DNA of 64,000 bases. Source: Gammaproteobacteria bacterium. GTDB taxonomy: Bacteria > Pseudomonadota > Gammaproteobacteria > Methylohalomonadales > Methylohalomonadaceae. The notes under the pieces are model-generated. The model did not search any database. It saw nothing but the letters and a program-made list of their open reading frames with translations, and had not been told where the DNA came from. The position numbers were made by a program, and so were the translations under genes. The DNA lies in contig JBBDSJ010000126.1 of the NCBI GenBank assembly GCA_040905025.1, positions 5,833 through 69,832 of the forward strand, read 5' to 3'. This document shows, in pieces, positions 1 to 64,000 of this stretch; within the stretch, counting starts at the first letter, position 1; each line of letters begins with the position of its first letter.

Positions 1-444
1 ACACAGGCCGTTATCCGCTGACAGGTTTAGCGTGTGCGTCAATTGCCGGGCAATAACACGGCCACCCAGCCGCGAGCCTTCAAGAACGTACAGGCAGCCC
101 GCTTCGGCCACCGGGGAGGCCGTCAGGGACGCTGGAACAGATACTGCAGCAGCGCTGGAGATGCCCCCCAGCATTTGCAGATCGGTTTCCAGATCACCGC
201 TACGGCAATAATAGCCGAGCAGCGCCAGCGTATTATTGCCCGAACTATGCAGGGCATTTTACAGGGGCCGGAAAACGGACAAAAACGCCTGCAGCAGGTT
301 CTTGTATTCGGGAATTGTGTAATCCGCAGCGAACAGCCGCTGCAATGCCGGCACGGATTCCAGTCTGGTGTGCTGCGCCCGGGTGCCGGAGCGCAGTTGT
401 ATAAGTGCCGCGTTACCAGCCGTGTGTGGTCCGGGCGCTTTCAT
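1..444 (-). pseudogene. heme oxygenase-like protein (HemO/BphO type), 3' end beyond window edge, interrupted by in-frame TAA at 259-261
   Basis: The minus-strand frame is open from ATG at 444 to the window edge except for one TAA (259-261). The N-terminal segment LRSGTRAQHTRLES...YKNLLQAFLSVFRPL and the downstream GCLYVLEGSRLGG resemble heme-oxygenase helices (YVLEGSxLGG motif). Recognition is by eye only. Confidence 0.4.
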
Positions 445-799
445 TGCCGTGTTGGGTCGCTATCCGGTTGGTCGATAAAATTCATGGCAGGCGCCTGCTG
501 GTTATGCATTTAGCCCAAGTATAGAGCAACAGGCCGTTTAATGAACCAGTGTCAAATGACATGAACAAAGCTCGTTAAACGACCGTTTCAAATAACAATT
601 ATTTGCATTTACATGCTGCTTTAGCAACAAATCTGTACTATAGTCTTTATATAGATACTGATAGCAAAATTAATTGCCTATGTGATTAATTGTGTTGGGA
701 ACTTTCTTGGCTTTGCACCGCCGGTGCCTTAATGCTCTGATTAAGGAAACGCTACAGTAGAGCAGCGGAAGCGTAAAATATCGTCAGAGGAGTTGCTGC

Positions 800-1837
800 A
801 TGCGCTGGCCGATTAAGGCAACTGTTTTAAAACTAGTCAAGATTGCCCTGCTCGCGATTATCACGTTGCCGTGGCCGCTATACGCTGAGACCTTAGCCGA
901 GATCCGCATTGGCGGCGTTGACTCTCTCGGCGACCTGCCGACGCTGGTGGCCGATCAGCACGCTTTGTTCAGCGCTGAGAATCTCAGTGCCAGCGTCGAC
1001 TACAGCCTGTCCGGCGAACAGAATCTCGACTTGTTGCGCAATCGGCAAACCGATTTTGCCTTGATGTCGTTGACCCCTGTGGTGCTGGATATGCTCACAG
1101 ATACCACGCCCGGCGGGGCCGATGACCCGGTCATACTGGCCAGCCTGGTCCATTCCACCCGCTTTAACCAGGTCGTCGCTCTGGCCGATCGGCGACTGCG
1201 CGAGCCGCACCATCTGGCCGGCAAGCGGGTCGGGTTGATGCGGGGCACCAATGCCGAATTCACCTGGTGGCTGTTTGCCGCCTACCACAAGCTGGACACG
1301 GCCAGCATAGCGATCATTGATTACCGTATTGACGCCATCACTGATGCCTTAATCAATGGCGACATTGATGCCGCCGTTATCTGGGAACCCTGGTCCGCTT
1401 ATATCGAACAGCAAGCCGGACAGGATATACATCGCTTCCCCGGCAGTAATATTTATGCAGCGAAATGGATACTGGTCACACGCCGCGAAATGATCGAGCA
1501 GAATCCTGCGGTCATTACGGCCGTCTTGCGTGCCTACCAGAATGCTATCAACATTATTGATGCCGAACCGGCCCAGGCACTCAGGCTGTATTTCGATCAC
1601 TCACAGTTAGCCGGTGCCAGCTTGCCGGTCAGTGCAGAAACACTGGCCTATGATCTCAGTCTGGACTGGTCACTGATTGCAACGTTTCGGCAACAACTTG
1701 ACTGGGCGAAACGGGCAGGCTACGTGCAGGTAGCAGAAGCGCCGCCGATCCTGTCAATGATTGCGCCGCAATTCCTGCGTGCCTTGTCACCTTCCGCTAT
1801 AGGTCTGCCGCATATAAATGAATCAGCGTTACCATGA
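800..1837 (+). CDS. periplasmic substrate-binding protein, NMT1/SsuA (NitT/TauT)-like
   Basis: 345 aa ORF with a signal-like N-terminus (LLAIITLPWPLYA). Segments GKRVGLMRGTNAEF and DAAVIWEPW are typical of SsuA/TauA-type binding proteins. The stop overlaps the next start (ATGA at 1834-1837). Confidence 0.7.
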   Translation: MRWPIKATVLKLVKIALLAIITLPWPLYAETLAEIRIGGVDSLGDLPTLVADQHALFSAENLSASVDYSLSGEQNLDLLRNRQTDFALMSLTPVVLDMLTDTTPGGADDPVILASLVHSTRFNQVVALADRRLREPHHLAGKRVGLMRGTNAEFTWWLFAAYHKLDTASIAIIDYRIDAITDALINGDIDAAVIWEPWSAYIEQQAGQDIHRFPGSNIYAAKWILVTRREMIEQNPAVITAVLRAYQNAINIIDAEPAQALRLYFDHSQLAGASLPVSAETLAYDLSLDWSLIATFRQQLDWAKRAGYVQVAEAPPILSMIAPQFLRALSPSAIGLPHINESALP

Positions 1838-4794
1838 AGCTGACGCAGCTCACCGCCGTCTGCATGGTCGCCTGTATTGTCGGCTTGCTGGTATTGCTGA
1901 CGATCAGCCTGTTGAGTCTGGCCAGTATCCGTGCCAATCAGCAGTCGGTCTCCGAGCTGGTAGAGTTAAAGCGCCGCGCCGATAATTTTTCGGTGGCCAG
2001 TGACAGCCTGCTGTTGTTTGGTGCTGATACGTCACTCTGGCAACACTATGAACATGAAGGCCGCTCGCTGCAATCAACTTTACAGGCATTGGCAGAAACC
2101 GTTCCCGGGACAGGCAAGGCAGCGCATCATGTAAAAATCATACTGGCTGAACTGGATAAAATCATTGCGGCAGATGCTGCCGGAATTAACACTGCTGACA
2201 CCGCCAAAATACAGAATCATTCACACGGGCTATTGAATCTGGATCACCGTAGTCAAATTATACTGAACAATATTGCCAATCATGGCATTGCAATGGATAC
2301 GGCGCTGTCGCAGGCGATCACGCAGCAACAAACACTGCACACCCGGGATGTGTATCGCACATCCCTGTTGTTCGCCGGTTCGGCAGTGCTGTTTGCAATA
2401 ATTTCCATGATCGCGTTTGTCTGGATTTATCGGCGCGTCAATCAACCGACCCGGGCACTGCTGCAAACAATCAAACGTGCTGGTGCCGGTGATGCAAGCG
2501 CGCGCGTTGATGTTTCAGGCAGGGATGAACTGGCAGCGATCGGCCAGGCTTTTAATGGCCTGCTGGACTACCAGCAAAATGCACACCAGCATCTTCAGGA
2601 ACAACAGGCGCAGCTGGAACATCAGCGCAAAATGCTGGAGGAATCGCAACGCATCGCCAGGCTCGGCAGCTGGCGCCGGGATCTGCAAACCAATATAACC
2701 GAGTGGTCGGCTGAATGTTACCGGATTGTCGGTCGATCGCCGGACAGCTTCACGCCATCGGCACAGACCTTATTTGATCTGGTGCATCCGGATGATGTCG
2801 AATCATTTACGGTCTTGCGTGACATCGCATTAACCGGCAAGCAACCACTGGACACGCAAATCCGGATCATTCTTCCCGATGGAACCACACGGTATGTGCA
2901 TTTGTGGGCCGAGCTGAAATACGATAACAACGGCAAGCCGCGTTATTTCAGTGGCAGCCTGCAGGATGTCACTGAGTTTCATGCCCTGATCGCGAAGCTT
3001 GAGCAAAACGAGCAGGCCCTGCGGGCCTCGCGTGATGAACTGGGTGATGCACTGGCCATGCGCCAGACACTCATCAATTCACTGCCGGCGCATATTGCCT
3101 TGCTCGACGCTGATGGCCGCATTATTGATGTCAATGATCAGTGGCGTCACTATGGCGAGGAGAATGCCTTCACGGATCCACACTCCGGCATCGGGCAGAG
3201 TTATATCGAGATATGTAAAGCCGCCAGCGGTGATTGCCGCGAAGATGCCCTCGCTGTCGCGCAGGGACTGAAGGATACTCTTGCCCATAAACTGACCACC
3301 TTTACACTGGAATACCCGTGCCATTCGCCGGATACAAAGCGCTGGTTCCGGGTCATGGTCAATCAGCTGACTTCGAGCCAGGCTGGTGAGGAAAATTATG
3401 GCGCCGTCGTCATGCATATCGACATCACCGAGCGCAAACTGGCGGAACTGGAACTGAGTCAACTGGCTTTCGAGGATCAGCTGACCGGCCTGTGGTCGCG
3501 CAATGGCTTCGTCGCCCAACTCTTTAAAAGCATCAAGCGAAATGGCTGGCCAGCTCATGGCATAGTTGTATTACTGGATATAGAGCAATTGCATGATGTC
3601 AATGACGCCCATGGCTATGCGGTCGGTGACCAACTATTAATATATGTGGCTGAACTTCTCCGCACCAGCACCGGCGACAACGGGCTGGTCGGCCGTACCA
3701 GCGGCGATCAGTTCATGCTGTACATACAGACGGAGTCTGAACCTGAACTGGAACAACAGCGCGTGGCACTGGAGTCGGTATTTGCCGAGCCGCTCAGACT
3801 TGAGGACCAACTCATTTATACCAATGCCCATTTTGGCTATACCCTGCTGGCGACAGATATCCGTGATGTCGAGGCATTGATACATGAGGCCGAACTTGCC
3901 CTGTTCGAGACCCGGCGGGCAAAGTCCGGCAGATGGAGAATATATAAAACTGAATTCGATACCGCATCACGTGATCGTGTCCGCCTGAGCAAGGAACTGC
4001 GCCAGGCACTTGTCAATCAGAATCAGGAGTTTGAGCTGCATTTTCAACCCAAGGTGAATCTCATAAATGGCGAGTTGATAGCCTGCGAGGCATTATTGCG
4101 CTGGCATCATCCCGAGCGTGGGCTACAACCACCGGCCAGCTTTATTCCGGTCGCCGAACAAAGCCAGCTCATACGCCCGATCGGGCGCTGGGTTATCAAT
4201 GAAGCCTGCCGTTACCTGCGCCGCTGGCGTGATGAAGGCCTGCCGATTGTGTGTGTCTCGGTCAATGTCTCGCTGGTGCAGTTTATCGATGAAAGTTTCA
4301 CAGAGATCGTCGCCGCTGCATTGGCTGATCATCAGGTCGAGCCCGGCAGCCTGATACTGGAAATCACCGAAAGCGTTCTTGATGAAGCATCCGGCATTAT
4401 CAAGGCAGAAATACTGAAACTGCATGAAACAGGCGTGCGTCTGTCACTTGACGATTTCGGCACCGGCTACTCATCCCTGCGCTACCTGCAGCAGTATCCG
4501 TTTGATGAAATCAAGATCGATCAGAGTTTCGTCAAAAACCTTGTTGGTAATAACTATAACCGCAGTATTGTCAGTGCGATCCTGGATATTGCCGAAGCCA
4601 TTGGCGCCGAGACCGTAGCAGAAGGCATTGAAGACCTTGCAGTGCGGAACGCGTTGCTTGATCTCGGCTGCAAGGCCGGACAGGGCTATTATTTCAGCAT
4701 GCCGCTGGAGGCCGAGGACTTTCGCTGGCTGCTGGACAAGAGATGTCCGCTGCCACTGACAGCCAGTTACAACAGCAGTATGACAAGCGCCTGA
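1834..4794 (+). CDS. membrane sensor HAMP-PAS-PAS-GGDEF(degenerate)-EAL protein, probable c-di-GMP phosphodiesterase
   Basis: 986 aa with two TM segments flanking a periplasmic region and a HAMP domain (RALLQTIKRAGAGD...ELAAIGQAFNGL). It has two PAS-like blocks. The GGDEF site reads SGDQF. The EAL domain carries EALLRW, LEITES, DDFGTGYSSL, KIDQSF, EGIE and GQGYYF. Confidence 0.9.
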   Translation: MKLTQLTAVCMVACIVGLLVLLTISLLSLASIRANQQSVSELVELKRRADNFSVASDSLLLFGADTSLWQHYEHEGRSLQSTLQALAETVPGTGKAAHHVKIILAELDKIIAADAAGINTADTAKIQNHSHGLLNLDHRSQIILNNIANHGIAMDTALSQAITQQQTLHTRDVYRTSLLFAGSAVLFAIISMIAFVWIYRRVNQPTRALLQTIKRAGAGDASARVDVSGRDELAAIGQAFNGLLDYQQNAHQHLQEQQAQLEHQRKMLEESQRIARLGSWRRDLQTNITEWSAECYRIVGRSPDSFTPSAQTLFDLVHPDDVESFTVLRDIALTGKQPLDTQIRIILPDGTTRYVHLWAELKYDNNGKPRYFSGSLQDVTEFHALIAKLEQNEQALRASRDELGDALAMRQTLINSLPAHIALLDADGRIIDVNDQWRHYGEENAFTDPHSGIGQSYIEICKAASGDCREDALAVAQGLKDTLAHKLTTFTLEYPCHSPDTKRWFRVMVNQLTSSQAGEENYGAVVMHIDITERKLAELELSQLAFEDQLTGLWSRNGFVAQLFKSIKRNGWPAHGIVVLLDIEQLHDVNDAHGYAVGDQLLIYVAELLRTSTGDNGLVGRTSGDQFMLYIQTESEPELEQQRVALESVFAEPLRLEDQLIYTNAHFGYTLLATDIRDVEALIHEAELALFETRRAKSGRWRIYKTEFDTASRDRVRLSKELRQALVNQNQEFELHFQPKVNLINGELIACEALLRWHHPERGLQPPASFIPVAEQSQLIRPIGRWVINEACRYLRRWRDEGLPIVCVSVNVSLVQFIDESFTEIVAAALADHQVEPGSLILEITESVLDEASGIIKAEILKLHETGVRLSLDDFGTGYSSLRYLQQYPFDEIKIDQSFVKNLVGNNYNRSIVSAILDIAEAIGAETVAEGIEDLAVRNALLDLGCKAGQGYYFSMPLEAEDFRWLLDKRCPLPLTASYNSSMTSA

Positions 4795-4835
4795 TATGCG
4801 ATTGCAAATACACGTAATACTTATGGAGCTACAGC

Positions 4836-6577
4836 ATGAATTCGCCGGAACCTGCGCTAATCAAACGTAAAACCGGCCTGCCGGGCCTGGATGAAATTAC
4901 CGGCGGCGGCCTGCCGGCAGCAGGCGCCACACTGATAATCGGTCAGGCCGGCGCCGGCAAATCTGTTTTCTGTCTGCAGATACTCGCCAAAACGATCACG
5001 ACCGGCACGGGCGCCATCTATGTGTCGTTCGAAGAATCCAGGGCGCAGATTCATCGCGATGCGGCATCATTCAGCTGGGGTAAAACACTGATTGCTGCCG
5101 ATAACTGGGATGTCATCGATGCCCCCGGCCGGCACACGATGCAACGACGTCAGGTGGCTTTGATCTGGACGGGTTGCTGGCTGTCATCAGCAGCCGGGCA
5201 AGTAAAACCGGCGCCGGCTGGATTGTACTCGATGGTATTGATCGTCTGTTGCGAATGCAACCTGACACCAACTCCGCCGTTGCCCAGATTGTGGCCATCA
5301 ACAACTGGTGTGAACAGCAGCAATTGTCACTGCTGTTGACGGCCAAGCAGTTTGCCGCCGATACCACGCTTGTGGCTTATCTCGAAGATGTTGAATACAT
5401 GCTTGATACCGTACTGAATTTATCGCAGGGCCTGGTTGAACGCAGGCTCAACCGGCGCTTCCGTATCGTCAAGTATCGTGGCTCGGCACACGTAACGGAT
5501 GAACTGCCCATGGTCATTGATAATGACGGTCTGCATATCCCATTCGCTGACCGGGTGACACAAGCGGCCGTACCGGTGAGCCATGAACGCCTGCAAACCG
5601 GCATTCCGCGGCTTGATGCCGTCCTTGACGGTGGTTTGTATCGCGGCTCCACCACACTCGTTTCCGGGCGACCGGGCACAGCCAAAACCACACTACTCGG
5701 GGCCAGTTTTGCGCTTGCTGCCGCCGGTCGCAAGGAGCGTACGCTTTACATCAGTTTTGATGAACTGGCTGACCGCATCGTGCGTAACGTCGCCTCGGTC
5801 GGTATTGATCTTGCGCCGGCTATAGATGCCGGGCTTGTCAAAATCGATTCACGGAAAGCCTGGCGCTCACTGGTCGAAGATCACTACGTTGAAATACTGC
5901 GCATGCTTGATGAGTTCAAACCCGATTGTCTGGTCATTGATCCGGTCTCGGCCTTGTTAAAAGCGGCCAGCACCGCAGCCACATATATTGCCATCGAGCG
6001 GATATTGGGTGTTGCCCGGGCCAGTGGTATTACCACGATACTTACTTCATTAACTGGGAATGAACCTGGAGGCGAATCCACTTTGAGCCACACCTCGACG
6101 CTGGTAGACACCTGGATTGCGCTTGGCTATGCCGTCAGAGGTGGTGAGCGGAACCGGACACTGTCTGTCGTAAAATCGCGCGGCACCGGCCATTCCAACC
6201 AGGTTCGCGAGCTGGTGCTCGCAACCAGCGGTCTCGACCTGGCGGATGTCTATCAGTTTGGCTCGGAAGTGCTGATGGGCACCGCCAGACTGCAGAAGGA
6301 ACAGGAACTGGCGAGCCTTGAAAAAAAGCGTTCAGTCGATCGCAGCAAACAACAGCAAAAACTGAAACGTGAAATTGAACTCGCCAAAGGCCGGGAGAAA
6401 AAAGCCGCCAGCGAGACGCGAAGTCTTGAGGAAGAACTACGACTTGAAATGCAGGAATTTGCGGATACCGACAGCGAAGAATCGAAGCGGGAAAGCGACA
6501 TTATGCAAAAGCGTGACAAAGGCAGCACCAAAGCCATAAATGCTCCTGAACCGAAACATACCGGAGGGGAAAAATGA
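4836..6577 (+). pseudogene. kaiC: KaiC-like double RecA-domain ATPase, reading frame broken near 5122-5126
   Basis: Two overlapping ORFs (4836-5339 and 5174-6577) each encode one KaiC domain, with Walker A GQAGAGKS (CI) and GRPGTAKT (CII). SHTSTLVDTWI aligns with the KaiC S/T phosphosite segment. The frames join at a C5 run, giving IDAP|RPAHDATTSGGFDLDGLL. Confidence 0.8.
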
Positions 6578-6894
6578 ACGCGGAGTCGCAACCTGAGGCC
6601 AGGTCAGGGGCGCATCTGGTTCTGTTTATCACCGGTGATTCACCGCGTTCACAACGGGCACGCGGCAACCTCGAGCAGGCCCTGAATCAACTCGCGATTG
6701 ATGGCGTGCTGGCTGAAGTAGTTGATTTATTAAGTCAGCCGGAACAGGTAATAAAATATGGCGTATTTGCAACGCCGGCATTGATGAATGCCAGTCAATC
6801 CGGAAACCCGCAAATACTCTATGGTGATTTATCCAACACGGACAGACTGCTAAAGTTTCTGGCGACTGGTTTGCCCGGCAAAAAGATTGGCTAG
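6574..6894 (+). CDS. kaiB: KaiB-like thioredoxin-fold clock protein
   Basis: 106 aa. LVLFITGDSPRSQRARGNL, FATPAL and GDLS match the KaiB pattern (LYVAGNTPNS..., ATPTL, GDLS). The start overlaps the kaiC stop (ATGA at 6574). Confidence 0.85.
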   Translation: MNAESQPEARSGAHLVLFITGDSPRSQRARGNLEQALNQLAIDGVLAEVVDLLSQPEQVIKYGVFATPALMNASQSGNPQILYGDLSNTDRLLKFLATGLPGKKIG

Positions 6895-7242
6895 AAGTGG
6901 TCGCAAAATTCATTACCCGTGACAGGAGCAGGGCAACGCCCGCCTGGCCGAACGCGACAGCCGCCTGCACGGTGCCAGTTGGAACAGCAATGTTGCGCAA
7001 ACAGGTCAGAACGGTGTCGAGGCCAATACCGAAGCCGGTATTGATCTGAACGAGAATGTCTCGGTCAATGTGCGTTATACGGCGACGAAATTCAGCAACC
7101 TGCTGTCGCATCAGGCGATGAGAACAACACGGGTCAGCTGGCAAATGCAAACCCTGACTCCGGTTTGTGGCTGGTGGTAAAACAATAACCATGCCCGACG
7201 ACACCCATATCGGGTGTCCTTACCCAGGGGCTTCCGGCTTTT

Positions 7243-9030
7243 TTATTTCGGCTTGGCTGCGTACATGGCATCATCAGCATGGCGCAAAAGCTGCTGATCA
7301 TCATCACCATCCTGCGGATAAACTGCAATTCCGATACTGGGTGCGATTTTCAGCACACGATTTTCGACGGCAAACTCCAGCATGAAAGCTGCCTGAATTT
7401 TACTTACAACCCTTTCAATGTCTTCATGCCGATTAATATTCTCCAGCAGGATCACAAATTCATCGCCACCAATCCGTGCCACCGTATCCACTTCACGCAG
7501 ACAGTCCCTGAGTCGCTGTGCCGACTCTTGCAGCAGCGCGTCACCCACCGCATGCCCAAAGTCATCGTTCACCTGCTTGAATTTATCCAGATCCAGATAC
7601 AACACGGCCAGCAAAGCTGTTTCGCGCCGGGCCCGGGCCAATGCCAGCCGCAAACGATCCTGAAACAGCACCCGATTGGGCAAGCCGGTCAGCACATCAT
7701 GCAACGCCATATAACGCATTTGTGTCTGCAATTTTTTGCGCTCAACGGCGGTGGCTATCTGCGTCGAAACAAACTGCAGGAACTCCTTGTCCTTGTCACT
7801 ATAAGACATTGCCTGTGAACTGTGCTGCATTATCAACGCGCCCAGCGTTGTATTGTTCATGCTCAACGGTACACCCAGTCGACTTGTCATAAGCTGGCTG
7901 TTGTTTGTGCCTGCTGCAATTGCAGCAGATATCTGTAACAACGGCGCATCGGTTCGCATCACCTCAACGCAAAACGTGTCGGCGGCGGGGGTTTGTTCGG
8001 GAACCTGTTCGGTTACGTCGTAATAATAGGCATATTCCAGTGCTTCGTCTGTGCCGCCGCGCAGCGCAATATAAAACCGGTCTGCTGTTAGAAATTCGGT
8101 AATCGTTGCATGAATGCTTTTAAACAAAGCCTGTAAATCATCTTCGCTATGCGCCGCTTCGGATATTTCATACTGCGCCTTGTGTATGAACTCCGCATAT
8201 TTGCGCTCAGAAATATCGTGCGCCACGGCGACCCGATACTGGTCTTCCGGTGCAAAGCGTGCCGACCACATGATATGTGCAATCTGGCCATCCTTGCGGA
8301 TATAACGGTTTTCAAAATACGGCTTGGCATTGCCGGCGCTGATTTCACTGATCGCGGCCGCAGTGTGGGCGCGGTCATCCGGATGCACCAGATCGAGCGG
8401 ATTCCTGCCATGCATTTCTTCGGGCGTGTAACCGAATATACGTTCAGAGGCAGCACTGACATACACAAACCGGCCTTGCTGATCGACAACGCAGACGGCG
8501 TCGAGCAGCAGGTCCATGATGTTGACCAACGGGACATCGGGTTTCATTGAATCTTCAGGCTCATCGGTTAACGGGTCTGTTTGATAAACATCCAGCAGCG
8601 GCTGTTGTGAAGCATCCACAGCGATCAGCTTTGTACGGCCAGCTTCGCCATACAGGAATGCATTCTGCCGGTACACCCGGGACAGCTCGCGTGCCTGTTC
8701 AAGCTTTATGTCCAGTATCAGCAGACTCGGCTCCGCTGGCCAGTGTCCTGCCGGGTCACTGCCGGTGGCGGAATAATAGCGCCAGCGGTTGGCCACCGCC
8801 TGGATAAACTGTTGCTGCAGATGCTGGTTTTCGGCGGCATCAGTTTTACGCCCATGCGGATTGAAAGCCGTAATCAACGCACAACTGGCGATGTCTTCGG
8901 CACGCAGCAGCTGCAGCAGCTGCAGCAGTTCAGTGGATTCGCCACAAGCAGGCAGGCGGATTTCGCTTCCATTGACCCGCACTGTATAGACTGCATGGGT
9001 GTAGGATCGCGCCAGTTCTGCTGTCAGCAC
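7243..9030 (-). CDS. DUF3293-like N-terminal domain fused to PAS-GAF-GGDEF diguanylate cyclase
   Basis: 595 aa. The N-terminal ~140 aa (ITAFNPHGRK..AENQ...WPAEPSLLIL) look like DUF3293. A PAS block follows (VCVVDQQGRFVYVSAASERIFGY), then a GAF-like region, then an intact GGDEF domain (RIGGDEFVILL). Confidence 0.85.
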   Translation of the reverse strand: MLTAELARSYTHAVYTVRVNGSEIRLPACGESTELLQLLQLLRAEDIASCALITAFNPHGRKTDAAENQHLQQQFIQAVANRWRYYSATGSDPAGHWPAEPSLLILDIKLEQARELSRVYRQNAFLYGEAGRTKLIAVDASQQPLLDVYQTDPLTDEPEDSMKPDVPLVNIMDLLLDAVCVVDQQGRFVYVSAASERIFGYTPEEMHGRNPLDLVHPDDRAHTAAAISEISAGNAKPYFENRYIRKDGQIAHIMWSARFAPEDQYRVAVAHDISERKYAEFIHKAQYEISEAAHSEDDLQALFKSIHATITEFLTADRFYIALRGGTDEALEYAYYYDVTEQVPEQTPAADTFCVEVMRTDAPLLQISAAIAAGTNNSQLMTSRLGVPLSMNNTTLGALIMQHSSQAMSYSDKDKEFLQFVSTQIATAVERKKLQTQMRYMALHDVLTGLPNRVLFQDRLRLALARARRETALLAVLYLDLDKFKQVNDDFGHAVGDALLQESAQRLRDCLREVDTVARIGGDEFVILLENINRHEDIERVVSKIQAAFMLEFAVENRVLKIAPSIGIAVYPQDGDDDQQLLRHADDAMYAAKPK

Positions 9031-9107
9031 GACCGGCTACCGTGCACAAGCTCATACCTGTAAACCATTTGGGGCAACAAAGCCATGCGGCGTACAATCA
9101 TCGTGTC

Positions 9108-9428
9108 ATGAGAAATCATCATCACAATCGGCCTGGTCGCAATCGGCCCGGCAGCGTATTGCTACTGGTCATGTTGATCGCCAGCACGGGCGGCTGCGGC
9201 GGCAATGTGAATGTGCAGGCCAGTGGCGGTGGCGCCGGCGGATTTGCATCACTGGGCGCGATCATACTCGGTACCAGTGCGTTGCGGTATCTGCGCGGCA
9301 ATCACGATCCGGTTCGCAAGACACCGGAAGAACAAGACGATCCGGCGCTGGTGACACCCCCGGAAATATCAGCGGAGCCAACAACAGACGACACGCCGCA
9401 GTTACAGCCCATCAAGCGGCCAGACTGA
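9108..9428 (+). CDS. small hypothetical lipoprotein-like protein
   Basis: ATG at 9108 gives a basic N-terminus plus a hydrophobic segment ending ...IASTGGC, then a Gly-rich and acidic/Pro-rich tail. A strong terminator follows directly. No family recognised. Confidence 0.4.
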   Translation: MRNHHHNRPGRNRPGSVLLLVMLIASTGGCGGNVNVQASGGGAGGFASLGAIILGTSALRYLRGNHDPVRKTPEEQDDPALVTPPEISAEPTTDDTPQLQPIKRPD

Positions 9429-9452
9429 TGCTTTCCGGCCGCCGCAAACAAC

Positions 9453-9481
9453 AAACGCAGGCACTGGCCTGCGTTTGTTTT
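9453..9481 (+). terminator. rho-independent terminator
   Basis: Perfect 10-bp stem aaacgcaggc / gcctgcgttt with loop actg, followed by gtttt. Confidence 0.75.
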
Positions 9482-9541
9482 CACTCACCTTAAGTATTGC
9501 CCGTAAGTATTGCCCGTGCTTTTAAAAAGTCCCTCGGGGTT

Positions 9542-9678
9542 GTTTCACTGGGCCCCGGCTTTCGCCGGGGCGACGAAACAGGTTTATCATACCGGTGAAG
9601 ACGGTAGCCAATATAAATAAAGCACGCTTTCAGCGCTCATGTTCGACTGGCCTGCGGCCTTCGCCGCAATGACGGCAG
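9542..9678. repeat. two REP-like palindromic units (9542-9579 and 9641-9678)
   Basis: gtttcactgggccccggctttcgccggggcgacgaaac and gttcgactggcctgcggccttcgccgcaatgacggcag share the same layout and a GC hairpin around TTCGCC. They lie between convergent gene ends. Confidence 0.5.
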
Positions 9679-9686
9679 CCTTGACT

Positions 9687-11822
9687 TTACATACGCTGAA
9701 CCTGAACCAGGTTATCCGAAAAACTCGGCGCGTGGCCCATGTTCACAAACTCGGCCGAGCTGATGATATTGACCGTGCCGCGATTCAACTGACGCCAGTA
9801 ACCGAGCGTTGCCACGATAACACCGGGATTCACATCATCAGTCACCCGTGCGACACCCTCAAAACCGCCACGGCCATTGAACACCCGCACGGTATCGCCC
9901 TCCTTGACTCCACGGCTTTCGGCATCGACAGCATTGATCAGGACAAACTGTTCACCCTGGCCCTTGATCTTGTTATCCATATTCGCGTAACACGAATTCA
10001 AAAAGCCATGACTCTTCGGCGACACGATATTGAGCGGATATTTCTTCGCGAGTTCCGGATTGGTCGCAGGACTTTCGCGTGACGGCACGTAGTCGGGCAA
10101 CGGGTCCAGCGCCTCACCCGGCTGGAAGGCGTCATACATTTGCCGGAATGGCCCGGCGACAAAGTTGCCATTGGCCGCAGCCGATGATTTCAATTCACAC
10201 TTGCCCGACGGGGTCGGGAAATTTCCTTCTTTATGCGGTGCGCGCTTGTCGGGCGTGCCCAGATTCAGATGCGCGTAACCGTGGGTACGCAGGTAATCCA
10301 GATCAATCCCTTCGCAGGCCGGTGCATCCCAGTCAACGTAATGCTCAAGACATTCGCTGTCCGACCACTTGAACTGTTCGTCTTCGAAACCCATGTGCGC
10401 GGCCAGCCGCTGGAAGATCTCGTTGTTCGGGATCGCCTCTCCGGGTGACTCAACACTCCTGGCATTGTAAGTGAGATAGTTATGACCCCACGACAGGATG
10501 ATGTCTTCAAGCTCGGCGCCCATTGATGCCGGTAACAAAATATCGGCATACGAAGCGGTATCGGAAATGAAATGCTCCGCCGAAACCATAAACAAATCTT
10601 CACGCAATAATCCTTCCACAATCTTGTCGCACTCGGGCGCCTGCGTGACCGGGTTCGAGTTCCAGCACATCATCGACTTGATCGGCGGATCGAGTTCCAT
10701 TTCTCCGGTCAGTGCACGCCCGATCTGCAGATTGTTAACCACGCGTGTGCCTTCCGGGATGAAATCCGGCCGACAGATGACGTCGAATTTGTACGGGTGC
10801 TCCCACACCGGCATCTGGTAAATACCGCCACCGACATGACGCCAGGCACCGGTTAATGCAGGCAAACAACAAACCGCACGAATCGTCTGGCCGCCACCAT
10901 AATGGCGTTCCAGCGCGACACCAATACGCATTGCCGCCGGTTGCGTGGTCGCGTATTCACGTGCAAGTACACGGATCTCTTCGGCCGGTATGCCGGTGAT
11001 TTCCTCGGCCCATTCCGGTGTGCGCGATTTGGCGCGTTCGGCCAGTTCGGCAAACCCTTCCGTGTAATTGTCGACATAATCCTGATCGACCAGACCTTCT
11101 TCAATAATGGTATGGATCAGCGCCATCGCCAGTGCGCCATCGGTGCCGGGTTTCGGTGCGATATGCCAATCAGCCTGCGCGGCTGTTTTTGAACGATAGG
11201 CGTCGATAACCACGACTTTCGCGCCTTGCTTTTTCGCATCCTGGACGAAATACCAGTGATGCAAATTGGTACTGACCGAATTACAGGCCCAGATGACAAT
11301 ATATTTGGAATAGGCAAAGCTTTCCGGATCCATGCCACCGCTGGGACCGTGGGTCAGCAACCAGGCGGTCGCCGAGCCTTCACCACAGAACGTGCGTTCA
11401 CACACTGTTGCGCCGAGGCGGTTAAAAAATGCATCGCCACCGTTCAGGCCATGCACCAGCCCTTGATGGCCGAGATAGCTGTAGGGAATAATCGCCTGCG
11501 CACCGTATTCATTAATAATGTCTTTCCAGCGCGTGGTAATTTCATCCAGCGCTTCATCCCAGCTGATACGTTCGAACTGCTTGCTGCCTTTCGGCCCGGT
11601 GCGGCGCATCGGATACAGCAGCCGGTCCGGATGGTAATGGCGTTGTTCGTAATCCTTGAGCTTGACGCAGAGACCACCGCGCGTCATCGGATGATCGGGA
11701 TTACCGCGAACACCGACGACCTTGCCATCTTCAATATCAAACAGCATCGCGCAGGTATCGGGACAATCATGCGGGCAGCCGCCAAAGGCGGTGGTACGAT
11801 TTTCTTTTATTTGGGCAGACAT
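9687..11822 (-). CDS. molybdopterin (bis-MGD) oxidoreductase, DMSO-reductase superfamily, cytoplasmic
   Basis: 711 aa. The N-terminal 4Fe-4S motif is CPHDCPDTC...GGLCVK and the length is typical of MopB domains. No twin-arginine signal is present. The substrate cannot be assigned. Confidence 0.85.
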   Translation of the reverse strand: MSAQIKENRTTAFGGCPHDCPDTCAMLFDIEDGKVVGVRGNPDHPMTRGGLCVKLKDYEQRHYHPDRLLYPMRRTGPKGSKQFERISWDEALDEITTRWKDIINEYGAQAIIPYSYLGHQGLVHGLNGGDAFFNRLGATVCERTFCGEGSATAWLLTHGPSGGMDPESFAYSKYIVIWACNSVSTNLHHWYFVQDAKKQGAKVVVIDAYRSKTAAQADWHIAPKPGTDGALAMALIHTIIEEGLVDQDYVDNYTEGFAELAERAKSRTPEWAEEITGIPAEEIRVLAREYATTQPAAMRIGVALERHYGGGQTIRAVCCLPALTGAWRHVGGGIYQMPVWEHPYKFDVICRPDFIPEGTRVVNNLQIGRALTGEMELDPPIKSMMCWNSNPVTQAPECDKIVEGLLREDLFMVSAEHFISDTASYADILLPASMGAELEDIILSWGHNYLTYNARSVESPGEAIPNNEIFQRLAAHMGFEDEQFKWSDSECLEHYVDWDAPACEGIDLDYLRTHGYAHLNLGTPDKRAPHKEGNFPTPSGKCELKSSAAANGNFVAGPFRQMYDAFQPGEALDPLPDYVPSRESPATNPELAKKYPLNIVSPKSHGFLNSCYANMDNKIKGQGEQFVLINAVDAESRGVKEGDTVRVFNGRGGFEGVARVTDDVNPGVIVATLGYWRQLNRGTVNIISSAEFVNMGHAPSFSDNLVQVQRM

Positions 11823-12166
11823 GGTACTTCTCCTTCAGAGAGCTGCATCAACTATGGCAAATTTTCGTGTCAATTAACAGCATCCAGACTGGTTTGTTGA
11901 AATACCCATGCGAATCCGGGCAGCCAGACCGCTGCCTCGTTGAACCCTGCAAACGTTAATAACCAGCTGCGACAGGTCGGCCACCGGCCGGGAAAAAGCC
12001 TGTTCAGGCAATCTGTCCGGCTGATTCCGCTGCGACAATCTGCCTGAAAATCATATTGCAGTGCGGCATAAGCGGACATACGTGTTTGCCGCCTGCCCGA
12101 CAACAGGTATACTTTTGCAGATAATAATTAGATTAGCAGGCTGCAATAACACTGAGGAAGTGAGTT

Positions 12167-12691
12167 ATGAGTGACACCGAAGATAGAGTATTTTTCAAGA
12201 ATTTTTCCATTGTTGTGATCGTTTTGGCCGTGATGATGGTGGTTTTTATTCTGATGGCGCGGGTTGTTGGCGGTGCTGTCGAGTATGGCGATGACGAAAT
12301 TCGCGCTGCCATAATTTCTGAACGTACGGCACCGGCAGGTGCGGTCCGTATCGAAGGCGACCCGGAACCGGCTGCTGAAACCGAGGAAATGCCTGAAGAA
12401 ACCATGGTAGCAGCAGCCGACGATGTCGAAGGTGCCGATGCCGGCCGCTCTGTTTATGAAGGCCTGTGCATTTCCTGCCATAACGGCGCTATTCCGGGAA
12501 TACCCAAAATTGGTGACGCCGAAGCCTGGGCGCCACGGATCGAGCAGGGCATGGACACACTCTACAAGCACGCGATAGAGGGATACATCGGCACAAGTGG
12601 TATGCCGATGCCGGCCAAAGGCGGCGACCCGAACCTGAGCGATGACCAGGTCAAAGCGGCAGTTGACTACATGGTTGCCGAAAGCCAGTAA
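12167..12691 (+). CDS. membrane-anchored class I c-type cytochrome (cytochrome c5-like)
   Basis: GAGGAAG lies before the ATG. There is an N-terminal TM helix and a heme motif CISCH. The C-terminus GMPMPAKGGDPNLSDDQVKAAVDYMV is typical of cytochrome c5. Confidence 0.8.
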   Translation: MSDTEDRVFFKNFSIVVIVLAVMMVVFILMARVVGGAVEYGDDEIRAAIISERTAPAGAVRIEGDPEPAAETEEMPEETMVAAADDVEGADAGRSVYEGLCISCHNGAIPGIPKIGDAEAWAPRIEQGMDTLYKHAIEGYIGTSGMPMPAKGGDPNLSDDQVKAAVDYMVAESQ

Positions 12692-12710
12692 GCCTGATCA
12701 GCAATTCATT

Positions 12711-12737
12711 AAAAAGCGGTCAGTGACCGCTTTTTTT
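12711..12737. terminator. bidirectional rho-independent terminator
   Basis: aaaaa gcggt cagtg accgc ttttttt: a GC stem flanked by an A-run and a T-run. Confidence 0.75.
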
Positions 12738-12752
12738 GTATCAGAAAATTAT

Positions 12753-12895
12753 GGAAGCTCTGAATAATTCATCCATGAATACTGCATCCTTAGCTTCGTA
12801 ATCAGCACATCCGTGTGCTACTTCTCAGTGCACGAGCAGTGCTACATGGATATAGCGGTTACGTAGCAAAGGACGTAATAAATCAGAGGTTCCTT
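12753..12895. repeat. MITE/REP-like modular repeat, copy A
   Basis: Starts ggaagctctgaataattc and ends aataaatcagaggttcc. Internal modules (gcacgagcagtgc, ctacatggatatag, gcaaaggacg) are shared with copy C. Confidence 0.8.
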
Positions 12896-12907
12896 AATGC
12901 GGCGCAG

Positions 12908-15900
12908 CTAGACACTTTGCAGATTCGCGTACGCCGCCACCAGCCATTTGCTGCCGGCATTTTCGAAATTCACCTGCAGACGCGTTTGTGCGCCGTGGCC
13001 TTCCAGATTCAACACCACGCCTTCACCAAATTTCGCATGACTCACACGCTGACCCAGACGGAACCCCGTTTCTTCTCTTATTGCGGCAGTACTGCGATTG
13101 CTTGCCTGACCACTACTGACATTCGCCCGGCCGGCATGGGGCAACTGACCGCCGAGGCGCACTGCTTCAATGAGTTCTTCCGGAATCTCGCGCAAAAAGC
13201 GTGACGCCGGCGAATAAAAATCCGAGCCATGCATGCGCCGGTGTTCGGCATGCGCCAGTGTCAGACGTTCCTGTGCCCGGGTGATGCCGACATAACACAG
13301 CCGTCGTTCTTCCTCGAGCTGCACCGAATCGGCCAGTGATCGTTGATGCGGGAACAGCCCTTCTTCCATGCCGATCATGAATACAATCGGAAACTCCAGC
13401 CCTTTCGCCGCATGCAACGTCATCAGTTGCACATAATCGCTGCCGGTCGCAGCCTGTTCTTCACCGGACTCAAGTGATGCGTTGGCAAGGAACTGTTGTA
13501 ACGGTGTCATTTCTTCAGCCATGTCGTCCGGCTGCTTGTATTCGCGCATGGCGCGTACCAGCTCTTCCAGGTTTTCGATCCGGTCCTGACCGCGATCGCC
13601 TTTTTCCTTTTTGAAATGCGCAATCAAACCACTGCGGTTGATCGCCGCTTCCATAATCTCGCCGAGCGCGTCATGCTGATTCAGGTTTTTTATATCTTCG
13701 CTTAAATCATAAATAAGTTGCAGAAAACCATGCAGTGCCGACAATGCCCGTGCCGCCAGCATTTTTTCACGCAGTACCTGTTCGGCCGCCTGCCATAAAC
13801 TTAATGATTCCTTGCGTGCCAGATCCCGCAACTCCTGCAGGGTGCGCTGACCGATCCCGCGCGTCGGTATATTTACAATCCGTTCAAATGACGCATCATC
13901 ATTGAAGTTACCGGCCAGCCGTAAATAGGCGAGCGCATCCTTGACTTCGGCACGTTCATAAAAACGCATGCCGCCAAAAATGCGATACGGGATCGCCTGC
14001 CGCACCAGCATTTCCTCGAGCATGCGCGACTGCGCGCTGACGCGATATAAAATGGCCAAGTCACGATACGGCCGGCCACGCGCATGCCAGACTTCAATCT
14101 CGTCAACCACATGCCGGGCTTCGTCCTGCTCGTTATATGCAGTATAGATTTTGATCTTTTCGCCGGTCTCACCTTCCGTCCACAGTTGCTTGCCCAGCCG
14201 GCCACTGTTATTGGCGATCAACGCATTCGCGGCCTTGAGAATTGTGCTGGTAGAACGATAGTTCTGTTCCAGCCGCAGTAACTGTGTATCGGTAAAGTCG
14301 CGTTCAAAACGCTGCATGTTTTCGACTAAAGCTCCTCTCCAACTGTAGATCGAATTATGTGTAACCACACCGTTGGCAATGAAATTATGTGTATTCTGAA
14401 CATTCAAATCATAGACATCTGCTTCCGTGTCCTGATTCTGAACATGCTCAACAACATCGAAATTACCATCAGCAGTGGCCATTACCATGCCCGGGCGGAT
14501 TGCGGCAGCAGTGATAAATGGCAATGATCGGTTCAGGATATGGCCTTGCATGATATAGCGCGAATCATCAAGGCGTTCGCGAATCCGCCGCGCAATTTGC
14601 ATCAGCTCGCCAAAATCACGGCGCACTGTTTCAAAGCGCCAACTATTACTGCCAGTTTTCACTTTACGCACACTTAGCCCCAATGCTTCAAGTTCTGATC
14701 GATCCCTGGCATTAATGCCCGCGACGGAAATTCTATGCATTGGATTCAGACCACGCCGATCACCACACAGGGTAATGACAATATTCCGGCGGTTTGAATT
14801 TCTGGATTGTGGCAGATGGTGCGGGCGTTCCGGGTCGAGACCCACGGATTCCAGCAAGCGCATGGCCGCTTCTGTAGTATCCAACGATGCATATACACGC
14901 TTTATATAAGCGCCATCATGTACCAGACCATTCACGGCCTTGCCCTTGCGCGGCACAAATGGCAGCATCGGCAATCCATAACGCAATGATGTCAGTGTCT
15001 CATCCAGTCTGGCTTCATTTTCAGTTGAGTGTGTACGAATAATCCACAATGCATCGGCGCTTTCCTGTAACGCCCGCTGCTTGAAACCGACTACTGCCTT
15101 TGCCTGACCACGGGTATAGACTTGTGAAGTTCCCAGGCGATAGCCCATACCTTCCTTGTGCATCAAATACAGAAAATAGGTTTGCGGCGCTTCACCCAGT
15201 ACGTAACCGGCAAAATGCGTATGTTCTGGCGTACTTTTCAGCACGGCACCAGAACGTAAATGCAGATGAACCATGCGTCCCTTGCGACGACGTTTGAATG
15301 TTTCCATTACCCGGGCAGATCGGAAATCGCCACTGCCGTAACTGGAGAAAATCTGCTCATCCGTCTGAATCATCTCAATCGGCTTGCTGGAACCATTGGC
15401 CATTTGAATCTGTGTGCCTGCCGCCAGACATTGATCATCATCGCCGACAGCAAACAACGAGCCGGTATTACCGACCAGCAAACGCAGCCAGGCGTATTGC
15501 AATGCATTGGTATCCTGGAATTCATCAACGAGCACATGCCGGAAACGCTGGCGGTAGTGATTCAGGATCGAATCGTTATCACGCAGCAGTTCATGTGCGC
15601 GCAACAACAGTTCGGCAAAGTCCACCAACCCGCCACGATTGCAGGTTTCCTGATAAGCCTGGTAGATACGCACCATTTGCGTAATGGTTGGATCGGCATG
15701 AGCATCAATATGCTGTGGCCTTACACCTTCTTCCTTGCGGGCATTGATATACCACTGGGACTCGCGTGACGGCCATTGCGCCTCATCCAGATTCAAGCCG
15801 CGTAATGTTCTTTTAATCACGCGCAGCTGATCATCGCTGTCAATTATCTGAAAATCCTGCGGCAGACCGGCTTCCTGCCAGTGCGCGCGCAGCAGCCGGT

Positions 15901-16183
15901 GCGCGGTGCCATGAAACGTACCGACCCACATGCCACTAGCTGGCATGCCCAGCAGTTGTTCAGTACGGGCACGCATTTGCGCGGCGGCCTTGTTGGTAAA
16001 TGTGACGGCGAGAATGCCATGCGGACTGGTTTCACCGGTGCGAACATACCAGGCGATGCGATGTACCAGCACCCGGGTTTTGCCACTGCCGGCACCGGCC
16101 AGTACCAGCAGATTGCCGGTCGGCGCGGCTACAGCTTCGCGCTGGGCAGTATTGAGGGGATCAAGTAAATCGGAAACATCCAT
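12908..16183 (-). CDS. uvrD: DNA helicase II UvrD, containing an intein
   Basis: The start MDVSDLLDPLNTAQREAVAAP..LLVLAGAGSGKTRVLVHRIAW closely matches the E. coli UvrD N-terminus as I recall it. VDEFQDTN is present. Motif III VGDDDQ|...|SIYSWRGA is split by 359 codons. Confidence 0.95.
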   Translation of the reverse strand: MDVSDLLDPLNTAQREAVAAPTGNLLVLAGAGSGKTRVLVHRIAWYVRTGETSPHGILAVTFTNKAAAQMRARTEQLLGMPASGMWVGTFHGTAHRLLRAHWQEAGLPQDFQIIDSDDQLRVIKRTLRGLNLDEAQWPSRESQWYINARKEEGVRPQHIDAHADPTITQMVRIYQAYQETCNRGGLVDFAELLLRAHELLRDNDSILNHYRQRFRHVLVDEFQDTNALQYAWLRLLVGNTGSLFAVGDDDQCLAAGTQIQMANGSSKPIEMIQTDEQIFSSYGSGDFRSARVMETFKRRRKGRMVHLHLRSGAVLKSTPEHTHFAGYVLGEAPQTYFLYLMHKEGMGYRLGTSQVYTRGQAKAVVGFKQRALQESADALWIIRTHSTENEARLDETLTSLRYGLPMLPFVPRKGKAVNGLVHDGAYIKRVYASLDTTEAAMRLLESVGLDPERPHHLPQSRNSNRRNIVITLCGDRRGLNPMHRISVAGINARDRSELEALGLSVRKVKTGSNSWRFETVRRDFGELMQIARRIRERLDDSRYIMQGHILNRSLPFITAAAIRPGMVMATADGNFDVVEHVQNQDTEADVYDLNVQNTHNFIANGVVTHNSIYSWRGALVENMQRFERDFTDTQLLRLEQNYRSTSTILKAANALIANNSGRLGKQLWTEGETGEKIKIYTAYNEQDEARHVVDEIEVWHARGRPYRDLAILYRVSAQSRMLEEMLVRQAIPYRIFGGMRFYERAEVKDALAYLRLAGNFNDDASFERIVNIPTRGIGQRTLQELRDLARKESLSLWQAAEQVLREKMLAARALSALHGFLQLIYDLSEDIKNLNQHDALGEIMEAAINRSGLIAHFKKEKGDRGQDRIENLEELVRAMREYKQPDDMAEEMTPLQQFLANASLESGEEQAATGSDYVQLMTLHAAKGLEFPIVFMIGMEEGLFPHQRSLADSVQLEEERRLCYVGITRAQERLTLAHAEHRRMHGSDFYSPASRFLREIPEELIEAVRLGGQLPHAGRANVSSGQASNRSTAAIREETGFRLGQRVSHAKFGEGVVLNLEGHGAQTRLQVNFENAGSKWLVAAYANLQSV
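14354..15430 (-). other. intein (359 codons) inside uvrD
   Basis: Begins CLAAGTQI right after VGDDDQ. It contains TPEHTHF (block B TxxH) and ends VYDLNVQNTHNFIANGVVTHN, followed by +1 Ser (SIYSWRGA). Confidence 0.85.
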
Positions 16184-16321
16184 GGGCGTGGATTGTAACA
16201 AAAGCAAACAGACAATAGATGGTGGATAATGGCAGGCTGTACTTCGCTGTGTTCAGCACGAACTGTTATGCTCGTGCCGCATCGCTCGACAATCTTTTCG
16301 CCATTAACTTGTCTACCAAAC

Positions 16322-17689
16322 ATGACTGACAGCACAACTCTCAAACCCCTGCGTGACCAACCCGGGCATTTGCTCGACCTGCTCGATCTGGTGCTGAATG
16401 AAGCCAAACGCCTCGGCGCGGATGCCGCCGAGGCCGATATCGGCGTCGGCGACGGTCTCAGCGCAACAGTGCGCATGGGCGAGGTTGAAACCCTGGAGCA
16501 TCAACGCGACAAGGGCCTTGGCGTGGTGGTCTACCAGGGTCAACGCAAGGGCAGCGCCAGCAGCAGCGATCTGTCACCTGCTGCATTGACCGAAACCGTC
16601 CAGGCCGCACTGGCTATTGCTGCCCACACTAAACCCGATCCCTGTGCCGGGCTGGCGGATCCGGCGCTGCTGGCCAGCACAATTCCGGATCTGGATCTGT
16701 ACCACCCGTGGCCCATTTCGCCGCAGGACGCAATAGCCAGGGCACTGGCCTGCGAACAGATTGCCCGTGATACTGATGCCCGCATAGTGAATGCCGATGG
16801 CACCACACTGGCGACTGCCAGCGGTGCTCATGTTTATGGCAACAGCCATGGATTTCACGGTTACTGGCAGTATTCGCGCCACAGCCTTGACTGCACAGTG
16901 ATCGCCAAAGACGCCAGCGGCATGCAACGCGATGGCTGGCAAAGTCAGGCGCGGGTGGCCGATGAACTCGACAGTCTCGAGAATATCGGCAAAACCGCCG
17001 CCCGCCGCACGGTCGATCGACTCGGCGCCCGGCGGCTGAATACCCGCAGTGCACCGGTCATTTTCGAGGCGCCGGTGGCCGGCAGCCTGTTCGGGCATCT
17101 GGTCAATGCCCTGTCCGGCGGCAACCTGTACCGCCGCTCGTCGTTTTTGCTCGACCAGGTCGGCGAACAGATTTTCCCGGACTGGCTGCGGGTACATGAA
17201 CAACCGCATCTGCGCCGTGGTCTGCGCAGCGCACCGTTTGATGACGAAGGTGTCGCAACACGGGCGCGTGATCTGGTCACTGCCGGTGTGTTGCAGGGCT
17301 ACGTCCTTGGCAGCTACTCGGCGCGCAAACTCGGACTGCAAACCACCGGCAATGCGGGCGGCGTGCATAATCTGTGTATCGAGCCGGGCTCTGCCAATGC
17401 GGAGCAATACAACCTGCCGGGCCTGCTGAAACTGATGGATACCGGCCTGCTGGTGACTGACCTGATGGGCTTTGGCGTCAACATCATGACGGGCGATTAT
17501 TCGCGTGGTGTTTCCGGCTACTGGGTCGAAAACGGTGAAATTGCCTATCCGGTCGAAGAAATCACCATTGCCGGTAATCTGGCCGACCTGTTCAAGGGTA
17601 TTGTCGCCACCGGCCAGGACATTGATCCACGCCGGAGCACGCGCACCGGTTCGGTGCTCATAGACAAGCTGATGGTTGCCGGTGAATAA
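16322..17689 (+). CDS. pmbA: metalloprotease PmbA/TldE
   Basis: ATG at 16322. LLDLVLNEAKRLGADAAEADIGVGDGLSATVRMGEVETLEH and the C-terminal GDYSRGVSGYWVENGEI are typical of the PmbA/TldD family. Confidence 0.9.
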   Translation: MTDSTTLKPLRDQPGHLLDLLDLVLNEAKRLGADAAEADIGVGDGLSATVRMGEVETLEHQRDKGLGVVVYQGQRKGSASSSDLSPAALTETVQAALAIAAHTKPDPCAGLADPALLASTIPDLDLYHPWPISPQDAIARALACEQIARDTDARIVNADGTTLATASGAHVYGNSHGFHGYWQYSRHSLDCTVIAKDASGMQRDGWQSQARVADELDSLENIGKTAARRTVDRLGARRLNTRSAPVIFEAPVAGSLFGHLVNALSGGNLYRRSSFLLDQVGEQIFPDWLRVHEQPHLRRGLRSAPFDDEGVATRARDLVTAGVLQGYVLGSYSARKLGLQTTGNAGGVHNLCIEPGSANAEQYNLPGLLKLMDTGLLVTDLMGFGVNIMTGDYSRGVSGYWVENGEIAYPVEEITIAGNLADLFKGIVATGQDIDPRRSTRTGSVLIDKLMVAGE

Positions 17690-17761
17690 CGCTAAATCAT
17701 TGCGATAGCCTGACTTACATGGCAATCTCGAAACACAACTAATAGAAACCCCCAGAGACGT

Positions 17762-18715
17762 ATGAGCATTCCACAGCAACAGGCTCGCAATCACACCGCC
17801 AGGGACGAACTCGCCGGGGTCCTTGCCGAAGCTACGCAAATTATTCTTGGCAAAGAACATGTCGTACGGCTGGCGTTGACCTGCCTGATTGGCCGCGGCC
17901 ATTTGCTGATCGAAGACCAGCCCGGGGTCGGCAAAACCACACTCGCGCATCTGCTGGCACGTGTCTTTGGCCTGTCGTTTCAGCGTATCCAGTTCACCAG
18001 CGATTTATTGCCTGCCGACATCCTCGGTGTCTCGATTTACGACCGTGACAATGCCGGCTTTACATTCCATCCCGGGCCGATTTTCGCGCAGGTTATTCTT
18101 GCCGACGAAGTCAATCGCGCCACACCGCGTACGCAAAGCGCGTTGCTCGAAGCGATGGAAGAAAACCAGGTGACCATTGAAGGCCAGACCCGGCCACTGC
18201 CGAAACCGTTTTTCGTCATCGCCACGCAGAACCCGATGAACCAGATCGGTACTTTCCCGTTACCCGAATCACAACTGGACCGGTTCCTGATGCGCATCGA
18301 ACTCGGCTACCCGGATGCAAAGGCCGAACGCGAATTGCTGGCGGGGCGGGACCGGCGCGAACTGCTCGCCGATCTGCAACCGTTACTTATACCGGAACGT
18401 CTGATCATGCTGCAGAAGCAGGCCCAGGCCATCCATGTCGCACCGGCGCTGCTTGATTATCTTCAGGATCTGCTCGAATACAGCCGCCAGTCCGGCCGCT
18501 ACCTGCACGGTCTGTCGCCACGCGCCGGACTCGCCGTGTTACGTGCCGCCCAGGCCTGGTCATTGTTGCATGGCCATGACGCCGTATTACCTGAAGATAT
18601 CCAGGCCATTCTGCCGAGCGTCATCGGCCATCGCCTGCAACCGCGCGATGAGCAACGCAACCATGCGCCGGTCGAGCTGGCCCGGGATCTGATTAAACAG
18701 GTACCAATCCCCTGA
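17762..18715 (+). CDS. MoxR-family AAA+ ATPase
   Basis: 317 aa. Walker A is EDQPGVGKT and Walker B is ILADEVNRA. IATQNP and the LSPRA motif are typical of MoxR. Confidence 0.9.
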   Translation: MSIPQQQARNHTARDELAGVLAEATQIILGKEHVVRLALTCLIGRGHLLIEDQPGVGKTTLAHLLARVFGLSFQRIQFTSDLLPADILGVSIYDRDNAGFTFHPGPIFAQVILADEVNRATPRTQSALLEAMEENQVTIEGQTRPLPKPFFVIATQNPMNQIGTFPLPESQLDRFLMRIELGYPDAKAERELLAGRDRRELLADLQPLLIPERLIMLQKQAQAIHVAPALLDYLQDLLEYSRQSGRYLHGLSPRAGLAVLRAAQAWSLLHGHDAVLPEDIQAILPSVIGHRLQPRDEQRNHAPVELARDLIKQVPIP

Positions 18716-18737
18716 TCGGCGCTGCTGTCATATTGCG

Positions 18738-19685
18738 GTGAATACACAAGTCGCTGATCTGTCAGTAGCTGGACAAACCACATTGACCCGGCGCCGGGTC
18801 TATATCCTGCCTACCGCGGCCGGCATGCTTTTCGTTGTGACGTTGATCGTGATGCTGCTCGGGGCAATCAACTATGACAACAGCCTGGCCTATGTACTGA
18901 CCTTTCTGGTCGCCAGCCTGTTATTGCCGGCCATTTTGCATACCTACCGTAACCTCAAGGATTTGCGCGTTTCCGCCGGCCCGCCGGCTGCCGTATTTGC
19001 CGGCGACAACGCGTATTTCCCGGTGACGCTGGATAATCGCCCGCGTGCTGCCGGCAACCTGGCCGGCCGGCCGCGTTATGCACTGGAACTGCAATGTGGC
19101 CGCCGCAATGCGGCAGTCAATGTGCCGCAACTGACTGCCGAACTGAAAACCGTCGCGGTTCCCGCTGCCAGTGTTCGCCGTGGTTATCTGAAGCTTGGGC
19201 GCGTACGCATCAGCAGCCGGTTTCCGCTGGGTTTGTTCCGGGCCTGGTCGTATTGCCGCAGCGATCAACTCGCCGCGATTTATCCCAAACCTGCCGGCCC
19301 ACTGTCGTTGCCAGCACCCAGCGCCTGGAATGCCGAAGATCAACTTGGTATGACGGCGGGCGCCGAGGATTTTGTCGGCTTTCGCAATTATCATCCGGGT
19401 GATTCCATCCGCAGCATTGCCTGGAAAGCCGTCGCACGTGGCCAACCGATTGTCGTCAAGCGATTCAGTGGGGGTGGCGCGCAGCGATTGATTCTGGCCT
19501 GGGAACATACGACGGCAGTTGGCGATGTCGAATCGCGCTTAAGTCAATTGTGCCGCTGGATTATTGCGGCCGAAGACCAGGGCCTGCGTTATGGCCTGCA
19601 GTTACCCGGCATACAAATCGAACCGGACCATGGCCCGGCGCACCGGCATCGCTGTCTGCTCGCATTGACCGAGTTTGATTTGTAG
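18738..19685 (+). CDS. DUF58 domain protein (MoxR partner)
   Basis: 315 aa with two N-terminal TM helices. FVGFRNYHPGDSIRSIAWKA matches the DUF58 signature. It sits directly after moxR. Confidence 0.8.
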   Translation: MNTQVADLSVAGQTTLTRRRVYILPTAAGMLFVVTLIVMLLGAINYDNSLAYVLTFLVASLLLPAILHTYRNLKDLRVSAGPPAAVFAGDNAYFPVTLDNRPRAAGNLAGRPRYALELQCGRRNAAVNVPQLTAELKTVAVPAASVRRGYLKLGRVRISSRFPLGLFRAWSYCRSDQLAAIYPKPAGPLSLPAPSAWNAEDQLGMTAGAEDFVGFRNYHPGDSIRSIAWKAVARGQPIVVKRFSGGGAQRLILAWEHTTAVGDVESRLSQLCRWIIAAEDQGLRYGLQLPGIQIEPDHGPAHRHRCLLALTEFDL

Positions 19686-19706
19686 TAAAAATTCATTGCT
19701 GCCGCC

Positions 19707-21704
19707 ATGCTGAAATTCCGCACCACACCCAAACCGCCACTGGTACGCGTTGCCTTGCTGTGGCTGGCGCTGGCGCTGACATTGGCAGTCGTCGCCCAGT
19801 TCCCGCACACCCCGGTCTGGGTACCGGCCGCCTGCCTGCTGTTACTCGGCTGGAAACTGTTACTGGTTTTCTGGCCACCGCTTAAACGCCTGCAATCAGC
19901 CGCCATTATCCGGTTGCTGCATAACATGCTGGCATTGCTGCTCATCATTGGTGTGTACATGAATTTCGGTACACTGCTCGGCCGCGATGCCGGCGTGGCA
20001 TTGTTGATCGTACTGACCGGTTTCAAGTTTCTGGAAGCGCATACCACCCGTGATCAATATGTCACCACGGCGCTGGCACTGTTTTTGATCGTTACCCACT
20101 TCTTTTATTCACAGACATTGTTGACGGGCGGCTGGATGCTGGTTGTTGTGCTGCTGCTGGTCACAACGCTGGTCAGTCTGAACGATCCGTATCAGGTACT
20201 ACCGGTACGTCAGAAAATGAAACTCAGCGGCATGCTGATTGCGCAGGCACTGCCATTAATGCTGATTGCTTTTGTATTTTTTCCGCGCGCACCCGGCCCA
20301 CTCTGGGGTTTGCCGGATGACGCGCACAGCGGTATGACCGGCCTCAGTGATGAAATGGTGCCCGGCAGTATCAGCCAGCTCGGCCAGTCTGATGAAGTCG
20401 CATTCCGGGTAGAGTTTCGCGACGTCGTACCGGAAAAGTCCGAGCTTTACTGGCGCGGACCTGTACTCTGGGATACCGATGGCCGCAAGTGGACACGTGG
20501 CCAAAGCCGCATCAAGGGACTGGCAGAAATTCATAACCAGGGCATTCCGGTCAGTTACAGCATCACCATTGAACCACACGACGAACAATGGATTTTCGCA
20601 CTCGATATGCCGGAAAAAGCCCCTGACGGTACCCGGCTGACACGTGATTTTCAGATGCTGGCGGACAAACCGATCCGCAGGCGCGACCGTTACGATCTGG
20701 TTGCGTTTCCCGACTACACCACCAGCGGCGCCGATCCGGCTGACTTCGAACGCGCACTGGCACTGCCAGCCAACCGCCATCCGCGTGCCGTCGCACTTGG
20801 CAAACGCTGGCGTGAGAATAATCCTGATATCGAGAGTATTGTCGACAAGGCGCTGACACTGTTTCGTGAACAGGAGTTTTTTTACACGTTGGCGCCGCCA
20901 CTGATGACCGACGATCCAGTTGACGAGTTTCTGTTCGACATACGCGAAGGATTCTGTGAGCACTACGCGGCAGCACTCACGATCCTGATGCGTGCGGCCG
21001 GTATTCCGGCGCGTGTAGTAACCGGCTATCAGGGCGGTCAGATTAATCCGGTCGGCGACTACCTGATCGTGCGGCAATATGACGCGCATGCCTGGGTCGA
21101 AATCTGGCAGGATGATCAGGGCTGGCAACGCGTCGATCCAACGGCGGCCGTATCACCGGCACGCATTCGCAGCGGCATCAGTAGCGCATTACCGGACAAT
21201 CTTATTGATGTGCCGTTGGGCTTGTCGCGCGGTTCGTTTGCGGCTGAATTGTTGCAGCAATTGCGCGATAACTGGGATGCCGTCAACAATCAGTGGAACC
21301 AGTGGGTGCTGGGTTACAGCCAGTCACGGCAACTGGAATTGCTCGGCAAAATCGGGATCGGCAACGGTGGTTGGCGCGAACTCGCCACCTGGCTGGCCGG
21401 TATTATTGCGACACTATTCATATTGCTGGCGCTGAGTCTGCTGCGGCCGCAATCACGGCAACTGGATCAGGCCCGGCGCTATTACGAACAATTCTGCAAA
21501 AAACTCGCCCGTCACGGTATTCAACGCTACAGTCATGAAGGCCCGCGCGATTTCGCCCGGCGCGCAATAACAGATATCGGCCAACAGTCTGGCAGCATCG
21601 AAGAGATTACCGATCGTTACATTGAAGTCCGTTATCTCGGTCATACTGACAAACTGCATTCCCTGCGTGATGCCGTGAAACGTTTCAGTCCGTCACGCCA
21701 ATAA
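19707..21704 (+). CDS. transglutaminase-like membrane protein (TgpA-like)
   Basis: 665 aa. It has an N-terminal multi-TM region and a transglutaminase core (EGFCEHYAAALTILMRAAGIPARVVTGY ... DAHAWVE), plus a C-terminal TM. Confidence 0.85.
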   Translation: MLKFRTTPKPPLVRVALLWLALALTLAVVAQFPHTPVWVPAACLLLLGWKLLLVFWPPLKRLQSAAIIRLLHNMLALLLIIGVYMNFGTLLGRDAGVALLIVLTGFKFLEAHTTRDQYVTTALALFLIVTHFFYSQTLLTGGWMLVVVLLLVTTLVSLNDPYQVLPVRQKMKLSGMLIAQALPLMLIAFVFFPRAPGPLWGLPDDAHSGMTGLSDEMVPGSISQLGQSDEVAFRVEFRDVVPEKSELYWRGPVLWDTDGRKWTRGQSRIKGLAEIHNQGIPVSYSITIEPHDEQWIFALDMPEKAPDGTRLTRDFQMLADKPIRRRDRYDLVAFPDYTTSGADPADFERALALPANRHPRAVALGKRWRENNPDIESIVDKALTLFREQEFFYTLAPPLMTDDPVDEFLFDIREGFCEHYAAALTILMRAAGIPARVVTGYQGGQINPVGDYLIVRQYDAHAWVEIWQDDQGWQRVDPTAAVSPARIRSGISSALPDNLIDVPLGLSRGSFAAELLQQLRDNWDAVNNQWNQWVLGYSQSRQLELLGKIGIGNGGWRELATWLAGIIATLFILLALSLLRPQSRQLDQARRYYEQFCKKLARHGIQRYSHEGPRDFARRAITDIGQQSGSIEEITDRYIEVRYLGHTDKLHSLRDAVKRFSPSRQ

Positions 21705-21715
21705 ACTAAATTCAT

Positions 21716-21752
21716 ACCCCCTCCCCTCGTGGGAGGGGGTTAGGGGGAGGGT
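21716..21752 (+). repeat. C-run/G-run hairpin followed by a G-tract block
   Basis: accccctccc ctcgt gggagggggt forms a 10-bp stem. It continues as ttagggggaggg. The G-rich half resembles the 3' half of the element at 45406-45470. Confidence 0.5.
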
Positions 21753-21776
21753 GTCTATCTTTAAGACCATTTCCAG

Positions 21777-21846
21777 GGAAGCTCTGGGCAGTGGCGCATG
21801 GATGCGCCGGTTACGAAACCAAAGGACGTAATAAATCAGAGGTTCC
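21777..21846. repeat. MITE/REP-like modular repeat, copy B (short)
   Basis: ggaagctctgggcagtggcgcatggatgcgccggttacgaaaccaaaggacgtaataaatcagaggttcc. Its internal module is the reverse complement of the one in copy D. Confidence 0.8.
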
Positions 21847-21876
21847 CTAACAACAAGCCGGCATTCAGGACTAACT

Positions 21877-23706
21877 TCAGTCGCTCGCGAACTGCAGTTT
21901 ATGCAAGCGCGCATAAAAACCGTTTTGTGCAATCAGCTCATTATGACTGCCGGTTTCGACAATCCGGCCCTGATCCATAACGATGAGCCGATCCGCCTGC
22001 TGCACGGTACTCAATCGATGCGCGATGATAATACAGGTACGGCCCTGCATGACCGCCTGCATGGCGAGCTGGAATTGCTGCTCTGATTCAGAGTCCAGCG
22101 CTGAAGTCGCCTCATCCAGAATCAGTATCGGTGCGTCTTTTAACAAGGCGCGGGCAATCGCCAGCCGCTGGCGCTGCCCGCCTGACAAGCCCAGACCCCG
22201 GCCACCGATCACGGTATCCAGTCCGCGCGGCAACGCGCTGATGAAATCCAGCGCCTGCGCGGCTTTGGCGGCCGCAACAATCTTTTCTTCACTGCTGTCA
22301 TTCAACGCGCCGAAGGCAATATTGTTGCGCACAGTATCATTCAGCAGAACGACATCCTGACGCACCATGGCAATATTTTGCCGCAATGAATCCAGTGTGA
22401 TGTCACGGCTATCGACAGCGTCGATTAACATGCGACCGATATTCGGTTCGTAAAAGCGCGGGATCAGGCTGACCAGTGTGCTCTTGCCACTGCCTGATGC
22501 GCCTACAAGCGCTACCGATTCACCCGGCGCTATCGTGATATTGATGTCCTGCACGGCAAATCCACGTTCAGCGTTATAGCTGAAACTGACCTGCTCGAAT
22601 TTCAGTTCACCCCGGGCACGGCCCAGAACCGTTTTACCCAAGTCCGGCTCCGGTGTGCTATCGATCAAATCAAATACCCGCTCGGCGGCAGCCAGACCAC
22701 GCTGTAAAAATTCGTTCAGCGTTGCCAGATGTTTTAACGGCGTCAGCAATAATGCCATCGCCGTGAAAAAAGAAATAAAACTGCCCACGGTCATCAACTC
22801 ACGCTGCGCCAGCTGCGCGCCGAGATAGACAATGGCCGCCAGTGCGAGCGCCGCAATCATTTGCACGATCGGACTGCTGGCTACCGCCGCCATCCCGAAT
22901 TTCACGCTGTAACGCCGGTGTTTGTTCGCCACATCCATAAAATGCTGCAAGGCTTGCGACTGCGCAGCATAAAGTTTCATCTCGCGGGTCGCATGCAATG
23001 ATTCATCCAGTTCATGATGAATCTCGCCCATGGTTTCCTGTACAACGCGACTCATGCGCCGCAGGCGTTTACGGATCAGCGACATGCTGATCACAATCAA
23101 CGGACCGGCCAGCAGCACCGCAAGCGTCAGTTGCCAGTTCAAATAGAACATCCAGGCGAGCAAACCGATCACGGCCAGTGCGTCACGCAACAGCACGGTC
23201 AGGGCATAGGTGCTGGCTTCCTTGAGCTGGGTGACATCATAGGTAAACCGCGACATCAGTGTACCGGCCGAATGCTGGTCAAAGTAGTGAATCGGCAACA
23301 GCGTCATGCGCTTGAACATGTCCCGGCGCAAATCCAGAATTACCCGGTTCGATACCCAGTGCAGCGCACCGCCGCTGAAAAAACTGGCCACGGCGCGGAC
23401 AGCAAACACAACCACCAGCAACACCGGTACCATCACCATCGTGCGTGGATCCTGATCGATGAATGCGCCATCGAACATCGGCTCCATCAACGCGGCAATC
23501 GCCGGATTCGTCGCCGCGACGATAACCATTGCCAGCACGGCCACCAGAAACTGCGGCCGGTACGGGCCAACATAGCCGAGCAGGCGCCGGTACAGGCGAT
23601 AATCAGAAGCGGACGACGGGGCGGGCTGTTTACCGGAACGCGGCGCTGTGGCTGAATCGACACCCGCGGGTTGCGGATCGGCCGGTTGATCAGATTGAGT
23701 AGACAT
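21877..23706 (-). CDS. msbA: lipid A export ABC transporter permease/ATPase MsbA
   Basis: 609 aa with six-TM and NBD architecture. Walker A is GASGSGKST, the signature is LSGGQRQR and Walker B is ILILDEATSALD. Confidence 0.9.
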   Translation of the reverse strand: MSTQSDQPADPQPAGVDSATAPRSGKQPAPSSASDYRLYRRLLGYVGPYRPQFLVAVLAMVIVAATNPAIAALMEPMFDGAFIDQDPRTMVMVPVLLVVVFAVRAVASFFSGGALHWVSNRVILDLRRDMFKRMTLLPIHYFDQHSAGTLMSRFTYDVTQLKEASTYALTVLLRDALAVIGLLAWMFYLNWQLTLAVLLAGPLIVISMSLIRKRLRRMSRVVQETMGEIHHELDESLHATREMKLYAAQSQALQHFMDVANKHRRYSVKFGMAAVASSPIVQMIAALALAAIVYLGAQLAQRELMTVGSFISFFTAMALLLTPLKHLATLNEFLQRGLAAAERVFDLIDSTPEPDLGKTVLGRARGELKFEQVSFSYNAERGFAVQDINITIAPGESVALVGASGSGKSTLVSLIPRFYEPNIGRMLIDAVDSRDITLDSLRQNIAMVRQDVVLLNDTVRNNIAFGALNDSSEEKIVAAAKAAQALDFISALPRGLDTVIGGRGLGLSGGQRQRLAIARALLKDAPILILDEATSALDSESEQQFQLAMQAVMQGRTCIIIAHRLSTVQQADRLIVMDQGRIVETGSHNELIAQNGFYARLHKLQFASD

Positions 23707-23842
23707 GATGGGGCGGGATTATAGCGCAGGCAGGCTGTTTTCACTGATGTCAGTCATCCACGCTTTATCCCGGCGTTGCCGTGGCTGGCGGCGACGGCAA
23801 TAAATGCCTATGCTGTCAGGCCGCCGTAAGAGACCGTAATGC

Positions 23843-24712
23843 ATGTCCAGAAACCATCCAGTCGTCGCCGTCACCGGCTCGTCCGGTGCCGGCACCAGTA
23901 ACGTCAAACGTGCGTTTGAGCATATCTTTCGCATTGAGCGCCTGCGTGCGGCTGTTGTCGAGGGTGACAGCTACCATCGCTATGATCGGGAAACCATGGA
24001 CAAGAAAGCGCGCCGGGCCAAATTCCAGGGCAAGCGCCTGACGCACTTCGGCCCGGAAGGTAATCTGTTTGAGGAACTGGAAAAACTGTTCCGGCTGTAT
24101 GGTGAAAATGGCCGTGGCCGGCGCCGGCATTACATCCACAACGAGGAAGAAGCCGCCGAACATGGACAGTCACCCGGTACGCTGACAGCGTGGGAGTCAC
24201 TGCCGGAGGACACCGATCTGCTGTTGTATGAGGGCCTGCACGGTGGCGTGGTCACCGACAAGGTCGATGTGCGCAAACATGTGGATCTGCTCATCGGTGT
24301 CGCTCCCATCATTAATCTGGAGTGGATCCAGAAAATCTGCCGCGATCAGGCCGGCCGCGGTTACTCGGCAGATGATGCCACGCAAATGATCCTGAGCCGC
24401 ATGTATGACTATGTTCATTACATCCTGCCGCAGTTTTCGCTGACAGATATCAATTTCCAGCGCCTGCCGACCATTGATACGTCCAACCCGTTTGCCATGG
24501 AGAGTATCCCGACCGACGAGCAGAGCCTCTGGATTATTCATATCCGCAACCCGCGCCGGATTGGCGTCGATTACGAACAACTGCTGAAAATGATCGAAGG
24601 CTCCTTCATGTCAGCGGCCGACACTATTGTTGTCCCGGCGGCCAAAAAGACCTACGCCATGCAGCTGATCACCAGTCCAGTCATCCACCAGATGATGGCG
24701 GAACGCTATTAG
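23843..24712 (+). CDS. prk: phosphoribulokinase
   Basis: 289 aa. The N-terminal P-loop is VAVTGSSGAGTS. EGDSYHRYDR and the overall sequence are typical of bacterial PRK (CbbP). Confidence 0.9.
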   Translation: MSRNHPVVAVTGSSGAGTSNVKRAFEHIFRIERLRAAVVEGDSYHRYDRETMDKKARRAKFQGKRLTHFGPEGNLFEELEKLFRLYGENGRGRRRHYIHNEEEAAEHGQSPGTLTAWESLPEDTDLLLYEGLHGGVVTDKVDVRKHVDLLIGVAPIINLEWIQKICRDQAGRGYSADDATQMILSRMYDYVHYILPQFSLTDINFQRLPTIDTSNPFAMESIPTDEQSLWIIHIRNPRRIGVDYEQLLKMIEGSFMSAADTIVVPAAKKTYAMQLITSPVIHQMMAERY

Positions 24713-24853
24713 CTACGGCCATAACCGGTTGGGCATGAATTCAGCTGGCGAAAAGCGCTATACTTTCAGCCAGTTGTGCCGGGCATGGCAATTATTGCCG
24801 CTTTTTCAACGTCAGCAGGCCGGGATGGAAGTACTTCCCAGCAAGGAGATGGC

Positions 24854-25507
24854 ATGCGTTCGATACTCGTTTTGAACCCCAAAGGGGGCTGCGGTAAAAG
24901 TACACTGGCGATGAATATCGCCGCATTTTTTGCCCTGCAGGGGCATAAAACGGCGCTCGCCGACTGCGATCCACAGGGCTCCTGCAATGACTGGCTGGCG
25001 GTGCGGCCTGAAGACCGCCCGACTATCTACAAAGCCAGCATCTCCGGCAAAAATACAGATAAGCCCCGCGCTACTGATGTTCTGGTGATTGATTCACCGG
25101 CCGCCACCCACGGCGCCAAACTCGTCAATCTGCTCAAACACGCCGAAACCGTCGTTGTGCCGGTGTTGCCATCGGCCATCGACATGCGGGCGGTTGAACA
25201 TTTCCTGCAGGAGCTGGTGGAGGTCAAACGGGTACTCCAGAAAAAGGTCAAGCTCGCGACGGTTGCCAATCGAGTCCGTGAAGACACGCTGGCGGCGGCG
25301 AAGCTCGAGAACTATCTCGATCACATCAAGCTGCCGAACGGTGTCAAACTGCAATACATGGCGATCCTGCGTAACAGCCAGAACTATGTTCACGCCGCCG
25401 AGCAGGGCCTGAGTATTTTTGAACTGCCGCCGTCACGCACCTACTACGATCAGGAACAATGGGATCCGTTACTGCGCTGGCTGAACAGTGCCCGCAGTCA
25501 GCCTTGA
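24854..25507 (+). CDS. ParA/MinD-family P-loop ATPase (orphan)
   Basis: AAGGAG lies 6 nt before ATG 24854. The deviant Walker A is NPKGGCGKST. CDPQGS and VIDSPA motifs are present. Confidence 0.8.
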   Translation: MRSILVLNPKGGCGKSTLAMNIAAFFALQGHKTALADCDPQGSCNDWLAVRPEDRPTIYKASISGKNTDKPRATDVLVIDSPAATHGAKLVNLLKHAETVVVPVLPSAIDMRAVEHFLQELVEVKRVLQKKVKLATVANRVREDTLAAAKLENYLDHIKLPNGVKLQYMAILRNSQNYVHAAEQGLSIFELPPSRTYYDQEQWDPLLRWLNSARSQP

Positions 25508-25609
25508 TTGTAGATCGCCTTGCGGACTATCAACCGGCACTCAATCAGCTTAATCAGATCTTCTATCCAGCTAGCATCTATCCATCTATAATTAAAGATA
25601 AATAGAAGA

Positions 25610-25669
25610 CACGGACAGCCCGGTGATTGTCGGGGTAAACAATCAATGGGGGAAGGTGGGCTGTCCGTG
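25610..25669 (+). other. nested-hairpin element, copy 1 (candidate structured RNA or repeat)
   Basis: The outer 12-bp stem is cacggacagccc / gggctgtccgtg. The inner 6-bp stem gattgt / acaatc closes loop cggggtaa. ATGGGGG follows, with an A8 run after the stem. Confidence 0.5.
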
Positions 25670-25819
25670 AAAAAAAATTGATTATTTGGCTGTTATTGCA
25701 ATCATCACCAGCCAGCGTGCCGATTTGGATTAGTCATGGCTTTTGACCTCCATCATTAACTACACTAATACAGATGAGAGTCACCGGAGAATGTTACAGA
25801 TAGCCGGGCATTAAATTAT

Positions 25820-26014
25820 GGAAGCTCTGAATAATTCCTTCCTGGAATTCTCAGAGCACGAGCAGTGCTACATGGATGTAGCGGTCACGTAGCAAAGGAC
25901 GCAACATCGAAAATGTGATTTTTGTATTTCTTCATTTTTCAATCACTTGTGTGATTGAAAAATGGCGGCACTTCCTTGTGCCGCAGGAACCTCTAAATTA
26001 ATCAGAGGTTCCTT
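25820..26014. repeat. MITE/REP-like modular repeat, copy C (long)
   Basis: Starts ggaagctctgaataattc. It carries the modules of copy A plus the cgaaaat and ttcaatcacttgtgtgattgaa hairpins. It ends ggaacctctaaattaatcagaggttcc. Confidence 0.8.
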
Positions 26015-26040
26015 ACTATTTGTGATATGCGCTTTCGCTT

Positions 26041-26060
26041 GAAGAACCTCTGATTAATTA
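26041..26060. repeat. solo terminal half-site of the repeat family
   Basis: gaagaacctctgattaatta matches the family end sequence without a partner end nearby. Confidence 0.5.
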
Positions 26061-26310
26061 CACCCATCGCTATGTCAAAGTTGCATCAATGCATCAACAC
26101 TCGAAAGTTCCTGCTGTACTGGGAACTGCCGCTTCTCAGCCATCTAAACGATTGAACCTGCGCTACTTATAGCAGGCTCGGGAATCCTCATTCATCCCAT
26201 AGGTAGATCCGGGGCATTTTGCTGCTTTGCCACCACAAACAAGCCTGCGGCAATTTGTCGCATTTATTATCAATCCAGCAGTAATTAAAGTGCAGCGTCA
26301 TATCAATCAG

Positions 26311-26450
26311 GGAACCTCTGATTAATTACGTCCTTTGGTTTCGTAACCGGCGCATCCATGCGCCACTGCCCAGTGGTTCCTGCGGTACACGGATGTGCTG
26401 CTTACCGAGCTAAGGATGCATAATTCCAGGGTGGAATTATTCAAAGCTTC
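26311..26450. repeat. MITE/REP-like modular repeat, copy D (inverted relative to A/B)
   Basis: Starts ggaacctctgattaattacgtcctttgg and ends gaattattcaaagcttc. It contains the reverse complement of the copy B module. Confidence 0.8.
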
Positions 26451-26544
26451 TTTAGTTATGACAGTACGTACCGTTGCTGCAACAACCTCTTTATTGATCA
26501 TCAGGTTCCTTAACCTGAGACGGATCACACGGATAAACCAGCTT

Positions 26545-28647
26545 ATGTATTCACAATGTTTAAACCATTGCGGTATTCTGACGGTAATATTATCTATCCT
26601 GATGAGCACGAAGGTTGCGGCTAACCATGACGAACCGCTGAACCTGCAATCCATGATCGTGTCAGAACAGGCTGTCAGTTTGACAATTCCTGGCACTGAC
26701 TCGGCCAGGGAGGCCTTGGCCAAGGTTCCCGGCGGCACGACCCTGCTCACCCCGGATATGTATGACAGCGGCCCGACCAGCAACCTCCAGGATGTACTTG
26801 AATTTGCACCAGGTGTTTACGCCAGCAACCGCGGCGGCGATGAGGTCCGTTTATCTATCCGCGGTTCTGGCCTGTCTCAGGCATTCGCAGTCAAGGGAAT
26901 ACGCTACCTGCGCAACGGCCTGCCGATCAGCGAGGCCGATGGCGATTTTCATTCCCAGTCCATCGAACCCCTGACCGCTCAACATATTGAAATTTATCGC
27001 GGCGCCAACGCCATGGCTTATGGCGCAACCACCCTCGGAGGTGCAATCAATTTCGTCACTCATACCGGCTACACAGCTACTCCTCTGAAACTGCGCCTCG
27101 AGGCCGGCAGTGATGATCACCTGCGATCGCAGATCAGCGGCGGTCAGGTGCTTGACAATGGCTGGGACTATTACGGCTCGTTTTCTGGCTCCTATCTGGA
27201 TGGTTTCCGCGATCAAAGCGAAACCGACAGTACGCGCTTTTACGGCAACCTTGGCCAGCGCTGGAATGAGAAACATGAATCACGCTTGCACGTCGATATT
27301 CAAAACCATAATCAGGAGTTGCCGGGCGGCATCACCCTTGCCGACCTGGCCGTAGATCCCAGCCGCGCCAGCGGCTTCTTTGAAACTTTCAATTCCCAGA
27401 ATAATTTTGATCGCTACCGGCTGGAACTGCAACACAGCATGAACCTGCGCCAGGCCGATCACCTCGACGTAGGCGTGTATGCCGAAACACAGTCCATCGA
27501 TCATCCACTTGGCTTCGGTATTTTTGATGAAGACCAGGATAACTACGGCCTCAGCCTGCGCCATGAAATCGTGTCGCATCCCGGTGGCCGCAGCAATACC
27601 TTCACCTGGGGCGGGCTGGTGGCCGTGGGCGAAGTCGATCTGCGCGAATTTACGCCCCTGCCGGGGGCTGTGCGCGGCCCGCTGCGGCAAATCGAAACCA
27701 GCGAAGTGTTGACCGCCGAGTGGTTTGCCGAAAACGACTGGGAGTTCACCCATAACTGGACTTTGGTAACCGGCCTGCAGCTCGCCTATGCCGAGCGGGA
27801 AACTGATTTCATCGATCCGGTCAGCCCTGCCCGCACAGAATTGAGCGCCGACTATACCGGTATCAGCCCGAAACTGGGTTTGGTCTGGCAAGTCTACCCG
27901 ACCGTCCAGCTGTTCTCTAACCTAAGCCGCAGCTTCGAGCCTCCTATTCTGGCGGAATTCAACAATGCTTTTGATCCGGCCACCAATACAGTCAACCCGG
28001 CACTACGGCTGGAAGAGCAGACTGCCACCACGCTGGAAATCGGTAGCCGCGGTGCGCTTGGTGATGTGTTGAACTGGGAACTGGCGTTGTATCATAGCGC
28101 GGTCAACGACGAGCTACTCACAGTCGAGGTCAATCTGCCGGGAGCCCGGTTTGCGACGGCCAACGCCGATGACACTACACATTCCGGCGTGGAGTTGGGG
28201 CTCGACGGACAGATGGCACTGGATCCTTTGGTGCCCGGCCACATCCGCTGGCGCAGCGCCTTCACCTACAATCGCTTCCGGTTTGACGATGACCCGGCCT
28301 TCGGCGACAACACCCTGCCGGGCATACCGGACTACTTCGGCAGTGCCGAATTCATCTACCATCACCCGCGTGGTTTCTATCTGGGCCCCACACTGACTTT
28401 TGCCAGCGACTTTTACATCGACTTCGCTAACACCTTCGAGGCACCAGGTTTTGTGCTCATCGGCTTTCGGGGCGGCTACGCCGATCCGCGCGATCGTTTC
28501 CGGCTGTTCGTCGAGGGCCGCAACCTTGAAGACGACGCTTTTGTTGCCAATACCAGTACGGTGCCCGATGCCGGCGGCCGCGACCAGACGGTATTCAACC
28601 CCGGCCAGGGGCGGGCATTTTTCGGTGGCATTGAAATACGGTTTTGA
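26545..28647 (+). CDS. TonB-dependent outer-membrane receptor
   Basis: The ORF-track start at 26395 lies inside repeat D. ATG 26545 gives a signal peptide (ILTVILSILMSTKVAA). Plug-domain motifs are present (LEFAPGVY, IRGSG, EIYRGANAM) and the protein ends in a C-terminal Phe (IEIRF). Confidence 0.85.
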   Translation: MYSQCLNHCGILTVILSILMSTKVAANHDEPLNLQSMIVSEQAVSLTIPGTDSAREALAKVPGGTTLLTPDMYDSGPTSNLQDVLEFAPGVYASNRGGDEVRLSIRGSGLSQAFAVKGIRYLRNGLPISEADGDFHSQSIEPLTAQHIEIYRGANAMAYGATTLGGAINFVTHTGYTATPLKLRLEAGSDDHLRSQISGGQVLDNGWDYYGSFSGSYLDGFRDQSETDSTRFYGNLGQRWNEKHESRLHVDIQNHNQELPGGITLADLAVDPSRASGFFETFNSQNNFDRYRLELQHSMNLRQADHLDVGVYAETQSIDHPLGFGIFDEDQDNYGLSLRHEIVSHPGGRSNTFTWGGLVAVGEVDLREFTPLPGAVRGPLRQIETSEVLTAEWFAENDWEFTHNWTLVTGLQLAYAERETDFIDPVSPARTELSADYTGISPKLGLVWQVYPTVQLFSNLSRSFEPPILAEFNNAFDPATNTVNPALRLEEQTATTLEIGSRGALGDVLNWELALYHSAVNDELLTVEVNLPGARFATANADDTTHSGVELGLDGQMALDPLVPGHIRWRSAFTYNRFRFDDDPAFGDNTLPGIPDYFGSAEFIYHHPRGFYLGPTLTFASDFYIDFANTFEAPGFVLIGFRGGYADPRDRFRLFVEGRNLEDDAFVANTSTVPDAGGRDQTVFNPGQGRAFFGGIEIRF

Positions 28648-28692
28648 ATTTGCCGCAGCAATCAGCGCCGAGCATCTCGCGGATCTTGGCAA

Positions 28693-28884
28693 GACCGATA
28701 CGCCTGCAAAAAGCGTACGCAGATCGACCTCCTGGTGATGCCGGGTACCAATGAAGCCGGCGGCGACCTGGCCGGTAATTGCCAGCACAGGGGGATGGCC
28801 CAACCGGGCATCGTAAAGTTCATTAAGCAGATGAATAGCCCCGGGGCCGAAGGTACCAAAACAGACAGGCTGAGAGGCAACCGG
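28693..28884 (-). pseudogene. fragment (~64 codons) of a thiamine-diphosphate enzyme, PoxB/acetolactate-synthase-like N-terminal domain
   Basis: The frame reads CFGTFGPGAIHLLNELYDARLGHPPVLAITGQVAAGFIGTRHHQEVDLRTLF, which is the classic TPP_enzyme_N segment. There is a stop immediately upstream and no similarity further downstream. Confidence 0.6.
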
Positions 28885-28927
28885 TTAACCTGGCCTCAGC
28901 CGCAGCAGCGCAGGCAGCGCCAAACTA

Positions 28928-30487
28928 TCATGGCTGACCGGGCACCGGTGTAACTGCTGCAGTCCGGGCCGCTTGAGCGGCAGCGCGCGGATCGTGATCG
29001 GCCGCATCGGTACTGGGATAAAGTTCATTCAGGGCCACTGAGCGGCCATTGGCCTGCATAATCCGAACATGGAATGGTCGCAGGCGATGCGGGCCGGGCA
29101 CTCCACAGGCGTGTGCAATCATCTCCACATCGCGGGTTATATTGAGCACATAATTGGCTACCTTTGCCGACTTGTCCTCGGGATTCAACGCCTTTTGCAA
29201 GCGCGGATTGTGGGTGGTAACTCCGGTCGGACAGGTATCCTGATTACAGCGCATAGCTTGAATGCAGCCCAGTGCAAACATGAAGCCGCGGGCATTATTG
29301 ACGCTGTCAGCACCAGCCGCCAGCGCCCAGGCCACCTCGGCCGGTGTCACCAGTTTGCCGGATGCCACCAGCGGGACGCGTTCCTTGAGGCCATGCTTCT
29401 TCAGCAGGTTCGCCAACATGGGCAATGACTCGCGAATGGACAAGCCGACGTTATCCAGCAATGGCATTGGCGCCGCACCCGTGCCACCGTCGCTGGAATC
29501 CAGAGTGATGAAATCGGGCGCGGCTTTGATGCCGCGGCGGTTGACTTCCTCGCACAGGGCTTCGAGCCAGCTGAACGAACCGAGTACCGTCTTGAATCCA
29601 ACCGGCTTGCCGGTTATCCGGCGAATACGTTCGATCATGTCCAGCAGTTCGGTGACACTGTCGATCTCCGGGTGCCGGTTGGGCGAGACCACATCCTCAC
29701 CCATGTTCACACTCCGGATGCGGGCGATTTCCGGGGTGATCTTGGCTGCCGGCAGAATCCCGCCCTTACCTGGCTTGGCGCCTTGCGAAAGCTTGACTTC
29801 GATCATGCGGACCTGCTCGTGGCCGGCGACCGACCGCAACTTGTCGTCACACAGGCGGCCATCCTCCGTGCGCACCCCGAACTTGGCAGTGCCTATCTGA
29901 AACACCAGATCACAGCCGCCTTCGAGATGATAGGGCGACAGCCCGCCCTCGCCGGTATTCAACCAACAACCGGCCATCCGCGCACCATGGGACAGGGCCC
30001 GGATCGCAGGAATCGACAGCGAACCGTAACTCATGGCCGAAATATTAAAAAAAGATGCCGGCGTATACGGGTGGGCGCTGTAAGGTCCGAATATCCTGGG
30101 GACACCGGCGGCCCGGTCTTCGACAAGCGTGGGAAACGGACAATTAACGAATATAATGGTACCAGCCAGTTCGTTATTCTGAGTCGAGCCAAAGGCGCTG
30201 GTGTTACCCCGGCCGGCAGCGGCGCGATCAACCCATTGCCGTTGGGCACGATTGAAAGGCCGTTCCTCACGATCCATGGCAAAAAAATACTGACGAAAGA
30301 ATTCACCTAGCTTGATGAACAAATACCGGAACCGGCCGATGACAGGAAAGTTATGCCGTATGGCATCGCGGCGCTGGCAAACATCGACAACAAAAAGCGC
30401 GGCGACCGCCGCCGCACCCAGACCGATCACAAATATAAACAGAACGGCCATGAATTCCAGCGCAGGGAACAAATGGGAATCAGGCAT
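28928..30487 (-). CDS. FMN-binding glutamate synthase-family protein (GltB domain 2-like), membrane anchored
   Basis: 519 aa with an N-terminal TM. NISAMSYGSLS, NTGEGGLSPYH, KLSQGAKPGKGGILP and DSSDGGTGAAP are signature segments of this family. Confidence 0.85.
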   Translation of the reverse strand: MPDSHLFPALEFMAVLFIFVIGLGAAAVAALFVVDVCQRRDAIRHNFPVIGRFRYLFIKLGEFFRQYFFAMDREERPFNRAQRQWVDRAAAGRGNTSAFGSTQNNELAGTIIFVNCPFPTLVEDRAAGVPRIFGPYSAHPYTPASFFNISAMSYGSLSIPAIRALSHGARMAGCWLNTGEGGLSPYHLEGGCDLVFQIGTAKFGVRTEDGRLCDDKLRSVAGHEQVRMIEVKLSQGAKPGKGGILPAAKITPEIARIRSVNMGEDVVSPNRHPEIDSVTELLDMIERIRRITGKPVGFKTVLGSFSWLEALCEEVNRRGIKAAPDFITLDSSDGGTGAAPMPLLDNVGLSIRESLPMLANLLKKHGLKERVPLVASGKLVTPAEVAWALAAGADSVNNARGFMFALGCIQAMRCNQDTCPTGVTTHNPRLQKALNPEDKSAKVANYVLNITRDVEMIAHACGVPGPHRLRPFHVRIMQANGRSVALNELYPSTDAADHDPRAAAQAARTAAVTPVPGQP

Positions 30488-31000
30488 TTTCTATTCCGGT
30501 TATGATGTTGAAATACACCGCATATCGCCGTAACTCAGATCATATCAGACAGCGGTAGACATACCTCAGTAATGGCCAGATATTGATCATGGCTCACAGA
30601 GACACGATGAATTCCGGCCGTGAAAAGCTGATGACCCAAATCAACGGGCCGGATCCGGCAAACTAAAACCTGAGACACCGTGCATGATCAGATCCAAACA
30701 ACAAAAACCAAATCAGGGAACCAGTAGCAACGTTACGGCGAGATATCATAATGTCATGCTGCCAGTACCATTTGACCTGTTAGACTTCATGAGCAGTTTT
30801 TATACCTCTGTCGAGACAACTGGTGCCGCGCTTACAAAGTATAGATGTAACCCGACAGTGAATGTTACAACGCCGCTGGAACGCGGCATGGCAGGAAATG
30901 AAAGTATATAGCCAAGTGCACAACAATAATTACCTGGAAACTGGTCGCCGTGTTACGAGGAAACGCAACAACAGACTTCTCTCTTTCCAAGGATGAAATT

Positions 31001-31155
31001 AAGAAAGCTCTGATTAATTCATCCGTGAATTCTCAGAGCACGAAAATCGAAAATTCTTATTTTCGATTTTCTTCATTTCTCAACCACTTAAGTGGTTGAG
31101 AAATGACAATACATCCATGTACTGCAGGAACCTCTGAATAAATCAGAGGTTCCTT
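31001..31155. repeat. MITE/REP-like modular repeat, copy E
   Basis: Runs from aagaaagctctgattaattc to ggaacctctgaataaatcagaggttcc. Internal hairpins are aaaatcgaaaattcttattttcgatttt and tctcaaccacttaagtggttgaga. It is the near reverse complement of copy G. Confidence 0.85.
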
Positions 31156-31183
31156 TATCAAAGCTTACCTGAAAATTTACTGT

Positions 31184-32455
31184 TCACACCACGCGGCGGG
31201 CAACATCGGCATTGGACTCACCCTGCTGATCCTCGAGTGACAGTAATCGTTCGCGATTGCCACCGGTCGCCAGCACCAGCCCTTTCTGATAGAAGCGGGC
31301 AGCCTCGGTATGCTCGCCCTGCTGGCGCAACAGATCTGCCAGTTCCCGGTAGGCTTCCGGCGTCGGCTGTAATTCAATTGCCTGATGCAGATAACTGCGG
31401 GCCTTGCCCCACAAGCCGTTACGCAAACTCAGTCGTGCCAGCGCCAGTAACAAAACTGATTCATGTGCATATTCCTTCAGAAATTTTTCCGCGAAAGCAA
31501 GTTGCTTACCGGTATCCTCTGCCTCAATCCGGCCGTACAGCGACATCAAGCCCGGATGCCAGCTCTTTTTCAATGCCGTGCGTAACAGGTTTTCAGATTT
31601 GCCGGTGTGATTGATGCGCAAACATTCACTGACATATGTCTCAATCAGTATCGATTCCTGGCGCAGGCGGCGTGGAATATCATTCCAGATGGTATCCAGT
31701 GCATCCCGGCGCCGGGCAACACCGGCACGGGTCAGCAGACCGCTATAGGCCTTGATCTCAAGGTCATGACGTTGCTGTTCGGATAGCAACCGCGCCCGTG
31801 CCAGTTGCGGCAAGAGTTGCAAAACCGCTTCCCAGTCACCCACCTGGCTGTAGGTTTGCACGAGTAATTGCTGGACATGCGCCTGATCGGGTTGTCGATC
31901 ATTGAGATGTTTCAAAGTCGCCAGTGCCTGTTCGGTCTGGTGCTGGTTCATCTGTAATTCAGCCTGGGCGATGCCAATGATGATGTCGTTGTTCGGCGCC
32001 TGTTGATGCGCAAGGCGCAGAAAATTATCGCGCCGTTCAAGTGCACCCTGCTCCTGCGCGGCACGCGCCGCCGCCAGATAATTAATCAACGGCGCCCGGC
32101 TGCTTGGCGCACCACGTTGCAACAAACGTTCGGCACGTTTCCAGTCGCCCTCAATCAGGGCCAGCAAACCATTGCGCAGATAACGCTCGGCGCGCAGGCG
32201 CTTGCGCCCGGACTGCCAGTGCAACACCCGGCCGGGAAAACGCAGCGTCCCGAGCAGCAAACGCACACCGGTATAAAACAGAAACAGCGTGACCAATAAC
32301 GCCACGATAAAAAAGCTGAGCGATGTTTCAACCCGCCAGCCAGGCAGGCGAATAACCATATGACCGGGATAATCGTGGGCAAACAGGCCAATCCCTACAG
32401 CAGCCAACAGCGCCAGCAGTATCAGCAATAACAGTTTCAGGCCAAAGCGTCGCAT
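31184..32455 (-). CDS. hemY: HemY-like TPR membrane protein
   Basis: 423 aa with two N-terminal TM helices followed by TPR-like repeats. Its position after hemX matches the E. coli hemCDXY order. Confidence 0.8.
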   Translation of the reverse strand: MRRFGLKLLLLILLALLAAVGIGLFAHDYPGHMVIRLPGWRVETSLSFFIVALLVTLFLFYTGVRLLLGTLRFPGRVLHWQSGRKRLRAERYLRNGLLALIEGDWKRAERLLQRGAPSSRAPLINYLAAARAAQEQGALERRDNFLRLAHQQAPNNDIIIGIAQAELQMNQHQTEQALATLKHLNDRQPDQAHVQQLLVQTYSQVGDWEAVLQLLPQLARARLLSEQQRHDLEIKAYSGLLTRAGVARRRDALDTIWNDIPRRLRQESILIETYVSECLRINHTGKSENLLRTALKKSWHPGLMSLYGRIEAEDTGKQLAFAEKFLKEYAHESVLLLALARLSLRNGLWGKARSYLHQAIELQPTPEAYRELADLLRQQGEHTEAARFYQKGLVLATGGNRERLLSLEDQQGESNADVARRVV

Positions 32456-32460
32456 AATGT

Positions 32461-33555
32461 TTATCCGGCCGCCCGGCGGCGCTGAAAGGCGCGTACGGAT
32501 TCAAGTGAACCGCTGATATCCGGCAATGCCGGCGCCAGTTCAACCTCGCGCATTTGCGCGAGTGTTTCGCGCAGATTGATCACGGCTTCAGCATCAGTTG
32601 CAAAATAGCGTTGCAACCAGTCATCAATCAATTCAATGGACGTGCGCAGATTGCGGCTGTCATGACGCAACACCGCCGCACGGGCACTGGCCAGTTCAAT
32701 ACGTAAATTCTGGAACAGGTAATAGCGTTCATCCGGGGCCAGTAATGCCGGTGGCGGACTGTCTTCGCGCTGGATAACCACCAGTTGTTTCAGCTCGTGC
32801 CAGATCGCGCCGACAACATCGCGCCATCCCTCATGCCGGGATTCATATTCACCGACAGCAGGCAACATCCGCGTCGCCGCATCTTCCTGCAGCGGCAATG
32901 TTTCTGCGCGCAGAATCAGATCACTTAAGTACAAGGCCATGCCGGCAGTATCAACATCCGGTACAGCCTTCAATGCATTCAGATCTGCCGTTATCTGTTC
33001 ACGTACCGGTATCAACCCCGGATCATCAATTGCGCGCAGACGTTGCGCCGCTGACTCCAATGCCGCAATTGCTGATTCGTGATCACGCACCAGACTCAGC
33101 CGCTCCTGTGCGATCACAAGCAGGTACTCGACTTCCGCCAGTGCCCAGTCGAAATTATCGGCCTGTTCACGCTGCCGCAATCGCTGCAAGGCCGCCTCGG
33201 TCGCTGCCTGGGTTTGCTGCAGCAATTGCAGTTCGGCAACTATATCCTGTTGTGCCTGGTTGCCGGCCCTGACTTCAGCATTCAGCAACAACAAGTCATT
33301 CGTTATTGCATCCTGCTGTTGCTGATTGATCTGCATTTGCCAGACAGCATAAGCGGCCAGTCCCAGTGCAATGAGTACCAGCAACCATAACAGCCAGGCA
33401 AGTTGTCCGCCGGCATGCGGTTGACGCGAACCGGCCGCCACCACCGGCTCTATTGTAACGCCGGTAGCGTTTGCATCCGGCATGGCTTCACTGCTGACAG
33501 CATCAGCCGCTGTCGCTGTCGCATCTGTTGATTCCGGTTTTTTGTCTTCACTCAT
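32461..33555 (-). CDS. hemX: HemX-like membrane protein
   Basis: 364 aa with an acidic N-terminus, one TM helix (LAWLLWLLVLIALGLAAYAVW) and a long coiled-coil periplasmic part. It lies between hemD and hemY. Confidence 0.75.
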   Translation of the reverse strand: MSEDKKPESTDATATAADAVSSEAMPDANATGVTIEPVVAAGSRQPHAGGQLAWLLWLLVLIALGLAAYAVWQMQINQQQQDAITNDLLLLNAEVRAGNQAQQDIVAELQLLQQTQAATEAALQRLRQREQADNFDWALAEVEYLLVIAQERLSLVRDHESAIAALESAAQRLRAIDDPGLIPVREQITADLNALKAVPDVDTAGMALYLSDLILRAETLPLQEDAATRMLPAVGEYESRHEGWRDVVGAIWHELKQLVVIQREDSPPPALLAPDERYYLFQNLRIELASARAAVLRHDSRNLRTSIELIDDWLQRYFATDAEAVINLRETLAQMREVELAPALPDISGSLESVRAFQRRRAAG

Positions 33556-33579
33556 CGATCGCGATCCATTCAGGATTTA

Positions 33580-34377
33580 TTACAGTGTCTGCAATGCCGA
33601 GATTACTGCGCTGTCACCGCAACTGGCCGATACCGGCAAACAATTTTTAAAGCCTAGCGCATCTGCCTGTGCTGGCAAGTGCCGTCCCAATGCCAGCAAT
33701 CTGCAATCCAGCAACAGCGGTTGATACTGTACCGGCGTCATTTGCAACAATGCCTGTAATCCCATGGCACTGCTAACCACAATCGCCGCCGGTGGTTGTG
33801 ATTGCCAAAGCCCTGGCATTCGCGCTGCAGTACCGGCATGCACTACGCGCTGATAAACTTCGACAAAAACCGGTTTCGCTGCGCGTTTTTGTAATGTATC
33901 GGCAAGTAACTCACGGCCGCCTGTACCGCGCACAATAGCGACCTGTTTTTCCCGTACACGTTCATGTTGCAAAGCCGGCAACGCCAGCAAGGCTTCACTG
34001 TCAGCACCTTCAGCGGGCGTGGTCACGGTCACCACGCCGGCATTTTGTAGCGCCCGGCCAGTCGCCGGACCAACGGCAAGAACCTGCGAATTTCCTAATA
34101 CTGCCGACAGTTGCTGATCGACCAATAGTTGCTGTGACCAGTCTACCGCATTTCGACTCACGAATATGGCTATCGGGCTATTTTCCAGCTGCTGTAATGC
34201 GGCTATTGCGACAGTGCGATCTTCCGGTGCGATGATTTGAAGTGTCGGTGCTGCCACCACTTCCGCACCCAGCGCAGTCAATGCCAGACACAATGATTCG
34301 GCCTGTGCCTCCGGTCGCGTGATCCAGACACACCTGCCTGCCAGCGTTGCTGTCCCGGTTGCAGATGGCTCAGTCAT
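33580..34377 (-). CDS. hemD: uroporphyrinogen-III synthase
   Basis: ATG at 34377 overlaps the hemC stop (ATGACTGA). The sequence [24 protein letters not shown] is typical of HemD. The longer ORF-track start is inside hemC. Confidence 0.8.
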
Positions 34378-35317
34378 GGGCCGCGTTTTGCAGCACATCC
34401 TGCAGGATTTTATCCGCTCCCTGGGCCAGCAATGCATCGGCGAGCCGGGTACCGAGTGCCTCGGCCTGTTGCTGCGGTCCGCTGACATGCGCACGCAAAA
34501 GTTCACTGCCATCAACGCGACCGACCAGACCGCGCAATTGCAGCTGCTCATTATCAAACTCGGCATAGGCCGCAATCGGCAACTGGCAACCACCATACAG
34601 ACGCTTGCTGCAGGCGCGTTCGGCCCGCATTGCGATCTCGGAACGGCTGTTATTCAACGGCGCCAGTAAAGCATGTGTTGCGGCATCATCAGCACGCGTT
34701 TCAATTCCGATCACACCCTGACCAATTGCCGGCAACAAAATTTCGGGCGCTAAAAATTCACTGATGCGGTGGCCGAGTCCAAGCCGCAGGACACCGGCCG
34801 CCGCGAGAACAATCGCATCATACTCACCGGCTTCGAGCTTGCCGAGACGGGTGCCGACATTGCCACGCAGATCATGCACCGACAGATCCGGACGCTGGCC
34901 ACGCAACTGGCACTGGCGGCGCAAACTTGAAGTGCCGACACGGGCACCGGCCGGCAATTGCGCCAGTGTCTGGCCAGCGGCACTGATCAGTACATCGCGG
35001 GGATCTTCACGACTTAGCCAGGCACTTAATGTCAGACCATCGGGCAAATCAATGGTGACGTCTTTCATCGAATGCACTGCCAGATCGGCACGCGCCTCGA
35101 TCAGGCACTGCTCGAGTTCCTTGATAAACAGACCCTTGCCACCGGCCGCCGCCAGCGGTGCATCGAGAAATCGATCCCCGGCAGTGGTCATGCCGATGAG
35201 CTCGACCTGCAAGTCAGCATGCTGTGCCCGCAACCGGGCAGCAACATGTTCAGCCTGCCACAACGCCAACGGGCTTTCGCGGGTAGCAATACGCAGGGTT
35301 TTTACCGGTGTGGACAT
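34370..35317 (-). CDS. hemC: hydroxymethylbilane synthase (porphobilinogen deaminase)
   Basis: 315 aa. [29 protein letters not shown] and SLRRQCQL are hallmark HemC segments. Confidence 0.95.
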
Positions 35318-35442
35318 AACGCTGCAGGGATCAGTCTGGTCAAGGGCCTGATAGCCATGTTATCGGGGCTGGCGTGGTGGTGTCAGCATATTAGTGGCAT
35401 GATCGCATCTCAGCCCGGAACTTGCACGTCAACACAGACCTT

Positions 35443-36402
35443 ATGAAACTTGGTATCGTCATGGATCCCATCGCCGGGATCAATATCAAAAAGGACAGCA
35501 GTTTTGCGCTGCTGTTGGCGGCGCAACGGCGTGGCTGGGAATTGTATTATATGGAATTAACTGATTTGTTTGCCCGTGACGGCGACGTACTGGCCTCCAT
35601 GCGCGGCCTGAATGTCATGGACGATCCGGCAAACTGGTTTCAATTTTCCGATACATATGAAGCTTCCCTGAGCACACTTGACGTCATATTGATCCGCAAG
35701 GACCCGCCATTTGATTTGCAATACCTGCTGGCAACGTTTTTACTGGAACAGGCCGAACATGCTGGTGTCTCGGTAATAAACCGGCCGGCGAGTCTGCGCG
35801 ATTGCAATGAAAAAATTTTTACCCTGCAGTTCCCGCAATGCATTCCACCCACGCTGGTCAGCAGTGATGCTGCACAACTGCGGCGTTTCCTTGCTGAACA
35901 CCATGACATCATTATCAAACCGCCCGACGGCATGGGCGGCGCATCAATATTCCGCCTGCAGGAGCAGGATCCGAATATCAGTGTGATTCTGGAGACCGTT
36001 ACCCAACGAGGCACGCGCTATGCCATCGCCCAGCGCTACCTGGCCGAGATTAAGGCCGGTGACAAACGCATACTGATGATCGGTGGCGAACCGGTTGCTT
36101 ACGCACTGGCCCGCATTCCGGCCGCCGGTGAAACGCGCGGCAATCTGGCCGCCGGTGGTCGTGGTGAAGGGGTCGAATTGACCGCGCGGGATCGCTGGCT
36201 ATGTGAACAGGTCGGCCCGGCATTGCGCGAACGCGGCCTGTATTTTGTCGGCCTTGATGTGATTGGTGATTACCTGACCGAAATCAATGTCACCAGTCCA
36301 ACCTGTATCCGTGAGCTTGATACGATTTACAATCTGGATATCGCCGGTGATTTGCTGACACATATTGAATCGCTGCGAAACCCGGCCCGGATTTCTGTCT
36401 AG
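35443..36402 (+). CDS. gshB: glutathione synthetase
   Basis: ATG at 35443 (MKLGIVMDPI..INIKKDSSFALLLAAQRRG). The ATP-grasp C-terminal half contains GDKRILMIGGEP and NLAAGG. Confidence 0.9.
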   Translation: MKLGIVMDPIAGINIKKDSSFALLLAAQRRGWELYYMELTDLFARDGDVLASMRGLNVMDDPANWFQFSDTYEASLSTLDVILIRKDPPFDLQYLLATFLLEQAEHAGVSVINRPASLRDCNEKIFTLQFPQCIPPTLVSSDAAQLRRFLAEHHDIIIKPPDGMGGASIFRLQEQDPNISVILETVTQRGTRYAIAQRYLAEIKAGDKRILMIGGEPVAYALARIPAAGETRGNLAAGGRGEGVELTARDRWLCEQVGPALRERGLYFVGLDVIGDYLTEINVTSPTCIRELDTIYNLDIAGDLLTHIESLRNPARISV

Positions 36403-36472
36403 GCTTCTGCGGTCTACTCATGCTGACGCTATACTGTCCGACCAAACCCTTGTTAACGCGCCCGGATCTGAA

Positions 36473-37495
36473 TTGAGCGCCAAACCTGCCAAGCCCCTGA
36501 CAACCCCGGCGATTACACCGACCGATCGTTTCGGGATGACATTATTCCTGGCGATCGTTGTACATGCCGTTGCGGTACTCGGCGTCACGTTTCAGGCTGA
36601 AGATAAACCCGAGCCGAATTACGACACCATGGAAGTTATCCTGGTGCAGCAACAGAGCAAGCCACCCGAGGACGCTGATTATCTGGCGCAGGCCAATCTT
36701 GAAGGCGGCGGTGACAGTGAAGAAAAACTCAGCCCGCAAACACCTTTACCGGCACCGTTTCCGGATCCGAATCCGGAGGTCGCAGCGCCACCGCCCGCCG
36801 ATCCGGCGCCACCGCCCACCCCGGTAGCCGAAGCTGAAGTCGCCGAGGAAACACCGGCGCCGGAACCACTGCCCGAGCCCGAGCTGCTTGCCGCCGAAAC
36901 ATCGGAACCGGCCGAGCTGACAGCCGTTGAGGAAACCGAACCCACCGAAGACCCGCCGGCAGATCCGGAACCGGAACCGCAGGAAACCACGGCTGAAGCC
37001 GAACCGGCAGCGGAGCCGGTGGCCGCGACTGAACCCACGCCACCCCGGCCGACACCGAGTGCGGCAGCATTGATCAGCAGCAGCCAAAAGATTGCCGCAT
37101 TGAATGCCGAGATCCGCCGCAAAATGCAGGCGCAGGCCGAACGGCCCCGGCGCAAATTCATTTCCGCAAGTACACAGGAATACAAATACGCCAGCTATAT
37201 GGAAGCCTGGCGCGCCAAGGTCGAACGTGTCGGTAATCTGAATTATCCTGAGGAAGCACGCAAACGCGGCCTGACCGGCAGCCTGATCCTTGACGTGGCA
37301 TTGCGTCCGGACGGCGCGGTAGATCAGATCACCGTCCGGCGTTCTTCCGGCAACAAGATTCTCGACGATGCGGCGATCCGCATTGTCGAGTTATCCGCGC
37401 CGTTTGCTCCGTTGCCGGACAATATCCGTGCTGAAACCGACATTCTGCATATCACCCGCACCTGGCAATTCTTGAATAACGAGCGTTTCCGCTAG
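36473..37495 (+). CDS. tonB: TonB-family energy transducer
   Basis: There is a TM helix (MTLFLAIVVHAVAVLGV), a long Pro/Glu-rich spacer and a C-terminal TonB domain (YPEEARKRGLTGSLILDVALRPDGAV). The start is uncertain. The ORF is open from 36365, and TTG 36473 is my guess. Confidence 0.75.
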   Translation: MSAKPAKPLTTPAITPTDRFGMTLFLAIVVHAVAVLGVTFQAEDKPEPNYDTMEVILVQQQSKPPEDADYLAQANLEGGGDSEEKLSPQTPLPAPFPDPNPEVAAPPPADPAPPPTPVAEAEVAEETPAPEPLPEPELLAAETSEPAELTAVEETEPTEDPPADPEPEPQETTAEAEPAAEPVAATEPTPPRPTPSAAALISSSQKIAALNAEIRRKMQAQAERPRRKFISASTQEYKYASYMEAWRAKVERVGNLNYPEEARKRGLTGSLILDVALRPDGAVDQITVRRSSGNKILDDAAIRIVELSAPFAPLPDNIRAETDILHITRTWQFLNNERFR

Positions 37496-37539
37496 TTCGT
37501 TGACAGCGGTCAGCCCTGCAATTCTGTTAAACTGGCGCC

Positions 37540-38100
37540 ATGAAGTTTACTGATCTGACCAACCATTTCCTGATCGCCATGCCGAACCTGGCGGATCCGA
37601 ATTTTCATCACACCGTGACTTTTATCTGCGCCCATAATGAAGACGGCGCAATGGGCATCGTGATCAATCGGCCGCTGGACATGCAACTTGGCGAAATCCT
37701 GTCGCAAATGGATCTGCCCACGCAAAATCCGGCGGTTGAAAGCCTGCCGGTCTATCATGGCGGGCCGGTACAGAATGATCGCGGCTTTATTCTGCACAGC
37801 CCGGACAAACAATGGGACTCGTCGATTCAGATCAGCCCGACCATCAGCGTGACAACTTCGCGTGATATTCTGCAGTCAATAGCAGCGGGCAATGGCCCGA
37901 CCGAAAGTCTGGTCGCACTCGGTTACGCCGGCTGGGACGCCGGTCAGCTGGAAGTGGAACTCACCGAAAATGCCTGGCTGAGCGGACCGGCAGATGCCGA
38001 TGTCATTTTCCGGCAATCGTGTGAACAACGCTGGACTGCCGCCGCACGGGTGCTGGGTATTGATATCCAGACACTGTCAACGGATGTCGGTCACGCCTGA
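37540..38100 (+). CDS. yqgE: YqgE/AlgH family protein (UPF0301)
   Basis: 186 aa. LIAMPNLADPNFHHTVTFICAHNEDGAMGIVINRP is the family signature. Confidence 0.9.
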   Translation: MKFTDLTNHFLIAMPNLADPNFHHTVTFICAHNEDGAMGIVINRPLDMQLGEILSQMDLPTQNPAVESLPVYHGGPVQNDRGFILHSPDKQWDSSIQISPTISVTTSRDILQSIAAGNGPTESLVALGYAGWDAGQLEVELTENAWLSGPADADVIFRQSCEQRWTAAARVLGIDIQTLSTDVGHA

Positions 38101-38107
38101 CAAGCAC

Positions 38108-38518
38108 ATGACCGCAGCCGTGCAAACACTGCTCGGATTTGATGTTGGTGAAAAACGCATTGGTGTTGCGGTAGGCCAGACCTTGACCGCTACGGCTTCA
38201 CCACTCATTACGATTGCTGTCACGAATAACAGACCGGACTGGGCCGGCATCACTCAACTTATTGAGGACTGGCAACCACAGGCACTTGTCGTCGGTATTC
38301 CGCTGACCATGACTGACGCACGCCAGCCGATGACGGAGCGCGCCGAAAAATTCATGCGTCAATTGCAGGGCCGTTATAAGCTGCCAACCTATGGCATTGA
38401 TGAGCGCCTGTCATCGTATGAAGCACAAACCCGCCTGCGCAGCAGCTATGACGTTGATCCGGCTGCCGCACAGGTTATTCTGGAAACATGGCTGACGGAC
38501 AATGTTCCCGGCCGATAA
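38108..38518 (+). CDS. ruvX: putative pre-16S rRNA nuclease / Holliday junction resolvase-like YqgF
   Basis: ATG at 38108. LLGFDVGEKRIGVAVG is at the N-terminus. The yqgE-yqgF order is conserved. Confidence 0.9.
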   Translation: MTAAVQTLLGFDVGEKRIGVAVGQTLTATASPLITIAVTNNRPDWAGITQLIEDWQPQALVVGIPLTMTDARQPMTERAEKFMRQLQGRYKLPTYGIDERLSSYEAQTRLRSSYDVDPAAAQVILETWLTDNVPGR

Positions 38519-38537
38519 CTTAAATTTGACAGCAGAT

Positions 38538-39032
38538 ATGACAACACCTGACGTACAGACATTACTCGACAACATGACCAGCGCAGTGCGCGAGCTCATG
38601 GCCGGTCAGGACTACGTCATGGTTGGCATTCACAGTGGCGGCGTCTGGGTAGCGAAAGCCCTGCATCAGGCGCTTGGACTTGAAGCCCCGCTGGGCGAAC
38701 TGAGCATTGCGTTTTACCGTGACGATTTCAGCCGCATCGGCATGCACCCACATGTGCGGCCTTCACACCTGCCATTCGAGATTGAAAACCGGCATATCCT
38801 GCTGGTGGATGATGTGCTCTATACCGGCCGTACCGTCCGCGCCGCGTTAAATGAAATTTTCGATTTTGGCCGGCCGGCCAGTGTCACACTGGCGGTGCTG
38901 GTGGATCGCGGTAGCCGTGAACTGCCGGTGTATGCAGAAGTGGTCGGCACGCAGATGACGCTTAAACCCGGCGAGCATGTTAAACTGACCGGACCTGAAC
39001 CCCTGACACTCGTAATTAAACAGACTCAATAG
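38538..39032 (+). CDS. pyrR: PyrR, pyrimidine regulatory protein / uracil phosphoribosyltransferase
   Basis: ATG at 38538. The PRPP-binding motif is ILLVDDVLYTGRTVRAAL. It is located before pyrB. Confidence 0.85.
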   Translation: MTTPDVQTLLDNMTSAVRELMAGQDYVMVGIHSGGVWVAKALHQALGLEAPLGELSIAFYRDDFSRIGMHPHVRPSHLPFEIENRHILLVDDVLYTGRTVRAALNEIFDFGRPASVTLAVLVDRGSRELPVYAEVVGTQMTLKPGEHVKLTGPEPLTLVIKQTQ

Positions 39033-39041
39033 CCCGGCGGC

Positions 39042-40031
39042 ATGACTGGCCCTCACAACATCCAACTCGATACCCAGGGCCGTCTCAAGCATTTTCTTAC
39101 TACCGAAGGGTTAAGCTGCGAGCAGCTGACCGAAATCCTTGATACTGCCGAATCGTTTGCGGCGGTGGGTGACCGGCCGGTCAAGAAAGTGCCGCTACTG
39201 CGCGGCAAAACCGTCGTAAATCTGTTTTTTGAACCCAGCACCCGCACCCGCACCACTTTCGAACTGGCTGCCAAGCGTCTGTCCGCCGACGTTCTGAACC
39301 TGAATATCGAGGCCTCGGCCACGAAAAAGGGCGAGACCCTCGCCGACACCCTGCACACCCTTGAAGCCATGCATTGCGACATGTTCGTCATCCGGCATGC
39401 CGAAAGCGGCGCCGCCCATTACATCGCTCAACAGGTCGCGCCGCACGTCAGCGTCATCAATGGTGGCGATGGCAGCCATGCGCACCCGACCCAGGCCATG
39501 CTGGATATCTTTACCATGCGCCGGCACAAACCCGACCTGCGCAAACTTGTCGTGGCAATCGTCGGTGATATCACCCATTCGCGCGTCGCACGCTCGGAAA
39601 TTCATGCACTGAAAACTCTCGGTGCCGCCGAGATCCGGGTTGTCGGCCCACGTACCTTGATCCCGGCCGGGATCGAATCGCTCGGCGTGAAAGTGTTCTA
39701 TGACATGGATAGCGGTTTGAGAAATGCTGACGTTGTGATGATGCTGCGATTGCAGCGCGAACGCATGCATGGCGCATTTCTGCCCAGCGAACATGAATAC
39801 TTCCGTCGCTATGGCCTGACCATGGCGCGGCTCAAGGTGGCAAAACCGGATGTATTGGTCATGCATCCGGGGCCCATCAATCGTGGTGTTGAAATTGATT
39901 CACAGGTGGCCGATGGCCCGCACTCGGTGATCCTGCAACAGGTCAGTCATGGCATTGCCATACGCATGGCCGTCATGTCGATGACGCTGGCACATCAGGC
40001 CAGCCGCTCTGACGCCGGAGAGCCCGGCTGA
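39042..40031 (+). CDS. pyrB: aspartate carbamoyltransferase catalytic subunit
   Basis: 329 aa. Carbamoyl-phosphate and aspartate binding motifs [17 protein letters not shown] and HPGP are present. Confidence 0.95.
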
Positions 40032-41320
40032 TGCGTATCGTGATCCGTGGTGGCCGTGTGATCGATCCGGCAACACAGCTTGATGCCAGCGCCGATGTGT
40101 ATATTGCCGATGGCCGCATTGCCGGCATTGACACCGTCCCCGACTTTACTGCCGACCGCGTCATTGATGCCGGTAACATGCTGGTAATACCGGGGCTGGT
40201 GGATTTGTGTGCGCGCCTGCGTGAACCCGGCCTGGAGCACAAGGCGACCATTGCCAGCGAAACCCGCGCCGCCGCTGCGGCCGGTATTACAACATTATGC
40301 GTACCACCGGACACCGACCCGGTCATTGATACACCGGCCGTGGTCGACATGATTCAGCGCCGCAGCCGCCAGCTCGGGCGCATCAGTGTGAAAATTCTCG
40401 GCGCACTGACCCGCGGTCTTGACGGTAAACGGCTGGCGGAAATGGACGCCCTGAAAAATGCCGGTTGTATCGGTGTCAGTAATGCCCTGCAACCGATGGC
40501 CAACGCACAGGCATTGCGGCGGGCATTTGAATATGCCGTAAGTTGTGGCTTGAAAGTATATCTTTACGCTGAAGACGCGCACCTGCGCGACAGCGGCGTC
40601 GCCAGTGAAGGCGCTGTCAGTACCCGGCTGGGACTGCCCGGCATACCTGAAACCGTAGAAACAGTAGCGCTGGCACAGGCACTATTGCTGGCCGAACAAA
40701 CCGGCGCACATGTGCACTTTTGCCGCCTGAGTTCCGCCCGCGCCGTCGCCATGCTGGCCGATGCCCAGTCACGTGGCCTGGCGGTAACAGCGGACGTCGC
40801 CATTACCCATCTGCATCTGACCGACGCAGCGCTGGCACAGTACGATCCCAATTGTCATCTATTACCGCCATTGCGCAGCGAGGATGATCGACGTGCACTC
40901 TGCCGGGGCGTACAAACCGGTGTCATCAGTGCCATCTGTTCCGATCATCAGCCGCATGACGATGACGCCAAGGCCGGCCCGTTCGTGACAACACAAGCCG
41001 GCGCATCAACACTGGAACACTTGCTGCCGCTGACGCTGCAACTTGTCAGCGAGAATCATCTTGACATGACCACGGCCATCGCCGCGATCACTGCACGTGC
41101 CGCCGAAGTTCTCGGACTCAATGTGGGCAGCCTGCAGACCGGCCGCAGTGCCGATGTCTGTATCGTTGATCCGGCGGCGACATGGGTTGTCAGTGCCGAC
41201 ACGTTGCAAAGTGCCGGCAAGAACACACCGTTTCTTGGCCAGACATTGCAGGGCCGCGTGCAGCAAACACTGCGGCGGGGCCAATTCAGTTTTGATATTA
41301 ACGATTCCAGACTCGCATGA
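40031..41320 (+). CDS. pyrC': dihydroorotase-like protein, probably non-catalytic PyrC'
   Basis: 429 aa amidohydrolase fold. The metal-binding HxH position reads PGLVDLCARLREPG (no His-x-His). Its start overlaps the pyrB stop. Confidence 0.8.
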   Translation: MRIVIRGGRVIDPATQLDASADVYIADGRIAGIDTVPDFTADRVIDAGNMLVIPGLVDLCARLREPGLEHKATIASETRAAAAAGITTLCVPPDTDPVIDTPAVVDMIQRRSRQLGRISVKILGALTRGLDGKRLAEMDALKNAGCIGVSNALQPMANAQALRRAFEYAVSCGLKVYLYAEDAHLRDSGVASEGAVSTRLGLPGIPETVETVALAQALLLAEQTGAHVHFCRLSSARAVAMLADAQSRGLAVTADVAITHLHLTDAALAQYDPNCHLLPPLRSEDDRRALCRGVQTGVISAICSDHQPHDDDAKAGPFVTTQAGASTLEHLLPLTLQLVSENHLDMTTAIAAITARAAEVLGLNVGSLQTGRSADVCIVDPAATWVVSADTLQSAGKNTPFLGQTLQGRVQQTLRRGQFSFDINDSRLA

Positions 41321-42225
41321 ACGCTACTGTTGTTGACCACCCCGCGACGCGCGGCACGATTTATCCCGAAACCGGCGAAATTCTCGCGCATACCGCGCAC
41401 GCGGCCGAACAATATGTGTTGCGATTGCTGGCCCCGGAAATTGCCGCGCATGCCGAACCCGGCAGTTTTGTGCATCTGCAGGTACATCCCACCTTGCTCA
41501 TGCGCCGACCCATGTCGATCATGCGCGCTGATGCAAAAGCCGGCTGGATCGATATCCTTTACAAGGCGCACGGTGAGGGCACACGGCTGCTGGCAACACG
41601 TAAACCCGGCGAAACGATTGAGCTGATGGGGCCGATCGGCATACCGTTCAAGCTCAGTGGTTACCGGCCGCGGCCGCTGCTGATTGGCGGTGGCGTCGGC
41701 ATGCCACCGATGGTGTTTCTGGCCGAACATTTGCGCAAGCACGCAGCGGATACCCAGCCGCTGGTGATCCTTGGCTCGGAAGTACCGTTCCCGTTCAAGC
41801 CGCGGCCATCACAAATCCTGGTGCCGAACCTGCCGGCCGATGTCATCGCCTGCATGCCGTTACTGGAAGACTGGGGGATCCCGAGCCGCCTGTGCAGTCA
41901 GCAGGATTTTGCCGGTTGCCACCAGGGCTTTGTCACCGATCTGGCACGTCACTGGCTGGAAGCCATGCCGAAGCGGCAGCATGAAGAAATCGAGATATTC
42001 TGCTGCGGGCCGACACCGATGTTGGAGGCCGTCGCCTGGCTGGCACAGGAATTCGATCTGCCGTGCCAGGTGTCGATGGAAGAATACATGGCCTGCGCGG
42101 TCGGCGGCTGTGCCGGCTGCGTCGTTGAAGTCATGACCGATGCCGGCCCGAGCATGCAGCGTGTCTGCGTCGATGGACCGGTCTTTGAAGCGCACCGCGT
42201 GTTCCCGCGGCCACAACCGGCATAG
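41317..42225 (+). CDS. PyrK-like FAD/NAD(P)-binding oxidoreductase with C-terminal 2Fe-2S motif
   Basis: 302 aa. The flavin motif is RRPMSIM and the NAD fold is LLIGGGVGMPPM. CCGPTPM is present, and the Cys cluster is MACAVGGCAGC...VCVDGPVF. ATGA overlaps pyrC'. Confidence 0.75.
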   Translation: MNATVVDHPATRGTIYPETGEILAHTAHAAEQYVLRLLAPEIAAHAEPGSFVHLQVHPTLLMRRPMSIMRADAKAGWIDILYKAHGEGTRLLATRKPGETIELMGPIGIPFKLSGYRPRPLLIGGGVGMPPMVFLAEHLRKHAADTQPLVILGSEVPFPFKPRPSQILVPNLPADVIACMPLLEDWGIPSRLCSQQDFAGCHQGFVTDLARHWLEAMPKRQHEEIEIFCCGPTPMLEAVAWLAQEFDLPCQVSMEEYMACAVGGCAGCVVEVMTDAGPSMQRVCVDGPVFEAHRVFPRPQPA

Positions 42226-42243
42226 GTCAAGCAGCAGCCGCTG

Positions 42244-42969
42244 ATGGAGGCCATGTCGCGCCCGGTCAGTAGCCGCCAGACCGGCGTGCATCCGGAGCTG
42301 ACCCGACTGCTTGCCCGGCGCCGCGCCTGCGCGTATCGCAAACCGATCCATCCGGCCAGTGCCGCCGCATTTGCCAGCGCCGATCAGTTTTACCGTGAAT
42401 GCAAACAACCCGTCGTGCTGGATGCCGGCTGTGGCACCGGCGCAAGCAGTTATTTGCTGGCGGAACAACACCCCGACGCGATCATCATTGCTGTGGACAA
42501 ATCCGCGTATCGCCTGGCCCGGCGGCAGGGCAAACAGCATCAGCGGGTCATGCACGTACGCGCGGACTTGATCGATTTCTGGCGGCTGGCAGCAGCCAGC
42601 GGCTGGAAACTGCAACATCACTATCTGCTCTATCCGAACCCGTGGCCGAAACCGGAACATCTGGCGCGGCGCTGGCATGGCCATCCGGTATTGCCGTGGC
42701 TGCTGGCGCTGGGCGGGACGCTGGAATTGCGCTGCAACTGGCAAGTGTATGCCGAAGAATTTGCGGCGGCGCTGACATTGCTACTGCAGCGGCCAATCAG
42801 CGCTATACGCCTCGACGACCCGGGCGAACCATTGAGCCCGTTTGAGCGCAAATATACCGCCAGCGGCCATATCCTGTACTGCTGTCAGGCACAAATCCGG
42901 ATCGGGGAACGAACCCGGTGGTTACAGGAAACCAACCAGCTGGTTCCTGGCAACCAACCGCAACCATGA
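42244..42969 (+). CDS. TrmB-like SAM-dependent methyltransferase
   Basis: 241 aa. The SAM motif is VLDAGCGTGASS. LYPNPWPKPEHLARRWHGHP resembles the TrmB FPDPWxKxRHxKRR block. Confidence 0.7.
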   Translation: MEAMSRPVSSRQTGVHPELTRLLARRRACAYRKPIHPASAAAFASADQFYRECKQPVVLDAGCGTGASSYLLAEQHPDAIIIAVDKSAYRLARRQGKQHQRVMHVRADLIDFWRLAAASGWKLQHHYLLYPNPWPKPEHLARRWHGHPVLPWLLALGGTLELRCNWQVYAEEFAAALTLLLQRPISAIRLDDPGEPLSPFERKYTASGHILYCCQAQIRIGERTRWLQETNQLVPGNQPQP

Positions 42970-43053
42970 ACCAGGCAGCAACCAGCCCTGACCAAATCCG
43001 AAAATAACATATAAACTATTGTTTTTATGGGGTTCCCAAGATAATCATGAGAT

Positions 43054-43069
43054 TGGCACGGCGAATGCA
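43054..43069 (+). promoter_or_regulatory. sigma-54-type -24/-12 promoter candidate upstream of pqqA-1
   Basis: TGGCACGgcgaATGCA has exact GG-N10-GC spacing and lies about 58 nt before the pqqA ATG. It is conserved in copy 2. Confidence 0.55.
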
Positions 43070-43126
43070 TCATTAACAGCAAGGTGCAACTAAACGCCTG
43101 ACTAATTCAAACACGGAGATACGAAC

Positions 43127-43201
43127 ATGCAATGGTCAACCCCAAGCTACAATGACATCCGCTTTGGTTTCGAAGTGACGATGTACATCAACAACAAGTA
43201 A
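43127..43201 (+). CDS. pqqA: PQQ precursor peptide PqqA (24 aa), copy 1
   Basis: GGAG lies 9 nt upstream. The peptide MQWSTPSYNDIRFGFEVTMYINNK contains the conserved PqqA core FEVTMY (Glu-x3-Tyr). It is below the ORF-track size cutoff. Confidence 0.85.
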   Translation: MQWSTPSYNDIRFGFEVTMYINNK

Positions 43202-43225
43202 TCCAGTAGATTACAGTTGTTAAAC

Positions 43226-43255
43226 AAACCCCGCTCCGGCGGGGTTTTGTTTTTT
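43226..43255 (+). terminator. rho-independent terminator after pqqA-1
   Basis: ccccgc tccg gcgggg stem-loop followed by ttttgtttttt. Confidence 0.8.
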
Positions 43256-43684
43256 GGCTCATTGAAAATCTGTCAATAACTTTGGCTTCTAAACCTGCCT
43301 GTATCAGTAAAACCGATCCCAACTTGTATGGCTAATAACGCTCGCGGGAATGAACGTATACGCGCCAAATTATCGAGTATCAAATCCGTAGCATACGCTT
43401 GAGTTGTCAGTCAGTCACCGCCAGTGCATTCGAGTTTGGAGTAGAATAGTTCGCTGCCCTCTGCTAGGCAAACCTCTGCAGGATATAAAGGCTTCATATC
43501 ATTTATAAACCGCTTCTTGCGAGTCAGTCTGACGGCAATTTTTCACGGTCAGTATCTGCTGTTTATCGTCATCAAGCCCGTTTCAGAAATTGAAAACCGG
43601 AATGCTACTGACCCAATCACTGAATTAATCAGAGACCCCCGAACAGGCATTTAAAAACAGGCTTTTCTGTCATGAAGCACGTGA

Positions 43685-44359
43685 TTAGATCATATTGACA
43701 TTTTTTCGTATAAGGTGAACACATTTGCTGTCGTCTGTCGGATCATACGCGGCCATATAGACATCAATGTCATCTACCTGGTAAATACGTAAATTACTGG
43801 ATGAAAGAAAACCTGCATAGCTAAATAGTACTTTGAAATCAAGATTCCCTTTTTGCAATAGAATATTGATATCGTAGTATTGAAACAGCGCTGCCAATAC
43901 AACAAGAAAACCGAAAGGCAAGAATGTAATATCAAATACCAGTTCCTCAAGCGGGACACCTGTCTGGTTTCCGTACAAGTCCTGGCCTTGAAGTAGAATG
44001 ATGCCAAATATAGATTGCTCGTCGAAATACCATGTGCCGGCAGATATCATAAGCCAGTCATAACCTAGGCCTACGCATAAAAAAAGAAAATATATAAAAA
44101 TCAGAATTGCGTAAATATTGAGTGGCAGCTCGAATTTTTTTTGCAACCAAACCATAAAACCAATAATCCAGATATTGATTACATAAGCAGGCAGCCAAAA
44201 TAATGTATATGTGTATTGCCCGTAATTGATATTGTTTATCTTAGCAATGGCAAAGAGAGAGATTAAATAAACAATACTGAATACCAGTATTATTTTAATG
44301 CTCCTGATATAAAAAGGTGCCCGTACGGACTCAATCTGAGTGTTCTCTTTATTAATCAT
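43685..44359 (-). CDS. hypothetical polytopic membrane protein, very AT-rich
   Basis: 224 aa with about 6 hydrophobic helices. One GVPLEELVF motif is reminiscent of lycopene-cyclase-domain proteins, but only one copy is present. Composition is clearly AT-richer than the surroundings. Confidence 0.5.
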   Translation of the reverse strand: MINKENTQIESVRAPFYIRSIKIILVFSIVYLISLFAIAKINNINYGQYTYTLFWLPAYVINIWIIGFMVWLQKKFELPLNIYAILIFIYFLFLCVGLGYDWLMISAGTWYFDEQSIFGIILLQGQDLYGNQTGVPLEELVFDITFLPFGFLVVLAALFQYYDINILLQKGNLDFKVLFSYAGFLSSSNLRIYQVDDIDVYMAAYDPTDDSKCVHLIRKNVNMI

Positions 44360-44367
44360 GGCAGTCT

Positions 44368-44764
44368 CTAGATTCTAACGAATTCATTAAAAGCTTCGAA
44401 CGGCGTTTGGGCACCCAGCACTTTACATGGTCTACCGCTCAGTAGTCCTGGACCTTGCGGATTTGACACGCACTTACTTCATTAGAATCGGTTCATTTAG
44501 GAAAGTACTGGCGGATCAGGCCATTGGTATTTTCATTGGTACCGCGACCCGGGGACTTTGTGGATGGGCAAAATACACTTGCATTTCCGTCTCCCGGTAA
44601 CTAAGCGATACCTGCTCATCTCTTTACCACGGTCATAGGTCAGCGACAACTTCATTCATCTGTTTTGGCATATACTTGAGCTTGTGGGCAAACGCCTTGT
44701 AAACACTGCTGGCATCGTGGGCCGACAGCGGCACCGTGCGGGTGGTGCGTTCGACCAGGTTCAT
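44368..44764 (-). mobile_element. IS30-family transposase remnant (C-terminal part, frameshifted)
   Basis: Minus-strand frames read LTYDRGKEMS, VYFAHPQSP..., ENTNGLIRQYFPK and LSGRPCKVLGAQTPFEAF. These match the C-terminal DDE region of IS30 transposases. The frame is broken by stops and shifts, and the N-terminal two-thirds are missing. Confidence 0.7.
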
Positions 44765-44935
44765 GCGCTAACAACCTTTTGACATGCAACACGTCTCCTG
44801 AATAATGACAGCATTATTATCGCCGTGTTGCGTTGGGAATTAGATACTGCCCCTCTATGTTACAGACGTTACTGGAAGCGGCTGCAGAATTTATTCAAAC
44901 CTGTTGATATACTAATAAGTGTGCATCTGCTTATT

Positions 44936-45319
44936 CTACTTTACTATTACTACACCGCGCATTCCAGCGTTAGCATGGCCGGGCACAGAACAGATGTACT
45001 CATAGCGACCTGACTGATCAAAGCGCACTTGAGTGGTTGTCTCACTGCCACCCTGAATTGTCTCAGTTTCGATATCCATGTTGGTGAAAGTGATGTTATG
45101 CGCGAGTGCACCATGATTTTTAAGTGTTATAGTCAGTATTTGCCCCGCTTCAATTTCAATCTCAGCCGGCAGAAACGCAAACTCCTCGGCAATAAGTTCT
45201 ATGCTTTTTTCTGACTCGGCATGAGCGGCAACCGAGGTGTGCATGACGGCAGATATGGTCACTATAAACATTGCTATATATCGCTTAATAAATGTACTTT
45301 CGACTAATTTTTCTATCAT
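44936..45319 (-). CDS. type-1 copper cupredoxin (plastocyanin/amicyanin-like), secreted
   Basis: 127 aa with a signal peptide. The copper ligand pattern is ..ALAHN.. and CSVPGHANAGM (His, Cys, His, Met). Confidence 0.8.
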   Translation of the reverse strand: MIEKLVESTFIKRYIAMFIVTISAVMHTSVAAHAESEKSIELIAEEFAFLPAEIEIEAGQILTITLKNHGALAHNITFTNMDIETETIQGGSETTTQVRFDQSGRYEYICSVPGHANAGMRGVVIVK

Positions 45320-45351
45320 GATGATTTACTCCTGTTGAATCAGATGTTTAT

Positions 45352-45378
45352 GGAAGCTCTGATTAAATCAGAGGTTCC
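45352..45378. repeat. minimal copy F of the MITE/REP-like family (ends only)
   Basis: ggaagctctgattaaatcagaggttcc: the two family ends abut and form a 13-bp hairpin with one G-G mismatch. Confidence 0.8.
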
Positions 45379-45405
45379 TTTTATATAAATCAAATTTAAG
45401 AGGCG

Positions 45406-45470
45406 GACAGCCCCCCCCAAGTTGCCGGGGTGAGCAACTGGATGGGAGGGGGGGTAAAGGGGGGCTGTCC
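45406..45470 (+). other. nested-hairpin element, copy 2
   Basis: The outer 12-bp stem is ggacagcccccc / ggggggctgtcc. The inner 6-bp stem agttgc / gcaact closes loop cggggtga. ATGGGAG follows. The layout is the same as 25610-25669. Confidence 0.5.
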
Positions 45471-45485
45471 ATAAAAACCAATCGT

Positions 45486-46463
45486 TCAGAGATCAATCAC
45501 CTCGTCTTGTTCATACATGATGTGAAGAAAAGGCTGCGGCATGCCATTTGGCAGCATGAAAGCGGTTTTTAGGGGTGAAAACACCGGCCCGCGTTCACTG
45601 GCCTTCAAAGGAAGCACGACCAGGTGTGTATGTGTAGCCTGTCCGCGAATATGGCGGCGTTCTGGTGCCAGTGGCAGATCTTTCTGGAAAACCAATTGAT
45701 ACTTACGATCGCGCACGATTTCAGTTGTCATCAAATGCATCATGCGATCTGGCTGTGCTAGTTTGCCATTAATATAGATATCGCCTACGCCCCAGAAAGC
45801 GGCGATGGTCTTAACTTCGGGCATAAGCGGCGAACCAATACCGGTGCTACCGTGATGGATGGAATCGAGCATCACACCGCCTTCTGTGTTGTAACCCGGA
45901 AATGGTGGCTTCATCACCATTTTCAGTATTGCTCGGTACTCATTGCCGCTTGGATCAGTGAAATGCGCCTCCATCGTTGCTTTATCAGGCGTTTCATGAG
46001 GCTTGCCTGGCGGGTTATGCTTGACGACATCGGTGAATGTCGCCTTGAAATGCCCTTGAATAATCTCAGCCTTGTCACTAAAAGGGTTCGGATTATTGAA
46101 CCACAGATCGCCCTTATCATCCGGCATACGTGCCATGGCAGGTACGCCCACGAGAATAGGCAATTCCTCAAGTACGTCAGGCACAGTTGGCGGCATTTTA
46201 CCGGCCGCGACCATTTCCCTGGCTGCTTTTATCTTGGGTTCGGGTAACATCCTGGGGTTTTCAGCCGTGCCAAAAATGGCCGGATCCAGCTTGCGCGGCC
46301 CTGGTAAAACCCAGTAAACAATCTTCCCTGCTTCTTGGCGAACTTCGCGTTTTTGAGCTTGCGATTCCGGCTTGGCGCCCGGCTGGTTTGCGCATCCGGC
46401 CAATAGTAATAAACCGGCTGCACCAAGTAGCACTGAACTAAATTTTGTCTTTACAGTGATCAT
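45486..46463 (-). CDS. hypothetical lipoprotein, no family recognised
   Basis: 325 aa. The lipobox is LLLLAGC. It is His-rich in places (SIHHGSTG, ATHTHLVV) and lies upstream of, and co-directional with, the cupredoxin gene. Confidence 0.7.
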   Translation of the reverse strand: MITVKTKFSSVLLGAAGLLLLAGCANQPGAKPESQAQKREVRQEAGKIVYWVLPGPRKLDPAIFGTAENPRMLPEPKIKAAREMVAAGKMPPTVPDVLEELPILVGVPAMARMPDDKGDLWFNNPNPFSDKAEIIQGHFKATFTDVVKHNPPGKPHETPDKATMEAHFTDPSGNEYRAILKMVMKPPFPGYNTEGGVMLDSIHHGSTGIGSPLMPEVKTIAAFWGVGDIYINGKLAQPDRMMHLMTTEIVRDRKYQLVFQKDLPLAPERRHIRGQATHTHLVVLPLKASERGPVFSPLKTAFMLPNGMPQPFLHIMYEQDEVIDL

Positions 46464-46995
46464 CTTCCTGCCCTCATCAATTTGTGATTACAGTGTTATT
46501 GATGCGGTCGGTGCTCTAATATTACAGAGTGTTGCGAATTGGTCTTATTACAGGAAGGAATCCGGAGCCTGGAAGTTGCTCCTGGCATTAGCTACACCTC
46601 TGAGACAGACTGCTTCAAGCAAGCATCTCTCACGATCAAATGATTGAAGCAGAACAATCGATCCGTCGCAGCCACTTTACGGGCGCGGGTAATAATCCCC
46701 GCATTTATAATGATGCTTTAAAGTACAGCTTACGCAGCTTCACGTGCTTTATGACTGGACGCGATCCCGCCGGAATCTATTTTCACCATGTGAGGGTATA
46801 AATTACGCATACTGCCGTACATCAGGCCCATTAACCGACCTCATTCACCCGGCGTGACACCATCAGAGATCCCGGCAAACCGCATTAGAGAGAGTATTTC
46901 GAATTAATGAGAAAATTCAGTTCCAGTTCCCGGTAAATCTTGTGGATTCTCCACCCATAGTTCGCTATCGGCGGAGAAGTACTGCATTCTCCCGT

Positions 46996-47151
46996 CTCGA
47001 CCCGGGCGAACCGCTGAGCCCGTTTGAGCGAAAATACATCGCCAGCAGCCATATGCTGTCTTGCTGTCTGGCACAGACCCGGGCCGAAGAACGAGCCCAA
47101 TGGTTACAGGAAACCTACCAGTTGGTTTCTGACAACCAACAACAACTATGA
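46996..47151 (+). pseudogene. 3' fragment of a TrmB-like methyltransferase gene (duplicate of 42811-42969)
   Basis: Translates to LDPGEPLSPFERKYIASSHMLSCCLAQTRAEERAQWLQETYQLV. The intact gene's end reads DDPGEPLSPFERKYTASGHILYCCQAQIRIGERTRWLQETNQLV. Nothing homologous lies upstream of 46996. Confidence 0.75.
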
Positions 47152-47238
47152 ACCAGGTGACAAACCAGATCCTTTCAAGTCCGGCAAATACCTTATAAGT
47201 CACTGTGTTTAATTAATATTCTAAAATAATCATGAAAT

Positions 47239-47254
47239 TGGCACGGTGGATGCG
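47239..47254 (+). promoter_or_regulatory. sigma-54-type -24/-12 promoter candidate upstream of pqqA-2
   Basis: TGGCACGgtggATGCG has the same spacing and the same distance to the ATG as copy 1. Confidence 0.55.
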
Positions 47255-47313
47255 TAATTGAAAGCAAAGTGCAAGTCAACACCTGCCAATTTCAACTTAG
47301 AAGAGTTATGAAC

Positions 47314-47388
47314 ATGCAATGGTCAACCCCAAGCTACAATGACAAGCGCTTTGGTTTCGAAGTGACGATGTACATCAACAACAAGTAA
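47314..47388 (+). CDS. pqqA: PQQ precursor peptide PqqA (24 aa), copy 2
   Basis: MQWSTPSYNDKRFGFEVTMYINNK differs from copy 1 only in codon 11 (ATC to AAG). Confidence 0.85.
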   Translation: MQWSTPSYNDKRFGFEVTMYINNK

Positions 47389-47412
47389 TCCAGTAGATTA
47401 CAGTTGTTAAAC

Positions 47413-47441
47413 AAACCCCGCTCCGGCGGGGTTTGTTTTTT
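47413..47441 (+). terminator. rho-independent terminator after pqqA-2
   Basis: ccccgc tccg gcgggg followed by tttgtttttt. Confidence 0.8.
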
Positions 47442-47479
47442 GCGGAGACGGAAAGACCCCTCTTATAGTCAGCATCTGA

Positions 47480-48121
47480 TTATCGTAGCCACGCAGTAAA
47501 CTCCAGACCTGTGCTGATGACCAGCCATATCCCCGCGGCAATCATTACAGCAGCGACAAGTAAATTGACAATTGTTGAGTACCTGCCGCCAGCAATATGC
47601 TTGCCTACATCCGCCGCTATGCAAACATAACCAAGCTTCACCCCGCCGACCGCTACAAGCGCAATCAACATCACCAGACCTGTATCAAAATACGACAGGC
47701 GTTTCAGATCCAGAAACACCGGCAGGAAGCCCAGATAAAAAAGAACCGCCTTTTGATCGGCAAGTGTAATCAACAGCCCCGTCATAAAGCTCGAAAATAG
47801 CGAGCCGGAACCTGCTTTGTTAAATTGTGATGTTTTATTACGAGTACGCCAGAAACCGGTCCCCAACCAGATCAGATAAGCACCGCCGAGCAACTTTGCC
47901 AGAATGAATAGCTCACCCATGACATCAACAAGCAACACCAAACCAAGTATGGCCAGCAATATGAAGATCATATCGCCAGCAACAACGCCGAGGGCAACAA
48001 ACATTCCGTGACTAAACCCGGATATCGCGGCACGTGACGTAACCGCGAACACACTGATGCTGGGCGCTGCCGCAAGTACCGCCATTGCAGCAACCAAGCC
48101 AAGCGCCGAGATGAATGTCAT
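47480..48121 (-). CDS. LysE/RhtB-family amino-acid exporter
   Basis: ATG at 48121 (MTFISALGLVAAMAVLAAAPSISVFAV). It has about 6 TM helices and typical LysE size and N-terminal motif. Confidence 0.8.
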   Translation of the reverse strand: MTFISALGLVAAMAVLAAAPSISVFAVTSRAAISGFSHGMFVALGVVAGDMIFILLAILGLVLLVDVMGELFILAKLLGGAYLIWLGTGFWRTRNKTSQFNKAGSGSLFSSFMTGLLITLADQKAVLFYLGFLPVFLDLKRLSYFDTGLVMLIALVAVGGVKLGYVCIAADVGKHIAGGRYSTIVNLLVAAVMIAAGIWLVISTGLEFTAWLR

Positions 48122-48244
48122 ATCTTGTTCAGGTGGCAATGGATTGATTGAATCCATCGTACAACAATATCAGCCAGGTATTACAGCCTGTAAAAAATCA
48201 CATCATGGTAATGCCCCTGCAGCGCAGGGGCTCCAGAGACAGAC

Positions 48245-50314
48245 CTAGAAATTGTAACGTGCGCTCAGGCCAGCATAGGCATTAAGTTCTGGTCCGGGCT
48301 CAAAAAACCTCTGGAAGTTATCATTAATCCGAATATTTGAGAAATACTGCTTGTCAAAAACATTATTTATGCCAACAAACGGGGAAATTTCAACGTTGCC
48401 AATATTCTTGGTATAGCCGAAGCGAATATTGGAAACACCATAGCCGGCCACTTCCACCGCATTGGCGTTCTCAGCAAACAGACTGCCGACCAGCAACGTA
48501 TCCCAGACACCATAAAAGCCGGACGGGTGGTTATAGGCCACTTCGAAGAAGCCGAAGTGTTCCGGGATACCAGGCAGATTATTACCATTAAAATTTAGTT
48601 GATTATTATTGATAATCGGCTGGAAGCTCTTGTACTCAAAATCCGAGTAGGTATATGAAAACGAGGTAGTCAGGCCCGGCAACGGATTGGCACTCAACGC
48701 CAATTCAAAACCCTTGCGCTCGGTTTCACCGGCAGTAATAAAGAAATTCTGATCAATGTCCTGCGGTACCAGTTCATTTTCACCGTCAATCATGAATATC
48801 GCGGCGTCATAACTCAGTGCCCACCATTGTGGCACCACGCCCTTCACACCGATCTCGTAGTTAGTCGCCGTCAATGCGTCCAGATTCTGATTGAAGCCGC
48901 CGACACCGGCCGGATTGCCAAACTCGGTGGTGGATGGTGTTTCGAATGAAGTCGACACGTTGCCGTACAGATTCACTTCCTGAATCGGCGAATACAACAA
49001 ACCGACCATCGGACTCACCTCGTCAAATTTAACTGTGCCCGACTGGTTGCCATCAGCAAAGAATTTATCTGTGACATCAAACTCGACCTCGTCATAACGT
49101 ATACCGGTAGTCAATGTCAGCTTGTCAGTGACAAAAAATTCGTTCTGGGCAAAAAATCCCAGGCTGGAAACATTTTCGTTCTGGTTCAACGAAAGTGGTC
49201 CCTGTCGTCCACCGGCAAAATTGATAAAGTTTTGCCTATCGTCATCCTGATTTTCTATATCAAAACCGACCGTAAGTCGGTTACGATCACCGTTATAAGT
49301 GTACTGACCGCCACCACCGACAAAGAAACGCTGGAACGCCACCTGACCACGCGGAATGTTGAGAAAACCGCCTATGCCAATCGGCAGCTTGTTTTCAAAA
49401 TCACGCCAGACATAGTAATTGCGCAGGCGTATTTCATGCCTGTCACTGAATTCCTTGCGATAGACAAATCCGATTTGTTGCTGCGTTATGCTTTCACCGG
49501 CATCAAACAGCAAAGCGTTCGGTGCTGCCTGGCGCCGATCCTGCTGTACCTGTGCCAGTGTCAAACCACCCGGGTCCTGTGCCAGCGGTGAATCCAGGAT
49601 ATTAACAATGGTGGTCAGGTCCGAGGTAGCATCAATGTCATAACGAAACTTGACGTTGGCCAGGACGCTTTCGGTCTGACTGTTGCCACGATAACCATCA
49701 ATTTCATAGCGGCCAATATTGACGAGATAATTCAGCTTGTCTTTCTGGCCGCCGGCTTTCAGGTTGTATTTCTGAAAGTCATATGAACCGTAGCTGTAAC
49801 GGCCCTCGACGAAAGGCTCTTCCGGACCTTCTTCGGTAACAATATTGATTACACCACCGGATGCAGTGCCATACAGCGATGAGGCCGGACCGCGGATAAC
49901 CTCAATCCTTTCCGCCGATGCCAAATCAATCGCATCAATGCCGCCCTGACCATCGGGCAATGTTTGTGGAATGCCATCGGCAATGATCTTGATACCACGA
50001 ATGCCGAAGTCGGACCGCGCACCAAATCCGCGAATCGCTACCCGCAAGTCCTGACTGAAATTATAACGGTTCAGCATGAATACACCGGGAATGCGATTCA
50101 GCGACTCATCCAGTCCGAGTTGCTGTCGGCCCAGTTGAATATCATCCTTGTCGACAACACTGATGGCCGTTGGCACCTTGGTGGTAACGGTATCGACGCG
50201 CGGCGAAGTTACTGTTATCTCACCGAGATCTTCGGCTTTTGATTGCGCAGCGGTGTGGCCGGCAACGCTACCGAGCGTCACGCCGGCAAGCAACGCAAGC
50301 AGATGTTTGTTCAT
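48245..50314 (-). CDS. TonB-dependent outer-membrane receptor
   Basis: ATG at 50314 gives a signal peptide (MNKHLLALLAGVTLGSVAGHTAAQS). The TonB box is like ITVTS. The plug domain has NRIPGVF, IRGFG and EVIRGPASSLYG. The C-terminus is YNF. Confidence 0.9.
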   Translation of the reverse strand: MNKHLLALLAGVTLGSVAGHTAAQSKAEDLGEITVTSPRVDTVTTKVPTAISVVDKDDIQLGRQQLGLDESLNRIPGVFMLNRYNFSQDLRVAIRGFGARSDFGIRGIKIIADGIPQTLPDGQGGIDAIDLASAERIEVIRGPASSLYGTASGGVINIVTEEGPEEPFVEGRYSYGSYDFQKYNLKAGGQKDKLNYLVNIGRYEIDGYRGNSQTESVLANVKFRYDIDATSDLTTIVNILDSPLAQDPGGLTLAQVQQDRRQAAPNALLFDAGESITQQQIGFVYRKEFSDRHEIRLRNYYVWRDFENKLPIGIGGFLNIPRGQVAFQRFFVGGGGQYTYNGDRNRLTVGFDIENQDDDRQNFINFAGGRQGPLSLNQNENVSSLGFFAQNEFFVTDKLTLTTGIRYDEVEFDVTDKFFADGNQSGTVKFDEVSPMVGLLYSPIQEVNLYGNVSTSFETPSTTEFGNPAGVGGFNQNLDALTATNYEIGVKGVVPQWWALSYDAAIFMIDGENELVPQDIDQNFFITAGETERKGFELALSANPLPGLTTSFSYTYSDFEYKSFQPIINNNQLNFNGNNLPGIPEHFGFFEVAYNHPSGFYGVWDTLLVGSLFAENANAVEVAGYGVSNIRFGYTKNIGNVEISPFVGINNVFDKQYFSNIRINDNFQRFFEPGPELNAYAGLSARYNF

Positions 50315-50647
50315 GGGCAGCCCCTTCTCCACTGATTAATATAGTTATAAAAGCGCGGGTGTTGGCACAACCTGCTGGTTACCGCGAGCATCCGATCCCG
50401 GCAAGCCGTCATGCTAAACTAATAATATCTGCAAGCAAAATCTATGCCGCTAAATGCTTTAAATGATCGTGAGTTTTTTCTACGCTGAATCAAGAACGCC
50501 AAACCAGATGTTTTATGCTTTTTACGCTAAAGCGCGCGTACTTCGAACCGAACCCGGCAACAAAATCGCTACGCAGGCTTTGCTGGTCGTGGCTTATATC
50601 GCACAAACTTTCAACCACGCTGGCTGATATGGAACATATCCTGGCTG

Positions 50648-51403
50648 CTAGAATCGGTACCGCGCGGTGCGCCTGGCCGGCTGCGATAGATGCCGGGCGA
50701 GATAGTCTTTGCGATGCATCGGCAAAATCAGCAACAATCCAGCCATAAAACCGCCAATATGCGCCCAGAATGCGACTCCGCCCTCGCTGCCACCAAGCGT
50801 TGGCAAGCCGCCCAGCAATTGCAACATAAACCAGTAACCCAGCATCACCCAGGCCGGCACGGCGATGGTCGTCATATAAAAACCCAGAAAAATAAACGTC
50901 GTGATGTGAGTACGTGGATACAGCAATGCATATGCGCCCATGACACCACCGATAGCGCCGGACGCACCCACCATCGGAATGGCGTTGGCCGGATCAGTTA
51001 TGGTTTGAGCAGCGGCAGCGGCAAGGCCGCATAGCATATAAAACAGCAGGAACCGCCATGGCCCCATGGCATCTTCGACGTTGTCACCGAATACCCATAA
51101 AAACCACATATTGCCGATAATATGCAACCAGCCACCATGCATGAACATTGACGCAAACAGTGAGGATACGCCTGAATCATTGATCCGGCAGCCTGCATCC
51201 GGACCCAGCGGCACAATGGTACCCACGGGCAGATGACCCAGTAACTCGGCCGGGATCAGGCCATAACTGCAGATCGAGCGTAACAGGAATTCAGGATGAC
51301 CCCAGCCCTGGATAAAAATCCACGCCAGAATGTTGAGGGTGATAATCGTGACGGTCGCGACTGGCGGCCGGACGACGGGACTCTCGTCGCGGAGCGGAAA
51401 CAT
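50648..51403 (-). CDS. rhomboid-family intramembrane serine protease
   Basis: 251 aa. HGGWLHIIGNMWFLWVFG and the catalytic GASGAIGGVMGAY segment are present. Confidence 0.9.
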   Translation of the reverse strand: MFPLRDESPVVRPPVATVTIITLNILAWIFIQGWGHPEFLLRSICSYGLIPAELLGHLPVGTIVPLGPDAGCRINDSGVSSLFASMFMHGGWLHIIGNMWFLWVFGDNVEDAMGPWRFLLFYMLCGLAAAAAQTITDPANAIPMVGASGAIGGVMGAYALLYPRTHITTFIFLGFYMTTIAVPAWVMLGYWFMLQLLGGLPTLGGSEGGVAFWAHIGGFMAGLLLILPMHRKDYLARHLSQPARRTARYRF

Positions 51404-51467
51404 GCCGGCTTTTTATTATTTATGCTGTCTGCTGACAACCACCGAATGATACGTTTTTCAGACCGGA

Positions 51468-51815
51468 TCAGATCGGCCGTTGCCGTTCACGGATCGCGAC
51501 ATCAACCTGATCGACTTCCTGATACCGGGATTCCGGAATGCTGATGCTGCGTTTCGCCTGTTCCGTACCCTCACTCTGGATGACAATAACTTCCAGTGTC
51601 TCGTGTACGACCTCACCGGCCTTGTTCTTGAATTTCACCGTCAGTGTACCGTCGTAGGCATTATCGCAGTCATTTTCAATGGTGGCAGTCCATTCCACCG
51701 TGGTAATACCGAATTCGGTCTCTACTTCTTTCAATTCGTGTTCATCGACGCGCAGGCAATCAGCAAAAGCTGCGGTAGAAAACAAAAATATGTTGATAAA
51801 CAAAAATATGCGCAT
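51468..51815 (-). CDS. hypothetical secreted protein
   Basis: 115 aa with a clear signal peptide (MRIFLFINIFLFSTAAFA). No family recognised. Confidence 0.55.
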   Translation of the reverse strand: MRIFLFINIFLFSTAAFADCLRVDEHELKEVETEFGITTVEWTATIENDCDNAYDGTLTVKFKNKAGEVVHETLEVIVIQSEGTEQAKRSISIPESRYQEVDQVDVAIRERQRPI

Positions 51816-52165
51816 GGCGCTACCTCTTAAACTCGGAACTTGATTGACCTTACCCTAGCAGACTATGACGCGCCTGTCCGCCAACCGGCATGATCCCGGG
51901 CTCGTCATAAGCCACTATTGGCTGGATTTGTCAGTCCCTGAACCGTGCTGTATGAAACCAGCGCCTGTGGATCAGGGGCCATGGCAGCGAAGCGCTGCTG
52001 TCCGTTTTATTCTGAATTTTCAATTAGATAAAAGCGCAAACACGGCACTGGCAATGTGCCTGAAGGAACTTTGAACCAACCGGAAAACTCCCATGTGTGT
52101 TAAACTGACACATGTAGCCTTTTTTCAATAATTCATTTTTGGCTACCTGCCTTGCTTACTTGCGT

Positions 52166-53647
52166 ATGTCCACCACTGCAACATTGAACGATCGCCCGAC
52201 ACTGCGAGACGCCCTGCTTCTGTTTGTGCTCGTACCGTTTATGCTGGTCATGGGGCTGGGCGGCTGGTACAGCCTGCATGCATTGTCATTCGAAGTTGAA
52301 TCACGCATGCAGGAAGATATTGAGCTGATTGCCCGCAGTATCCGTTTGCCACTGAGTAATGCACTGGATCGCGGCAATATCCATGAAATTGAGCAGGCAC
52401 TGGATTCGGCATTCAGTATTGACCGTGTTTACGGTGTTTATGTCTATGATGAAACAGGCCAGCGAATAGCAGGCAGCGGCACCCAGCGGGCACAGGTGTC
52501 AAGCGATCGCGCAGCTGAACTGGCACTGGAACGTAACCGCCAGAGTGAGTTTGAAGAGACCGGTCGTGAAGATATTTTTTCATTTTTTCTGCCACTGACC
52601 GATATCGGCGGCCGCATCATCGGTTTATTGCAGGTTACCCGCCGTGGCAGTGATTTTCACCAGAATATCGGCCAGGTACGCCAGCATGCCCTCGTTGCCT
52701 TACTAATCACCGGTATTTTACTGACACTGATTATCTTTATCGGTCATTACCGTGCTATCGGCCGGCATCTGAGTGCCGTCGAAAACGGTCTGCGCCGGAT
52801 TGGTACGGATCAGCCAGATGCCCGGGTACCGGAACACGGGCCCAGCGAGATTCATGCGCTAAGCCAAAATATCAACAGCATGCTGGATCGTCTCGCGCAC
52901 TCACAAGACGAGATCGAACAACGTCAACAACGCGAACTGTCATTGCAATTGCGCTTGCAGGAATCGGAAAAGCTTGCTGTTATTGGCCAACTTGCCGCCG
53001 GCGTTGCGCACGAACTCGGCACACCATTAAGTACCATTGATGGTAAGGCCCAACGCGCATTGCGGAAAGACGATCTGGCGACCTCGTTAAGATCAGACCT
53101 TGAACAAATGCGCGCCGAAGTCAGGCGCATGGAATATATCATCCATCAATTGCTGGATTTCGGCCGGCACAATCCATTGCAATGCCGGCCAGTAAAATGT
53201 GTTGATCTTGTCCACACAGTAATTGATCAATGCACGTCTGAAGCAAAACAGCGCAAAATAGCTATCAACATTACCAACAGTAATAACGATCTTGAAGTTG
53301 AAGTTGATAGTGTGCGTATTGAACAGGCACTTACCAACCTCCTGCGCAATGCAATTCAGGCTGCCAGAAAGCAAGTATCGATAAACTGGCATGCAGCAGA
53401 TTCCGGAATAGTATTTTCTATTGAAGATGACGGTGCGGGTATTACTACTGAATCCTGTTCGCGATTATTTGATCCTTTTTTCACAACCAAACCGGTCGGC
53501 TCCGGTACTGGTATGGGGCTGGCTGTCGCGAAAGCCGCTATTAGCGATCATCATGGCGAGATCGATGTGGATACAAGCCCGCATCTCAGCGGCGCCCGGT
53601 TTCTGGTTCACTTACCCACACAACAACAGGCTGATGCTCATGAGTGA
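52166..53647 (+). CDS. sensor histidine kinase (NtrB-class partner of the next gene)
   Basis: There are two TM segments and a HAMP-like linker. The H-box is LAAGVAHELGTPL, the N box is LTNLLRNAIQA and the G boxes are DDGAGI and GSGTGMGLAV. Confidence 0.9.
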   Translation: MSTTATLNDRPTLRDALLLFVLVPFMLVMGLGGWYSLHALSFEVESRMQEDIELIARSIRLPLSNALDRGNIHEIEQALDSAFSIDRVYGVYVYDETGQRIAGSGTQRAQVSSDRAAELALERNRQSEFEETGREDIFSFFLPLTDIGGRIIGLLQVTRRGSDFHQNIGQVRQHALVALLITGILLTLIIFIGHYRAIGRHLSAVENGLRRIGTDQPDARVPEHGPSEIHALSQNINSMLDRLAHSQDEIEQRQQRELSLQLRLQESEKLAVIGQLAAGVAHELGTPLSTIDGKAQRALRKDDLATSLRSDLEQMRAEVRRMEYIIHQLLDFGRHNPLQCRPVKCVDLVHTVIDQCTSEAKQRKIAINITNSNNDLEVEVDSVRIEQALTNLLRNAIQAARKQVSINWHAADSGIVFSIEDDGAGITTESCSRLFDPFFTTKPVGSGTGMGLAVAKAAISDHHGEIDVDTSPHLSGARFLVHLPTQQQADAHE

Positions 53648-55040
53648 TCCGCAAGTGAATGATATCAGGGTTCTGGTAGTTGAAGATGACCAGGCATTAC
53701 GCGCTTTACTGACTGAAGAATTGAGTGACAGCGGTTACCAGGTAAGCTGTGTCGCTGATGCAGAGACCGCCTGGCAACAAATGCAACAACAACAATTTAT
53801 GCTGGTAGTCACAGATTTACGCTTGCCCGGTGCCGGCGGAATTGATTTGTTACACCAGGCGAAGCAACTCGCCGAGGTACCGGGTTTTATTATCATTACC
53901 GCGTTTGGTACCATCGAGCAGGCGGTTGATGCCCTGAAGCAGGGTGCAGATGACTTTCTGACCAAGCCATTAAAACTTGACCACCTGCAGCTTTGCGTAG
54001 CCAGAGTAATCAAGGCAAAACGTCTGCAGGCCGAAGTAAAACATTACCGGGAGCTGTTATCAGACAATGGTTTTCATGGTTTGATCGGTCGTTGTGACGC
54101 AATGCAAAAGTTATTTGAGCAAATCCGTCTTATTGCGCGTGCTGATGGCCCGGTATTGATTTACGGTGAAAGCGGCACCGGTAAGGAGCTGGTTGCCAAG
54201 GCCGTTCATCAGGAAAGCAGCCGTAACAACAAGCCGTTTATTGCTGTCAATTGTGCCGGCATCCCGCCCGAGTTGATGGAAAGCGAATTGTTTGGTCATA
54301 CGGCCGGCGCATTTACCGGCGCGCAGAAAGCACGCAAGGGGCTGTTTGCAGAAGCGGATGGCGGTAGCCTGATGCTTGACGAGATTGGTGAAATGCCACA
54401 GGAGATGCAATCCAAATTGCTACGGGTGTTACAGGACGGTGTCGTCAGACCCGTTGGCAGCAATCAGGAACACCAGCTTGATGTGCGGGTTATCGCGGCG
54501 ACCAATCGCCGGCTTGATGATGAAGTACGTGCACAAAGATTTCGTGAAGATCTTTATTATCGACTGGAAACATTCATGTTGCAGGTACCACCGTTACGGG
54601 ATCGCCAGGACGATATAGAATTATTGACTGCGCATTTTATCAATCACTATAACGTGCGGATGCAACACCAGGTCCACGGGATAAAACCGGCGGCACTGGA
54701 ACGTATCAGGGGCTATCCATTTCCGGGCAACGTCCGTGAGTTATCCAATACAATTGAACGGGCGGTCACTTTTTGTCACGACGAAGCGATTGATAGTGAA
54801 CACCTGCCCGAGCGCTTGCGGCATTCGAGCGCACCGGCCAGTGCTTTTACTGATGCCGCTATCCCGGCAAGCCTGCTGGAAGGACCGGAATTACCTACGC
54901 TGGAAACACTGGAACAACGCTATATTCAATACGTCCTTGAACAGCTTGACGGCAACAAACGCCGCGCCGCTGAACTGCTCGGCATTGGCCGGCGCACACT
55001 CTATCGCCGGCTGGGCAGCGAGGAGTCAGCAGCGGATTAA
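53640..55040 (+). CDS. sigma-54-dependent response regulator (NtrC family)
   Basis: ATG at 53640 overlaps the kinase stop. It has a receiver domain (VLVVEDD...VVTDLRLPG) and an AAA+ domain with GESGTGKE and GAFTGA. A C-terminal HTH is present (NKRRAAELLGIGRRTLYRRL). Confidence 0.95.
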   Translation: MSDPQVNDIRVLVVEDDQALRALLTEELSDSGYQVSCVADAETAWQQMQQQQFMLVVTDLRLPGAGGIDLLHQAKQLAEVPGFIIITAFGTIEQAVDALKQGADDFLTKPLKLDHLQLCVARVIKAKRLQAEVKHYRELLSDNGFHGLIGRCDAMQKLFEQIRLIARADGPVLIYGESGTGKELVAKAVHQESSRNNKPFIAVNCAGIPPELMESELFGHTAGAFTGAQKARKGLFAEADGGSLMLDEIGEMPQEMQSKLLRVLQDGVVRPVGSNQEHQLDVRVIAATNRRLDDEVRAQRFREDLYYRLETFMLQVPPLRDRQDDIELLTAHFINHYNVRMQHQVHGIKPAALERIRGYPFPGNVRELSNTIERAVTFCHDEAIDSEHLPERLRHSSAPASAFTDAAIPASLLEGPELPTLETLEQRYIQYVLEQLDGNKRRAAELLGIGRRTLYRRLGSEESAAD

Positions 55041-55188
55041 ACCGGCCGTGTGCATGTGCGCAGTCGTCGTATGTGCCATAACGACACAACTTTTCGCTTT
55101 TATACAGCTTCAGCCCTCATCTTGATTTATCTTTTAATTCCAATAATTTACCTAATATTAATCAGCCTGTTAATGAGTCCGGGAAAGC

Positions 55189-55204
55189 TGGCACAGCAAT
55201 TGCT
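55189..55204 (+). promoter_or_regulatory. sigma-54 -24/-12 promoter upstream of the DUF4168 gene
   Basis: TGGCACAgcaaTTGCT is a full consensus match (TGGCAC-N5-TTGC). It lies 61 nt before ATG 55265 and directly downstream of the NtrC-type regulator. Confidence 0.7.
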
Positions 55205-55264
55205 ATTATATTGCTATTGTATAGCTGTACAAGTAAATAGCCCTCATCAAAAGAGCGAGACATT

Positions 55265-55678
55265 ATGAACAAACGAATTAAAGCATTTGCCCTGCCAGCC
55301 GGCTTGATAATTTTGCTGGGTGCGCCACTGACAATCGTCGCGCAACAGCAGCAGGAAGAAGGTCACCCGACGGGCAAACAAGGCATGCCATCCGAAGCTC
55401 CAACAGCAGCAGCTGAACTGGACGCTGAAACCAAGGAGAAATTTGTTACCGCATATGTGGATATCCAGCAGATTCAGGTTAAGTACACTGAACAGCTGCA
55501 ACAGGCAGATGACGAAGCCAAGGCCCGTGAAATCCAGGAAAAGGCCCAGAATGAGATGGTGCAGGCCGTCGAAGGTAGCGGCATGTCTGTCACTGAATAC
55601 AATGAAGTCGTTGCCGTGATCAGCAGTGATCCGGATCTGCGCATGGAGATTGAGGAAAAAGCCAAACAAGCGCAGTAA
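55265..55678 (+). CDS. DUF4168-like periplasmic protein
   Basis: 137 aa with a signal peptide. The repeated KFVTAYVDIQQIQ.. / VTEYNEVVAVISSDPDL pattern is typical of DUF4168. Confidence 0.7.
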   Translation: MNKRIKAFALPAGLIILLGAPLTIVAQQQQEEGHPTGKQGMPSEAPTAAAELDAETKEKFVTAYVDIQQIQVKYTEQLQQADDEAKAREIQEKAQNEMVQAVEGSGMSVTEYNEVVAVISSDPDLRMEIEEKAKQAQ

Positions 55679-55785
55679 GCCTCAATCAATAGCAGGGAAG
55701 CCAACAATCAGGTTTTCATCAATTTAAAGGTGAATCCTCCTCCCTGCGATGCGGGTCCCACCCCAACCCGCATCTGCCCCACTTT

Positions 55786-55814
55786 AGCCCCGCCTCGTGC
55801 GGGGCTATTTTTTT
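55786..55814 (+). terminator. rho-independent terminator
   Basis: agccccgc ctcgt gcggggct followed by attttttt. Confidence 0.8.
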
Positions 55815-55853
55815 ATCTCCACACAACCCATTCGGTTGTGACAGCTTTCATAA

Positions 55854-56611
55854 TCATTCACGCAGTTTCAGGATAACCAGCAATACCAATAAATAGAGTG
55901 CCAGCAAAGGACAGATTAGTATCAACCAGATAGGCCAAAGATTACTGCCTGCCATTAACGCGAAAATACTCACCATGATCAATACCACAAACACAAAGAG
56001 CGGCCATGTCACCAGCAAGCCATGTGACTTGCGGAATCGGGCCCAGGCGATCACCTGTAATACCAGGTAGGCAGGAAGCCCCAAACTAATGACCAGGCCC
56101 AACAAAAAATCTCCAGACCCCTGTTCTTCAGCATAACACTGGCGCGCCTGTTCATTCAGTTGCTCGTGTTCAGCGCGCAAACGCGCTATCCAGTCAGGTG
56201 ATGACTGCGACGAACCTGATGCTGTCGTTGTCCATTCAATCGATACGGGGTAACTCAGTAATACCGATTCCTGATAGCGGTCATCGCGCTTGAAACCGGC
56301 TTTGATTCGGATCTCGTCCACCTGACCTGCAGTTTGTCCAAAAACCAGCCATACGTCTCGCCGGATCCGGCTGGCAACATGGGTGATGGATTTGGGCCAA
56401 ATCCGGCTGCCGGCTGATTCTGGTAGTACGGTCGCACCCGGATATTCAGTGGCACATCAGACTGATAAGCGAGATGCACATAGTAGGATTCATTCACTTT
56501 CAATGGACTGTCTTGTGGATGTGTGGCCAGAACCTCCGCCTGCATGGCCTGAACGACAGGGCTCATCAGCATTGACAATATCAGTGCAATATCTCTTGTT
56601 TTCGCATGCAT
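55854..56611 (-). pseudogene. hypothetical secreted/membrane protein split into two overlapping frames (56255-56611 and 55854-56321)
   Basis: The upstream ORF has a signal peptide. The downstream ORF starts only with GTG inside the overlap and ends in 3-4 TM helices. The frames could be joined near 56320-56340. Confidence 0.45.
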
Positions 56612-56718
56612 ACGCTATACCTGACATGGTAGTGAACTTGTTTTACTGTACAGCCCGCCCCAAACAAATCCTGGCGCGGCAATTATACTGACAGTAATCC
56701 CGTGTTCTTCAGGGCTTC

Positions 56719-57114
56719 ATGTCAGAGCCAAATCATGGAATACTTCAATTCTTTACAACCAGATTAAATGCTGCCATGCAAGAACTCTATCAAGCGGTTC
56801 ATGAGCATCCTGATTTCAAATCCTTACAAATGGCGCGTAGTCGTCTGAGCTGGATACTGACGTTTGCAGTGCTCGCCGGTTATCTCAGCTTTGTTCTGAT
56901 TATTGCATTTGCACCAGAACTGTTTGCAGCACCCATCAGCACCAACAGTACCACCAGCTGGGGCATACCGGTCGGCCTGTTTGTAATCGTCTACAGCTTC
57001 CTGCTTACCGGTATTTATGTGCATCAGTCCAATGCACATTTTGATCCCGAGCTAAAGCGGATTATCGATGAAGTCCGTACCGGCAGTGAAACACTCAGGG
57101 TACCGCCGCAATGA
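56719..57114 (+). CDS. yjcH: DUF485 inner-membrane protein (YjcH-like)
   Basis: 131 aa with two TM helices. It is immediately upstream of actP and overlaps it (ATGA at 57111). Confidence 0.85.
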
Positions 57115-58763
57115 TTCGATTCCAGTGGTTAACCCTGATTTTTCTGCTGGCAGTATCACCATACGGCCTTGCAGACAACCTTGAAGACGTTGCACATGAA
57201 GCCAATCTTACAGCAATTGCGATGTTTGCCCTGTTTGTGTTTGCAACGATGGGTATTACCTGGTGGGCGGCGCGCCGGGTCAAGACAACAAGCGATTTTT
57301 ACGCGGCCGGTGGCAATATTACCGGTTTGCAAAATGGCCTGGCCATTTCCGGTGATTTCATGTCGGCGGCTTCATTTCTTGGCATTTCAGCTCTGGTTTT
57401 TACCAGCGGCTTTGACGGCCTGATTTATTCCATCGGCTTTCTGGTCGGCTGGCCGATTATTCTGTTTTTGCTGGCAGAGCGCCTGCGTAATCTTGGTAAA
57501 TACACGTTTGCCGATGCTGTTTCGTTTCGACTCGCCGCGCTGCCCATCCGCAGCCTCGCGGCCTGCGGCACACTGGCTGTCGTATTATTATATTTAATCG
57601 CACAGTTGGTCGGTGCCGGTCAGCTGATTCAGGTACTGTTTGGTTTGCCATATCACTATGCAGTGTTTCTGGTAGGCGTACTGATGATTCTTTATGTCAC
57701 ATTCGGCGGCATGCTGGCGACCACCTGGGTTCAGATTATCAAGGCTGTATTATTATTGTCCGGCGCCACATTCATGTCCATTGCTGTACTGGCCAAATTT
57801 GGTTTCTCGTTTGAGCTGCTGTTCCGGACTGCAGTCGATGTACATCCGGAGGGCTTTAGCATCATGGCGCCCGGTGGCCTGGTCACCGATCCGGTTTCGG
57901 CAATTTCGCTCGGACTGGCGCTAATGTTTGGTACCGCCGGACTACCGCATATATTGATGCGATTCTTTACGGTATCCGATGCCCGTGAAGCACGCCGGTC
58001 AGTATTTTTTGCGACCGGCTTCATCGGCTATTTTTATATCCTGACTTTCGTGATTGGCTTTGGCGCCATCATTCTAGTCGGCACTGATCCTGCCTATCGA
58101 AACATGGCCGGTGGGCTTATTGGTGGCAGCAATATGGCGGCAGTTCATCTGGCACATGCTGTCGGCGGCGATGTATTTCTGGGTTTCATTTCGGCAGTTG
58201 CGTTTGCCACCATTCTGGCAGTGGTATCTGGCCTGACGTTGTCCGGCGCATCCGCCTTGTCACATGATCTTTATGCGAGTGTTATCAAAAAAGGTCATGC
58301 CGGTGAGCGCGAGGAAGTGCTGGTATCACGTTGCGCAACCATTGGTCTGGGTATTATTGCCATTTTGCTCGGGATTTTATTTCAGCAACAAAATGTCGCC
58401 TATATGGTCGGACTGGCTTTTGCTATTGCCGCGAGTGTCAATTTTCCCATCCTGCTGTTATCCATGTACTGGCGCGGCCTGACCACCCGGGGTGCCACAG
58501 CAGGCGGTGCAATCGGTTTACTGACTGCGGTTGGCATGATGCTGTTGGGGCCGACAATCTGGGTCGACATCCTCGGTAACGCCGAAGCCATCGTACCCTA
58601 TAAACACCCGGCATTGTTCTCCATGACCGCCGCATTTGTGAGTATCTGGCTGATATCCAAGCTGGACAAGAGTCCACGTGCGATGGAAGAACGCAAAGCT
58701 TTCCACTGGCAGTACCTGCGTTCACAAACAGGGCTGGGCGCATCAACGGCAGCAAAACATTGA
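57111..58763 (+). CDS. actP: cation/acetate symporter ActP (SSS family)
   Basis: 550 aa with ~14 TM helices. The pairing with yjcH and the N-terminal periplasmic leader are typical of ActP. Confidence 0.9.
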
Positions 58764-58830
58764 TACGTGCATATTATTTTTGTTTTCGCATGTAAATCAA
58801 CGGCAGTAAACCAAGTCAGGCGATACTGAC

Positions 58831-59253
58831 TTATCGAGAGGATTCCTGACGTCCGGATTCAAGCAAATCCCTGATTTCAGTAAGCAGCTTTTCCTCATTG
58901 CTCGGCACATCTGGCGCAGTCTCCTGCTTCACCTCTTCCTTGCGCTGCAGCTGATTAATAATTTTCACCGCAACAAATATTGCCAATCCAATGATCAGAA
59001 AATCAATTATATTCTGTATAAACGCGCCATAGTTCAATGTTACTGCAGCCACTTCGCCATGAGCTTCTTTCAACACCAAAACCAGATCTCCAAAATGCAC
59101 ACCGCCAATCAATACTCCGAGCGGCGGCATGACTACATCATTAACAAAAGATGAAATTACTTTCCCAAATGCGACACCCATAATAATTCCAACAGCCATA
59201 TCCATGACATTACCGCGCACTACAAATGATTTGAATTCATTAATCAATGTCAT
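58831..59253 (-). CDS. mscL: large-conductance mechanosensitive channel
   Basis: 140 aa. The hallmark N-terminus is [41 protein letters not shown]. Confidence 0.95.
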
Positions 59254-59292
59254 TGTTAATACCTTTTGTTATTCTGACCGGAAATCACAAAC

Positions 59293-60018
59293 TTAATCTT
59301 CCAGATAATATTCAATCGTCGAAACTACGCGTACAGTTTTCTCAACCTGACTGTTTTCATCTATGCCGGGAGATCGATCCCGTGGCAGAATGACAAACAC
59401 CCCCTGATTCGCCTGGCGAATGCCGCCAAGTTTACTATTGGAATCGTTGGCAAACTGTTCAGCGGCAGCACGCGCACTCGCAGTCGCCTCGGCAATCATG
59501 TCAGGCTTGTAGTCATCCAGTCGATTAAACAGGTAGGTAGGGCCGGATTGGTAGCCACTTTCATCCGAAAGCACAACACCGGACTCCACCAACTCACTGA
59601 TATTCTGACTCGCCACCTGTATCAACTCGGGTTGATCGGTTCGTACCCGCAGGGTTTGCGCGATGATATAGCGGCTGTCATAAGGCCCACTGCGCCAGGG
59701 ATTGGCGACCATATCAGTCACTTCCAGCCGCTGCACCCGAATCGTGTCCGGAGGGATACCATTCAAGGTGAGAAATGCCCGCACCGTCTCGCGGCTTTTA
59801 TTGATAGCTGCCTGCGCACTTGCCAGATCATTATCGGCCGCAACATATCGCAATGACCACAGGCCGATGTCGGCGGTTACGTCACGCTCTGAAATACCCT
59901 TGACAGTAACAAAGCGATCACTGGCGCGTCCTTTTTGAAAGCCGTCACCCACAAACCAGCCTGACAGGGCAATGCCAAAGGCAAGTAATAGTGCCGGCAC
60001 CCAGAGATAACGCTGCAT
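59293..60018 (-). CDS. SIMPL/DUF541 domain periplasmic protein
   Basis: 241 aa with an N-terminal anchor. The pattern VTVKGISERDVTADIGLW... is typical of the YggE/SIMPL family. Confidence 0.75.
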   Translation of the reverse strand: MQRYLWVPALLLAFGIALSGWFVGDGFQKGRASDRFVTVKGISERDVTADIGLWSLRYVAADNDLASAQAAINKSRETVRAFLTLNGIPPDTIRVQRLEVTDMVANPWRSGPYDSRYIIAQTLRVRTDQPELIQVASQNISELVESGVVLSDESGYQSGPTYLFNRLDDYKPDMIAEATASARAAAEQFANDSNSKLGGIRQANQGVFVILPRDRSPGIDENSQVEKTVRVVSTIEYYLED

Positions 60019-60129
60019 ATTGCTTGCCTCTACAGGTTAAGATGGAGTTAATTAATAGCTACAGCCTAACTTGCTATGCTTTTAACCGGGCGTCAACAAA
60101 AAAAATGCTGATTTGAGTAACCCTAAGCA

Positions 60130-61857
60130 ATGATCCGTTTTAACCGAATTTTTGATGGCAATAGTCCGGCCGAACAACAACGTCTGGCACAGGTACAAGC
60201 CCTGTTTCAGAAATTATTTCCACGTGAGGACGAATATGCCGGACAGCTGGCGCGGGAATTGGCGGAACGCCGCTCGACCGGTTTTGAGCCCATCCTGTTA
60301 ACAGCAACCAATGCACATAGTCAACTGCTTGGATTTGCACAATTTTATTATTTCCCCGGCAGCCGTCTGGGTTACCTCAATTACATCGGCAGCGATCAGA
60401 TGCACTCGCGGCGGGGTATTGGCAAGGCATTATACGAAAGTGCGCGCGAGTATCTGCGTGAGCGTGACGCCCTGGGACTATTGCTGGAAATTCCGCCAGA
60501 TGATGCCAATCAGGTCAGTGAATCGGAACGTCTGAAAGACAATAAAACACGCGCACGTTTCTACGAGAGTTTTGATGCGCGACCAATCATCAATACTGGC
60601 TGGCAGCACCCACCCATCGCCTGGGATTATGACCCGCCGTGGCTTGTATATGATTCACTTGGCAGTAACAAACCGTTGCGCCGGCGAGCACTGCGCAATG
60701 GTATGCGTGATATTCTGCAGTATCGCTATCATTTGCAACCGGATACTGAATTCGTCAAAGCACTGCAGGACTCGGTACAGGACGATCCTGTCCGCTTACG
60801 GCCACCACGCTATCAAACCCGGCAACTACCGGTGCCGGCCTGGCACGGCAAACTCAAACACATCAAGCTGCTGGCATCAACACATCATGAAATTCATCAT
60901 GTCCGGCAACAGGGTTATGTCGAACGCCCGGCACGGGTCGATGCGATCCTGCGCGGCCTGGCCGATCTACCGGTTGAAAAGCTGCCGGTACGTCATTACG
61001 GCGAAGACATTCTGCGGGCCGTGCATGCCAGTGATTACGTCAGCTATCTAAAACGTGCAACCTCGGCGCTGGACGCCAGAACTACAATCTACCCGCAAGT
61101 GTTTCCGATACGACGTCCGGACAACCGGCCTCGTGATATGGCTATTCGTGCCGGATATTATTGTATTGATACATTCACCCCGTTATCGCAAGCCGCCTAC
61201 AAAGCAGCACGCGCGGCGGCTGATTGTGCTGCCAGTGGTGCTGAGCTGCTATTGGATGGCGAGCAATTTGTTTATGCCTTGTGCCGCCCACCCGGCCATC
61301 ATGCTGAACACCGCGCCTACGGTGGCTTTTGTTATTTCAACAATGCCGCGATTGCGGCACACAAACTCAGCAAGACCGGCCGCGTAGCATTACTTGATAT
61401 TGATTATCATGCCGGTAACGGTCAGCAACAAATCTTTTATCAGCGCAATGATGTATTCACATTATCACTGCACGGCCGACCCCGGGATCACTATCCCTAC
61501 TTTGCCGGGTTCGCAGATGAAAAGGGCGCAGACGCAGGACTCGGCTTTAACCGTAATTTCCCATTGGCCGATATGCTCGGTGATGCCACCTATCTGACAG
61601 CCCTGAGCAAGGCAATAAAACTGATCAGAGACTTCAAACCACACTGGCTGGTAGTTGCACTGGGTTATGACGGTATGCGCGGCGATCCGACCGGAAATTT
61701 TGATTTGTCAGCAACCGGCCTGCGTGACATCGGCGCAGCAGTTGCGACACTGGAATTACCCACGCTGGTTATACAGGAGGGCGGTTATGTTCTTGCCAAC
61801 CTGCGCCACGGAGCGCGCAGTTTTTTTACTGGCCTGATTCAACGCTGGTATCGCTGA
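60130..61857 (+). CDS. fusion protein: N-terminal GNAT-like acetyltransferase domain + C-terminal histone-deacetylase-family (arginase-fold) deacetylase
   Basis: 575 aa. GNAT motif A is like HSRRGIGKALYESAREYL. The HDAC core has RPPGHHAEHRAYGGFCYFNNAAIAA, DIDYHAGNGQQQIF and GYDGMRGDP. Confidence 0.8.
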   Translation: MIRFNRIFDGNSPAEQQRLAQVQALFQKLFPREDEYAGQLARELAERRSTGFEPILLTATNAHSQLLGFAQFYYFPGSRLGYLNYIGSDQMHSRRGIGKALYESAREYLRERDALGLLLEIPPDDANQVSESERLKDNKTRARFYESFDARPIINTGWQHPPIAWDYDPPWLVYDSLGSNKPLRRRALRNGMRDILQYRYHLQPDTEFVKALQDSVQDDPVRLRPPRYQTRQLPVPAWHGKLKHIKLLASTHHEIHHVRQQGYVERPARVDAILRGLADLPVEKLPVRHYGEDILRAVHASDYVSYLKRATSALDARTTIYPQVFPIRRPDNRPRDMAIRAGYYCIDTFTPLSQAAYKAARAAADCAASGAELLLDGEQFVYALCRPPGHHAEHRAYGGFCYFNNAAIAAHKLSKTGRVALLDIDYHAGNGQQQIFYQRNDVFTLSLHGRPRDHYPYFAGFADEKGADAGLGFNRNFPLADMLGDATYLTALSKAIKLIRDFKPHWLVVALGYDGMRGDPTGNFDLSATGLRDIGAAVATLELPTLVIQEGGYVLANLRHGARSFFTGLIQRWYR

Positions 61858-61910
61858 ACCGCTTATTGTCTATACAGTCTTATAATGCACAAAAATGATG
61901 GGATTAACTA

Positions 61911-62465
61911 ATGTGTAATGGAAATGTTCAGGTTTCAAAGTTCTCACTGCGCGCTGCGCTGGCTACATTAAGCATGTGCCTGTTAAGCGCCTGCCAGACG
62001 ACCCGGTCCATGCCGACGGTTGATTATGTCGATATGAATAAATTTATGGGCGACTGGTACGTGATTGCACATATTCCGGCGTGGATTGAGCGCAATGCCT
62101 ATAATGCTGTCGAGTCTTATGAAATGACCGGGGACGGCACCATCGAAACTACTTACAGATTCAATAATGGCAGCTTTGATGGTGATCAAAAAATTATGAG
62201 ACCGAAAGGCTGGGTTGTAAATGAAGAGACCAATGCTGAATGGGTCATGCAGTTCATCTGGCCCATTAAGGCGGAATATCTCATTATTTATCTGGATGAG
62301 GACTACTCGAAAACCATCGTCGGGCGCAGCAAACGTGATTATCTCTGGATCATGGCACGCGAACCAAAACTGACGGGCAGCGAATATCAGGAATTGGTTA
62401 CATTTGCTGAAAGACAGGGCTACGATATTAGCGAATTACGGAAAGTACCCCAGCAGGTAAAATGA
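61911..62465 (+). CDS. blc: bacterial lipocalin (Blc-like outer-membrane lipoprotein)
   Basis: The lipobox is LLSAC. The lipocalin signature is FMGDWYVIAHIP, and IVGRSKRDYLWIMAR is present. Confidence 0.9.
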   Translation: MCNGNVQVSKFSLRAALATLSMCLLSACQTTRSMPTVDYVDMNKFMGDWYVIAHIPAWIERNAYNAVESYEMTGDGTIETTYRFNNGSFDGDQKIMRPKGWVVNEETNAEWVMQFIWPIKAEYLIIYLDEDYSKTIVGRSKRDYLWIMAREPKLTGSEYQELVTFAERQGYDISELRKVPQQVK

Positions 62466-62480
62466 TCAGAAAAACAGCGG

Positions 62481-62526
62481 GCATGTGCGGCGATCTCCCT
62501 GTTTAATCAGGGGTCACCGCACATGC
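62481..62526. terminator. long hairpin between convergent genes (terminator-like, no U-run)
   Basis: gcatgtgcggcga ... tcaccgcacatgc forms a 13-bp stem with one mismatch. An inner ccct/aggg pairing is also possible. Confidence 0.4.
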
Positions 62527-62534
62527 ATTACCGA

Positions 62535-62825
62535 TTACTGCTTGAATCGCGTCCAGGCTTTTTCCATACCATCTTTCATATCATTGAATGCTGCCTCAGC
62601 ACGCGACTGCATGTCTTTCCAGGCGCCCTCGTTACTTTGTTGCAGTTCTTTCATCGCCTTGTAAGCTTCTTCCCGCTGGCTACGAAGTTGCTCCAGCTGA
62701 CTCTCAAGATTCTGTTTGGCATCAGCACTGGCCTTCTCCATCTGCGCCTCCATCTTGTCAAGCTCGGCATTCCATTCGTCAATTTGTGCTTTCAGTTTTT
62801 GTACATATGCGTCACGTTCACTCAT
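62535..62825 (-). CDS. hypothetical coiled-coil protein
   Basis: ATG at 62825 is preceded by AGGAGA. The 96 aa are highly charged with heptad-like periodicity (MSERDAYVQKLKAQIDEWNAELDKMEAQ...). Confidence 0.65.
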   Translation of the reverse strand: MSERDAYVQKLKAQIDEWNAELDKMEAQMEKASADAKQNLESQLEQLRSQREEAYKAMKELQQSNEGAWKDMQSRAEAAFNDMKDGMEKAWTRFKQ

Positions 62826-62986
62826 TTCATTCTCCTGTGCAGTGAAGTTGAAAATAGTGGTCACCAGGAAAGCTGGCAACCATACACAAGTTAATAATCA
62901 ATCAGGGGGCATCCTGAACAAAAGATCAACCAGCTAATCTGTATAACTATACATAACAAATAACTATGCACAACAATAACATTTAA

Positions 62987-63137
62987 GGAACCTCTGAATA
63001 AATCAGAGGTTCCTGCAGTACAGGGATGTACTGCCATTATTCAATCACTTAAGTGATTGAATAATGAAGAAAATCGAAAATCATAATTTTCAATTTTCGT
63101 GCTCTGATAATTCATGAATGAATTAATCAGAGCTTCC
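62987..63137. repeat. MITE/REP-like modular repeat, copy G (inverted relative to E)
   Basis: Runs from ggaacctctgaataaatcagaggttcc to gaattaatcagagcttcc. It has the same module order as the reverse complement of copy E. Confidence 0.85.
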
Positions 63138-63180
63138 TTAACGCTAATACTGGATAGTATCGTTCAGTGTTTTATTTGAA

Positions 63181-64000
63181 TCAACCGAAATTAATCTTGG
63201 CTTCAAGATTGGTGCGGGAGTCGGCATTAGCCAGTGCTTCTTCAAGCGTAATGCGTTCTTCCTTGTAGAGATTGAATAATGCCATATCAAATGTCTGCAT
63301 GCCGTTGGCACCACTGCCTTCCATTGCGGTACGCAATTCATGTACTTCGCCTTTCAAAATCAGTTCAGCGATATGCGGAGTATTAATAAGAATTTCTATA
63401 GCGGCAACACGTTTTCCGTCGATACCACTGACCAGACGTTGTGAAATTACTGCGCGTATATTCAATGATAAATCCATAAACAACTGTTTATGCAATTCCT
63501 GTGGAAACAGGTTGATAACACGCTCCATCGCCTGTGCCGAGTTATTTGCATGCAGCGTTGATATAGCCAGATGGCCGGTATTACAAAGCTCAAGTGCTGC
63601 TTCCATGGTTTCACGCTCACGGATCTCACCAATCAGGATGACATCCGGCGCCTCACGCAGTGAGGCTTTCAACGCATTGCGATAGGATTGCGTATCCACA
63701 CCGACTTCACGCTGGTTCATAATGGATTTCTTGTTAGGATGACTGAATTCAACCGGATCTTCAATTGTCAGGATATGGCCCGTGAAGTTTTCATTACGAT
63801 GATTCATCATCGCTGCAAGCGTAGTAGATTTACCCGAACCGGTAGCACCTACCATAAGAATCAGACCGCGCTTGTTCGCGATCATGTCTTTCAGAACCTC
63901 AGGCAAGCCAAGTTGCTCGAGCGTTGGAATATCACTTGGAATCAGCCGCAGCACCATGCCGACTTCGCCACGCTGACGGAATACATTTACACGAAAACGG
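63181..64000 (-). CDS. pilU: type IV pilus retraction ATPase PilU (partial, N-terminus beyond window)
   Basis: Walker A is GATGSGKST. GHLAISTLHANNSAQAMERVINLFPQE matches the PilU rather than the PilT variant of this segment. The ORF is open to the window edge. Confidence 0.85.
   Translation of the reverse strand, partial: RFRVNVFRQRGEVGMVLRLIPSDIPTLEQLGLPEVLKDMIANKRGLILMVGATGSGKSTTLAAMMNHRNENFTGHILTIEDPVEFSHPNKKSIMNQREVGVDTQSYRNALKASLREAPDVILIGEIRERETMEAALELCNTGHLAISTLHANNSAQAMERVINLFPQELHKQLFMDLSLNIRAVISQRLVSGIDGKRVAAIEILINTPHIAELILKGEVHELRTAMEGSGANGMQTFDMALFNLYKEERITLEEALANADSRTNLEAKINFG

Follow-up and report, generated by a model that had tools for sequence, protein, structure and literature searches.

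A conserved PAS-GGDEF-EAL phosphodiesterase gene directly upstream of kaiC-kaiB in a clade of long-tailed KaiC proteins, and a frameshifted kaiC in one of its genomes

The targets of non-cyanobacterial KaiBC systems are largely unknown, and the best studied of them, that of Rhodobacter sphaeroides, is understood biochemically and not at the level of output. What does a kaiC-kaiB pair act upon when its gene cluster holds no histidine kinase? The question is raised by a locus in a 64 000 nt stretch of DNA (contig JBBDSJ010000126.1, hereafter the window) from a gammaproteobacterial metagenome-assembled genome (MAG), in which kaiC and kaiB follow the gene of an EAL-domain protein (Table 1). In a preliminary description it was suggested that this timer may be entrained by, or read out through, c-di-GMP turnover and a periplasmic ligand.

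Pfam searches over the cluster identified NMT1 in the binding protein, HAMP, PAS_3, PAS_4, GGDEF and EAL in the EAL protein, a double KaiC, and KaiB. The gene junctions were as first described: an ATGA at 1834 joins the stop codon of the binding-protein gene with the start codon of the EAL-protein gene, a GGAG-bearing gap precedes kaiC, the kaiC stop overlaps the kaiB start, and a diguanylate cyclase gene converges on the cluster from the opposite strand. The four co-directional genes had been called tightly coupled, which holds for their order and junctions, but kaiC proved to be split by a frameshift and is not intact. The absence of kaiA and of a histidine kinase from the cluster was borne out: every cluster gene was assigned to another family by Pfam, and the sole kinase-like ORF of the window lies at 52118-53644, with none in the window within 40 kb of the module. 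Scans for sigma-70 promoters and intrinsic terminators over positions 300-9600 gave the same counts as shuffled sequences and were uninformative, and the Rfam scan of the window returned 0 matches. The 350 nt spacer 6895-7243 encodes in frame +2 an OMP-like peptide without Pfam match, and the minus-strand ORF at 6629-7204 is probably spurious.

Table 1. Features of the kaiC-kaiB locus, in window coordinates.
Feature	Position	Strand	Remarks
Binding-protein gene	800..1837	+	NMT1/SsuA-like, 345 aa; ORF and profile match
EAL-protein (predicted phosphodiesterase) gene	1834..4794	+	986 aa; ORF and Pfam
EAL protein: TM1, ~140-aa outside loop, TM2	1834-2430	+	TM segments predicted
EAL protein: HAMP	2422-2568	+	Pfam
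EAL protein: first PAS	2665-2970	+	Pfam
EAL protein: family-specific GGDEF-proximal PAS	3016..3468	+	LPAHIALLD...EYPCHSP...RWF...VVMHIDITERK
EAL protein: degenerate GGDEF, SGDQF	3469-3927	+	Pfam GGDEF 1.9e-24
EAL protein: EAL domain	3991-4704	+	Pfam EAL 1.6e-71
Spacer, 41 nt	4795..4835	+	GGAG at 4825-4828, 7 nt 5′ of the kaiC ATG at 4836
kaiC 5′ part, frame 0	4836..5126	+	CI-domain start, Walker A GQAGAGKS, catalytic FEES
kaiC frameshift site, C5 run	5122..5126	+	2 bases above ortholog expectation
kaiC 3′ part, -1 frame	5126..6577	+	Rest of CI, CII, S-T pair (~6095-6100), tail (~6287-6574)
kaiB	6574..6894	+	106 aa; ATGA start/stop overlap with kaiC
DUF3293-PAS-GAF-GGDEF diguanylate cyclase gene, convergent	7243..9030	-	595 aa; Pfam

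Whether the linkage of kaiBC with the EAL protein is kept in relatives was surveyed in species-representative genomes, at loci with a KaiC at least ca. 45% identical (67 loci, a set outside which the genome of the window lies). A PAS-GGDEF-EAL gene was found directly 5′ of kaiC on the same strand, with kaiB on the 3′ side, in all 67, which rules out chance adjacency; loss of the linkage in related genomes, named beforehand as grounds for abandoning it, was decisively not what was seen. The spacing is operon-like: between the phosphodiesterase stop and the kaiC start lay a gap of -37 up to ca. +100 nt in almost every one of 69 loci scored (the exceptions being L050 and the truncated L055), and the 4-nt kaiC/kaiB overlap was kept in 54 of 66. 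The hosts, gamma- and alphaproteobacteria together with Trueperaceae, are mostly salt-loving, and in the phylogeny the KaiC proteins of the phosphodiesterase-linked loci form a single clade. A kinase-like ORF occurred within 9 kb in just 4/67 clade loci, whereas the outgroup kaiBC loci and R. sphaeroides carry a PAS or HWE histidine kinase right after kaiB, in agreement with the contrast drawn earlier to kinase-linked kaiBC. In this KaiC clade, the phosphodiesterase occupies the effector place that is held by PAS-histidine kinases beside other proteobacterial kaiBC genes.

In the genome of the window, kaiC has no uninterrupted frame, and is split into ORFs 4836-5339 (167 aa) and 5174-6577 (467 aa). 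The first 97 residues of the frame-0 ORF are KaiC, ending '...NWDVIDAP', after which the reading is out of frame up to the stop at 5339. The excess of two bases in the C5 run is relative to the Methylohalomonas ortholog, and deletion of 'CC' in silico restored IDARPAHDATT..., a reading colinear with each of the 14 homologs in the alignment. Programmed -1 frameshifting and transcriptional slippage were rejected, there being no X XXY YYZ heptamer, 5 C's only and a weak downstream RNA fold (z = -1.8), and the shift being peculiar to this genome, with no counterpart among the 80 loci compared. It seems rather unlikely that the split arose in sequencing or assembly and that the module of the window is intact and functional: the lesion does lie within a homopolymer in a G+C-rich stretch of a MAG, and the remaining parts of the operon are all intact, but the run departs from expectation by 2 nt, and a second assembler reproduced the C5 exactly (Logan assembly of run SRR27977661, 8.1-kb contig L001, 100% identity over 8156 nt, 0 mismatches). 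An alternative allele of the C-run region, sought in metagenome contigs, gave 0 matches.

There is about an even chance that the insertion is real and kaiC in this genome, though not in the family, a relic. The Kai arm would then be disabled here, with KaiC a pseudogene, and the binding-protein/phosphodiesterase arm alone would work, as an ordinary c-di-GMP switch under ligand control and without Kai input. The occurrence of the lesion in two assemblies and in one genome alone, the few KaiC residues left in the 5′ ORF, the lack of programmed-recoding signs and the size of the change (homopolymer miscalls are typically 1-nt) all speak for it. On the other hand, the same reads may underlie both assemblies, consensus indels and population variants occur in MAGs, and the genes on either side are intact; apart from the shift, kaiB and the two halves of kaiC are stop-free and well conserved, so any inactivation would be very recent. 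Because of the frameshift, this kaiC copy may be non-functional, and the lesion serves as a warning that the locus in this genome may be a recently inactivated copy.

KaiC matched Pfam KaiC (PF06745) in two stretches (1.3e-69). In repaired form, with the frameshift removed (580 aa), it matched NCBIfam KaiC PRK09302 over residues 7-510 with 398.8 bits, just under the cut-off of 408. In the homolog alignment, invariant columns include GQAGAGKS and FEES in CI, and GRPGTAKT and FDE in CII. The residues S421-T422 (HTSTLVDTW), invariant in 15 homologs and aligned to S413/S414 of the R. sphaeroides protein (KaiC-RS), are a putative CII phosphosite pair. The C-terminal tail of 96 aa is 48% charged and was aligned with the KaiC-RS tail to residue 529 of 8DBA, the R. 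sphaeroides KaiC dodecamer and closest solved structure (3.7e-79, alignment reaching the coiled-coil tail). By sequence, KaiC is thus classed as the double-domain, long-tailed, KaiA-independent type, with a putative coiled coil in the tail.

The KaiBC system of R. sphaeroides KD131 (PDB 8DBA, 8FWJ), which works as an hourglass driven by ATP/ADP and has a coiled-coil tail (PMC10076222), is a close comparison: KaiA is lacking, the KaiC tail is long, and kaiB directly follows kaiC in both. However, the two KaiC proteins share only about 34% identity, the phosphosite pair is S-T here and S-S in KaiC-RS, and throughout the present clade CII has Asp as its first acidic residue (FDE) where KaiC-RS has FEE. 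The effector neighbour also differs, with a phosphodiesterase 5′ of kaiC in place of an HWE histidine kinase 3′ of kaiB.

KaiB matched Pfam KaiB (PF07689; 5.9e-11) with 42.4 bits, above the cut-off of 27, and fell far under the cut-off of the NCBIfam KaiB equivalogs, and is therefore a divergent KaiB. Its AF2 model (pLDDT 79.6) has the beta-alpha-beta-alpha-beta-beta-alpha order of a thioredoxin-like topology, and its top structural matches were fold-switched KaiB (5JWO_B), KaiB-RS (8FWJ_M) and Legionella KaiB (4KUN); on the KaiB-RS of Rhodobacter (Cereibacter) sphaeroides, as bound to KaiC-RS, it superposes with a TM of 0.89. KaiB is hence predicted in the thioredoxin-like, KaiC-binding fold, a call which is weak evidence because AF2 is inclined to give KaiB this fold.

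The signature segments of the EAL domain are kept and SGDQF replaces the GGDEF site, both as initially reported. All catalytic and metal-binding motifs of the EAL domain (EALxR, N, ExxE, DDFGTGYSS, KxD, EGxE, QG) are present in the window protein and nearly invariant in 69 relatives, and the protein is a predicted membrane sensor c-di-GMP phosphodiesterase. The degeneracy of GGDEF is no defining feature, since of the upstream proteins about one half have lost the active-site motif and the other half keep it intact. Their N-terminal sensor heads are highly variable, with HAMP in 41/68, multiple PAS, GAF or CBS domains, and from 0 to 5 TM segments.

Next to GGDEF stands a distinctive PAS subtype. 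The family HMM built for it scored at least 100 bits in 58/66 family proteins, in each of them abutting GGDEF, scores that are partly circular because the same sequences trained the model; generic PAS domains scored 10-68 bits and outgroup kinases 20-25 bits. Out of sample, the relatives P0122 and P0127 are encoded directly 3′ of kaiC-kaiB in unrelated KaiC lineages, one of them fused to a histidine kinase. Four of the six contexts examined (L085, L087-L089) showed the subtype with no kai gene visible, and in the large-database search with the domain the matches were, owing to the word prefilter, short proteins alone. Compared with PAS domains of the outgroup Kai-linked kinases it had no similarity, or generic likeness at most; it did not match the R. 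sphaeroides HWE kinase, and no solved structure was significantly similar. From these failed kinase comparisons it follows that the subtype is not a universal Kai-docking domain. As a feature common to kinase and phosphodiesterase partners it nevertheless suggests a modular, testable docking domain, and we infer that the GGDEF-proximal PAS is a candidate for coupling to Kai.

The two outer genes of the locus are accessories. The binding protein matched Pfam NMT1 (3.6e-17) and, under the cut-off, NCBIfam SsuA_fam (1.2e-21), with a weak match to TauA (6SSY) among solved structures. A homolog stood 5′ of the phosphodiesterase gene in ca. 20/67 loci (about 30%), and the -4 overlap between the two genes recurs in 15 loci, the window included. 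The cyclase keeps its GGDEF motif intact, has an I-site of the RxxD form (REVD), and is missing at the corresponding position in the closest relative, M. lacus. GGDEF was nevertheless the commonest family 3′ of kaiB (11/61 loci), and an extra GGDEF gene lay within 3 kb in 21/68 loci (about 30% with a nearby cyclase), which makes the cyclase a recurrent but non-obligatory neighbour. Given this patchy occurrence of both genes, the conserved core is phosphodiesterase-KaiC-KaiB.

In Vibrio cholerae, the periplasmic binding protein NspS controls the TM-HAMP-GGDEF*-EAL phosphodiesterase MbaA. The arrangement in the window is similar in that a binding-protein gene lies directly 5′ of, and coupled to, the gene of a membrane HAMP/degenerate-GGDEF/EAL protein, with a predicted signal peptide on the binding protein and, in the sensor, two TM segments that enclose a periplasmic loop. 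It differs in that the binding protein is of the NMT1/SsuA/TauA type and not PotD-like, the sensor contains two inserted PAS domains, and the operon is shared with kaiC-kaiB. Input from a periplasmic ligand is plausible, since the N-terminus of the binding protein resembles a signal peptide (hydrophobic segment, residues 3-27) and the EAL protein has the membrane topology given in Table 1, with HAMP after TM2. The initially proposed connection of the timer to c-di-GMP turnover and a periplasmic ligand is accordingly upheld as to the linkage and the plausible input, and qualified by the rarity of the binding protein across the loci and by the frameshift in this kaiC.

The wiring had also been called uncharacterised, which is true experimentally; its elements are not without precedent. 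In the 2011 genome paper of Ramlibacter tataouinensis, non-cyanobacterial kaiC-kaiB genes were described as having beside them, in nearly all cases, either a histidine kinase or some GGDEF/EAL protein (PMC3164672). This is one descriptive sentence with a figure, placing the neighbour 'immediately downstream', with no clade, motif analysis or experiment, and the upstream phosphodiesterase-KaiC-KaiB clade was not delineated there. KidA of Synechococcus elongatus, identified by pull-down and not by gene adjacency to kai genes, contains four PAS domains, GGDEF and EAL, and binds fold-switched KaiB through its PAS domains (PMC9478674). It resembles the present protein, at the level of domain architecture, as a multi-PAS GGDEF-EAL protein tied to Kai, but both of its catalytic motifs are intact and it belongs to a KaiABC oscillator, whereas here the system is KaiA-less, the gene shares its operon with kaiC-kaiB, and it is the EAL site that is conserved. 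The arrangement is conserved in about 67 species, yet has never been studied experimentally, with KidA and one sentence from 2011 as its precedents.

Our preferred reading, to which we assign a probability of roughly 0.55, is that the conserved three-gene operon of a PAS-GGDEF-EAL phosphodiesterase, a long-tailed KaiC and KaiB constitutes a KaiA-independent switch gating c-di-GMP hydrolysis, in which the state of KaiBC is read by the phosphodiesterase; the output direction is what we infer. The phosphodiesterase would sense the nucleotide and phosphorylation state of KaiC at the S-T pair, together with KaiB binding, probably via the GGDEF-proximal PAS domain, and c-di-GMP hydrolysis would in turn let biofilm or motility behaviour track day/night or energy state. 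In analogy to its R. sphaeroides counterpart, the KaiBC pair would act here as an hourglass or switch. Environmental input would be added by the lineage-specific N-terminal sensors, in this genome by the binding protein acting on the TM-HAMP head as NspS does on MbaA.

The direction could also be reversed, the phosphodiesterase being an input arm whose sensor domains entrain or reset KaiC via c-di-GMP, pGpG, GTP or direct contact, with the output elsewhere. The highly variable sensor heads are typical of input modules, and in Synechococcus the clock period is altered by KidA (PMC9478674), and both phase and period are shifted by phosphodiesterase expression (PMC13001216). This direction is nonetheless improbable. 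It would leave no output, because the module has no other conserved effector linked to it, be it a kinase or a DNA-binding protein; moreover, the most conserved feature of the protein is the EAL catalytic site and not a mere scaffold. In Synechococcus, the GGDEF and EAL domains of KidA are dispensable for its effect on the period (PMC9478674), and Kai proteins in vitro did not respond directly to c-di-GMP (PMC13001216), a result that counts solely against the input direction.

Equally doubtful is that the genes share an operon for one physiological programme only, e.g. stress or energy adaptation, Kai and the phosphodiesterase being physically uncoupled. The general abundance of c-di-GMP genes in the neighbourhoods (42 extra GGDEF genes across 764 kb of flanks) would suit such co-regulation, as would Legionella KaiC homologs, which are tied to stress responses and not to timing according to work cited in PMC5520375. 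But the fixed order and tight spacing, held across phyla down to ca. 45% KaiC identity, exceed what co-regulation usually preserves, and the phosphodiesterase takes the place of a kinase at kaiBC loci and has its PAS subtype in common with a Kai-adjacent kinase.

More tentatively still, and with somewhat less than an even chance of being right, the preferred reading may be extended to an evolutionary one: a whole KaiBC clade would have swapped histidine-kinase output for a c-di-GMP phosphodiesterase and spread horizontally, for the most part through halophiles and haloalkaliphiles from two or more phyla, with a dedicated PAS docking KaiB/KaiC so that a KaiA-less hourglass times the second messenger, and thereby the sessile/motile decision, over day or energy cycles. 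The sole conserved partner in the clade is an easily assayed enzyme, offering c-di-GMP hydrolysis as a direct read-out, and cultured, tractable hosts are at hand in Halomonas, Marinobacter and Methylohalomonas lacus. If this extended reading is true, it would give a non-cyanobacterial Kai timer its first defined output pathway and c-di-GMP signalling its first enzyme gated by a clock. Kai timing and c-di-GMP control of lifestyle would be joined, and the KidA observation would be extended to a co-operonic and presumably obligate partnership.

All five genes that the preliminary description had placed in the cluster were recovered by ORF listing and domain searches, and the junctions were as described: stop and start codons overlap in ATGA both at 1834 and at 6574, and kaiC is preceded by a 41-nt spacer that includes GGAG (4825–4828). 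The EAL signature segments and the SGDQF sequence of the predicted c-di-GMP phosphodiesterase (PDE) read exactly as quoted there, and the convergent cyclase had an intact GGDEF motif together with an RxxD I-site (REVD). The cluster contained no histidine kinase, as claimed; the nearest kinase-like ORF, 52118–53644 (+), was located ca. 43 kb from the kai genes and was the sole histidine-kinase-like ORF of the 64-kb window (130 bits, HisKA-HATPase_c HMM).

Genes of the kai cluster in the window.
Feature	Position	Strand	Identified by
NMT1/SsuA-like substrate-binding protein	800–1837	+	ORF listing and domain searches
HAMP-PAS-PAS-GGDEF-EAL protein (PDE), 986 aa	1834–4794	+	ORF listing and domain searches
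kaiC, split by frameshift	4836–6577	+	ORF listing and domain searches
kaiB	6574–6894	+	ORF listing and domain searches
Convergent DUF3293-PAS-GAF-GGDEF gene	7243–9030	-	ORF listing and domain searches

The 350-nt spacer between kaiB and the cyclase gene (6895–7243) was non-coding. Its frame +2 gave a beta-barrel-like peptide (GIDLNENVSVNVRYTATKFSN...) without a Pfam match, which is possibly a gene remnant, and ORF 6629–7204 (-) looks spurious. An inverted repeat, GACACCC-ATATC-GGGTGTC, with a T-run shortly after it, was spotted by eye near 7180–7235 and missed by the terminator scan. Elsewhere in the window, 12908–16207 (-) encoded a 1099-aa UvrD/PcrA-type helicase interrupted by an intein, with Pfam matches to Intein_splicing and weakly to Hom_end_hint separating the N-terminal from the C-terminal UvrD domain; the insert spanned from 'CLAAGT...' to '...VVTHNS'.

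A KaiC profile scan with one genome per species returned 379 relatives, and the best 80 loci were fetched and probed with the domains of the window. The proposed kaiBC-EAL linkage was borne out among these, as each of the 67 loci whose KaiC reached at least ca. 45% identity had a co-directional GGDEF-EAL gene directly before kaiC, and kaiB after it. The distance from PDE stop to kaiC start ranged from -37 to about +100 nt, and the 4-nt kaiC/kaiB overlap was present in 54 of 66 loci. The nearest intact KaiC (63% identity) was in Methylohalomonas lacus HMT 1, where the four plus-strand genes of the cluster recur in unchanged order, with overlapping junctions. A neighbour-joining tree grouped the KaiCs of these loci in a single clade, in which M. 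lacus was the sister of the window. PDE, KaiC and KaiB form a conserved operon, in which the PDE holds the effector slot occupied by kinases elsewhere.

Only four of the 67 clade loci had a kinase-like ORF within 9 kb. Nine non-clade loci among the 80 fetched were without an EAL gene, and those examined had a PAS-HisKA-HATPase_c kinase as the gene next to follow kaiB, or else regulators of the response-regulator or Crp type. The contrast drawn earlier with kinase-linked kaiBC held for outgroup loci and for the experimentally studied Rhodobacter sphaeroides KD131, where the order is kaiC-kaiB-HWE kinase. A GGDEF-EAL gene upstream of kaiC was also found in two small separate groups of loci (L077/78 and L081/82), Mesorhizobium included.

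According to record titles, the clade included Halomonas, Marinobacter, Wenzhouxiangella, Halochromatium, Thioalkalivibrio, Aquisalimonas, Halofilum, Guyparkeria, Spiribacter, Arhodomonas, Nitrincola, Kineobactrum and Haliea, the alphaproteobacterial Roseovarius tibetensis, Rhodovibrio sodomensis and Limimonas, and two Trueperaceae MAGs. The distribution was largely halophilic or haloalkaliphilic and extended across phyla, with many soda-lake and salt-lake MAGs (loci L004–L070). This crossing of classes and phyla within halophilic and haloalkaliphilic lineages suggests habitat-linked horizontal transfer. Aquisalimonas lutea CECT 8326 had two paralogous copies of the binding-protein/PDE/KaiC/KaiB/GGDEF-gene arrangement on two contigs (L006, L007).

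In the 69 proteins encoded upstream of kaiC, the catalytic motifs of EAL (EALxR, N, ExxE, DDFGTGYSS, KxD, EGxE, QG) were nearly invariant. The GGDEF motif was intact in about half of them and had degenerated in the others (SGDQF, AGDEF, TGDQF and more). On these motifs, the conserved activity is therefore predicted to be c-di-GMP hydrolysis. The PDE N-termini varied: HAMP was present in 41 of 68, PAS domains were of several types, GAF or CBS domains appeared in some, and the number of TM-like segments ranged from 0 to 5. The constant element was a PAS_4-type domain abutting GGDEF, with the signature LPAHIALLD...EYPCHSP...RWF...VVMH[IV]DITERK. An HMM of this PAS subtype reached 100 bits or more in 58 of the 66 family proteins, a partly circular result as the same sequences trained the model, and gave 10–68 bits on other PAS domains of the same loci and 20–25 bits on those of outgroup Kai-linked kinases. 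Two of the best out-of-sample database relatives of the window PAS (47% and 43% identity) were encoded directly after kaiC-kaiB, next to KaiCs only ca. 38% identical to that of the window, and one of them was fused to a HisKA-HATPase_c kinase. No kai gene was visible in the limited context of four other relatives, and the subtype was absent from the R. sphaeroides kinase. Thus, the PAS subtype is enriched beside kaiBC, on both kinase and phosphodiesterase outputs, and is not universal.

On a noisy long-read metagenome contig (L084), kaiC-kaiB was followed by a PAS-HisKA-HATPase_c kinase with the PAS subtype of the window PDE (6001–7260), and a second copy was located just downstream beside a GAF domain (7352–7819). 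A haloarchaeal PAS-HisKA protein with the subtype (125 bits, family HMM) was encoded at 2502–3152 of a Halobacteria archaeon MAG contig (L087), with no kai gene visible on its 3.3 kb.

The preliminary description overlooked that kaiC is split between two frames. In frame 0 from 4836, KaiC sequence ended at '...NWDVIDAP', after which the ORF continued out of frame until a stop at 5339, and the remainder was in the -1 frame (ORF 5174–6577), with the switch in a C5 run at 5122–5126. Re-reading one base restored a 580-aa KaiC with two Pfam KaiC domains, which matched the NCBIfam KaiC model over residues 7–510 with 398.8 bits, below the cut-off of 408. Alignment with 14 homologs, and nucleotide alignment with the M. 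lacus ortholog, indicated two surplus bases at the C-run; GAT GCC CGG CCG at the shift site would give IDARPAHDATT..., fully colinear with homologs. A Logan assembly of SRR27977661 was 100% identical across 8156 nt, C5 included, and its gene caller split the same kaiC into 167-aa and 428-aa fragments. The window comes from a metagenome-assembled genome (MAG), and the two assemblies may share reads. The neighbouring genes in the window were intact.

A conserved recoding signal at the C-run was ruled out, as none of the 80 related loci (best 80 of 379) had a comparable split, no slippery heptamer was present at the shift, and the downstream RNA structure was unremarkable (z = -1.8). The split is regarded as a lesion specific to this lineage that is more probably real than artefactual, and this MAG may have a non-functional Kai arm. 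In an Ectothiorhodospiraceae MAG (L004, 63–4215), the PDE gene was split too, with the PAS subtype in ORF 63–3005 and GGDEF-EAL in ORF 3061–4215, which makes it either a further disrupted copy or a misassembly.

The best solved match of the repaired KaiC was the R. sphaeroides KaiC (KaiC-RS) dodecamer 8DBA (3.7e-79), and the alignment reached into the coiled-coil tail; the KaiC tail comprised 96 aa, of which 48% were charged. The Walker A motifs of both domains, the catalytic acidic residues (FEES in CI, FDE in CII) and the S-T phosphosite pair were clade-invariant. FDE was present in 15 of 15 aligned clade KaiCs (F308-D309-E310 of repaired KaiC, window about 5756–5764), its Asp aligning to the first Glu of the KaiC-RS SFEE motif, and as first CII acidic residue it could alter KaiC kinase or ATPase kinetics.

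KaiB was divergent and above the Pfam threshold. Its AF2 model from the family alignment (pLDDT 79.6) had the thioredoxin-like order beta-alpha-beta-alpha-beta-beta-alpha and its closest superposition was with fold-switched KaiB in complex with KaiC-CI (5JWO_B, TM 0.89), with R. sphaeroides KaiB on KaiC-RS (8FWJ_M, TM 0.89) and Legionella KaiB (4KUN) also among the best; the top 50 matches included no ground-state KaiB. Clade KaiBs had F/Y at what we take to be the position of the cyanobacterial fold-switch glycine. This is weak evidence that the KaiB is binding-competent.

A binding protein was encoded upstream of the PDE gene in ca. 20 of 67 loci, and the 4-nt overlap between the two in 15, the window counted. 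In the window, the binding protein had a signal-peptide-like N-terminus and a weak match to taurine-binding TauA as closest solved relative, and the PDE had an external loop of ca. 140 aa between TM1 and TM2, with HAMP next in order. Together they resemble the architecture of NspS-MbaA, a sensor controlled by a periplasmic binding protein. The convergent cyclase was not kept in M. lacus. However, among the genes that immediately follow kaiB, GGDEF was the most frequent family (11 of 61), an extra GGDEF gene was found within 3 kb in 21 of 68 loci, and 764 kb of flanks contained 42 extra GGDEF genes, several-fold above the ca. 1% of genes that is typical of such genomes.

The wiring of kaiBC to c-di-GMP had been considered uncharacterised, which stood in so far as full-text literature searches returned no work pairing kaiBC with a phosphodiesterase or cyclase, nor any on KaiC in the genera of the clade. 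PAS genes adjoining kai homologs were noted in the KidA paper (PMC9478674). The wiring has therefore been anticipated in the literature, though neither defined nor tested there. In R. sphaeroides, KaiBC works as an ATP/ADP-driven hourglass whose autophosphorylation does not depend on KaiA (PMC10076222), and KidA binds fold-switched KaiB through its PAS domains (PMC9478674). The PDE could possibly act in the reverse direction, as input to Kai, or PDE and kaiBC could possibly be merely co-regulated. By analogy with KaiBC-RS and KidA, we infer that the KaiC/KaiB state would gate EAL activity via the GGDEF-proximal PAS domain, and the variable PDE sensor heads would add environmental input.

Follow-up and report, generated by a model that had tools for sequence, protein, structure and literature searches.

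IS5 of E. coli has a terminal repeat that starts GGAAG/GGAAC...GAATAA, and it makes a 4-bp duplication at a YTAR-like target. Terminal inverted repeats together with target duplications are hallmarks of DDE transposases. A different kind of dispersed repeat is represented by the Correia elements of Neisseria (CREE/NEMIS) and the ERIC/BIME-type mosaics of enterobacteria, which are abundant, intergenic, 100–150 bp long and bounded by inverted-repeat ends, form hairpins, and occur in discrete length variants that come from internal insertions or deletions. Correia elements duplicate TA and have no established parent IS that we know of. In BIMEs, the building blocks are REPs, which RAYT disperse without target duplication; to our knowledge, REPs have neither terminal inverted repeats nor target duplications. 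On a smaller scale, the SDR of heterocystous cyanobacteria, which Elhai and colleagues reportedly described in Genome Research in 2008, are hairpin units of tens of bases nested in repeats and MITEs. This nesting is said to imply mobility of units too small for coding.

MITEPsy1 and ISPsy2 come from Pseudomonas syringae pv. phaseolicola. MITEPsy1 is IS5-derived, 100 nt long and present in few copies, with ends GGAAGGTCTGAAAAAGCC and a 4-nt duplication at the target CTAG or YTAA, and its transposition has been caught experimentally (PMC3189936). Here, we analysed a family of short repeats in a 64,000-nucleotide stretch of DNA (the window) from a 2.5-Mb gammaproteobacterial genome, and found that it is very probably a gene-less, non-autonomous MITE belonging to the IS5 group within the IS5 family.

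Ends, target duplications and probable IS5 parentage

All seven copies listed in an earlier note on this DNA are present, with slightly corrected boundaries, and every one in the window is intergenic, as it had claimed (Table 1); genome-wide, no long ORF contains a family copy. One of its two solo ends is real, whereas the other, at ~43622-43637, is merely a weak half-match, GAATTAATCAGAG. The terminal inverted repeats measure 16 bp, GGAAGCTCTGAWTAAT ... ATWTATCAGAGGTTCC, with the consensus GGAA[G/C]CTCTGAWTAAT. The G/C asymmetry of the arms, described as conserved, is seen in the majority of copies, both here and in other genomes, though some depart from it. In the window, the end 11-mer GGAA[G/C]CTCTGA, allowing up to 1 mismatch, gave 15 and 18 matches, as against 0.74 and 0.54 in shuffles, and the observed count was reached in 0 of 100 shuffled sequences. 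The genome-wide end-pattern search proposed in the earlier note returned 116 exact matches in the 2.5-Mb genome, whereas shuffling the genome left ~1; the family thus extends beyond the window. We counted 58 paired elements, and family copies in this genome number roughly 60-100. The elements are small, many-copy and non-coding, spanning 27-281 bp without an ORF. Their size classes are discrete, with 42-bp steps from 27 to 70 bp and from 151 to 193, 235 and 278-281 bp, and further recombinant deletion forms of 134 bp and 219 bp occur.

Table 1. Family copies and fragments in the window, with one Y1 gene located on another contig
Feature	Position	Strand	Flanks	Layout
Derivative copy, 141 bp	12753-12893	+	TTAT (12749-12752), TTAA (12894-12897)	Left end + H1, reverse cassette at site A (~12781-12823), CTCAGTGCACGA, cassette (12836-12879), right end
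70-bp form	21777-21846	+		One cassette (~21787-21832, site C) at centre of 27-bp ends-only palindrome
193-bp copy	25820-26012	+	TTAT/TTAC	151-bp core + site-B cassette (25862-25905)
Solo end fragment	26043-26058	-		GAAGAACCTCTGATTAAT
Rearranged copy, 142 bp	26311-26452	-	TCAG/TTAG	Inverted; right end, site-C cassette (~26325-26369), H4/site-A-cassette hybrid hairpin (26384-26426), H1, left end
Core copy, 151 bp	31003-31153	+	TTAA/TTTA	Five hairpins, cassette-free
27-bp ends-only palindrome	45352-45378	no strand		GGAAGCTCTGATTAAATCAGAGGTTCC; two inverted repeats abutted
Core copy, 151 bp	62987-63137	-	TTAA/TTAA	Inverted
Y1 protein, 291 aa	C132:12307-13179

Identical 4-bp flanks border 24 of the 58 copies, and in 45 of 58 the flanks differ by at most one base; the corresponding figures in offset controls (4-16 bp) are 0-1 and 1-7 of 58. 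The duplicated tetranucleotides here are TTAA, TTAT, CTAA and TTAG, and examples from other genomes include CTAA, TTAA, TTAT, TTAG and TTGA. What had been noted as TTA/TTT flanks are thus 4-bp target duplications, and the asymmetric pairs (TTAT/TTAT in 6 copies, ATAA/ATAA, CTAA/CTAA, TTAG/TTAG) indicate that they are direct rather than inverted repeats. Comparing insertion sites with related strains, another check the note had proposed, yielded one clean empty site: a relative (L194) has a single TTAA exactly where the copy at 12753-12893 sits. The empty site reads ...ATCAGAACATTAATGCTGCG..., versus ...ATCAGAAAATTAT and TTAATGCGGCG... on the two sides of the element in the window; the BLAST segments overlap by 3 nt, and the window reads TTAT, 141 bp, TTAA.

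IS5/InsH-type elements in other host genomes have identical GGAACCTCTGA ends and CTAA/CTAG duplications. In one relative (G018), a 719-bp internally deleted IS5/InsH-like element (L152) has the ends GGAACCTCTGAACAAG and GGAACCTCTGCATAAG with a CTAA duplication. In Halothiobacillus MAGs, IS5-type copies (L155/L161) begin GGAACCTCTGATTGAAT following CTAG, and an IS of 1207 bp (L154) has ends GGAAATGCTGAATAATTCAC and a CTAG duplication. MITE status is therefore supported by the inverted repeats, the 4-bp duplications, the relative's empty site and the matching IS5-group ends elsewhere, which bears out the first of the two alternatives offered earlier, a non-autonomous mobile element.

The suggested search for an IS or RAYT with matching ends succeeded in other hosts, through these IS5-type ends, but found none in this genome. 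The IS5/InsH N-terminus gave 0 matches in this incomplete MAG of 151 contigs, and two PF01609 genes on contig C93 carry other, non-matching ends; MAG assemblies often miss multicopy IS. The assembly thus contains no transposase that matches, which makes the copies non-autonomous in their assembled state. They would be either relics or dependent on an IS that is unassembled or lost. For movement in this host, we infer an IS5/InsH-type DDE transposase that would recognise the 16-bp MITE ends and, acting in trans, would insert the element at TTAA/YTAR-like tetranucleotides, which would become duplicated.

The 151-bp core and its spread

Ancestrally, the element is a 151-bp unit in which five hairpins, H1 to H5, follow one another, and a cassette-free unit of about 150 bp occurs in >50 other genomes. 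H5 is a full 27-bp copy of both ends abutted, and the same palindrome is also found free-standing; the one in the window has a predicted fold of -9.5 kcal/mol (z = -6.7) and is kept in a 98.4%-identical relative. Double compensatory changes were observed at 22 of the 47 base pairs of the five hairpins. One-sided (G-U-type) changes are very few, pairing being strictly Watson-Crick, and the CATCC/GGATG loops are conserved among genomes while the stems covary. Such strict compensatory change across many gammaproteobacterial families indicates that the interior is constrained and is not filler. Probably it is the DNA that is constrained, perhaps for the sake of transposition.

The palindrome was found in 8 of 41 relatives with a patchy distribution (55 copies in G018, 20 in G034) and in >113 stretches from many gammaproteobacterial MAGs; the MITE is common in Gammaproteobacteria. 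The family interrupts assemblies, as at contig ends in G018 and the relatives. Within the window, the family marks the edges of a variable island.

The 42-bp cassette and competing readings of the hairpins

The size ladder (70, 193, 235 and 278-281 bp) arises because each of four fixed sites may or may not carry one 42-bp cassette: site A adjoins H1, B and B' lie at the feet of the H2 palindrome as mirror images of each other, and C is the centre of H5. The cassette consists of G-N-AGTG, a hairpin topped by CAYGGATG, and then CGGTNACG-N6-AAGGAYG-NAAT, and its orientation tracks the strand of a common target, GA^AAAT, GA^ATAA or GAG^AATT. Using nhmmer, 94 cassette matches were found in this genome, nearly all in the four contexts with fixed orientation, and every combination of sites was seen except B + B'. 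The short hairpin modules reported earlier are therefore real, and amount to the five core hairpins and one type of 42-bp cassette. The description of the interior as mix-and-match is borne out and can be refined: the five core hairpins stay constant, and what varies is whether the cassette occupies its four sites, along with a few recombinational deletions. Neither a fixed interior nor window-only copies, the two findings named earlier as counting against the proposed family, were seen.

Individual copies in the window show further changes. In the copy at 12753-12893, the second cassette abuts the right end with nothing between, and the copy looks like a site-B/site-C cassette recombinant without H2-H4. 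The left end of the 26311-26452 copy is degenerate, AGAAGCTTTGAATAAT. The stretch at 21777-21846 is absent from a 92%-identical contig (L192), as is ~70 bp of neighbouring DNA.

Among MITE-bearing loci of other genomes, the cassette was present in 0 of 127. Across 401 genomes of the class, its pattern matched 60 times in this genome, 7 times in one genome and once in each of five. In those other genomes it lies in an unrelated repeat context, and it is also found outside the MITE here, on contigs C98 and C51. Being rare elsewhere and sitting in other repeats there, the cassette may itself be mobile. Most likely, it would be a separate tiny insertion element that inserted into the MITE at the four sites, with copies later reshuffled by recombination among MITE copies. 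The cassette lacks terminal inverted repeats and shows no clear target duplication. Its sequence variant differs from site to site, a pattern that a single old insertion at each site, with later amplification and recombination of the MITE, would fit as well as ongoing mobility would. Cassettes compared between the two core subfamilies have an identity of 0.94, no clear increase over the 0.94 found within them.

The mode of insertion can be proposed only tentatively: the cassette may be an autonomous non-coding hairpin unit with site- and orientation-specific insertion at the foot of A/T-rich hairpins (GA^AAAT). Autonomous spread would account for its presence in both the MITE and an unrelated hairpin-repeat family, and would probably require an enzyme that acts on single-stranded DNA and is encoded by the host or an IS, e.g. 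a Y1/HUH protein.

It is rather unlikely that the size variants arose by loss instead, that is, from an ancestor of ~320 bp with all four cassettes that was shortened by deletion or recombination between similar hairpins, the cassette not being independent. Such loss agrees with the 141-bp copy, which fuses a site-B cassette to the right end, with the fusion of H4 to a site-A cassette in the 26311-26452 copy, with the 134-bp and 219-bp forms, and with the site-specific cassette variants. However, a four-cassette element was never seen, the many ~150-bp loci of other genomes are cassette-free, and repeats other than the MITE also contain the cassette, both here and elsewhere. Moreover, at B and B', which mirror each other on the H2 arms, the cassette takes the arm's orientation, which argues for targeted insertion and not for internal duplication.

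An RNA role as the reason for retention, with transcribed copies titrating CsrA or altering the fate of neighbouring mRNAs, appears improbable. The hairpin tops, ACAYGGAUGU, with a second AAGGA ~20 nt downstream, would resemble high-affinity CsrA/RsmA sites, for which the SELEX consensus is RUACARGGAUGU, and transcripts of multi-cassette MITEs could serve as CsrA decoys. Hairpins of the form stem-CA-N-GGATG-stem occur 115 times, as against a single occurrence of a control motif, the genome carries a CsrA gene (C72:4065-4223), and the conserved loops on covarying stems agree with such a role. Yet the elements have no orientation bias to flanking genes (co- versus anti-oriented, 9 versus 11 here and 6 versus 16 elsewhere), GGA-loop hairpins lie on both strands of one element, and Rfam gave 0 matches at gathering score over the whole window. 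The near-absence of G-U intermediates also suggests that the constraint falls on DNA, or on both strands, and not on a single RNA.

Least probable is the second alternative of the earlier note, that the hairpins are REP units spread on single-stranded DNA by a RAYT (Y1/HUH) transposase and the mosaics BIME-like clusters: the hairpin-rich interior, the GTAG/CTAC in hairpin stems (CTACATGGATGTAG), the Y1_Tnp proteins encoded in this genome and the strict Watson-Crick pairing, which suits DNA hairpins, would fit it, but we reject it for the MITE as a whole because the RAYT (C125:1624-2148) is bordered by arrays of a REP of its own, GTAGGAGCCTGGCTTGCCAGGCGAAC, which is unrelated to the family, and because the family has 16-bp inverted repeats, 4-bp direct duplications, a single-TTAA empty site and ends that recur on IS5-type IS. 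Sequence on either side of the C132 Y1 gene was not repeated.

Comparison with known mobile elements

IS5-type MITEs are an ordinary class, and the assignment to the IS5 group thus places the family among known things. What is unusual is that four fixed positions within the MITE hold a 42-bp hairpin cassette. Strand-consistent cassette sites in the MITE, and the cassette's occurrence in unrelated repeats, represent a second layer of parasitism or modularity. If the cassette moves alone, it would rank with the smallest of the mobile units known from Proteobacteria and would make the insertion of such units tractable to study.

Like MITEPsy1, the family is non-autonomous and has IS5-type ends (GGAAGGTCTGAAAAAGCC there, GGAAGCTCTGAATAAT here) that are non-identical, a 4-nt duplication at CTAG/YTAA, and an IS5-family transposase presumed to act in trans. 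In contrast to MITEPsy1, the element here, recognised from sequence, is a 151-bp five-hairpin unit in ~60-100 copies; it comes in addition as a 27-bp ends-only version, 42-bp cassettes are nested within it, and the assembly does not contain the parent IS. With the IS5-group IS seen in other MITE hosts it shares matching ends and CTAA/CTAG duplications, whereas it has no transposase gene and its internal sequence bears no relation to that of the IS. A G at position 5 of the left end is peculiar to the MITE; in the IS copies seen, both ends carry C there. Correia and ERIC/BIME-type repeats are likewise dispersed intergenic hairpin elements with discrete length variants, but their sequences are unrelated to those of this family. 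The 42-bp cassette resembles the SDR in being a tiny hairpin unit nested within other repeats, and differs from them in host phylum, in sequence and in occupying four fixed, orientation-specific sites in one MITE family.

Copy number, anatomy and distribution of the repeat family

With ≤1 mismatch allowed, the window has 15 copies of the end motif GGAAGCTCTGA (0.74 expected) and 18 of its partner end motif TCAGAGGTTCC (0.54 expected), with no shuffle reaching either count. Throughout the assembly (2.51 Mb in 151 contigs, 52.9% G+C, with the window at C126:5833-69832), exact 11-mers of the ends number 116, compared with about 1 in a shuffled genome. This indicates that the MITE family is real and not local, and copies are accordingly not restricted to the window. 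Each of the seven copies listed in the earlier note was confirmed on reading the sequence, with boundaries shifted by 1-3 bases, and all window copies are intergenic, as had been claimed; genome-wide, long ORFs contain none.

When the ends were paired genome-wide, element lengths fell into discrete classes of 27, 70, ~141, 151, 193, 235 and 278-281 bp. The 151-bp unit consists of five hairpins in a row, H1 to H5 (see table), the last joining complete versions of both element ends in inverted arrangement; this 27-bp palindrome is also found alone, e.g. at 45352-45378. When 25 diverse copies from many genomes were aligned, 22 of the 47 consensus stem pairs proved to be kept by two-sided changes, with very few one-sided (G-U-type) changes; the stems are thus constrained as Watson-Crick palindromes. 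The loops (CATCC..TG) are constrained at the sequence level.

Gene pairs flanking the copies in this genome are convergent (5), divergent (8) or tandem (20). Orientation relative to the genes is unbiased here (9 co-oriented, 11 anti-oriented) and weakly biased in other genomes (6 and 16, respectively). A terminator or 3'-UTR role was rejected, as the copies lie in all three settings, without orientation bias. Rfam returned no family match. The hairpins might act as an RNA decoy of CsrA: stem-CA-N-GGATG-stem hairpins, which resemble the CsrA SELEX consensus, number 115 (control motif, 1), and the genome also encodes CsrA. However, this is improbable, because GGA loops are present on each strand of a single element and G-U pairing is avoided.

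Among 41 relatives, 8 carry the palindrome. It is nearly missing from the genome's own family as sampled (three members, with 0, 0 and 1 copies) and abundant in two other families. It also occurs in >113 stretches from gammaproteobacterial MAGs labeled Halothiobacillus, Dyella, Lysobacterales, Methylococcales, Chromatiales and others. Full copies in other genomes are nearly all 149-153 bp long with the identical five-hairpin plan, while a few have small insertions of their own or an 84-bp H2-H3 deletion. This patchy spread fits horizontal transfer along with an IS. In one relative (G018), many contigs end 96-101 bases from a copy of the palindrome (e.g. C22:96-122 and C45:96-122), and the relatives' contigs L195 and L192 stop exactly where the window has MITE sites. 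Contigs starting inside the element indicate that short-read assemblies are broken by the family.

The close relative GCA_040880265.1 keeps the 27-bp copy, but its island corresponding to three window copies is replaced, leaving no clean comparison there. On its contig JBBDIS010000137.1 (98.4% identical), a 6.9-kb replacement between the ParA-like gene and hemY stands opposite window positions 25508-31174; this block encodes DndB and an N6/N4 methylase and has no MITE copies. The window has MITE copies close to either end of this variable island. Separately, uvrD of GCA_040905125.1 (L194 2268-2274) is without the ~1.08-kb insert of window 14348-15429, so that 14347 runs directly to 15430 and the putative intein is polymorphic between relatives.

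Sequence modules and associated features of the repeat family
Feature	Location	Sequence	Remark
H1		GCTCTGA-AATTCATCCATGAATT-TCAGAGC	
H2		AAAATCGAAAAT..ATTTTCGATTTT	
H3		TTTTTCAATCAC..GTGATTGAAAAA	
H4		GCAGTACATCCATGTACTGC	
H5		GGAACCTCTGA-ATAAA-TCAGAGGTTCC	
Cassette, site A		GGAGTGGCACACGGATGTGCCGCTAACGGAGCCAAGGATGCAGT	reverse complement
Cassette, site B		GCAGTGCTACATGGATGTAGCGGTCACGTAGCAAAGGACGCAAT	
Cassette, site B'		GAAGTGCTACATGGATGTAGCGGTTACGAACCTAAGGATGGAAT	reverse complement
Cassette, site C		GGCAGTGGCGCATGGATGCGCCGGTTACGAAACCAAAGGACGTAAT	
Empty target A		CTCTGAG^AATTCATGG	in the cassette's own orientation
Empty target B		GCACGA^AAATCGAAAAT	in the cassette's own orientation
Empty target B'		TGAAGA^AAATCGAAAATC	in the cassette's own orientation
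Empty target C		CTCTGA^ATAAATCAGAG	in the cassette's own orientation
Second hairpin-repeat family	C141:1-170, C105, C73, C110, C63, C98:22640-22800	GTCATnCC-hairpin-...ATCCAG	often in tandem arrays
~49-bp module, this genome	C132:16195	GACCGCCATGGATGGCGGAAGTGCAGAAAATGCAGGAGCAATTTTCTGC	once, outside any MITE; CATGGATG hairpin top
~49-bp module, other genome	L110 6329-6528		site B of a five-hairpin MITE
Stretch with C/G-run hairpin	window 21705-21776	CCCCCTCCCCTCGTGGGAGGGGGTTAGGGGGAGGG	immediately upstream of the 70-bp element; both missing from L192 (92% identical)
Y1_Tnp (IS200-like) protein	C132:12307-13179		single-copy, 291 aa, long C-terminal extension; flanks not repeated in this genome

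A nested 42-bp cassette

The earlier note had seen the copies as mix-and-match assemblies of hairpin modules. The size variation is real and proceeds in 42-bp steps that correspond to a single type of cassette. Using nhmmer, 94 cassette copies were found in the genome, nearly all in four contexts within the MITE (sites A, B, B' and C). The two feet of the H2 palindrome, mirror images of each other, are sites B and B', and the cassette is oriented according to the arm. All site combinations are seen in both core subfamilies, save B together with B'. Two window copies depart from this plan: in the 141-bp copy at 12753 the site-B cassette is joined to the right end, and in the copy at 26311 H4 is joined to the site-A cassette. 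These are deletion forms from recombination between similar hairpins.

None of 127 MITE-bearing loci in other genomes contains the cassette. In a 401-genome sample of the class, the cassette pattern occurred 60 times in the present genome, 7 times in one other and once each in five. In those other genomes, and at C98:22640-22800 and C51:2134 of the present one, the cassette sits in a hairpin repeat of another kind, between GTCATnCC-hairpin-GGAGy and ATCCAG. We conclude that the 151-bp unit without a cassette represents the ancestral form, with cassettes added later; the novel feature of this genome is the nested 42-bp cassette at four fixed, orientation-consistent sites.

The cassette variant differs site by site. 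Each site may have been struck once, with the cassette then carried along as MITE copies multiplied and recombined, or the cassette may still move; the site-specific variants favor few old insertion events. On inspection, the cassette has neither inverted ends nor a clear duplication, which makes a DDE mechanism unlikely, and the pattern would be compatible with an enzyme that works on hairpins of single-stranded DNA. Three other origins were rejected: an inverted duplication of H4, as the flanks mismatch on inspection; a TIR element, for want of inverted ends; and, for B', an inversion of B plus H2, as the H2 loop orientation is unchanged.

A different module of ~49 bp shares the hairpin top of the cassette (see table). 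The genome also has a second abundant hairpin-repeat family, which holds the 42-bp cassette at C51:2134 and on C98, there in two 82-bp units arranged in tandem.

Affiliation with the IS5 group

Four lines of evidence point to the IS5 group. Of 58 elements, 24 carry the same four bases on both sides and 45 show no more than one difference, whereas controls at offsets of 4-16 bp gave 0-1 and 1-7 of 58, respectively. Non-palindromic pairs (TTAT/TTAT six times; ATAA/ATAA, CTAA/CTAA, TTAG/TTAG and TTGA/TTGA) indicate direct duplications and not inverted-repeat extensions. Among stand-alone 27-mers, 11 of 50 have identical 4-bp flanks, compared with 0 in the control. An empty site for the 141-bp element, with a single TTAA, is present in the related MAG GCA_040905125.1 (L194), which is 90-96% identical around 12753-12893 and reads ...ATCAGAACATTAATGCTGCG..., where the window reads ...ATCAGAAAATTAT[141-bp element]TTAATGCGGCG....

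Matching ends are found on IS5-type elements of other hosts. G018, which has 55 palindromes, carries a 719-bp IS5/InsH-like element that, despite an internal deletion, retains its two ends, GGAACCTCTGAACAAG and GGAACCTCTGCATAAG, and has a CTAA duplication. In MITE-hosting Halothiobacillus MAGs, IS5-type copies start with GGAACCTCTGATTGAAT after CTAG, and a 1207-bp IS has GGAAATGCTGAATAATTCAC ends and a CTAG duplication. An IS with matching ends, one of the candidates proposed for checking in the earlier note, was thus found in other hosts; in the present genome no such IS was found, and its RAYT has another REP. An IS5/InsH N-terminal query gave 0 matches in the incomplete, 151-contig assembly. 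Candidate parents were rejected as follows: of two PF01609 transposases, both on C93, neither has matching ends at ≤4 mismatches; following up solo ends and contig ends yielded nothing but MITE fragments or an unrelated second repeat family; and an 838-bp IS adjoining MITE copies in another genome (G044) has different ends (AGAACCTATCTCAAAAT) and is unrelated.

The REP/BIME reading fails, as the RAYT gene (C125:1624-2148) is flanked by arrays of its own REP, GTAGGAGCCTGGCTTGCCAGGCGAAC, which is unlike the MITE. This region (C125:1450-2600, outside the window) encodes a classical RAYT with a 175-aa frame and HUH motif, with arrays on both sides, and its REP is a third, separate repeat system of the genome.

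By its testable properties, the family behaves like an IS5-group MITE, with one exception: no cognate transposase was found in the genome's own, incomplete assembly. Literature searches by end sequence returned only primers in unrelated papers, and a limited keyword search found no paper describing the family. A published precedent for an IS5-group MITE with such ends and a 4-nt duplication is the IS5-derived MITEPsy1, which has GGAAGGTCTGAAAAAGCC ends and targets CTAG or YTAA (PMC3189936).

Follow-up and report, generated by a model that had tools for sequence, protein, structure and literature searches.

A diverged direct repeat at a methyltransferase–pqqA locus looks like a recombination scar around relocated genes

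Locus organization

The window, a 64,000-nucleotide stretch of contig JBBDSJ010000126.1 from a member of the Methylohalomonadaceae, contains a TrmB-like methyltransferase gene (mt) that closes a conserved pyrR-pyrB-pyrC'-pyrK-like block, with synteny common to L074, L075, L076, L077 and L080. Downstream, two copies of a direct repeat, each ending in pqqA and a terminator, bracket an islet (X), followed by genes for an exporter and a TonB-dependent receptor:

42244..42969, forward: complete TrmB-like (Methyltransf_4) SAM methyltransferase, mt (PF02390, E 7.9e-11); its last ~153 nt (42817-42969) are part of repeat copy 1
42816..43254, forward: repeat copy 1 (mt 3' end, spacer, pqqA1, terminator)
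43054-43059 (TGGCAC) and 43067-43068 (GC): sigma-54-type box of copy 1
43127-43201, forward: pqqA1, with Ile11; terminator stem at 43226-43247 plus T run
43256..43684: left-hand non-coding part of the islet, without match in tblastx or blastn
43685..44359, reverse: 224-aa multi-pass membrane protein of a rare family (35.9% GC, no family match)
44445..44758, reverse: decayed remnant of an IS30-family transposase (C-terminal ~100 codons, disrupted by frameshifts and a stop)
44747..44847: 100-bp element with one further genome copy (C132:13334-13434, 87% identical)
44936..45319, reverse: type-1 cupredoxin with signal peptide (Pfam Cupredoxin_1 E 2e-16, Copper-bind E 6e-13)
~45352..45380: REP-like palindrome belonging to a family with about 22 copies across the genome
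45402-45472: G/C-run palindrome after the REP-like element
45486..46463, reverse: 325-aa lipoprotein of a widespread uncharacterised family (no family match)
46464..46990: right-hand non-coding part of the islet, which contains the promoter region of the lipoprotein gene and stops at the illegitimate joint with copy 2
46991..47441, forward: repeat copy 2 (orphan mt 3' end, spacer, pqqA2, terminator)
46991-47151: orphan mt 3' end of copy 2 (open frame, decayed)
47239-47244 (TGGCAC) and 47252-47253 (GC): sigma-54-type box of copy 2
47314-47388, forward: pqqA2, with Lys11, terminator downstream
47442..47646: 205-bp patch, covering intergenic DNA and the final ~55 lysE codons, that differs by 15.6% between strains
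47480..48157, reverse: LysE-family exporter, lysE (Pfam LysE, E 4e-29)
48245..50332, reverse: TonB-dependent receptor, the conserved right-hand neighbour of pqqA in relatives

The islet (43256-46995) has a GC content of 45.5%, at the 1st percentile of same-length windows of the genome (mean 53.0%, s.d. 2.8). An earlier note, made from the sequence, had described an AT-richer islet with an IS30 remnant, an AT-rich membrane protein, a cupredoxin, a lipoprotein and two repeat elements but no integrase, and this description held throughout. Six-frame searches of the islet revealed no integrase, excisionase or remnant of either, and its small ORFs contained no recombinase or other Pfam domain; nor were plasmid relatives of the islet found. 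The transposase remnant matched IS30 copies elsewhere in the genome (C141, C68 and C25; tblastn, tblastx), and the plasmid sequences that match it carry the annotation IS30 family transposase. The membrane-protein gene had only 6 homologs among 5.8 billion proteins. For the lipoprotein, 205 homologs were found, one of them a cupredoxin fusion; its AF2 model (pLDDT 90.7) had no fold match in the PDB. In relatives, the cupredoxin gene always follows the lipoprotein gene as the second gene of an operon. Among the sequences compared, 43256..43684 had no homologue by tblastx or blastn.

The repeat pair

The claim of a diverged direct duplication of ~445 bp was confirmed. A repeat finder and MAFFT delimited two collinear copies (42816-43254 and 46998-47441, spacing ~4185 bp), and alignment with the sister-lineage allele L084 moved the left edge of copy 2 to 46991. 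The mt 3' ends (~153 nt) are 84% identical, with no indel and a shared TGA stop. The spacers are ~79% identical with 4-5 indels, and both retain a TGGCAC-N5-nTGC box (43054-43069 and 47239-47254). From pqqA through the 3' UTR and terminator (43116-43254 versus 47303-47441), the copies are close to 100% identical, differing only in a terminator-run T and in codon 11, which is ATC in copy 1 and AAG in copy 2 (Ile to Lys). Both 24-aa peptides matched the TIGR02107 PqqA profile (45.6 and 39.2 bits; cut-off, 20 bits).

As the earlier note had also stated, only copy 1 is attached to a complete methyltransferase gene, identified by its Methyltransf_4 match, and copy 2 starts abruptly: no homology was detected to the left of its border. 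X extends precisely from where copy 1 stops to where copy 2 begins. We found no short identical att core at the two islet borders, and no duplicated sequence flanking X beyond the repeat itself.

Empty sites and strain comparison

Three family-level relatives (L075, L076 and L080) carry an empty site, in which mt, the sigma-54 box, pqqA and the terminator are followed by the TonB receptor, with pqqA present once or twice and with neither islet nor lysE. Gene order in these relatives shows that the ancestral arrangement was mt, sigma-54 promoter, pqqA, terminator and TonB receptor. The proposal that the DNA between pqqA and the receptor is an addition was borne out: because the three relatives have the empty site, the species must have gained the islet, copy 2 and lysE, namely the 3.7-kb patchwork X, an orphan mt end of ~160 nt with its own promoter, pqqA and terminator, and lysE. 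The TonB receptor is strongly diverged (66% nt) even relative to sister lineage T. In L076, pqqA forms a tandem pair without any mt fragment; since one empty-site relative has such a pair, pqqA duplication is recurrent at this locus. The earlier note had reasoned that the same arrangement and divergence in all relatives, with no empty site, would indicate an ancient duplication. The conspecific MAG L074 (98.3% identical; the only close relative available) did have the same arrangement and the same divergence, but the family-level relatives had the empty site.

All comparisons used MAG or Logan contigs. Between the two strains, 43123-47441 contains two differences, its left flank diverges by 2-5%, and the left part of copy 1 by 3.4%, in line with the host gene; copy 2 is 99.8% identical. 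The 205-bp patch, which we read as a recombination tract, begins exactly where copy 2 ends. Predicted recombination breakpoints thus lie at the edges of the pqqA blocks. Such edges, together with a near-exact flanking repeat of 139 bp, would suit a still-mobile 4.19-kb cassette (X plus copy 2) that is excised and re-integrated RecA-dependently via the pqqA-terminator repeats and has recently spread between strains. We consider this distinctly unlikely: 47647-51667 is also nearly identical (0.3%), so the low-diversity block exceeds the cassette; the 205-bp patch may have come in separately as a small import; divergence is mosaic throughout the 19-kb strain alignment; and neither an empty-site allele nor a circle junction was seen in the two strains compared.

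Part of the strain mosaicism could stem from the assembler having switched paths at the exact repeat of 88-139 bp. Taken further, the contig path through this repeat might be wrong or chimeric between strains, as can happen with MAG data, and related-lineage Logan contigs do break within pqqA. That the whole arrangement is such an artefact is nevertheless highly improbable, given that two independent assemblies have the same order and agree on the pqqA1-X linkage (contig-level evidence), that the joint between X and copy 2 lies in unique sequence, and that in this genome each copy can be told apart, near its own unique flank, by the T-run indel and the ATC/AAG marker.

Age of the orphan methyltransferase end

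The orphan mt end is as distant from copy 1 as is the sister-lineage ortholog (4-fold divergence between W and T, 17%), and copy 1 of W, T and copy 2 lie equally far from one another, having 28, 23 and 29 private changes, respectively. The earlier note had judged a recent tandem duplication disfavoured, and this was upheld; its use of a one-in-five difference as a sign of foreignness fails, because that value equals sister-lineage orthologous divergence plus neutral decay of the orphan.

Copy 2 and the functional T gene have in common a single-GAC codon state and 'CCCGTCTCGAC'; this codon state matches the functional T allele and not W, L74 or P0265, and the proximal spacer of T also resembles copy 2. 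On the distances and these shared states, copy 2 is an allele-level relative. The orphan end carries eight private amino-acid changes at sites invariant across four functional alleles, so the fragment is judged to be old, dead and long decaying. Its branch has 3 synonymous and 7 non-synonymous changes and is ~2x the length of the other branches, an excess that is a trend only (binomial P = 0.08).

Several of these observations would also be accounted for if the 445-bp mt-end/pqqA segment had been tandemly duplicated in situ long ago, as a means of multiplying pqqA, and if IS30-mediated cargo insertions between the copies, neutral decay of the orphan and gene conversion of the pqqA core had followed. 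Star-like distances are equally expected from a duplication at about the W/T split, copy 2 resembles a long-dead fragment, X contains an IS30 remnant, tandem pqqA occurs in L076, and methylotrophs commonly have 3-12 pqqA copies (Methylophilaceae; PMC4109929). However, every later insertion would have had to hit the single bond between the copies, with no duplicated sequence flanking X; the L076 pair lacks an mt fragment; and the in-frame codon state of copy 2 is that of T. We therefore regard this history as somewhat unlikely.

Origin of the islet genes

In L071, L072 and L082, the orthologs of the membrane-protein gene and of the lipoprotein-cupredoxin operon occupy another, equally AT-rich neighbourhood, which is syntenic with contig C22 of the genome studied here, beside tRNA-Pro. 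C22 itself lacks the cargo genes, which are single-copy in this genome. The membrane-protein ortholog of L082 comes after TauE and hydrolase genes, at a position corresponding to C22:16071-18281; the lipoprotein gene of the relatives has an SDR or EamA gene on one side and SpoIIE on the other, corresponding to C22:22105-24441. The two gene sets are ~7 kb apart in relatives, and here the decayed IS30 sits at the seam that joins them.

The cargo shares 70-78% amino-acid identity with the relatives' orthologs, compared with 63-83% for its former neighbours, and the GC content of the C22 region (44.8%) is as low as that of the islet. Because the orthologs lie in a C22-like region, and the genes are absent from the genome's own C22 and match their former neighbours in divergence and GC, the cargo is not alien but native to the lineage, and would have moved here from elsewhere within it. 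The foreign origin earlier proposed for the islet was thus not borne out.

These findings also bear on the earlier proposal of an integrative islet with an attachment site, namely a classical integrase-mediated element that targeted the mt/pqqA 3' end, brought a copy of this end with it and has since lost the integrase. As in integrase-type islands in the 3' ends of tRNA, tmRNA or protein genes, a gene-3'-end direct repeat brackets low-GC DNA, relatives have empty sites, and decay is visible as an IS30 scar. In contrast to such islands, the islet has no integrase or remnant in six frames and no plasmid relative, and its repeat, at 445 bp and diverged, differs from a core that is short and exact. 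The copy that is linked to the islet and conserved between the strains is the far, truncated one; it does not rebuild the target gene, and the native end stays on its gene. On its left, copy 2 is bounded by a simple illegitimate joint, and the cargo has the composition of its old neighbourhood. This origin is very unlikely.

A proposed integrase-free recombination scar

With moderate confidence, we favour a single old recombination in which one joint was homologous and the other illegitimate, after which gene conversion kept the pqqA-terminator core uniform. The region downstream of the conserved pyr-methyltransferase-pqqA block looks like a variable locus with a scar, not a classical genomic island; the suggestion that the mt-pqqA region served as a recombination substrate is clearly upheld.

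The cargo would first have been assembled or relocated downstream of a pqqA terminator, with an involvement of IS30 that its position suggests. A single recombination between two alleles of the locus could then have produced the layout of full copy, X and truncated copy; the coincidence of islet ends and copy borders follows automatically from such an event. The homologous joint would lie either within the ultra-conserved pqqA-terminator or within conserved genes next to it, and the illegitimate joint within mt, at 46991; neither junction microhomology nor a donor allele was identified. Homology-facilitated illegitimate recombination of linear DNA is a possible route, for which PMC5361080 cites studies in Acinetobacter, Streptococcus and Pseudomonas stutzeri; alternatively, a circle may have entered by a single Campbell-type crossover. 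The orphan mt end would then have decayed neutrally, with gene conversion or repeated crossovers keeping pqqA and terminator identical, and later strain-to-strain exchanges may have broken again at the pqqA-block edges.

PMC5361080 proposes the same logic, displacement recombination, to explain how Rhs and T6SS arrays come to contain orphan 3' ends. Like the present locus, Rhs/CDI/T6SS effector-immunity arrays have a full gene, a small gene, new DNA and a truncated 3' end with a small gene; the copies are diverged at allele or species level, and a homologous anchor plus an illegitimate joint are proposed with no dedicated recombinase. Here, however, the locus is metabolic (methyltransferase and PQQ precursor) with no toxin-immunity array, there is a single orphan unit, the small gene is identical between copies, and the intervening DNA consists of relocated lineage-native genes and an IS30 scar. 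IS30/IS26-type relocation, through composite transposons or translocatable units, likewise fits an IS30 remnant exactly between gene sets that lie apart in relatives and a former site without the genes; unlike those systems, the locus lacks flanking IS copies, inverted repeats and target duplications, and with ~315 bp of one IS left, that mechanism is suggested by position.

Consequences for pqqA

A sigma-54 box is kept before every pqqA in all relatives, and the genome encodes rpoN with an adjoining NtrC-type activator. It has three pqqA copies, one of them ahead of pqqCDE. Multi-pqqA methylotrophs similarly have extra stand-alone pqqA genes away from pqqBCDE (PMC4109929); here, in contrast, the history of one extra copy is readable, as the scar copied the mt end and the sigma-54 promoter with it. 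The intact sigma-54-pqqA-terminator unit is predicted to form a second expressed precursor gene, and the scar would thereby have given the cell a second pqqA with its own predicted promoter.

A diverged gene-end repeat brackets the islet

The contig that carries the locus (C126) belongs to a metagenome-assembled genome (MAG) of 2.5 Mb with 53% GC in 151 contigs, and every sequence compared with it was a MAG or a Logan contig. A repeat finder and MAFFT alignment gave two collinear copies, 42816-43254 (copy 1) and 46998-47441 (copy 2), each with the 3′ end of a TrmB-like methyltransferase gene (mt), a spacer, pqqA and a terminator. The precise alignment confirmed the direct duplication at the mt end and pqqA described in the earlier note, and showed that identity along it is heterogeneous. 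Overall, the 445-bp repeat is 82% identical. The mt ends match at 84% with no indel and a shared stop codon, and the spacers at about 79% with several indels, a sigma-54-type GG-N10-GC box being preserved in both. The copies are exact only in pqqA and the terminator: from 8 nt 5′ of the pqqA ATG to the terminator end, they differ at codon 11 (ATC/AAG) and by one T in the T run.

Copy 2 thus consists of a truncated mt 3′ end with its downstream gene, separated by inserted DNA from the intact copy and beginning at an abrupt non-homologous joint, left of which no homology to the methyltransferase gene remains. A recent tandem duplication would have left adjacent, near-identical copies; these lie 3.7 kb from each other and share 82% identity. 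Every item previously listed in the islet between them was present, including:

43256-46995: islet between the copies
44445-44758: frameshifted C-terminal remnant of an IS30 transposase
44936-45319, reverse strand: cupredoxin
45486-46463, reverse strand: lipoprotein of 325 aa

The junction is empty in relatives

To find relatives, the methyltransferase served as a protein query and the contigs encoding its matches were looked up; in syntenic relatives the methyltransferase has 54-58% amino acid identity. Two of them (L075 and L080) have the order pyrR-pyrB-pyrC′-pyrK-like-mt, sigma-54 box, pqqA, terminator, TonB receptor, rhomboid, and L076 has the same order except for two tandem pqqA genes. 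Islet and lysE are absent from all three, so the mt-pqqA junction is ancestral and about 5 kb were gained in the lineage of our genome; an insertion at this junction was what the earlier note had proposed. The sole conspecific genome, the MAG L074 (GCA_040880265.1; 98.3% identity over 19.4 kb), has an occupied site, with the arrangement and the divergence between copies exactly as in ours. The earlier note would have taken an arrangement common to all relatives as a sign of ancient duplication; it is common to L074, but not to the three relatives with an empty site. In GTDB, the genus comprises this genome alone, and the sister genus has neither an mt ortholog nor the lipoprotein. Scanning genome contigs with mt gave no match above 52% identity, and none of the JGI metagenome contigs scanned matched a back-translated PqqA pattern.

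The tandem pair in L076 (L076:6250-6540), with genes about 85 bp apart, one sigma-54 box before and one terminator after, shows that pqqA was also duplicated independently at this locus. Logan contigs from three related lineages (L077, L078, L079, L084, L085) all terminate within pqqA, the first three at an identical position 178 bp past mt; these contig ends suggest repeated pqqA genes there as well.

Islet cargo has counterparts elsewhere in the lineage

With 45.5% GC, the islet lies at the 1st percentile of the genome. Its membrane protein has six homologs only, and its lipoprotein about 200. In three relatives carrying cargo orthologs (L071, L072, L082), the flanks of the cargo homologs match another contig of our genome, C22, and synteny with these relatives assigns the cargo pieces (in brackets) to two places there:

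C22:16071-18281: counterpart of TauE-hydrolase-[membrane protein]
C22:22105-24441: counterpart of SDR-[lipoprotein-cupredoxin]-SpoIIE

Both cargo gene sets are single-copy in our genome and missing from C22. A YHS-domain gene (C22:23014-23529) fills the slot where relatives have the lipoprotein-cupredoxin pair.

C22:15813-29000, a 13-kb low-GC (44.8%) region directly after tRNA-Pro(CGG) and ispB, is, as judged by synteny, the probable ancestral home of the cargo. Identity to the proteins of relatives is 70-78% for the cargo and 63-83% for its former neighbours. Since the cargo has diverged like its former neighbours and C22:16-29 kb has 44.8% GC, the low GC of the islet was inherited from the old neighbourhood and does not mark it as alien. 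The islet is therefore AT-rich, as noted earlier, but its cargo is not demonstrably foreign: orthologs lie in a C22-like syntenic region, divergence equals that of the neighbours, and GC matches.

The only transposase trace, the IS30 remnant, occupies the exact boundary of the two relocated pieces. It is a single internal fragment of about 315 bp, and neither inverted repeats nor a second IS copy was found around the cargo, unlike an IS30 composite transposon. The islet also contains a REP-like palindrome that is specific to this genome and present in about 22 copies. The suggested search for islet genes on plasmids returned little: at the DNA level only the IS30 piece matched, and the lipoprotein was 44-48% identical to proteins of haloarchaeal megaplasmids. 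The non-coding islet ends held no remnant of neighbouring genes, and Rfam gave sub-threshold chance matches only.

A recombination scar is favoured over an integrative element

The earlier note interpreted the locus as a decayed integrative islet that used the mt-pqqA junction for attachment. Apart from the IS30 fragment, Pfam, NCBIfam and tblastx searches of 43256-46995, covering every ORF as well as the non-coding DNA, turned up no recombinase gene or remnant, and no ORF of at least 40 codons in the islet has a recombinase domain. There is no short exact att core: the native 3′ end remains on its gene, and the truncated copy moves with the islet in the strain comparison. Of the hallmarks of an integrase-mediated genomic island, the locus has the empty site in relatives; with no recombinase, no att core and no demonstrably foreign cargo, we reject such an island. 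A separate 4.19-kb plasmid was rejected as well, there being no replication gene.

Most economically, two alleles of the locus would have recombined once, making one homologous and one illegitimate joint, either by homology-facilitated illegitimate recombination or by Campbell-type crossover of a circle. We favour such an event because the islet is exactly bracketed by a full and a truncated copy, with one abrupt joint and no recombinase. In Rhs/T6SS arrays, orphan 3′ ends have been attributed to homology-facilitated illegitimate recombination (PMC5361080), and the truncated mt end with the second pqqA can be read by the same logic. The scar does not represent a new kind of system.

The main rival is an ancient in-situ duplication with insertions afterwards, and the ancestry of copy 2 bears on it. 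A sister lineage (contigs L084 and L085) is 92% identical to our genome over pyrC′-pyrK-mt, with 17% divergence at 4-fold sites. In mt tail and spacer, three sequences are equidistant: our copy 1 has 28 private changes, the sister lineage 23 and copy 2 29. Copy 2 shares a single-GAC codon state and the string CCCGTCTCGAC with the sister lineage's functional gene, states that shift its border to 46991; the sister's proximal spacer also resembles that of copy 2. This star-like pattern, shared states included, is equally expected from in-situ duplication, which nevertheless requires every insertion to strike the single bond joining the copies.

Codon-position comparison of copy 1 with copy 2 alone was uninformative, and the sister lineage and two further alleles were then included. 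Once translated, the tail of copy 2 shows 8 private replacements at positions where the functional alleles (ours, L074, P0265 and the sister lineage's) agree, against 3 in the sister lineage and 1 in ours. Of the codon changes on the copy 2 branch, 3 are synonymous and 7 non-synonymous, and its length is about double that of the others, although statistics from a 50-codon tail are weak (P = 0.08). These changes indicate that the orphan fragment has been dead roughly since the two lineages separated. The divergence of about one in five, earlier taken to favour foreign origin over recent tandem duplication, thus reflects age and decay; the event was indeed not recent, but divergence alone is no proof of a foreign source.

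By contrast with tail and spacer, pqqA is identical in our genome, the sister lineage and copy 2, and 3′ UTR and terminator, which differ in L075, are the same in both copies. This uniformity requires gene conversion or repeated crossovers. The sister-lineage contigs end within pqqA, or within the TonB receptor from the opposite side.

Strain comparison reveals a mosaic and variable locus

Divergence between our genome and L074 changes in steps along the locus.

Divergence from the conspecific MAG L074
Upstream genes: 2.4%
mt: 5.1%
Copy 1, left part: 3.4%
43123-47441: 2 differences in 4.3 kb
47442-47646 (205 bp): 15.6%
47647-51667: 0.3%

The breakpoints lie at the start of the first pqqA (pqqA1) and the exact end of the terminator of the second (pqqA2), positions that fit crossovers concentrating in the most conserved stretch. 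They would also suit a cassette that may still be mobile; against this, the low-diversity block exceeds the cassette, and two strains only are compared.

The 205-bp patch, which alters 18 residues among the ~55 at the LysE C terminus between strains otherwise near-identical over 43123-51667, is a congener-level micro-import beginning exactly where the pqqA2 terminator ends. Two further stretches (41000-41100 and 42600-42700) are 10-11% diverged inside genes otherwise differing by 2-4%; L074 is the odd one out against our genome and the sister lineage, a sign of additional small imports there.

The TonB receptor of the sister lineage has only 66% nucleotide identity to ours (L087:5784-7688 versus 48889-50253), whereas neighbouring genes are 84-93% identical (rhomboid and two-component genes, 84-89%). 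This indicates that the sister's receptor was replaced or is under strong diversifying selection, and makes the whole mt-to-rhomboid interval variable.

The probable scar adds a pqqA gene

Both peptides are bona fide PqqA: they score 45.6 (PqqA1) and 39.2 (PqqA2) bits against TIGR02107 (cut-off 20) and have the Glu-x3-Tyr motif as EVTMY. Residue 11 is Lys in PqqA2 and Ile in pqqA1, pqqA3 (a third copy, on contig C121) and all relatives (43157-43159 versus 47344-47346). The change consists of two substitutions side by side, the 139-bp block being identical otherwise, and it lowers the score from 45.6 to 39.2 bits.

Sigma-54-type boxes (GG-N10-GC, TGGCAC-N5-TGC-like) precede all three genes and pqqA in L075, L076, L077 and L080. 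Given this conserved position, and the presence of both rpoN (contig C70) and a neighbouring NtrC-type system, we predict sigma-54-dependent promoters. The pqqA3 locus (C121:77480-79894) encodes the relatives' peptide type (MKWETPAYSDIRFGFEVTMYINNK), with pqqC, pqqD and pqqE directly following, no pqqB between, a TGGCAC-N5-TGGCT box 5′ of the gene and H4MPT-pathway genes upstream. The scar thus appears to add a second, putatively sigma-54-driven pqqA, the Lys11 variant, besides pqqA1 and pqqA3; methylotrophs are known to carry several pqqA genes (PMC4109929).

A candidate copper or redox protein family

The islet lipoprotein has a confident AlphaFold model (pLDDT 90.7, pTM 0.86) without a fold match in the PDB (best E 0.2, TM <0.22). 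Across 34 homologs, many invariant His and Met residues occur in HHG..G.GSPLMP, HLMTTE, Q.HHTHL and HIMFEQDE. A cupredoxin is always next in the three contexts examined and is fused to the lipoprotein in one homolog (P0081); the family also occurs on haloarchaeal megaplasmids. We propose it as a candidate for a new family of copper or redox proteins.

Implications

A low-GC islet with a gene-end repeat on both sides need not be read as an integrase island or alien DNA: here its composition goes back to a different part of this lineage's genomes, and the repeat is best read as a recombination scar. Methylotrophs typically carry extra pqqA genes, and the origin of one of them can be read here: promoter, gene and terminator were copied as a unit and kept uniform. 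The locus is variable, and crossovers within it recur at the pqqA-terminator. It is conceivable, though we think it improbable, that the pqqA-terminator would serve as a recombinase-free, homology-based attachment site at which RecA alone inserts, swaps and spreads pqqA-ended cassettes among strains and sister species, driving the multiplication of stand-alone pqqA in methylotrophs. The scar itself is of use for MAG annotation and for modelling how genes are gained when no mobile-element enzymes take part.

Follow-up and report, generated by a model that had tools for sequence, protein, structure and literature searches.

Introduction

The peptide PqqA is the precursor from which the cofactor PQQ is made, and its gene can be present in more than one copy per genome. 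Methylophilaceae carry 3–12 pqqA copies (PMC4109929), and five are attributed to Methylovorus sp. MP688 (Ge et al. 2015, pmid 23828377, as cited in PMC9851590 and PMC11317620), a strain in which PqqA availability is rate-determining (PMC11317620). In Methylobacillus FJNU, pqqA3-5 are placed separately on the genome and differ in their expression (PMC9851590). Methylorubrum extorquens AM1 possesses the orphan genes pqqA2 and pqqA3 (PMC11317620). These examples from Methylophilaceae, Methylovorus and Methylorubrum bear out the statement, made in a preliminary description of the DNA studied here, that methylotrophs often carry several pqqA copies. Little is known of how methylotrophs set the supply of PqqA, which is reported to be rate-determining for PQQ yield.

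PQQ can also be taken up from outside. PqqU (YncD) of E. coli is a TonB-dependent PQQ importer with a signature made of Y99 (where F or W is accepted), R304 and R365, while K274 and R536 are less conserved positions (Munder et al. 2025, PMC12124388). According to the same study, pqqU and the pqq operon are generally not syntenic, four Burkholderiales genomes being the exception (PMC12124388). Orphan pqqA genes may well have escaped the operon-based search used in that work.

In this work, we analysed a 64,000-nucleotide stretch (hereafter the window) that forms part of contig C126 in a gammaproteobacterial genome of the family Methylohalomonadaceae. The genome is a 2.5-Mb draft of 151 contigs and about 95% completeness, and the comparison set for the family consisted of this genome and three genomes of a sister genus. 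The window holds two small pqqA-like ORFs, and a third pqqA lies with pqqB, pqqC, pqqD and pqqE on another contig, C121.

Results

Identity and anatomy of the two ORFs

Both ORFs had been put forward from the letters of the window as unannotated pqqA genes of 24 codons, and both were recovered with the translations first given. They lie on the forward strand, copy 1 at 43127–43201 and copy 2 at 47314–47388, and translate to MQWSTPSYNDIRFGFEVTMYINNK and MQWSTPSYNDKRFGFEVTMYINNK, respectively. The shared peptide can be written MQWSTPSYND(I/K)RFGFEVTMYINNK, in which copy 2 has Lys for Ile at residue 11. With curated cut-offs of 21.1 bits for PF08042 and 20 bits for TIGR02107, copy 1 scored 41.5 and 45.6 bits and copy 2 scored 35.6 and 39.2 bits, that is, about twice those values. 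Both 24-residue peptides also contain the Glu-x3-Tyr core of the family (E16-V-T-M-Y20), as had been noticed previously. By these results, both ORFs are true additional pqqA genes, of a multi-copy kind already well known in methanol users.

Each copy is equipped with its own expression signals. Copy 1 is preceded by the Shine-Dalgarno sequence GGAG (43115–43118, forward strand), 8 nt before the ATG, and copy 2 by a weaker one, AGAAGAG; both stretches had been reported from the sequence and are indeed present. The strong terminators described behind the two genes were likewise recovered by a consensus scan, at 43226–43255 for copy 1 (dG −21 kcal/mol, z −3.5 vs shuffles) and at 47413–47441 for copy 2 (dG −25.1 kcal/mol, z −5.1 vs shuffles), both on the forward strand. 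Both consist of the hairpin AAACCCCGCUCCGGCGGGGUUU followed by a U-run and start 24 nt past the stop codon. For these two copies, the nearest downstream gene is on the opposite strand. With a promoter-like box, a Shine-Dalgarno sequence and a terminator of its own for each copy, the monocistronic reading proposed earlier is supported. Moreover, no pqqB, pqqC, pqqD or pqqE was found near the copies, which are flanked by a pyr operon, a methyltransferase gene, a small islet and genes for a LysE exporter and a TonB-dependent receptor. The exact peptides of copies 1 and 2 were not found in a collection of 15 billion proteins, in which a sister-genus peptide was found; their absence fits pqqA genes having been missed by gene callers.

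PQQ pathway elsewhere in the genome

The processing genes, which were to be sought elsewhere in the genome, are all on contig C121 and all score above their cut-offs: pqqB with 401 bits (cut-off 245), pqqC with 373 bits (240), pqqD with 124 bits (101) and pqqE with 564 bits (381). The third pqqA, whose peptide is MKWETPAYSDIRFGFEVTMYINNK, is located directly ahead of pqqC-pqqD-pqqE; between it and pqqC there is a strong hairpin (−33 kcal/mol) that lacks a U-run. The closest PqqC matches, about 80% identical, come from Gammaproteobacteria MAGs. The pqqB gene is about 5 kb from the third pqqA on the other strand, with moaC, moaE and H4MPT/methanofuran genes in between. The pqq cluster is thus split (C121:72000–81429), and an IS3-type transposase pair (rve, HTH_Tnp_1) lies just downstream of pqqE. 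For a dedicated pqqF, nothing in this genome exceeded the cut-off. Since pqqBCDE are present and both peptides pass the PqqA HMMs, the identification of the two ORFs as pqqA genes stands.

The genome also encodes a PQQ dehydrogenase of the methanol/ethanol family (643 bits; C6:36785–38719, reverse strand) with a D-Y-D motif. This motif marks lanthanide-dependent XoxF enzymes, and the PQQ methanol dehydrogenase of the genome is accordingly classed, from its sequence, as XoxF-type. In the sister-genus genome G003, one XoxF-like gene (loci L176/L178, G003:C4) has an in-frame TGA.

Promoters, upstream dyads and regulation

A sigma-54-type −24/−12 box precedes each of the three pqqA genes. Those of the window are at 43054–43069 for copy 1 (TGGCACGGCGAATGCA) and 47239–47254 for copy 2 (TGGCACGGTGGATGCG), both on the forward strand, and that of the third pqqA, at C121:77358, heads the pqqCDE unit. 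All three follow the pattern TTGGCACGG-N4-(A/T)(T/G)GC, with exact GG-N10-GC spacing, 55–105 nt before the ATG. TGGCACG-N4-N[TG]GC occurs at only 25 sites genome-wide on both strands, three of which are the pqqA boxes. The genome has rpoN (500 bits vs a cut-off of 277) and eight paralogous NtrC-family activators.

Farther upstream, arrays of AACCA/TGGTT half-sites were found on the forward strand at 42919–42975 for copy 1, where this candidate enhancer overlaps the end of the methyltransferase gene, and at 47101–47157 for copy 2. Every pqqA promoter of the family has such dyads about 100–160 nt upstream of the box, with an AT-rich stretch between the two. The dyads of the orphan loci read CAACCA-N6-TGGTTG and YAACCA-N2-TGGTTG, and those of the pqqACDE-linked copies YAACCAG-N5-CTGGTC; both their position and their half-sites are conserved, at the orphan loci of the three sister-genus genomes as well as at the pqqACDE-linked copies. 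Box and dyads together would be arranged as is classical for sigma-54 promoters that depend on an enhancer. In the literature searched, we found no direct link between pqqA and sigma-54 or rpoN.

It is unlikely, in our judgement, that the copies are instead transcribed from ordinary sigma-70 promoters or by read-through from the pyr and methyltransferase genes, the boxes and dyads being conserved for another reason. Read-through into copy 1 could occur, as no terminator was found between the methyltransferase stop (42969) and this gene, whereas copy 2 has no intact upstream gene from which it could be read, and nothing resembling a sigma-70 site was found ahead of the two copies. The −12 element is ATGC or TGGC at the pqqA boxes here and so departs from the sigma-54 consensus TTGC, and the box was not found in the pqq loci of Methylophaga, Methylococcaceae and Pseudomonas. 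Nevertheless, the stringent form of the box is present within 220 nt at 15 of the 21 pqqA units listed from relatives in several GTDB families (one gene enters this count twice, by way of overlapping loci); the background rate in the same loci is 0.03 per 220 nt. Copy 2 and the pqqCDE-heading copy of genome G002 are one base off the regular expression and keep the spacing. In addition, the box stays conserved while the spacer around it diverges, which speaks for the sigma-54-type promoter.

The two copies had also been described as separately regulated from the processing genes. The reading as separate transcription units is supported; separate regulation is not what the motifs suggest. Given that the pqqA heading pqqCDE has the same types of box and dyad, one activator shared by all pqqA units appears more likely than independent regulation, and co-regulation looks likely on these motifs.

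The sigma-54 response regulator encoded nearby (~53650–55040), which is syntenic in all four genomes of the family, was considered as the pqqA activator and is now a low-odds candidate only. It is disfavoured because its own sigma-54 target, the DUF4168 gene immediately downstream, has differing, TGTGC-type upstream repeats, and because it is one of eight paralogues. No enhancer-binding protein gene was found beside pqqA in loci from other families. The DUF4168 gene (55265–55678) is preceded by a consensus sigma-54 box, TGGCACAGCAATTGCT, at 55189–55204. The response regulator, of NtrC type, is encoded together with a sensor kinase (sCache/HAMP) on the forward strand (52139–55040), and in the sister genus the whole block as far as DUF4168 keeps its synteny with the pqqA locus. 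A regulon common to pqqA and xoxF was rejected as well: upstream of xoxF (C6:38900–39070) there are a AACCACGATTCTGGTT dyad (AACCA-N6-TGGTT) and a weak GG-N10-GC box, and neither is present upstream of the three sister-genus orthologues. Separately, the palindrome AACCACTTAAGTGGTT occurs at ~31082 and on at least 8 other contigs (at least 9 occurrences) and evidently belongs to a dispersed repeat family unrelated to the pqqA dyads.

Duplication of the cassette and state of copy 2

The two copies belong to a duplicated segment on the forward strand that comprises the 3' end of the methyltransferase gene, the promoter, pqqA and the terminator. The source is at 42816–43254 and the second copy at 46998–47441. 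The repeat starts within the final ~50 codons of the methyltransferase gene (42244–42969), and the part of the second copy from 46998 to ~47151 is a dead 3' fragment of this gene, which matches methyltransferase residues 192–237 at 72% (tblastn). As copy 2 carries this dead fragment, the cassette of copy 1 is taken to be the source.

The copies are 97.7% identical over CDS and 3'UTR (125/128), and in the 311 nt before the ATG their identity falls to 79% (Fisher p = 1.2e-7 for the difference). Since the pqqA 3'UTR is not common to the sister genus, recent gene conversion between the copies would be the simplest reading of this identity; selection probably acts on the coding part too, the CDS being nearly invariant across genera. 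The sole coding difference between the copies is at codon 11, where two adjacent substitutions changed ATC to AAG. Lys11 is found only in copy 2, I, L, V or M being present in all other PqqA listed (about 90 listings), and copy 2 may be a poorer substrate given this Lys at an otherwise hydrophobic position.

One could go further and regard copy 2 as a decaying or diverged duplicate, maybe still transcribed, whose I11K peptide would be a poor substrate of PqqD and PqqE, so that PQQ synthesis would be fed by copy 1 and the pqqACDE-linked copy alone. The unique Lys11, the weaker Shine-Dalgarno sequence, HMM scores below those of copy 1 and a location beside the dead methyltransferase fragment and the islet, which bears mobile-element remnants, would all agree with decay. 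On the other hand, its ORF, −24/−12 box, dyads and terminator are all intact, and it still scores far above both PqqA cut-offs. Apart from codon 11, its CDS and 3'UTR match those of copy 1 almost fully despite the 21% divergence in the flanks, and minor pqqA copies are expressed anyway in Methylovorus and Methylobacillus (PMC9851590). We therefore hold such decay or divergence of copy 2 to be quite improbable and prefer the reading in which both copies contribute precursor.

Codon-level conservation

In the 13 pqqA CDSs of this genome and the three sister-genus genomes, variable sites at codon positions 1/2/3 number 3/4/14; nine codons have synonymous variation only and five an amino-acid change. 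This pattern points to a translated gene under purifying selection, and the PqqA peptide is conserved across families. The idea that the small ORFs arose by chance, or that their product is a non-coding RNA, is effectively refuted by this codon-position pattern and by the HMM scores, and is left with next to no probability, as the Rfam istR matches over the loci (32 and 24.6 bits) are below the gathering score of 45 and fall on the terminator hairpin, no Rfam match to a known ncRNA at the pqqA loci being above gathering.

Neighbourhood and the PqqU-type receptor

The three sister-genus genomes share one gene order: TonB, AlgH, ruvX-like, pyrR, pyrB, pyrC-like, pyrK-like and then pqqA, which is present as a single gene or as a tandem pair 140–150 nt apart. 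It is followed by a convergent TonB-dependent receptor gene, with a rhomboid gene and a small ORF on the receptor strand, and further on by the sensor kinase, the sigma-54 response regulator, DUF4168, DUF485 and an SSF permease. Because this synteny is found in all three genomes, the orphan locus must be old and held in place. Compared with the sister genus, the present genome has three extra elements: the methyltransferase gene, the LysE exporter gene and, separating the two pqqA copies, a 3.7-kb islet that encodes a cupredoxin and two unknown proteins of 224 and 325 aa.

The TrmB-like methyltransferase gene (42244–42969, forward strand) is upstream of copy 1. It looks like an insertion, as it is missing from this position in the three sister-genus genomes and its best relatives, with ~50% identity, are mostly from Xanthomonadales-type genomes. 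Before it is the end of the pyr operon (40031–42225, forward strand), where a DHOase-like protein and a PyrK-like flavoprotein are encoded. In the sister genus, the pyr operon directly precedes pqqA.

The receptor gene (48245–50332, reverse strand) is convergent with the pqqA locus and is a conserved neighbour, separate from the pqqA genes. Its product matches PDB 6v81 and 9c4o over the full length with E about 1e-104 (3e-104); FhuA, the TonB receptor that comes next, reaches 5e-18. In the HMMER alignment, the signature reads F/R/R, the Y99 position holding F and both R304 and R365 being conserved, with E at the K274 position and Q at the R536 position. It scored 416.9 bits on NF041535, below the equivalog cut-off of 1200, and is therefore called PqqU-like and not filed as an equivalog. 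From the alignment and the signature, we assign it as a homologue of the PqqU/YncD-type PQQ importer. In the sister-genus genome G003, the PqqU-like gene (locus L169, G003:C2, 7919–9958) matches as three pieces in differing frames. This gene and the interrupted XoxF-like gene of the same genome may be pseudogenes or assembly errors.

Discussion

Taken as a whole, our results make it very probable that the two ORFs are functional monocistronic pqqA genes that feed PQQ synthesis. Each copy would give rise to an mRNA of ~175 nt, predicted to run from the sigma-54-type promoter to the intrinsic terminator. PqqD would bind the encoded peptide of 24 residues, within which the radical-SAM enzyme PqqE would cross-link Glu16 and Tyr20. 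Its further processing to PQQ, for use by the XoxF-type methanol dehydrogenase, would fall to PqqB, PqqC and a peptidase, whose genes are on another contig. One peptide is expected to be used for each PQQ molecule while the enzymes turn over, and extra precursor genes would therefore raise the supply of substrate. As to how the second gene came about, copy 2 was probably born by duplication of the 440-bp cassette holding copy 1, and its CDS and 3'UTR may then have been kept near-identical through gene conversion and/or selection.

A single NtrC-type activator probably turns on all three pqqA units at the same time; it would bind the AACCA/TGGTT dyads ~100–160 nt upstream of the −24/−12 box. 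A wider proposal is tentative and somewhat doubtful: the supply of PQQ precursor might be a dedicated sigma-54 regulon in this family and in several neighbouring families, in which a single, undescribed NtrC-type activator acting on AACCA-N(2-7)-TGGTT dyads fires both the orphan and the pqqCDE-heading pqqA genes. The adjacent importer gene would then make of the locus a 'PQQ economy' module, and the conserved sensor kinase and response regulator pair at 52139–55040, three genes beyond, could be its switch. If this were true, an orphan pqqA beside a PqqU-type importer would join the making and the recapture of the cofactor in one module.

In practical terms, the analysis adds two missed 75-nt genes to the annotation and confirms, for an organism that is uncultured, the capacity to produce PQQ for a methanol dehydrogenase of the lanthanide type. 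A conserved sigma-54 promoter with enhancer dyads would offer a concrete and testable handle on PqqA supply. Moreover, the repeated pairing of orphan pqqA genes with a PqqU-type importer gene bears on cofactor recapture by producers.

Compared with the canonical pqqABCDE(F) operon of Klebsiella and Pseudomonas, the system described here has in common the peptide family, the Glu-x3-Tyr core and the enzyme set of the genome. It differs in that pqqA is followed directly by pqqCDE, with pqqB ~5 kb off on the other strand, in that two further pqqA genes are on another contig, and in having no pqqF above cut-off. It is closer to the multi-copy pqqA systems of methylotrophs, which also combine several pqqA genes with single processing genes and place some copies away from pqqBCDE; the organism studied here shares methylotroph features with them (XoxF, H4MPT genes). 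In contrast, a sigma-54-type promoter with dyads and the adjacency to a PqqU-type gene were not found described for those systems in the papers searched.

With regard to the promoter, the pqqA units resemble glnAp2-type, NtrC-activated sigma-54 promoters in the GG-N10-GC box, the dyads ~100–160 nt upstream and the AT-rich interval, and the genome, like those systems, has rpoN and NtrC-family activators; the difference is in the −12 element, ATGC or TGGC here in place of TTGC. With regard to the receptor, the likeness to E. coli PqqU is in the full-length alignment and the published signature, while the receptor of the window differs by not conserving K274 and R536, by its PQQ-producing host and by the adjacent precursor genes. 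Thus, the pqqA copies themselves are ordinary, and what is less ordinary here is their conserved sigma-54-type promoter and the neighbouring PQQ-importer gene.
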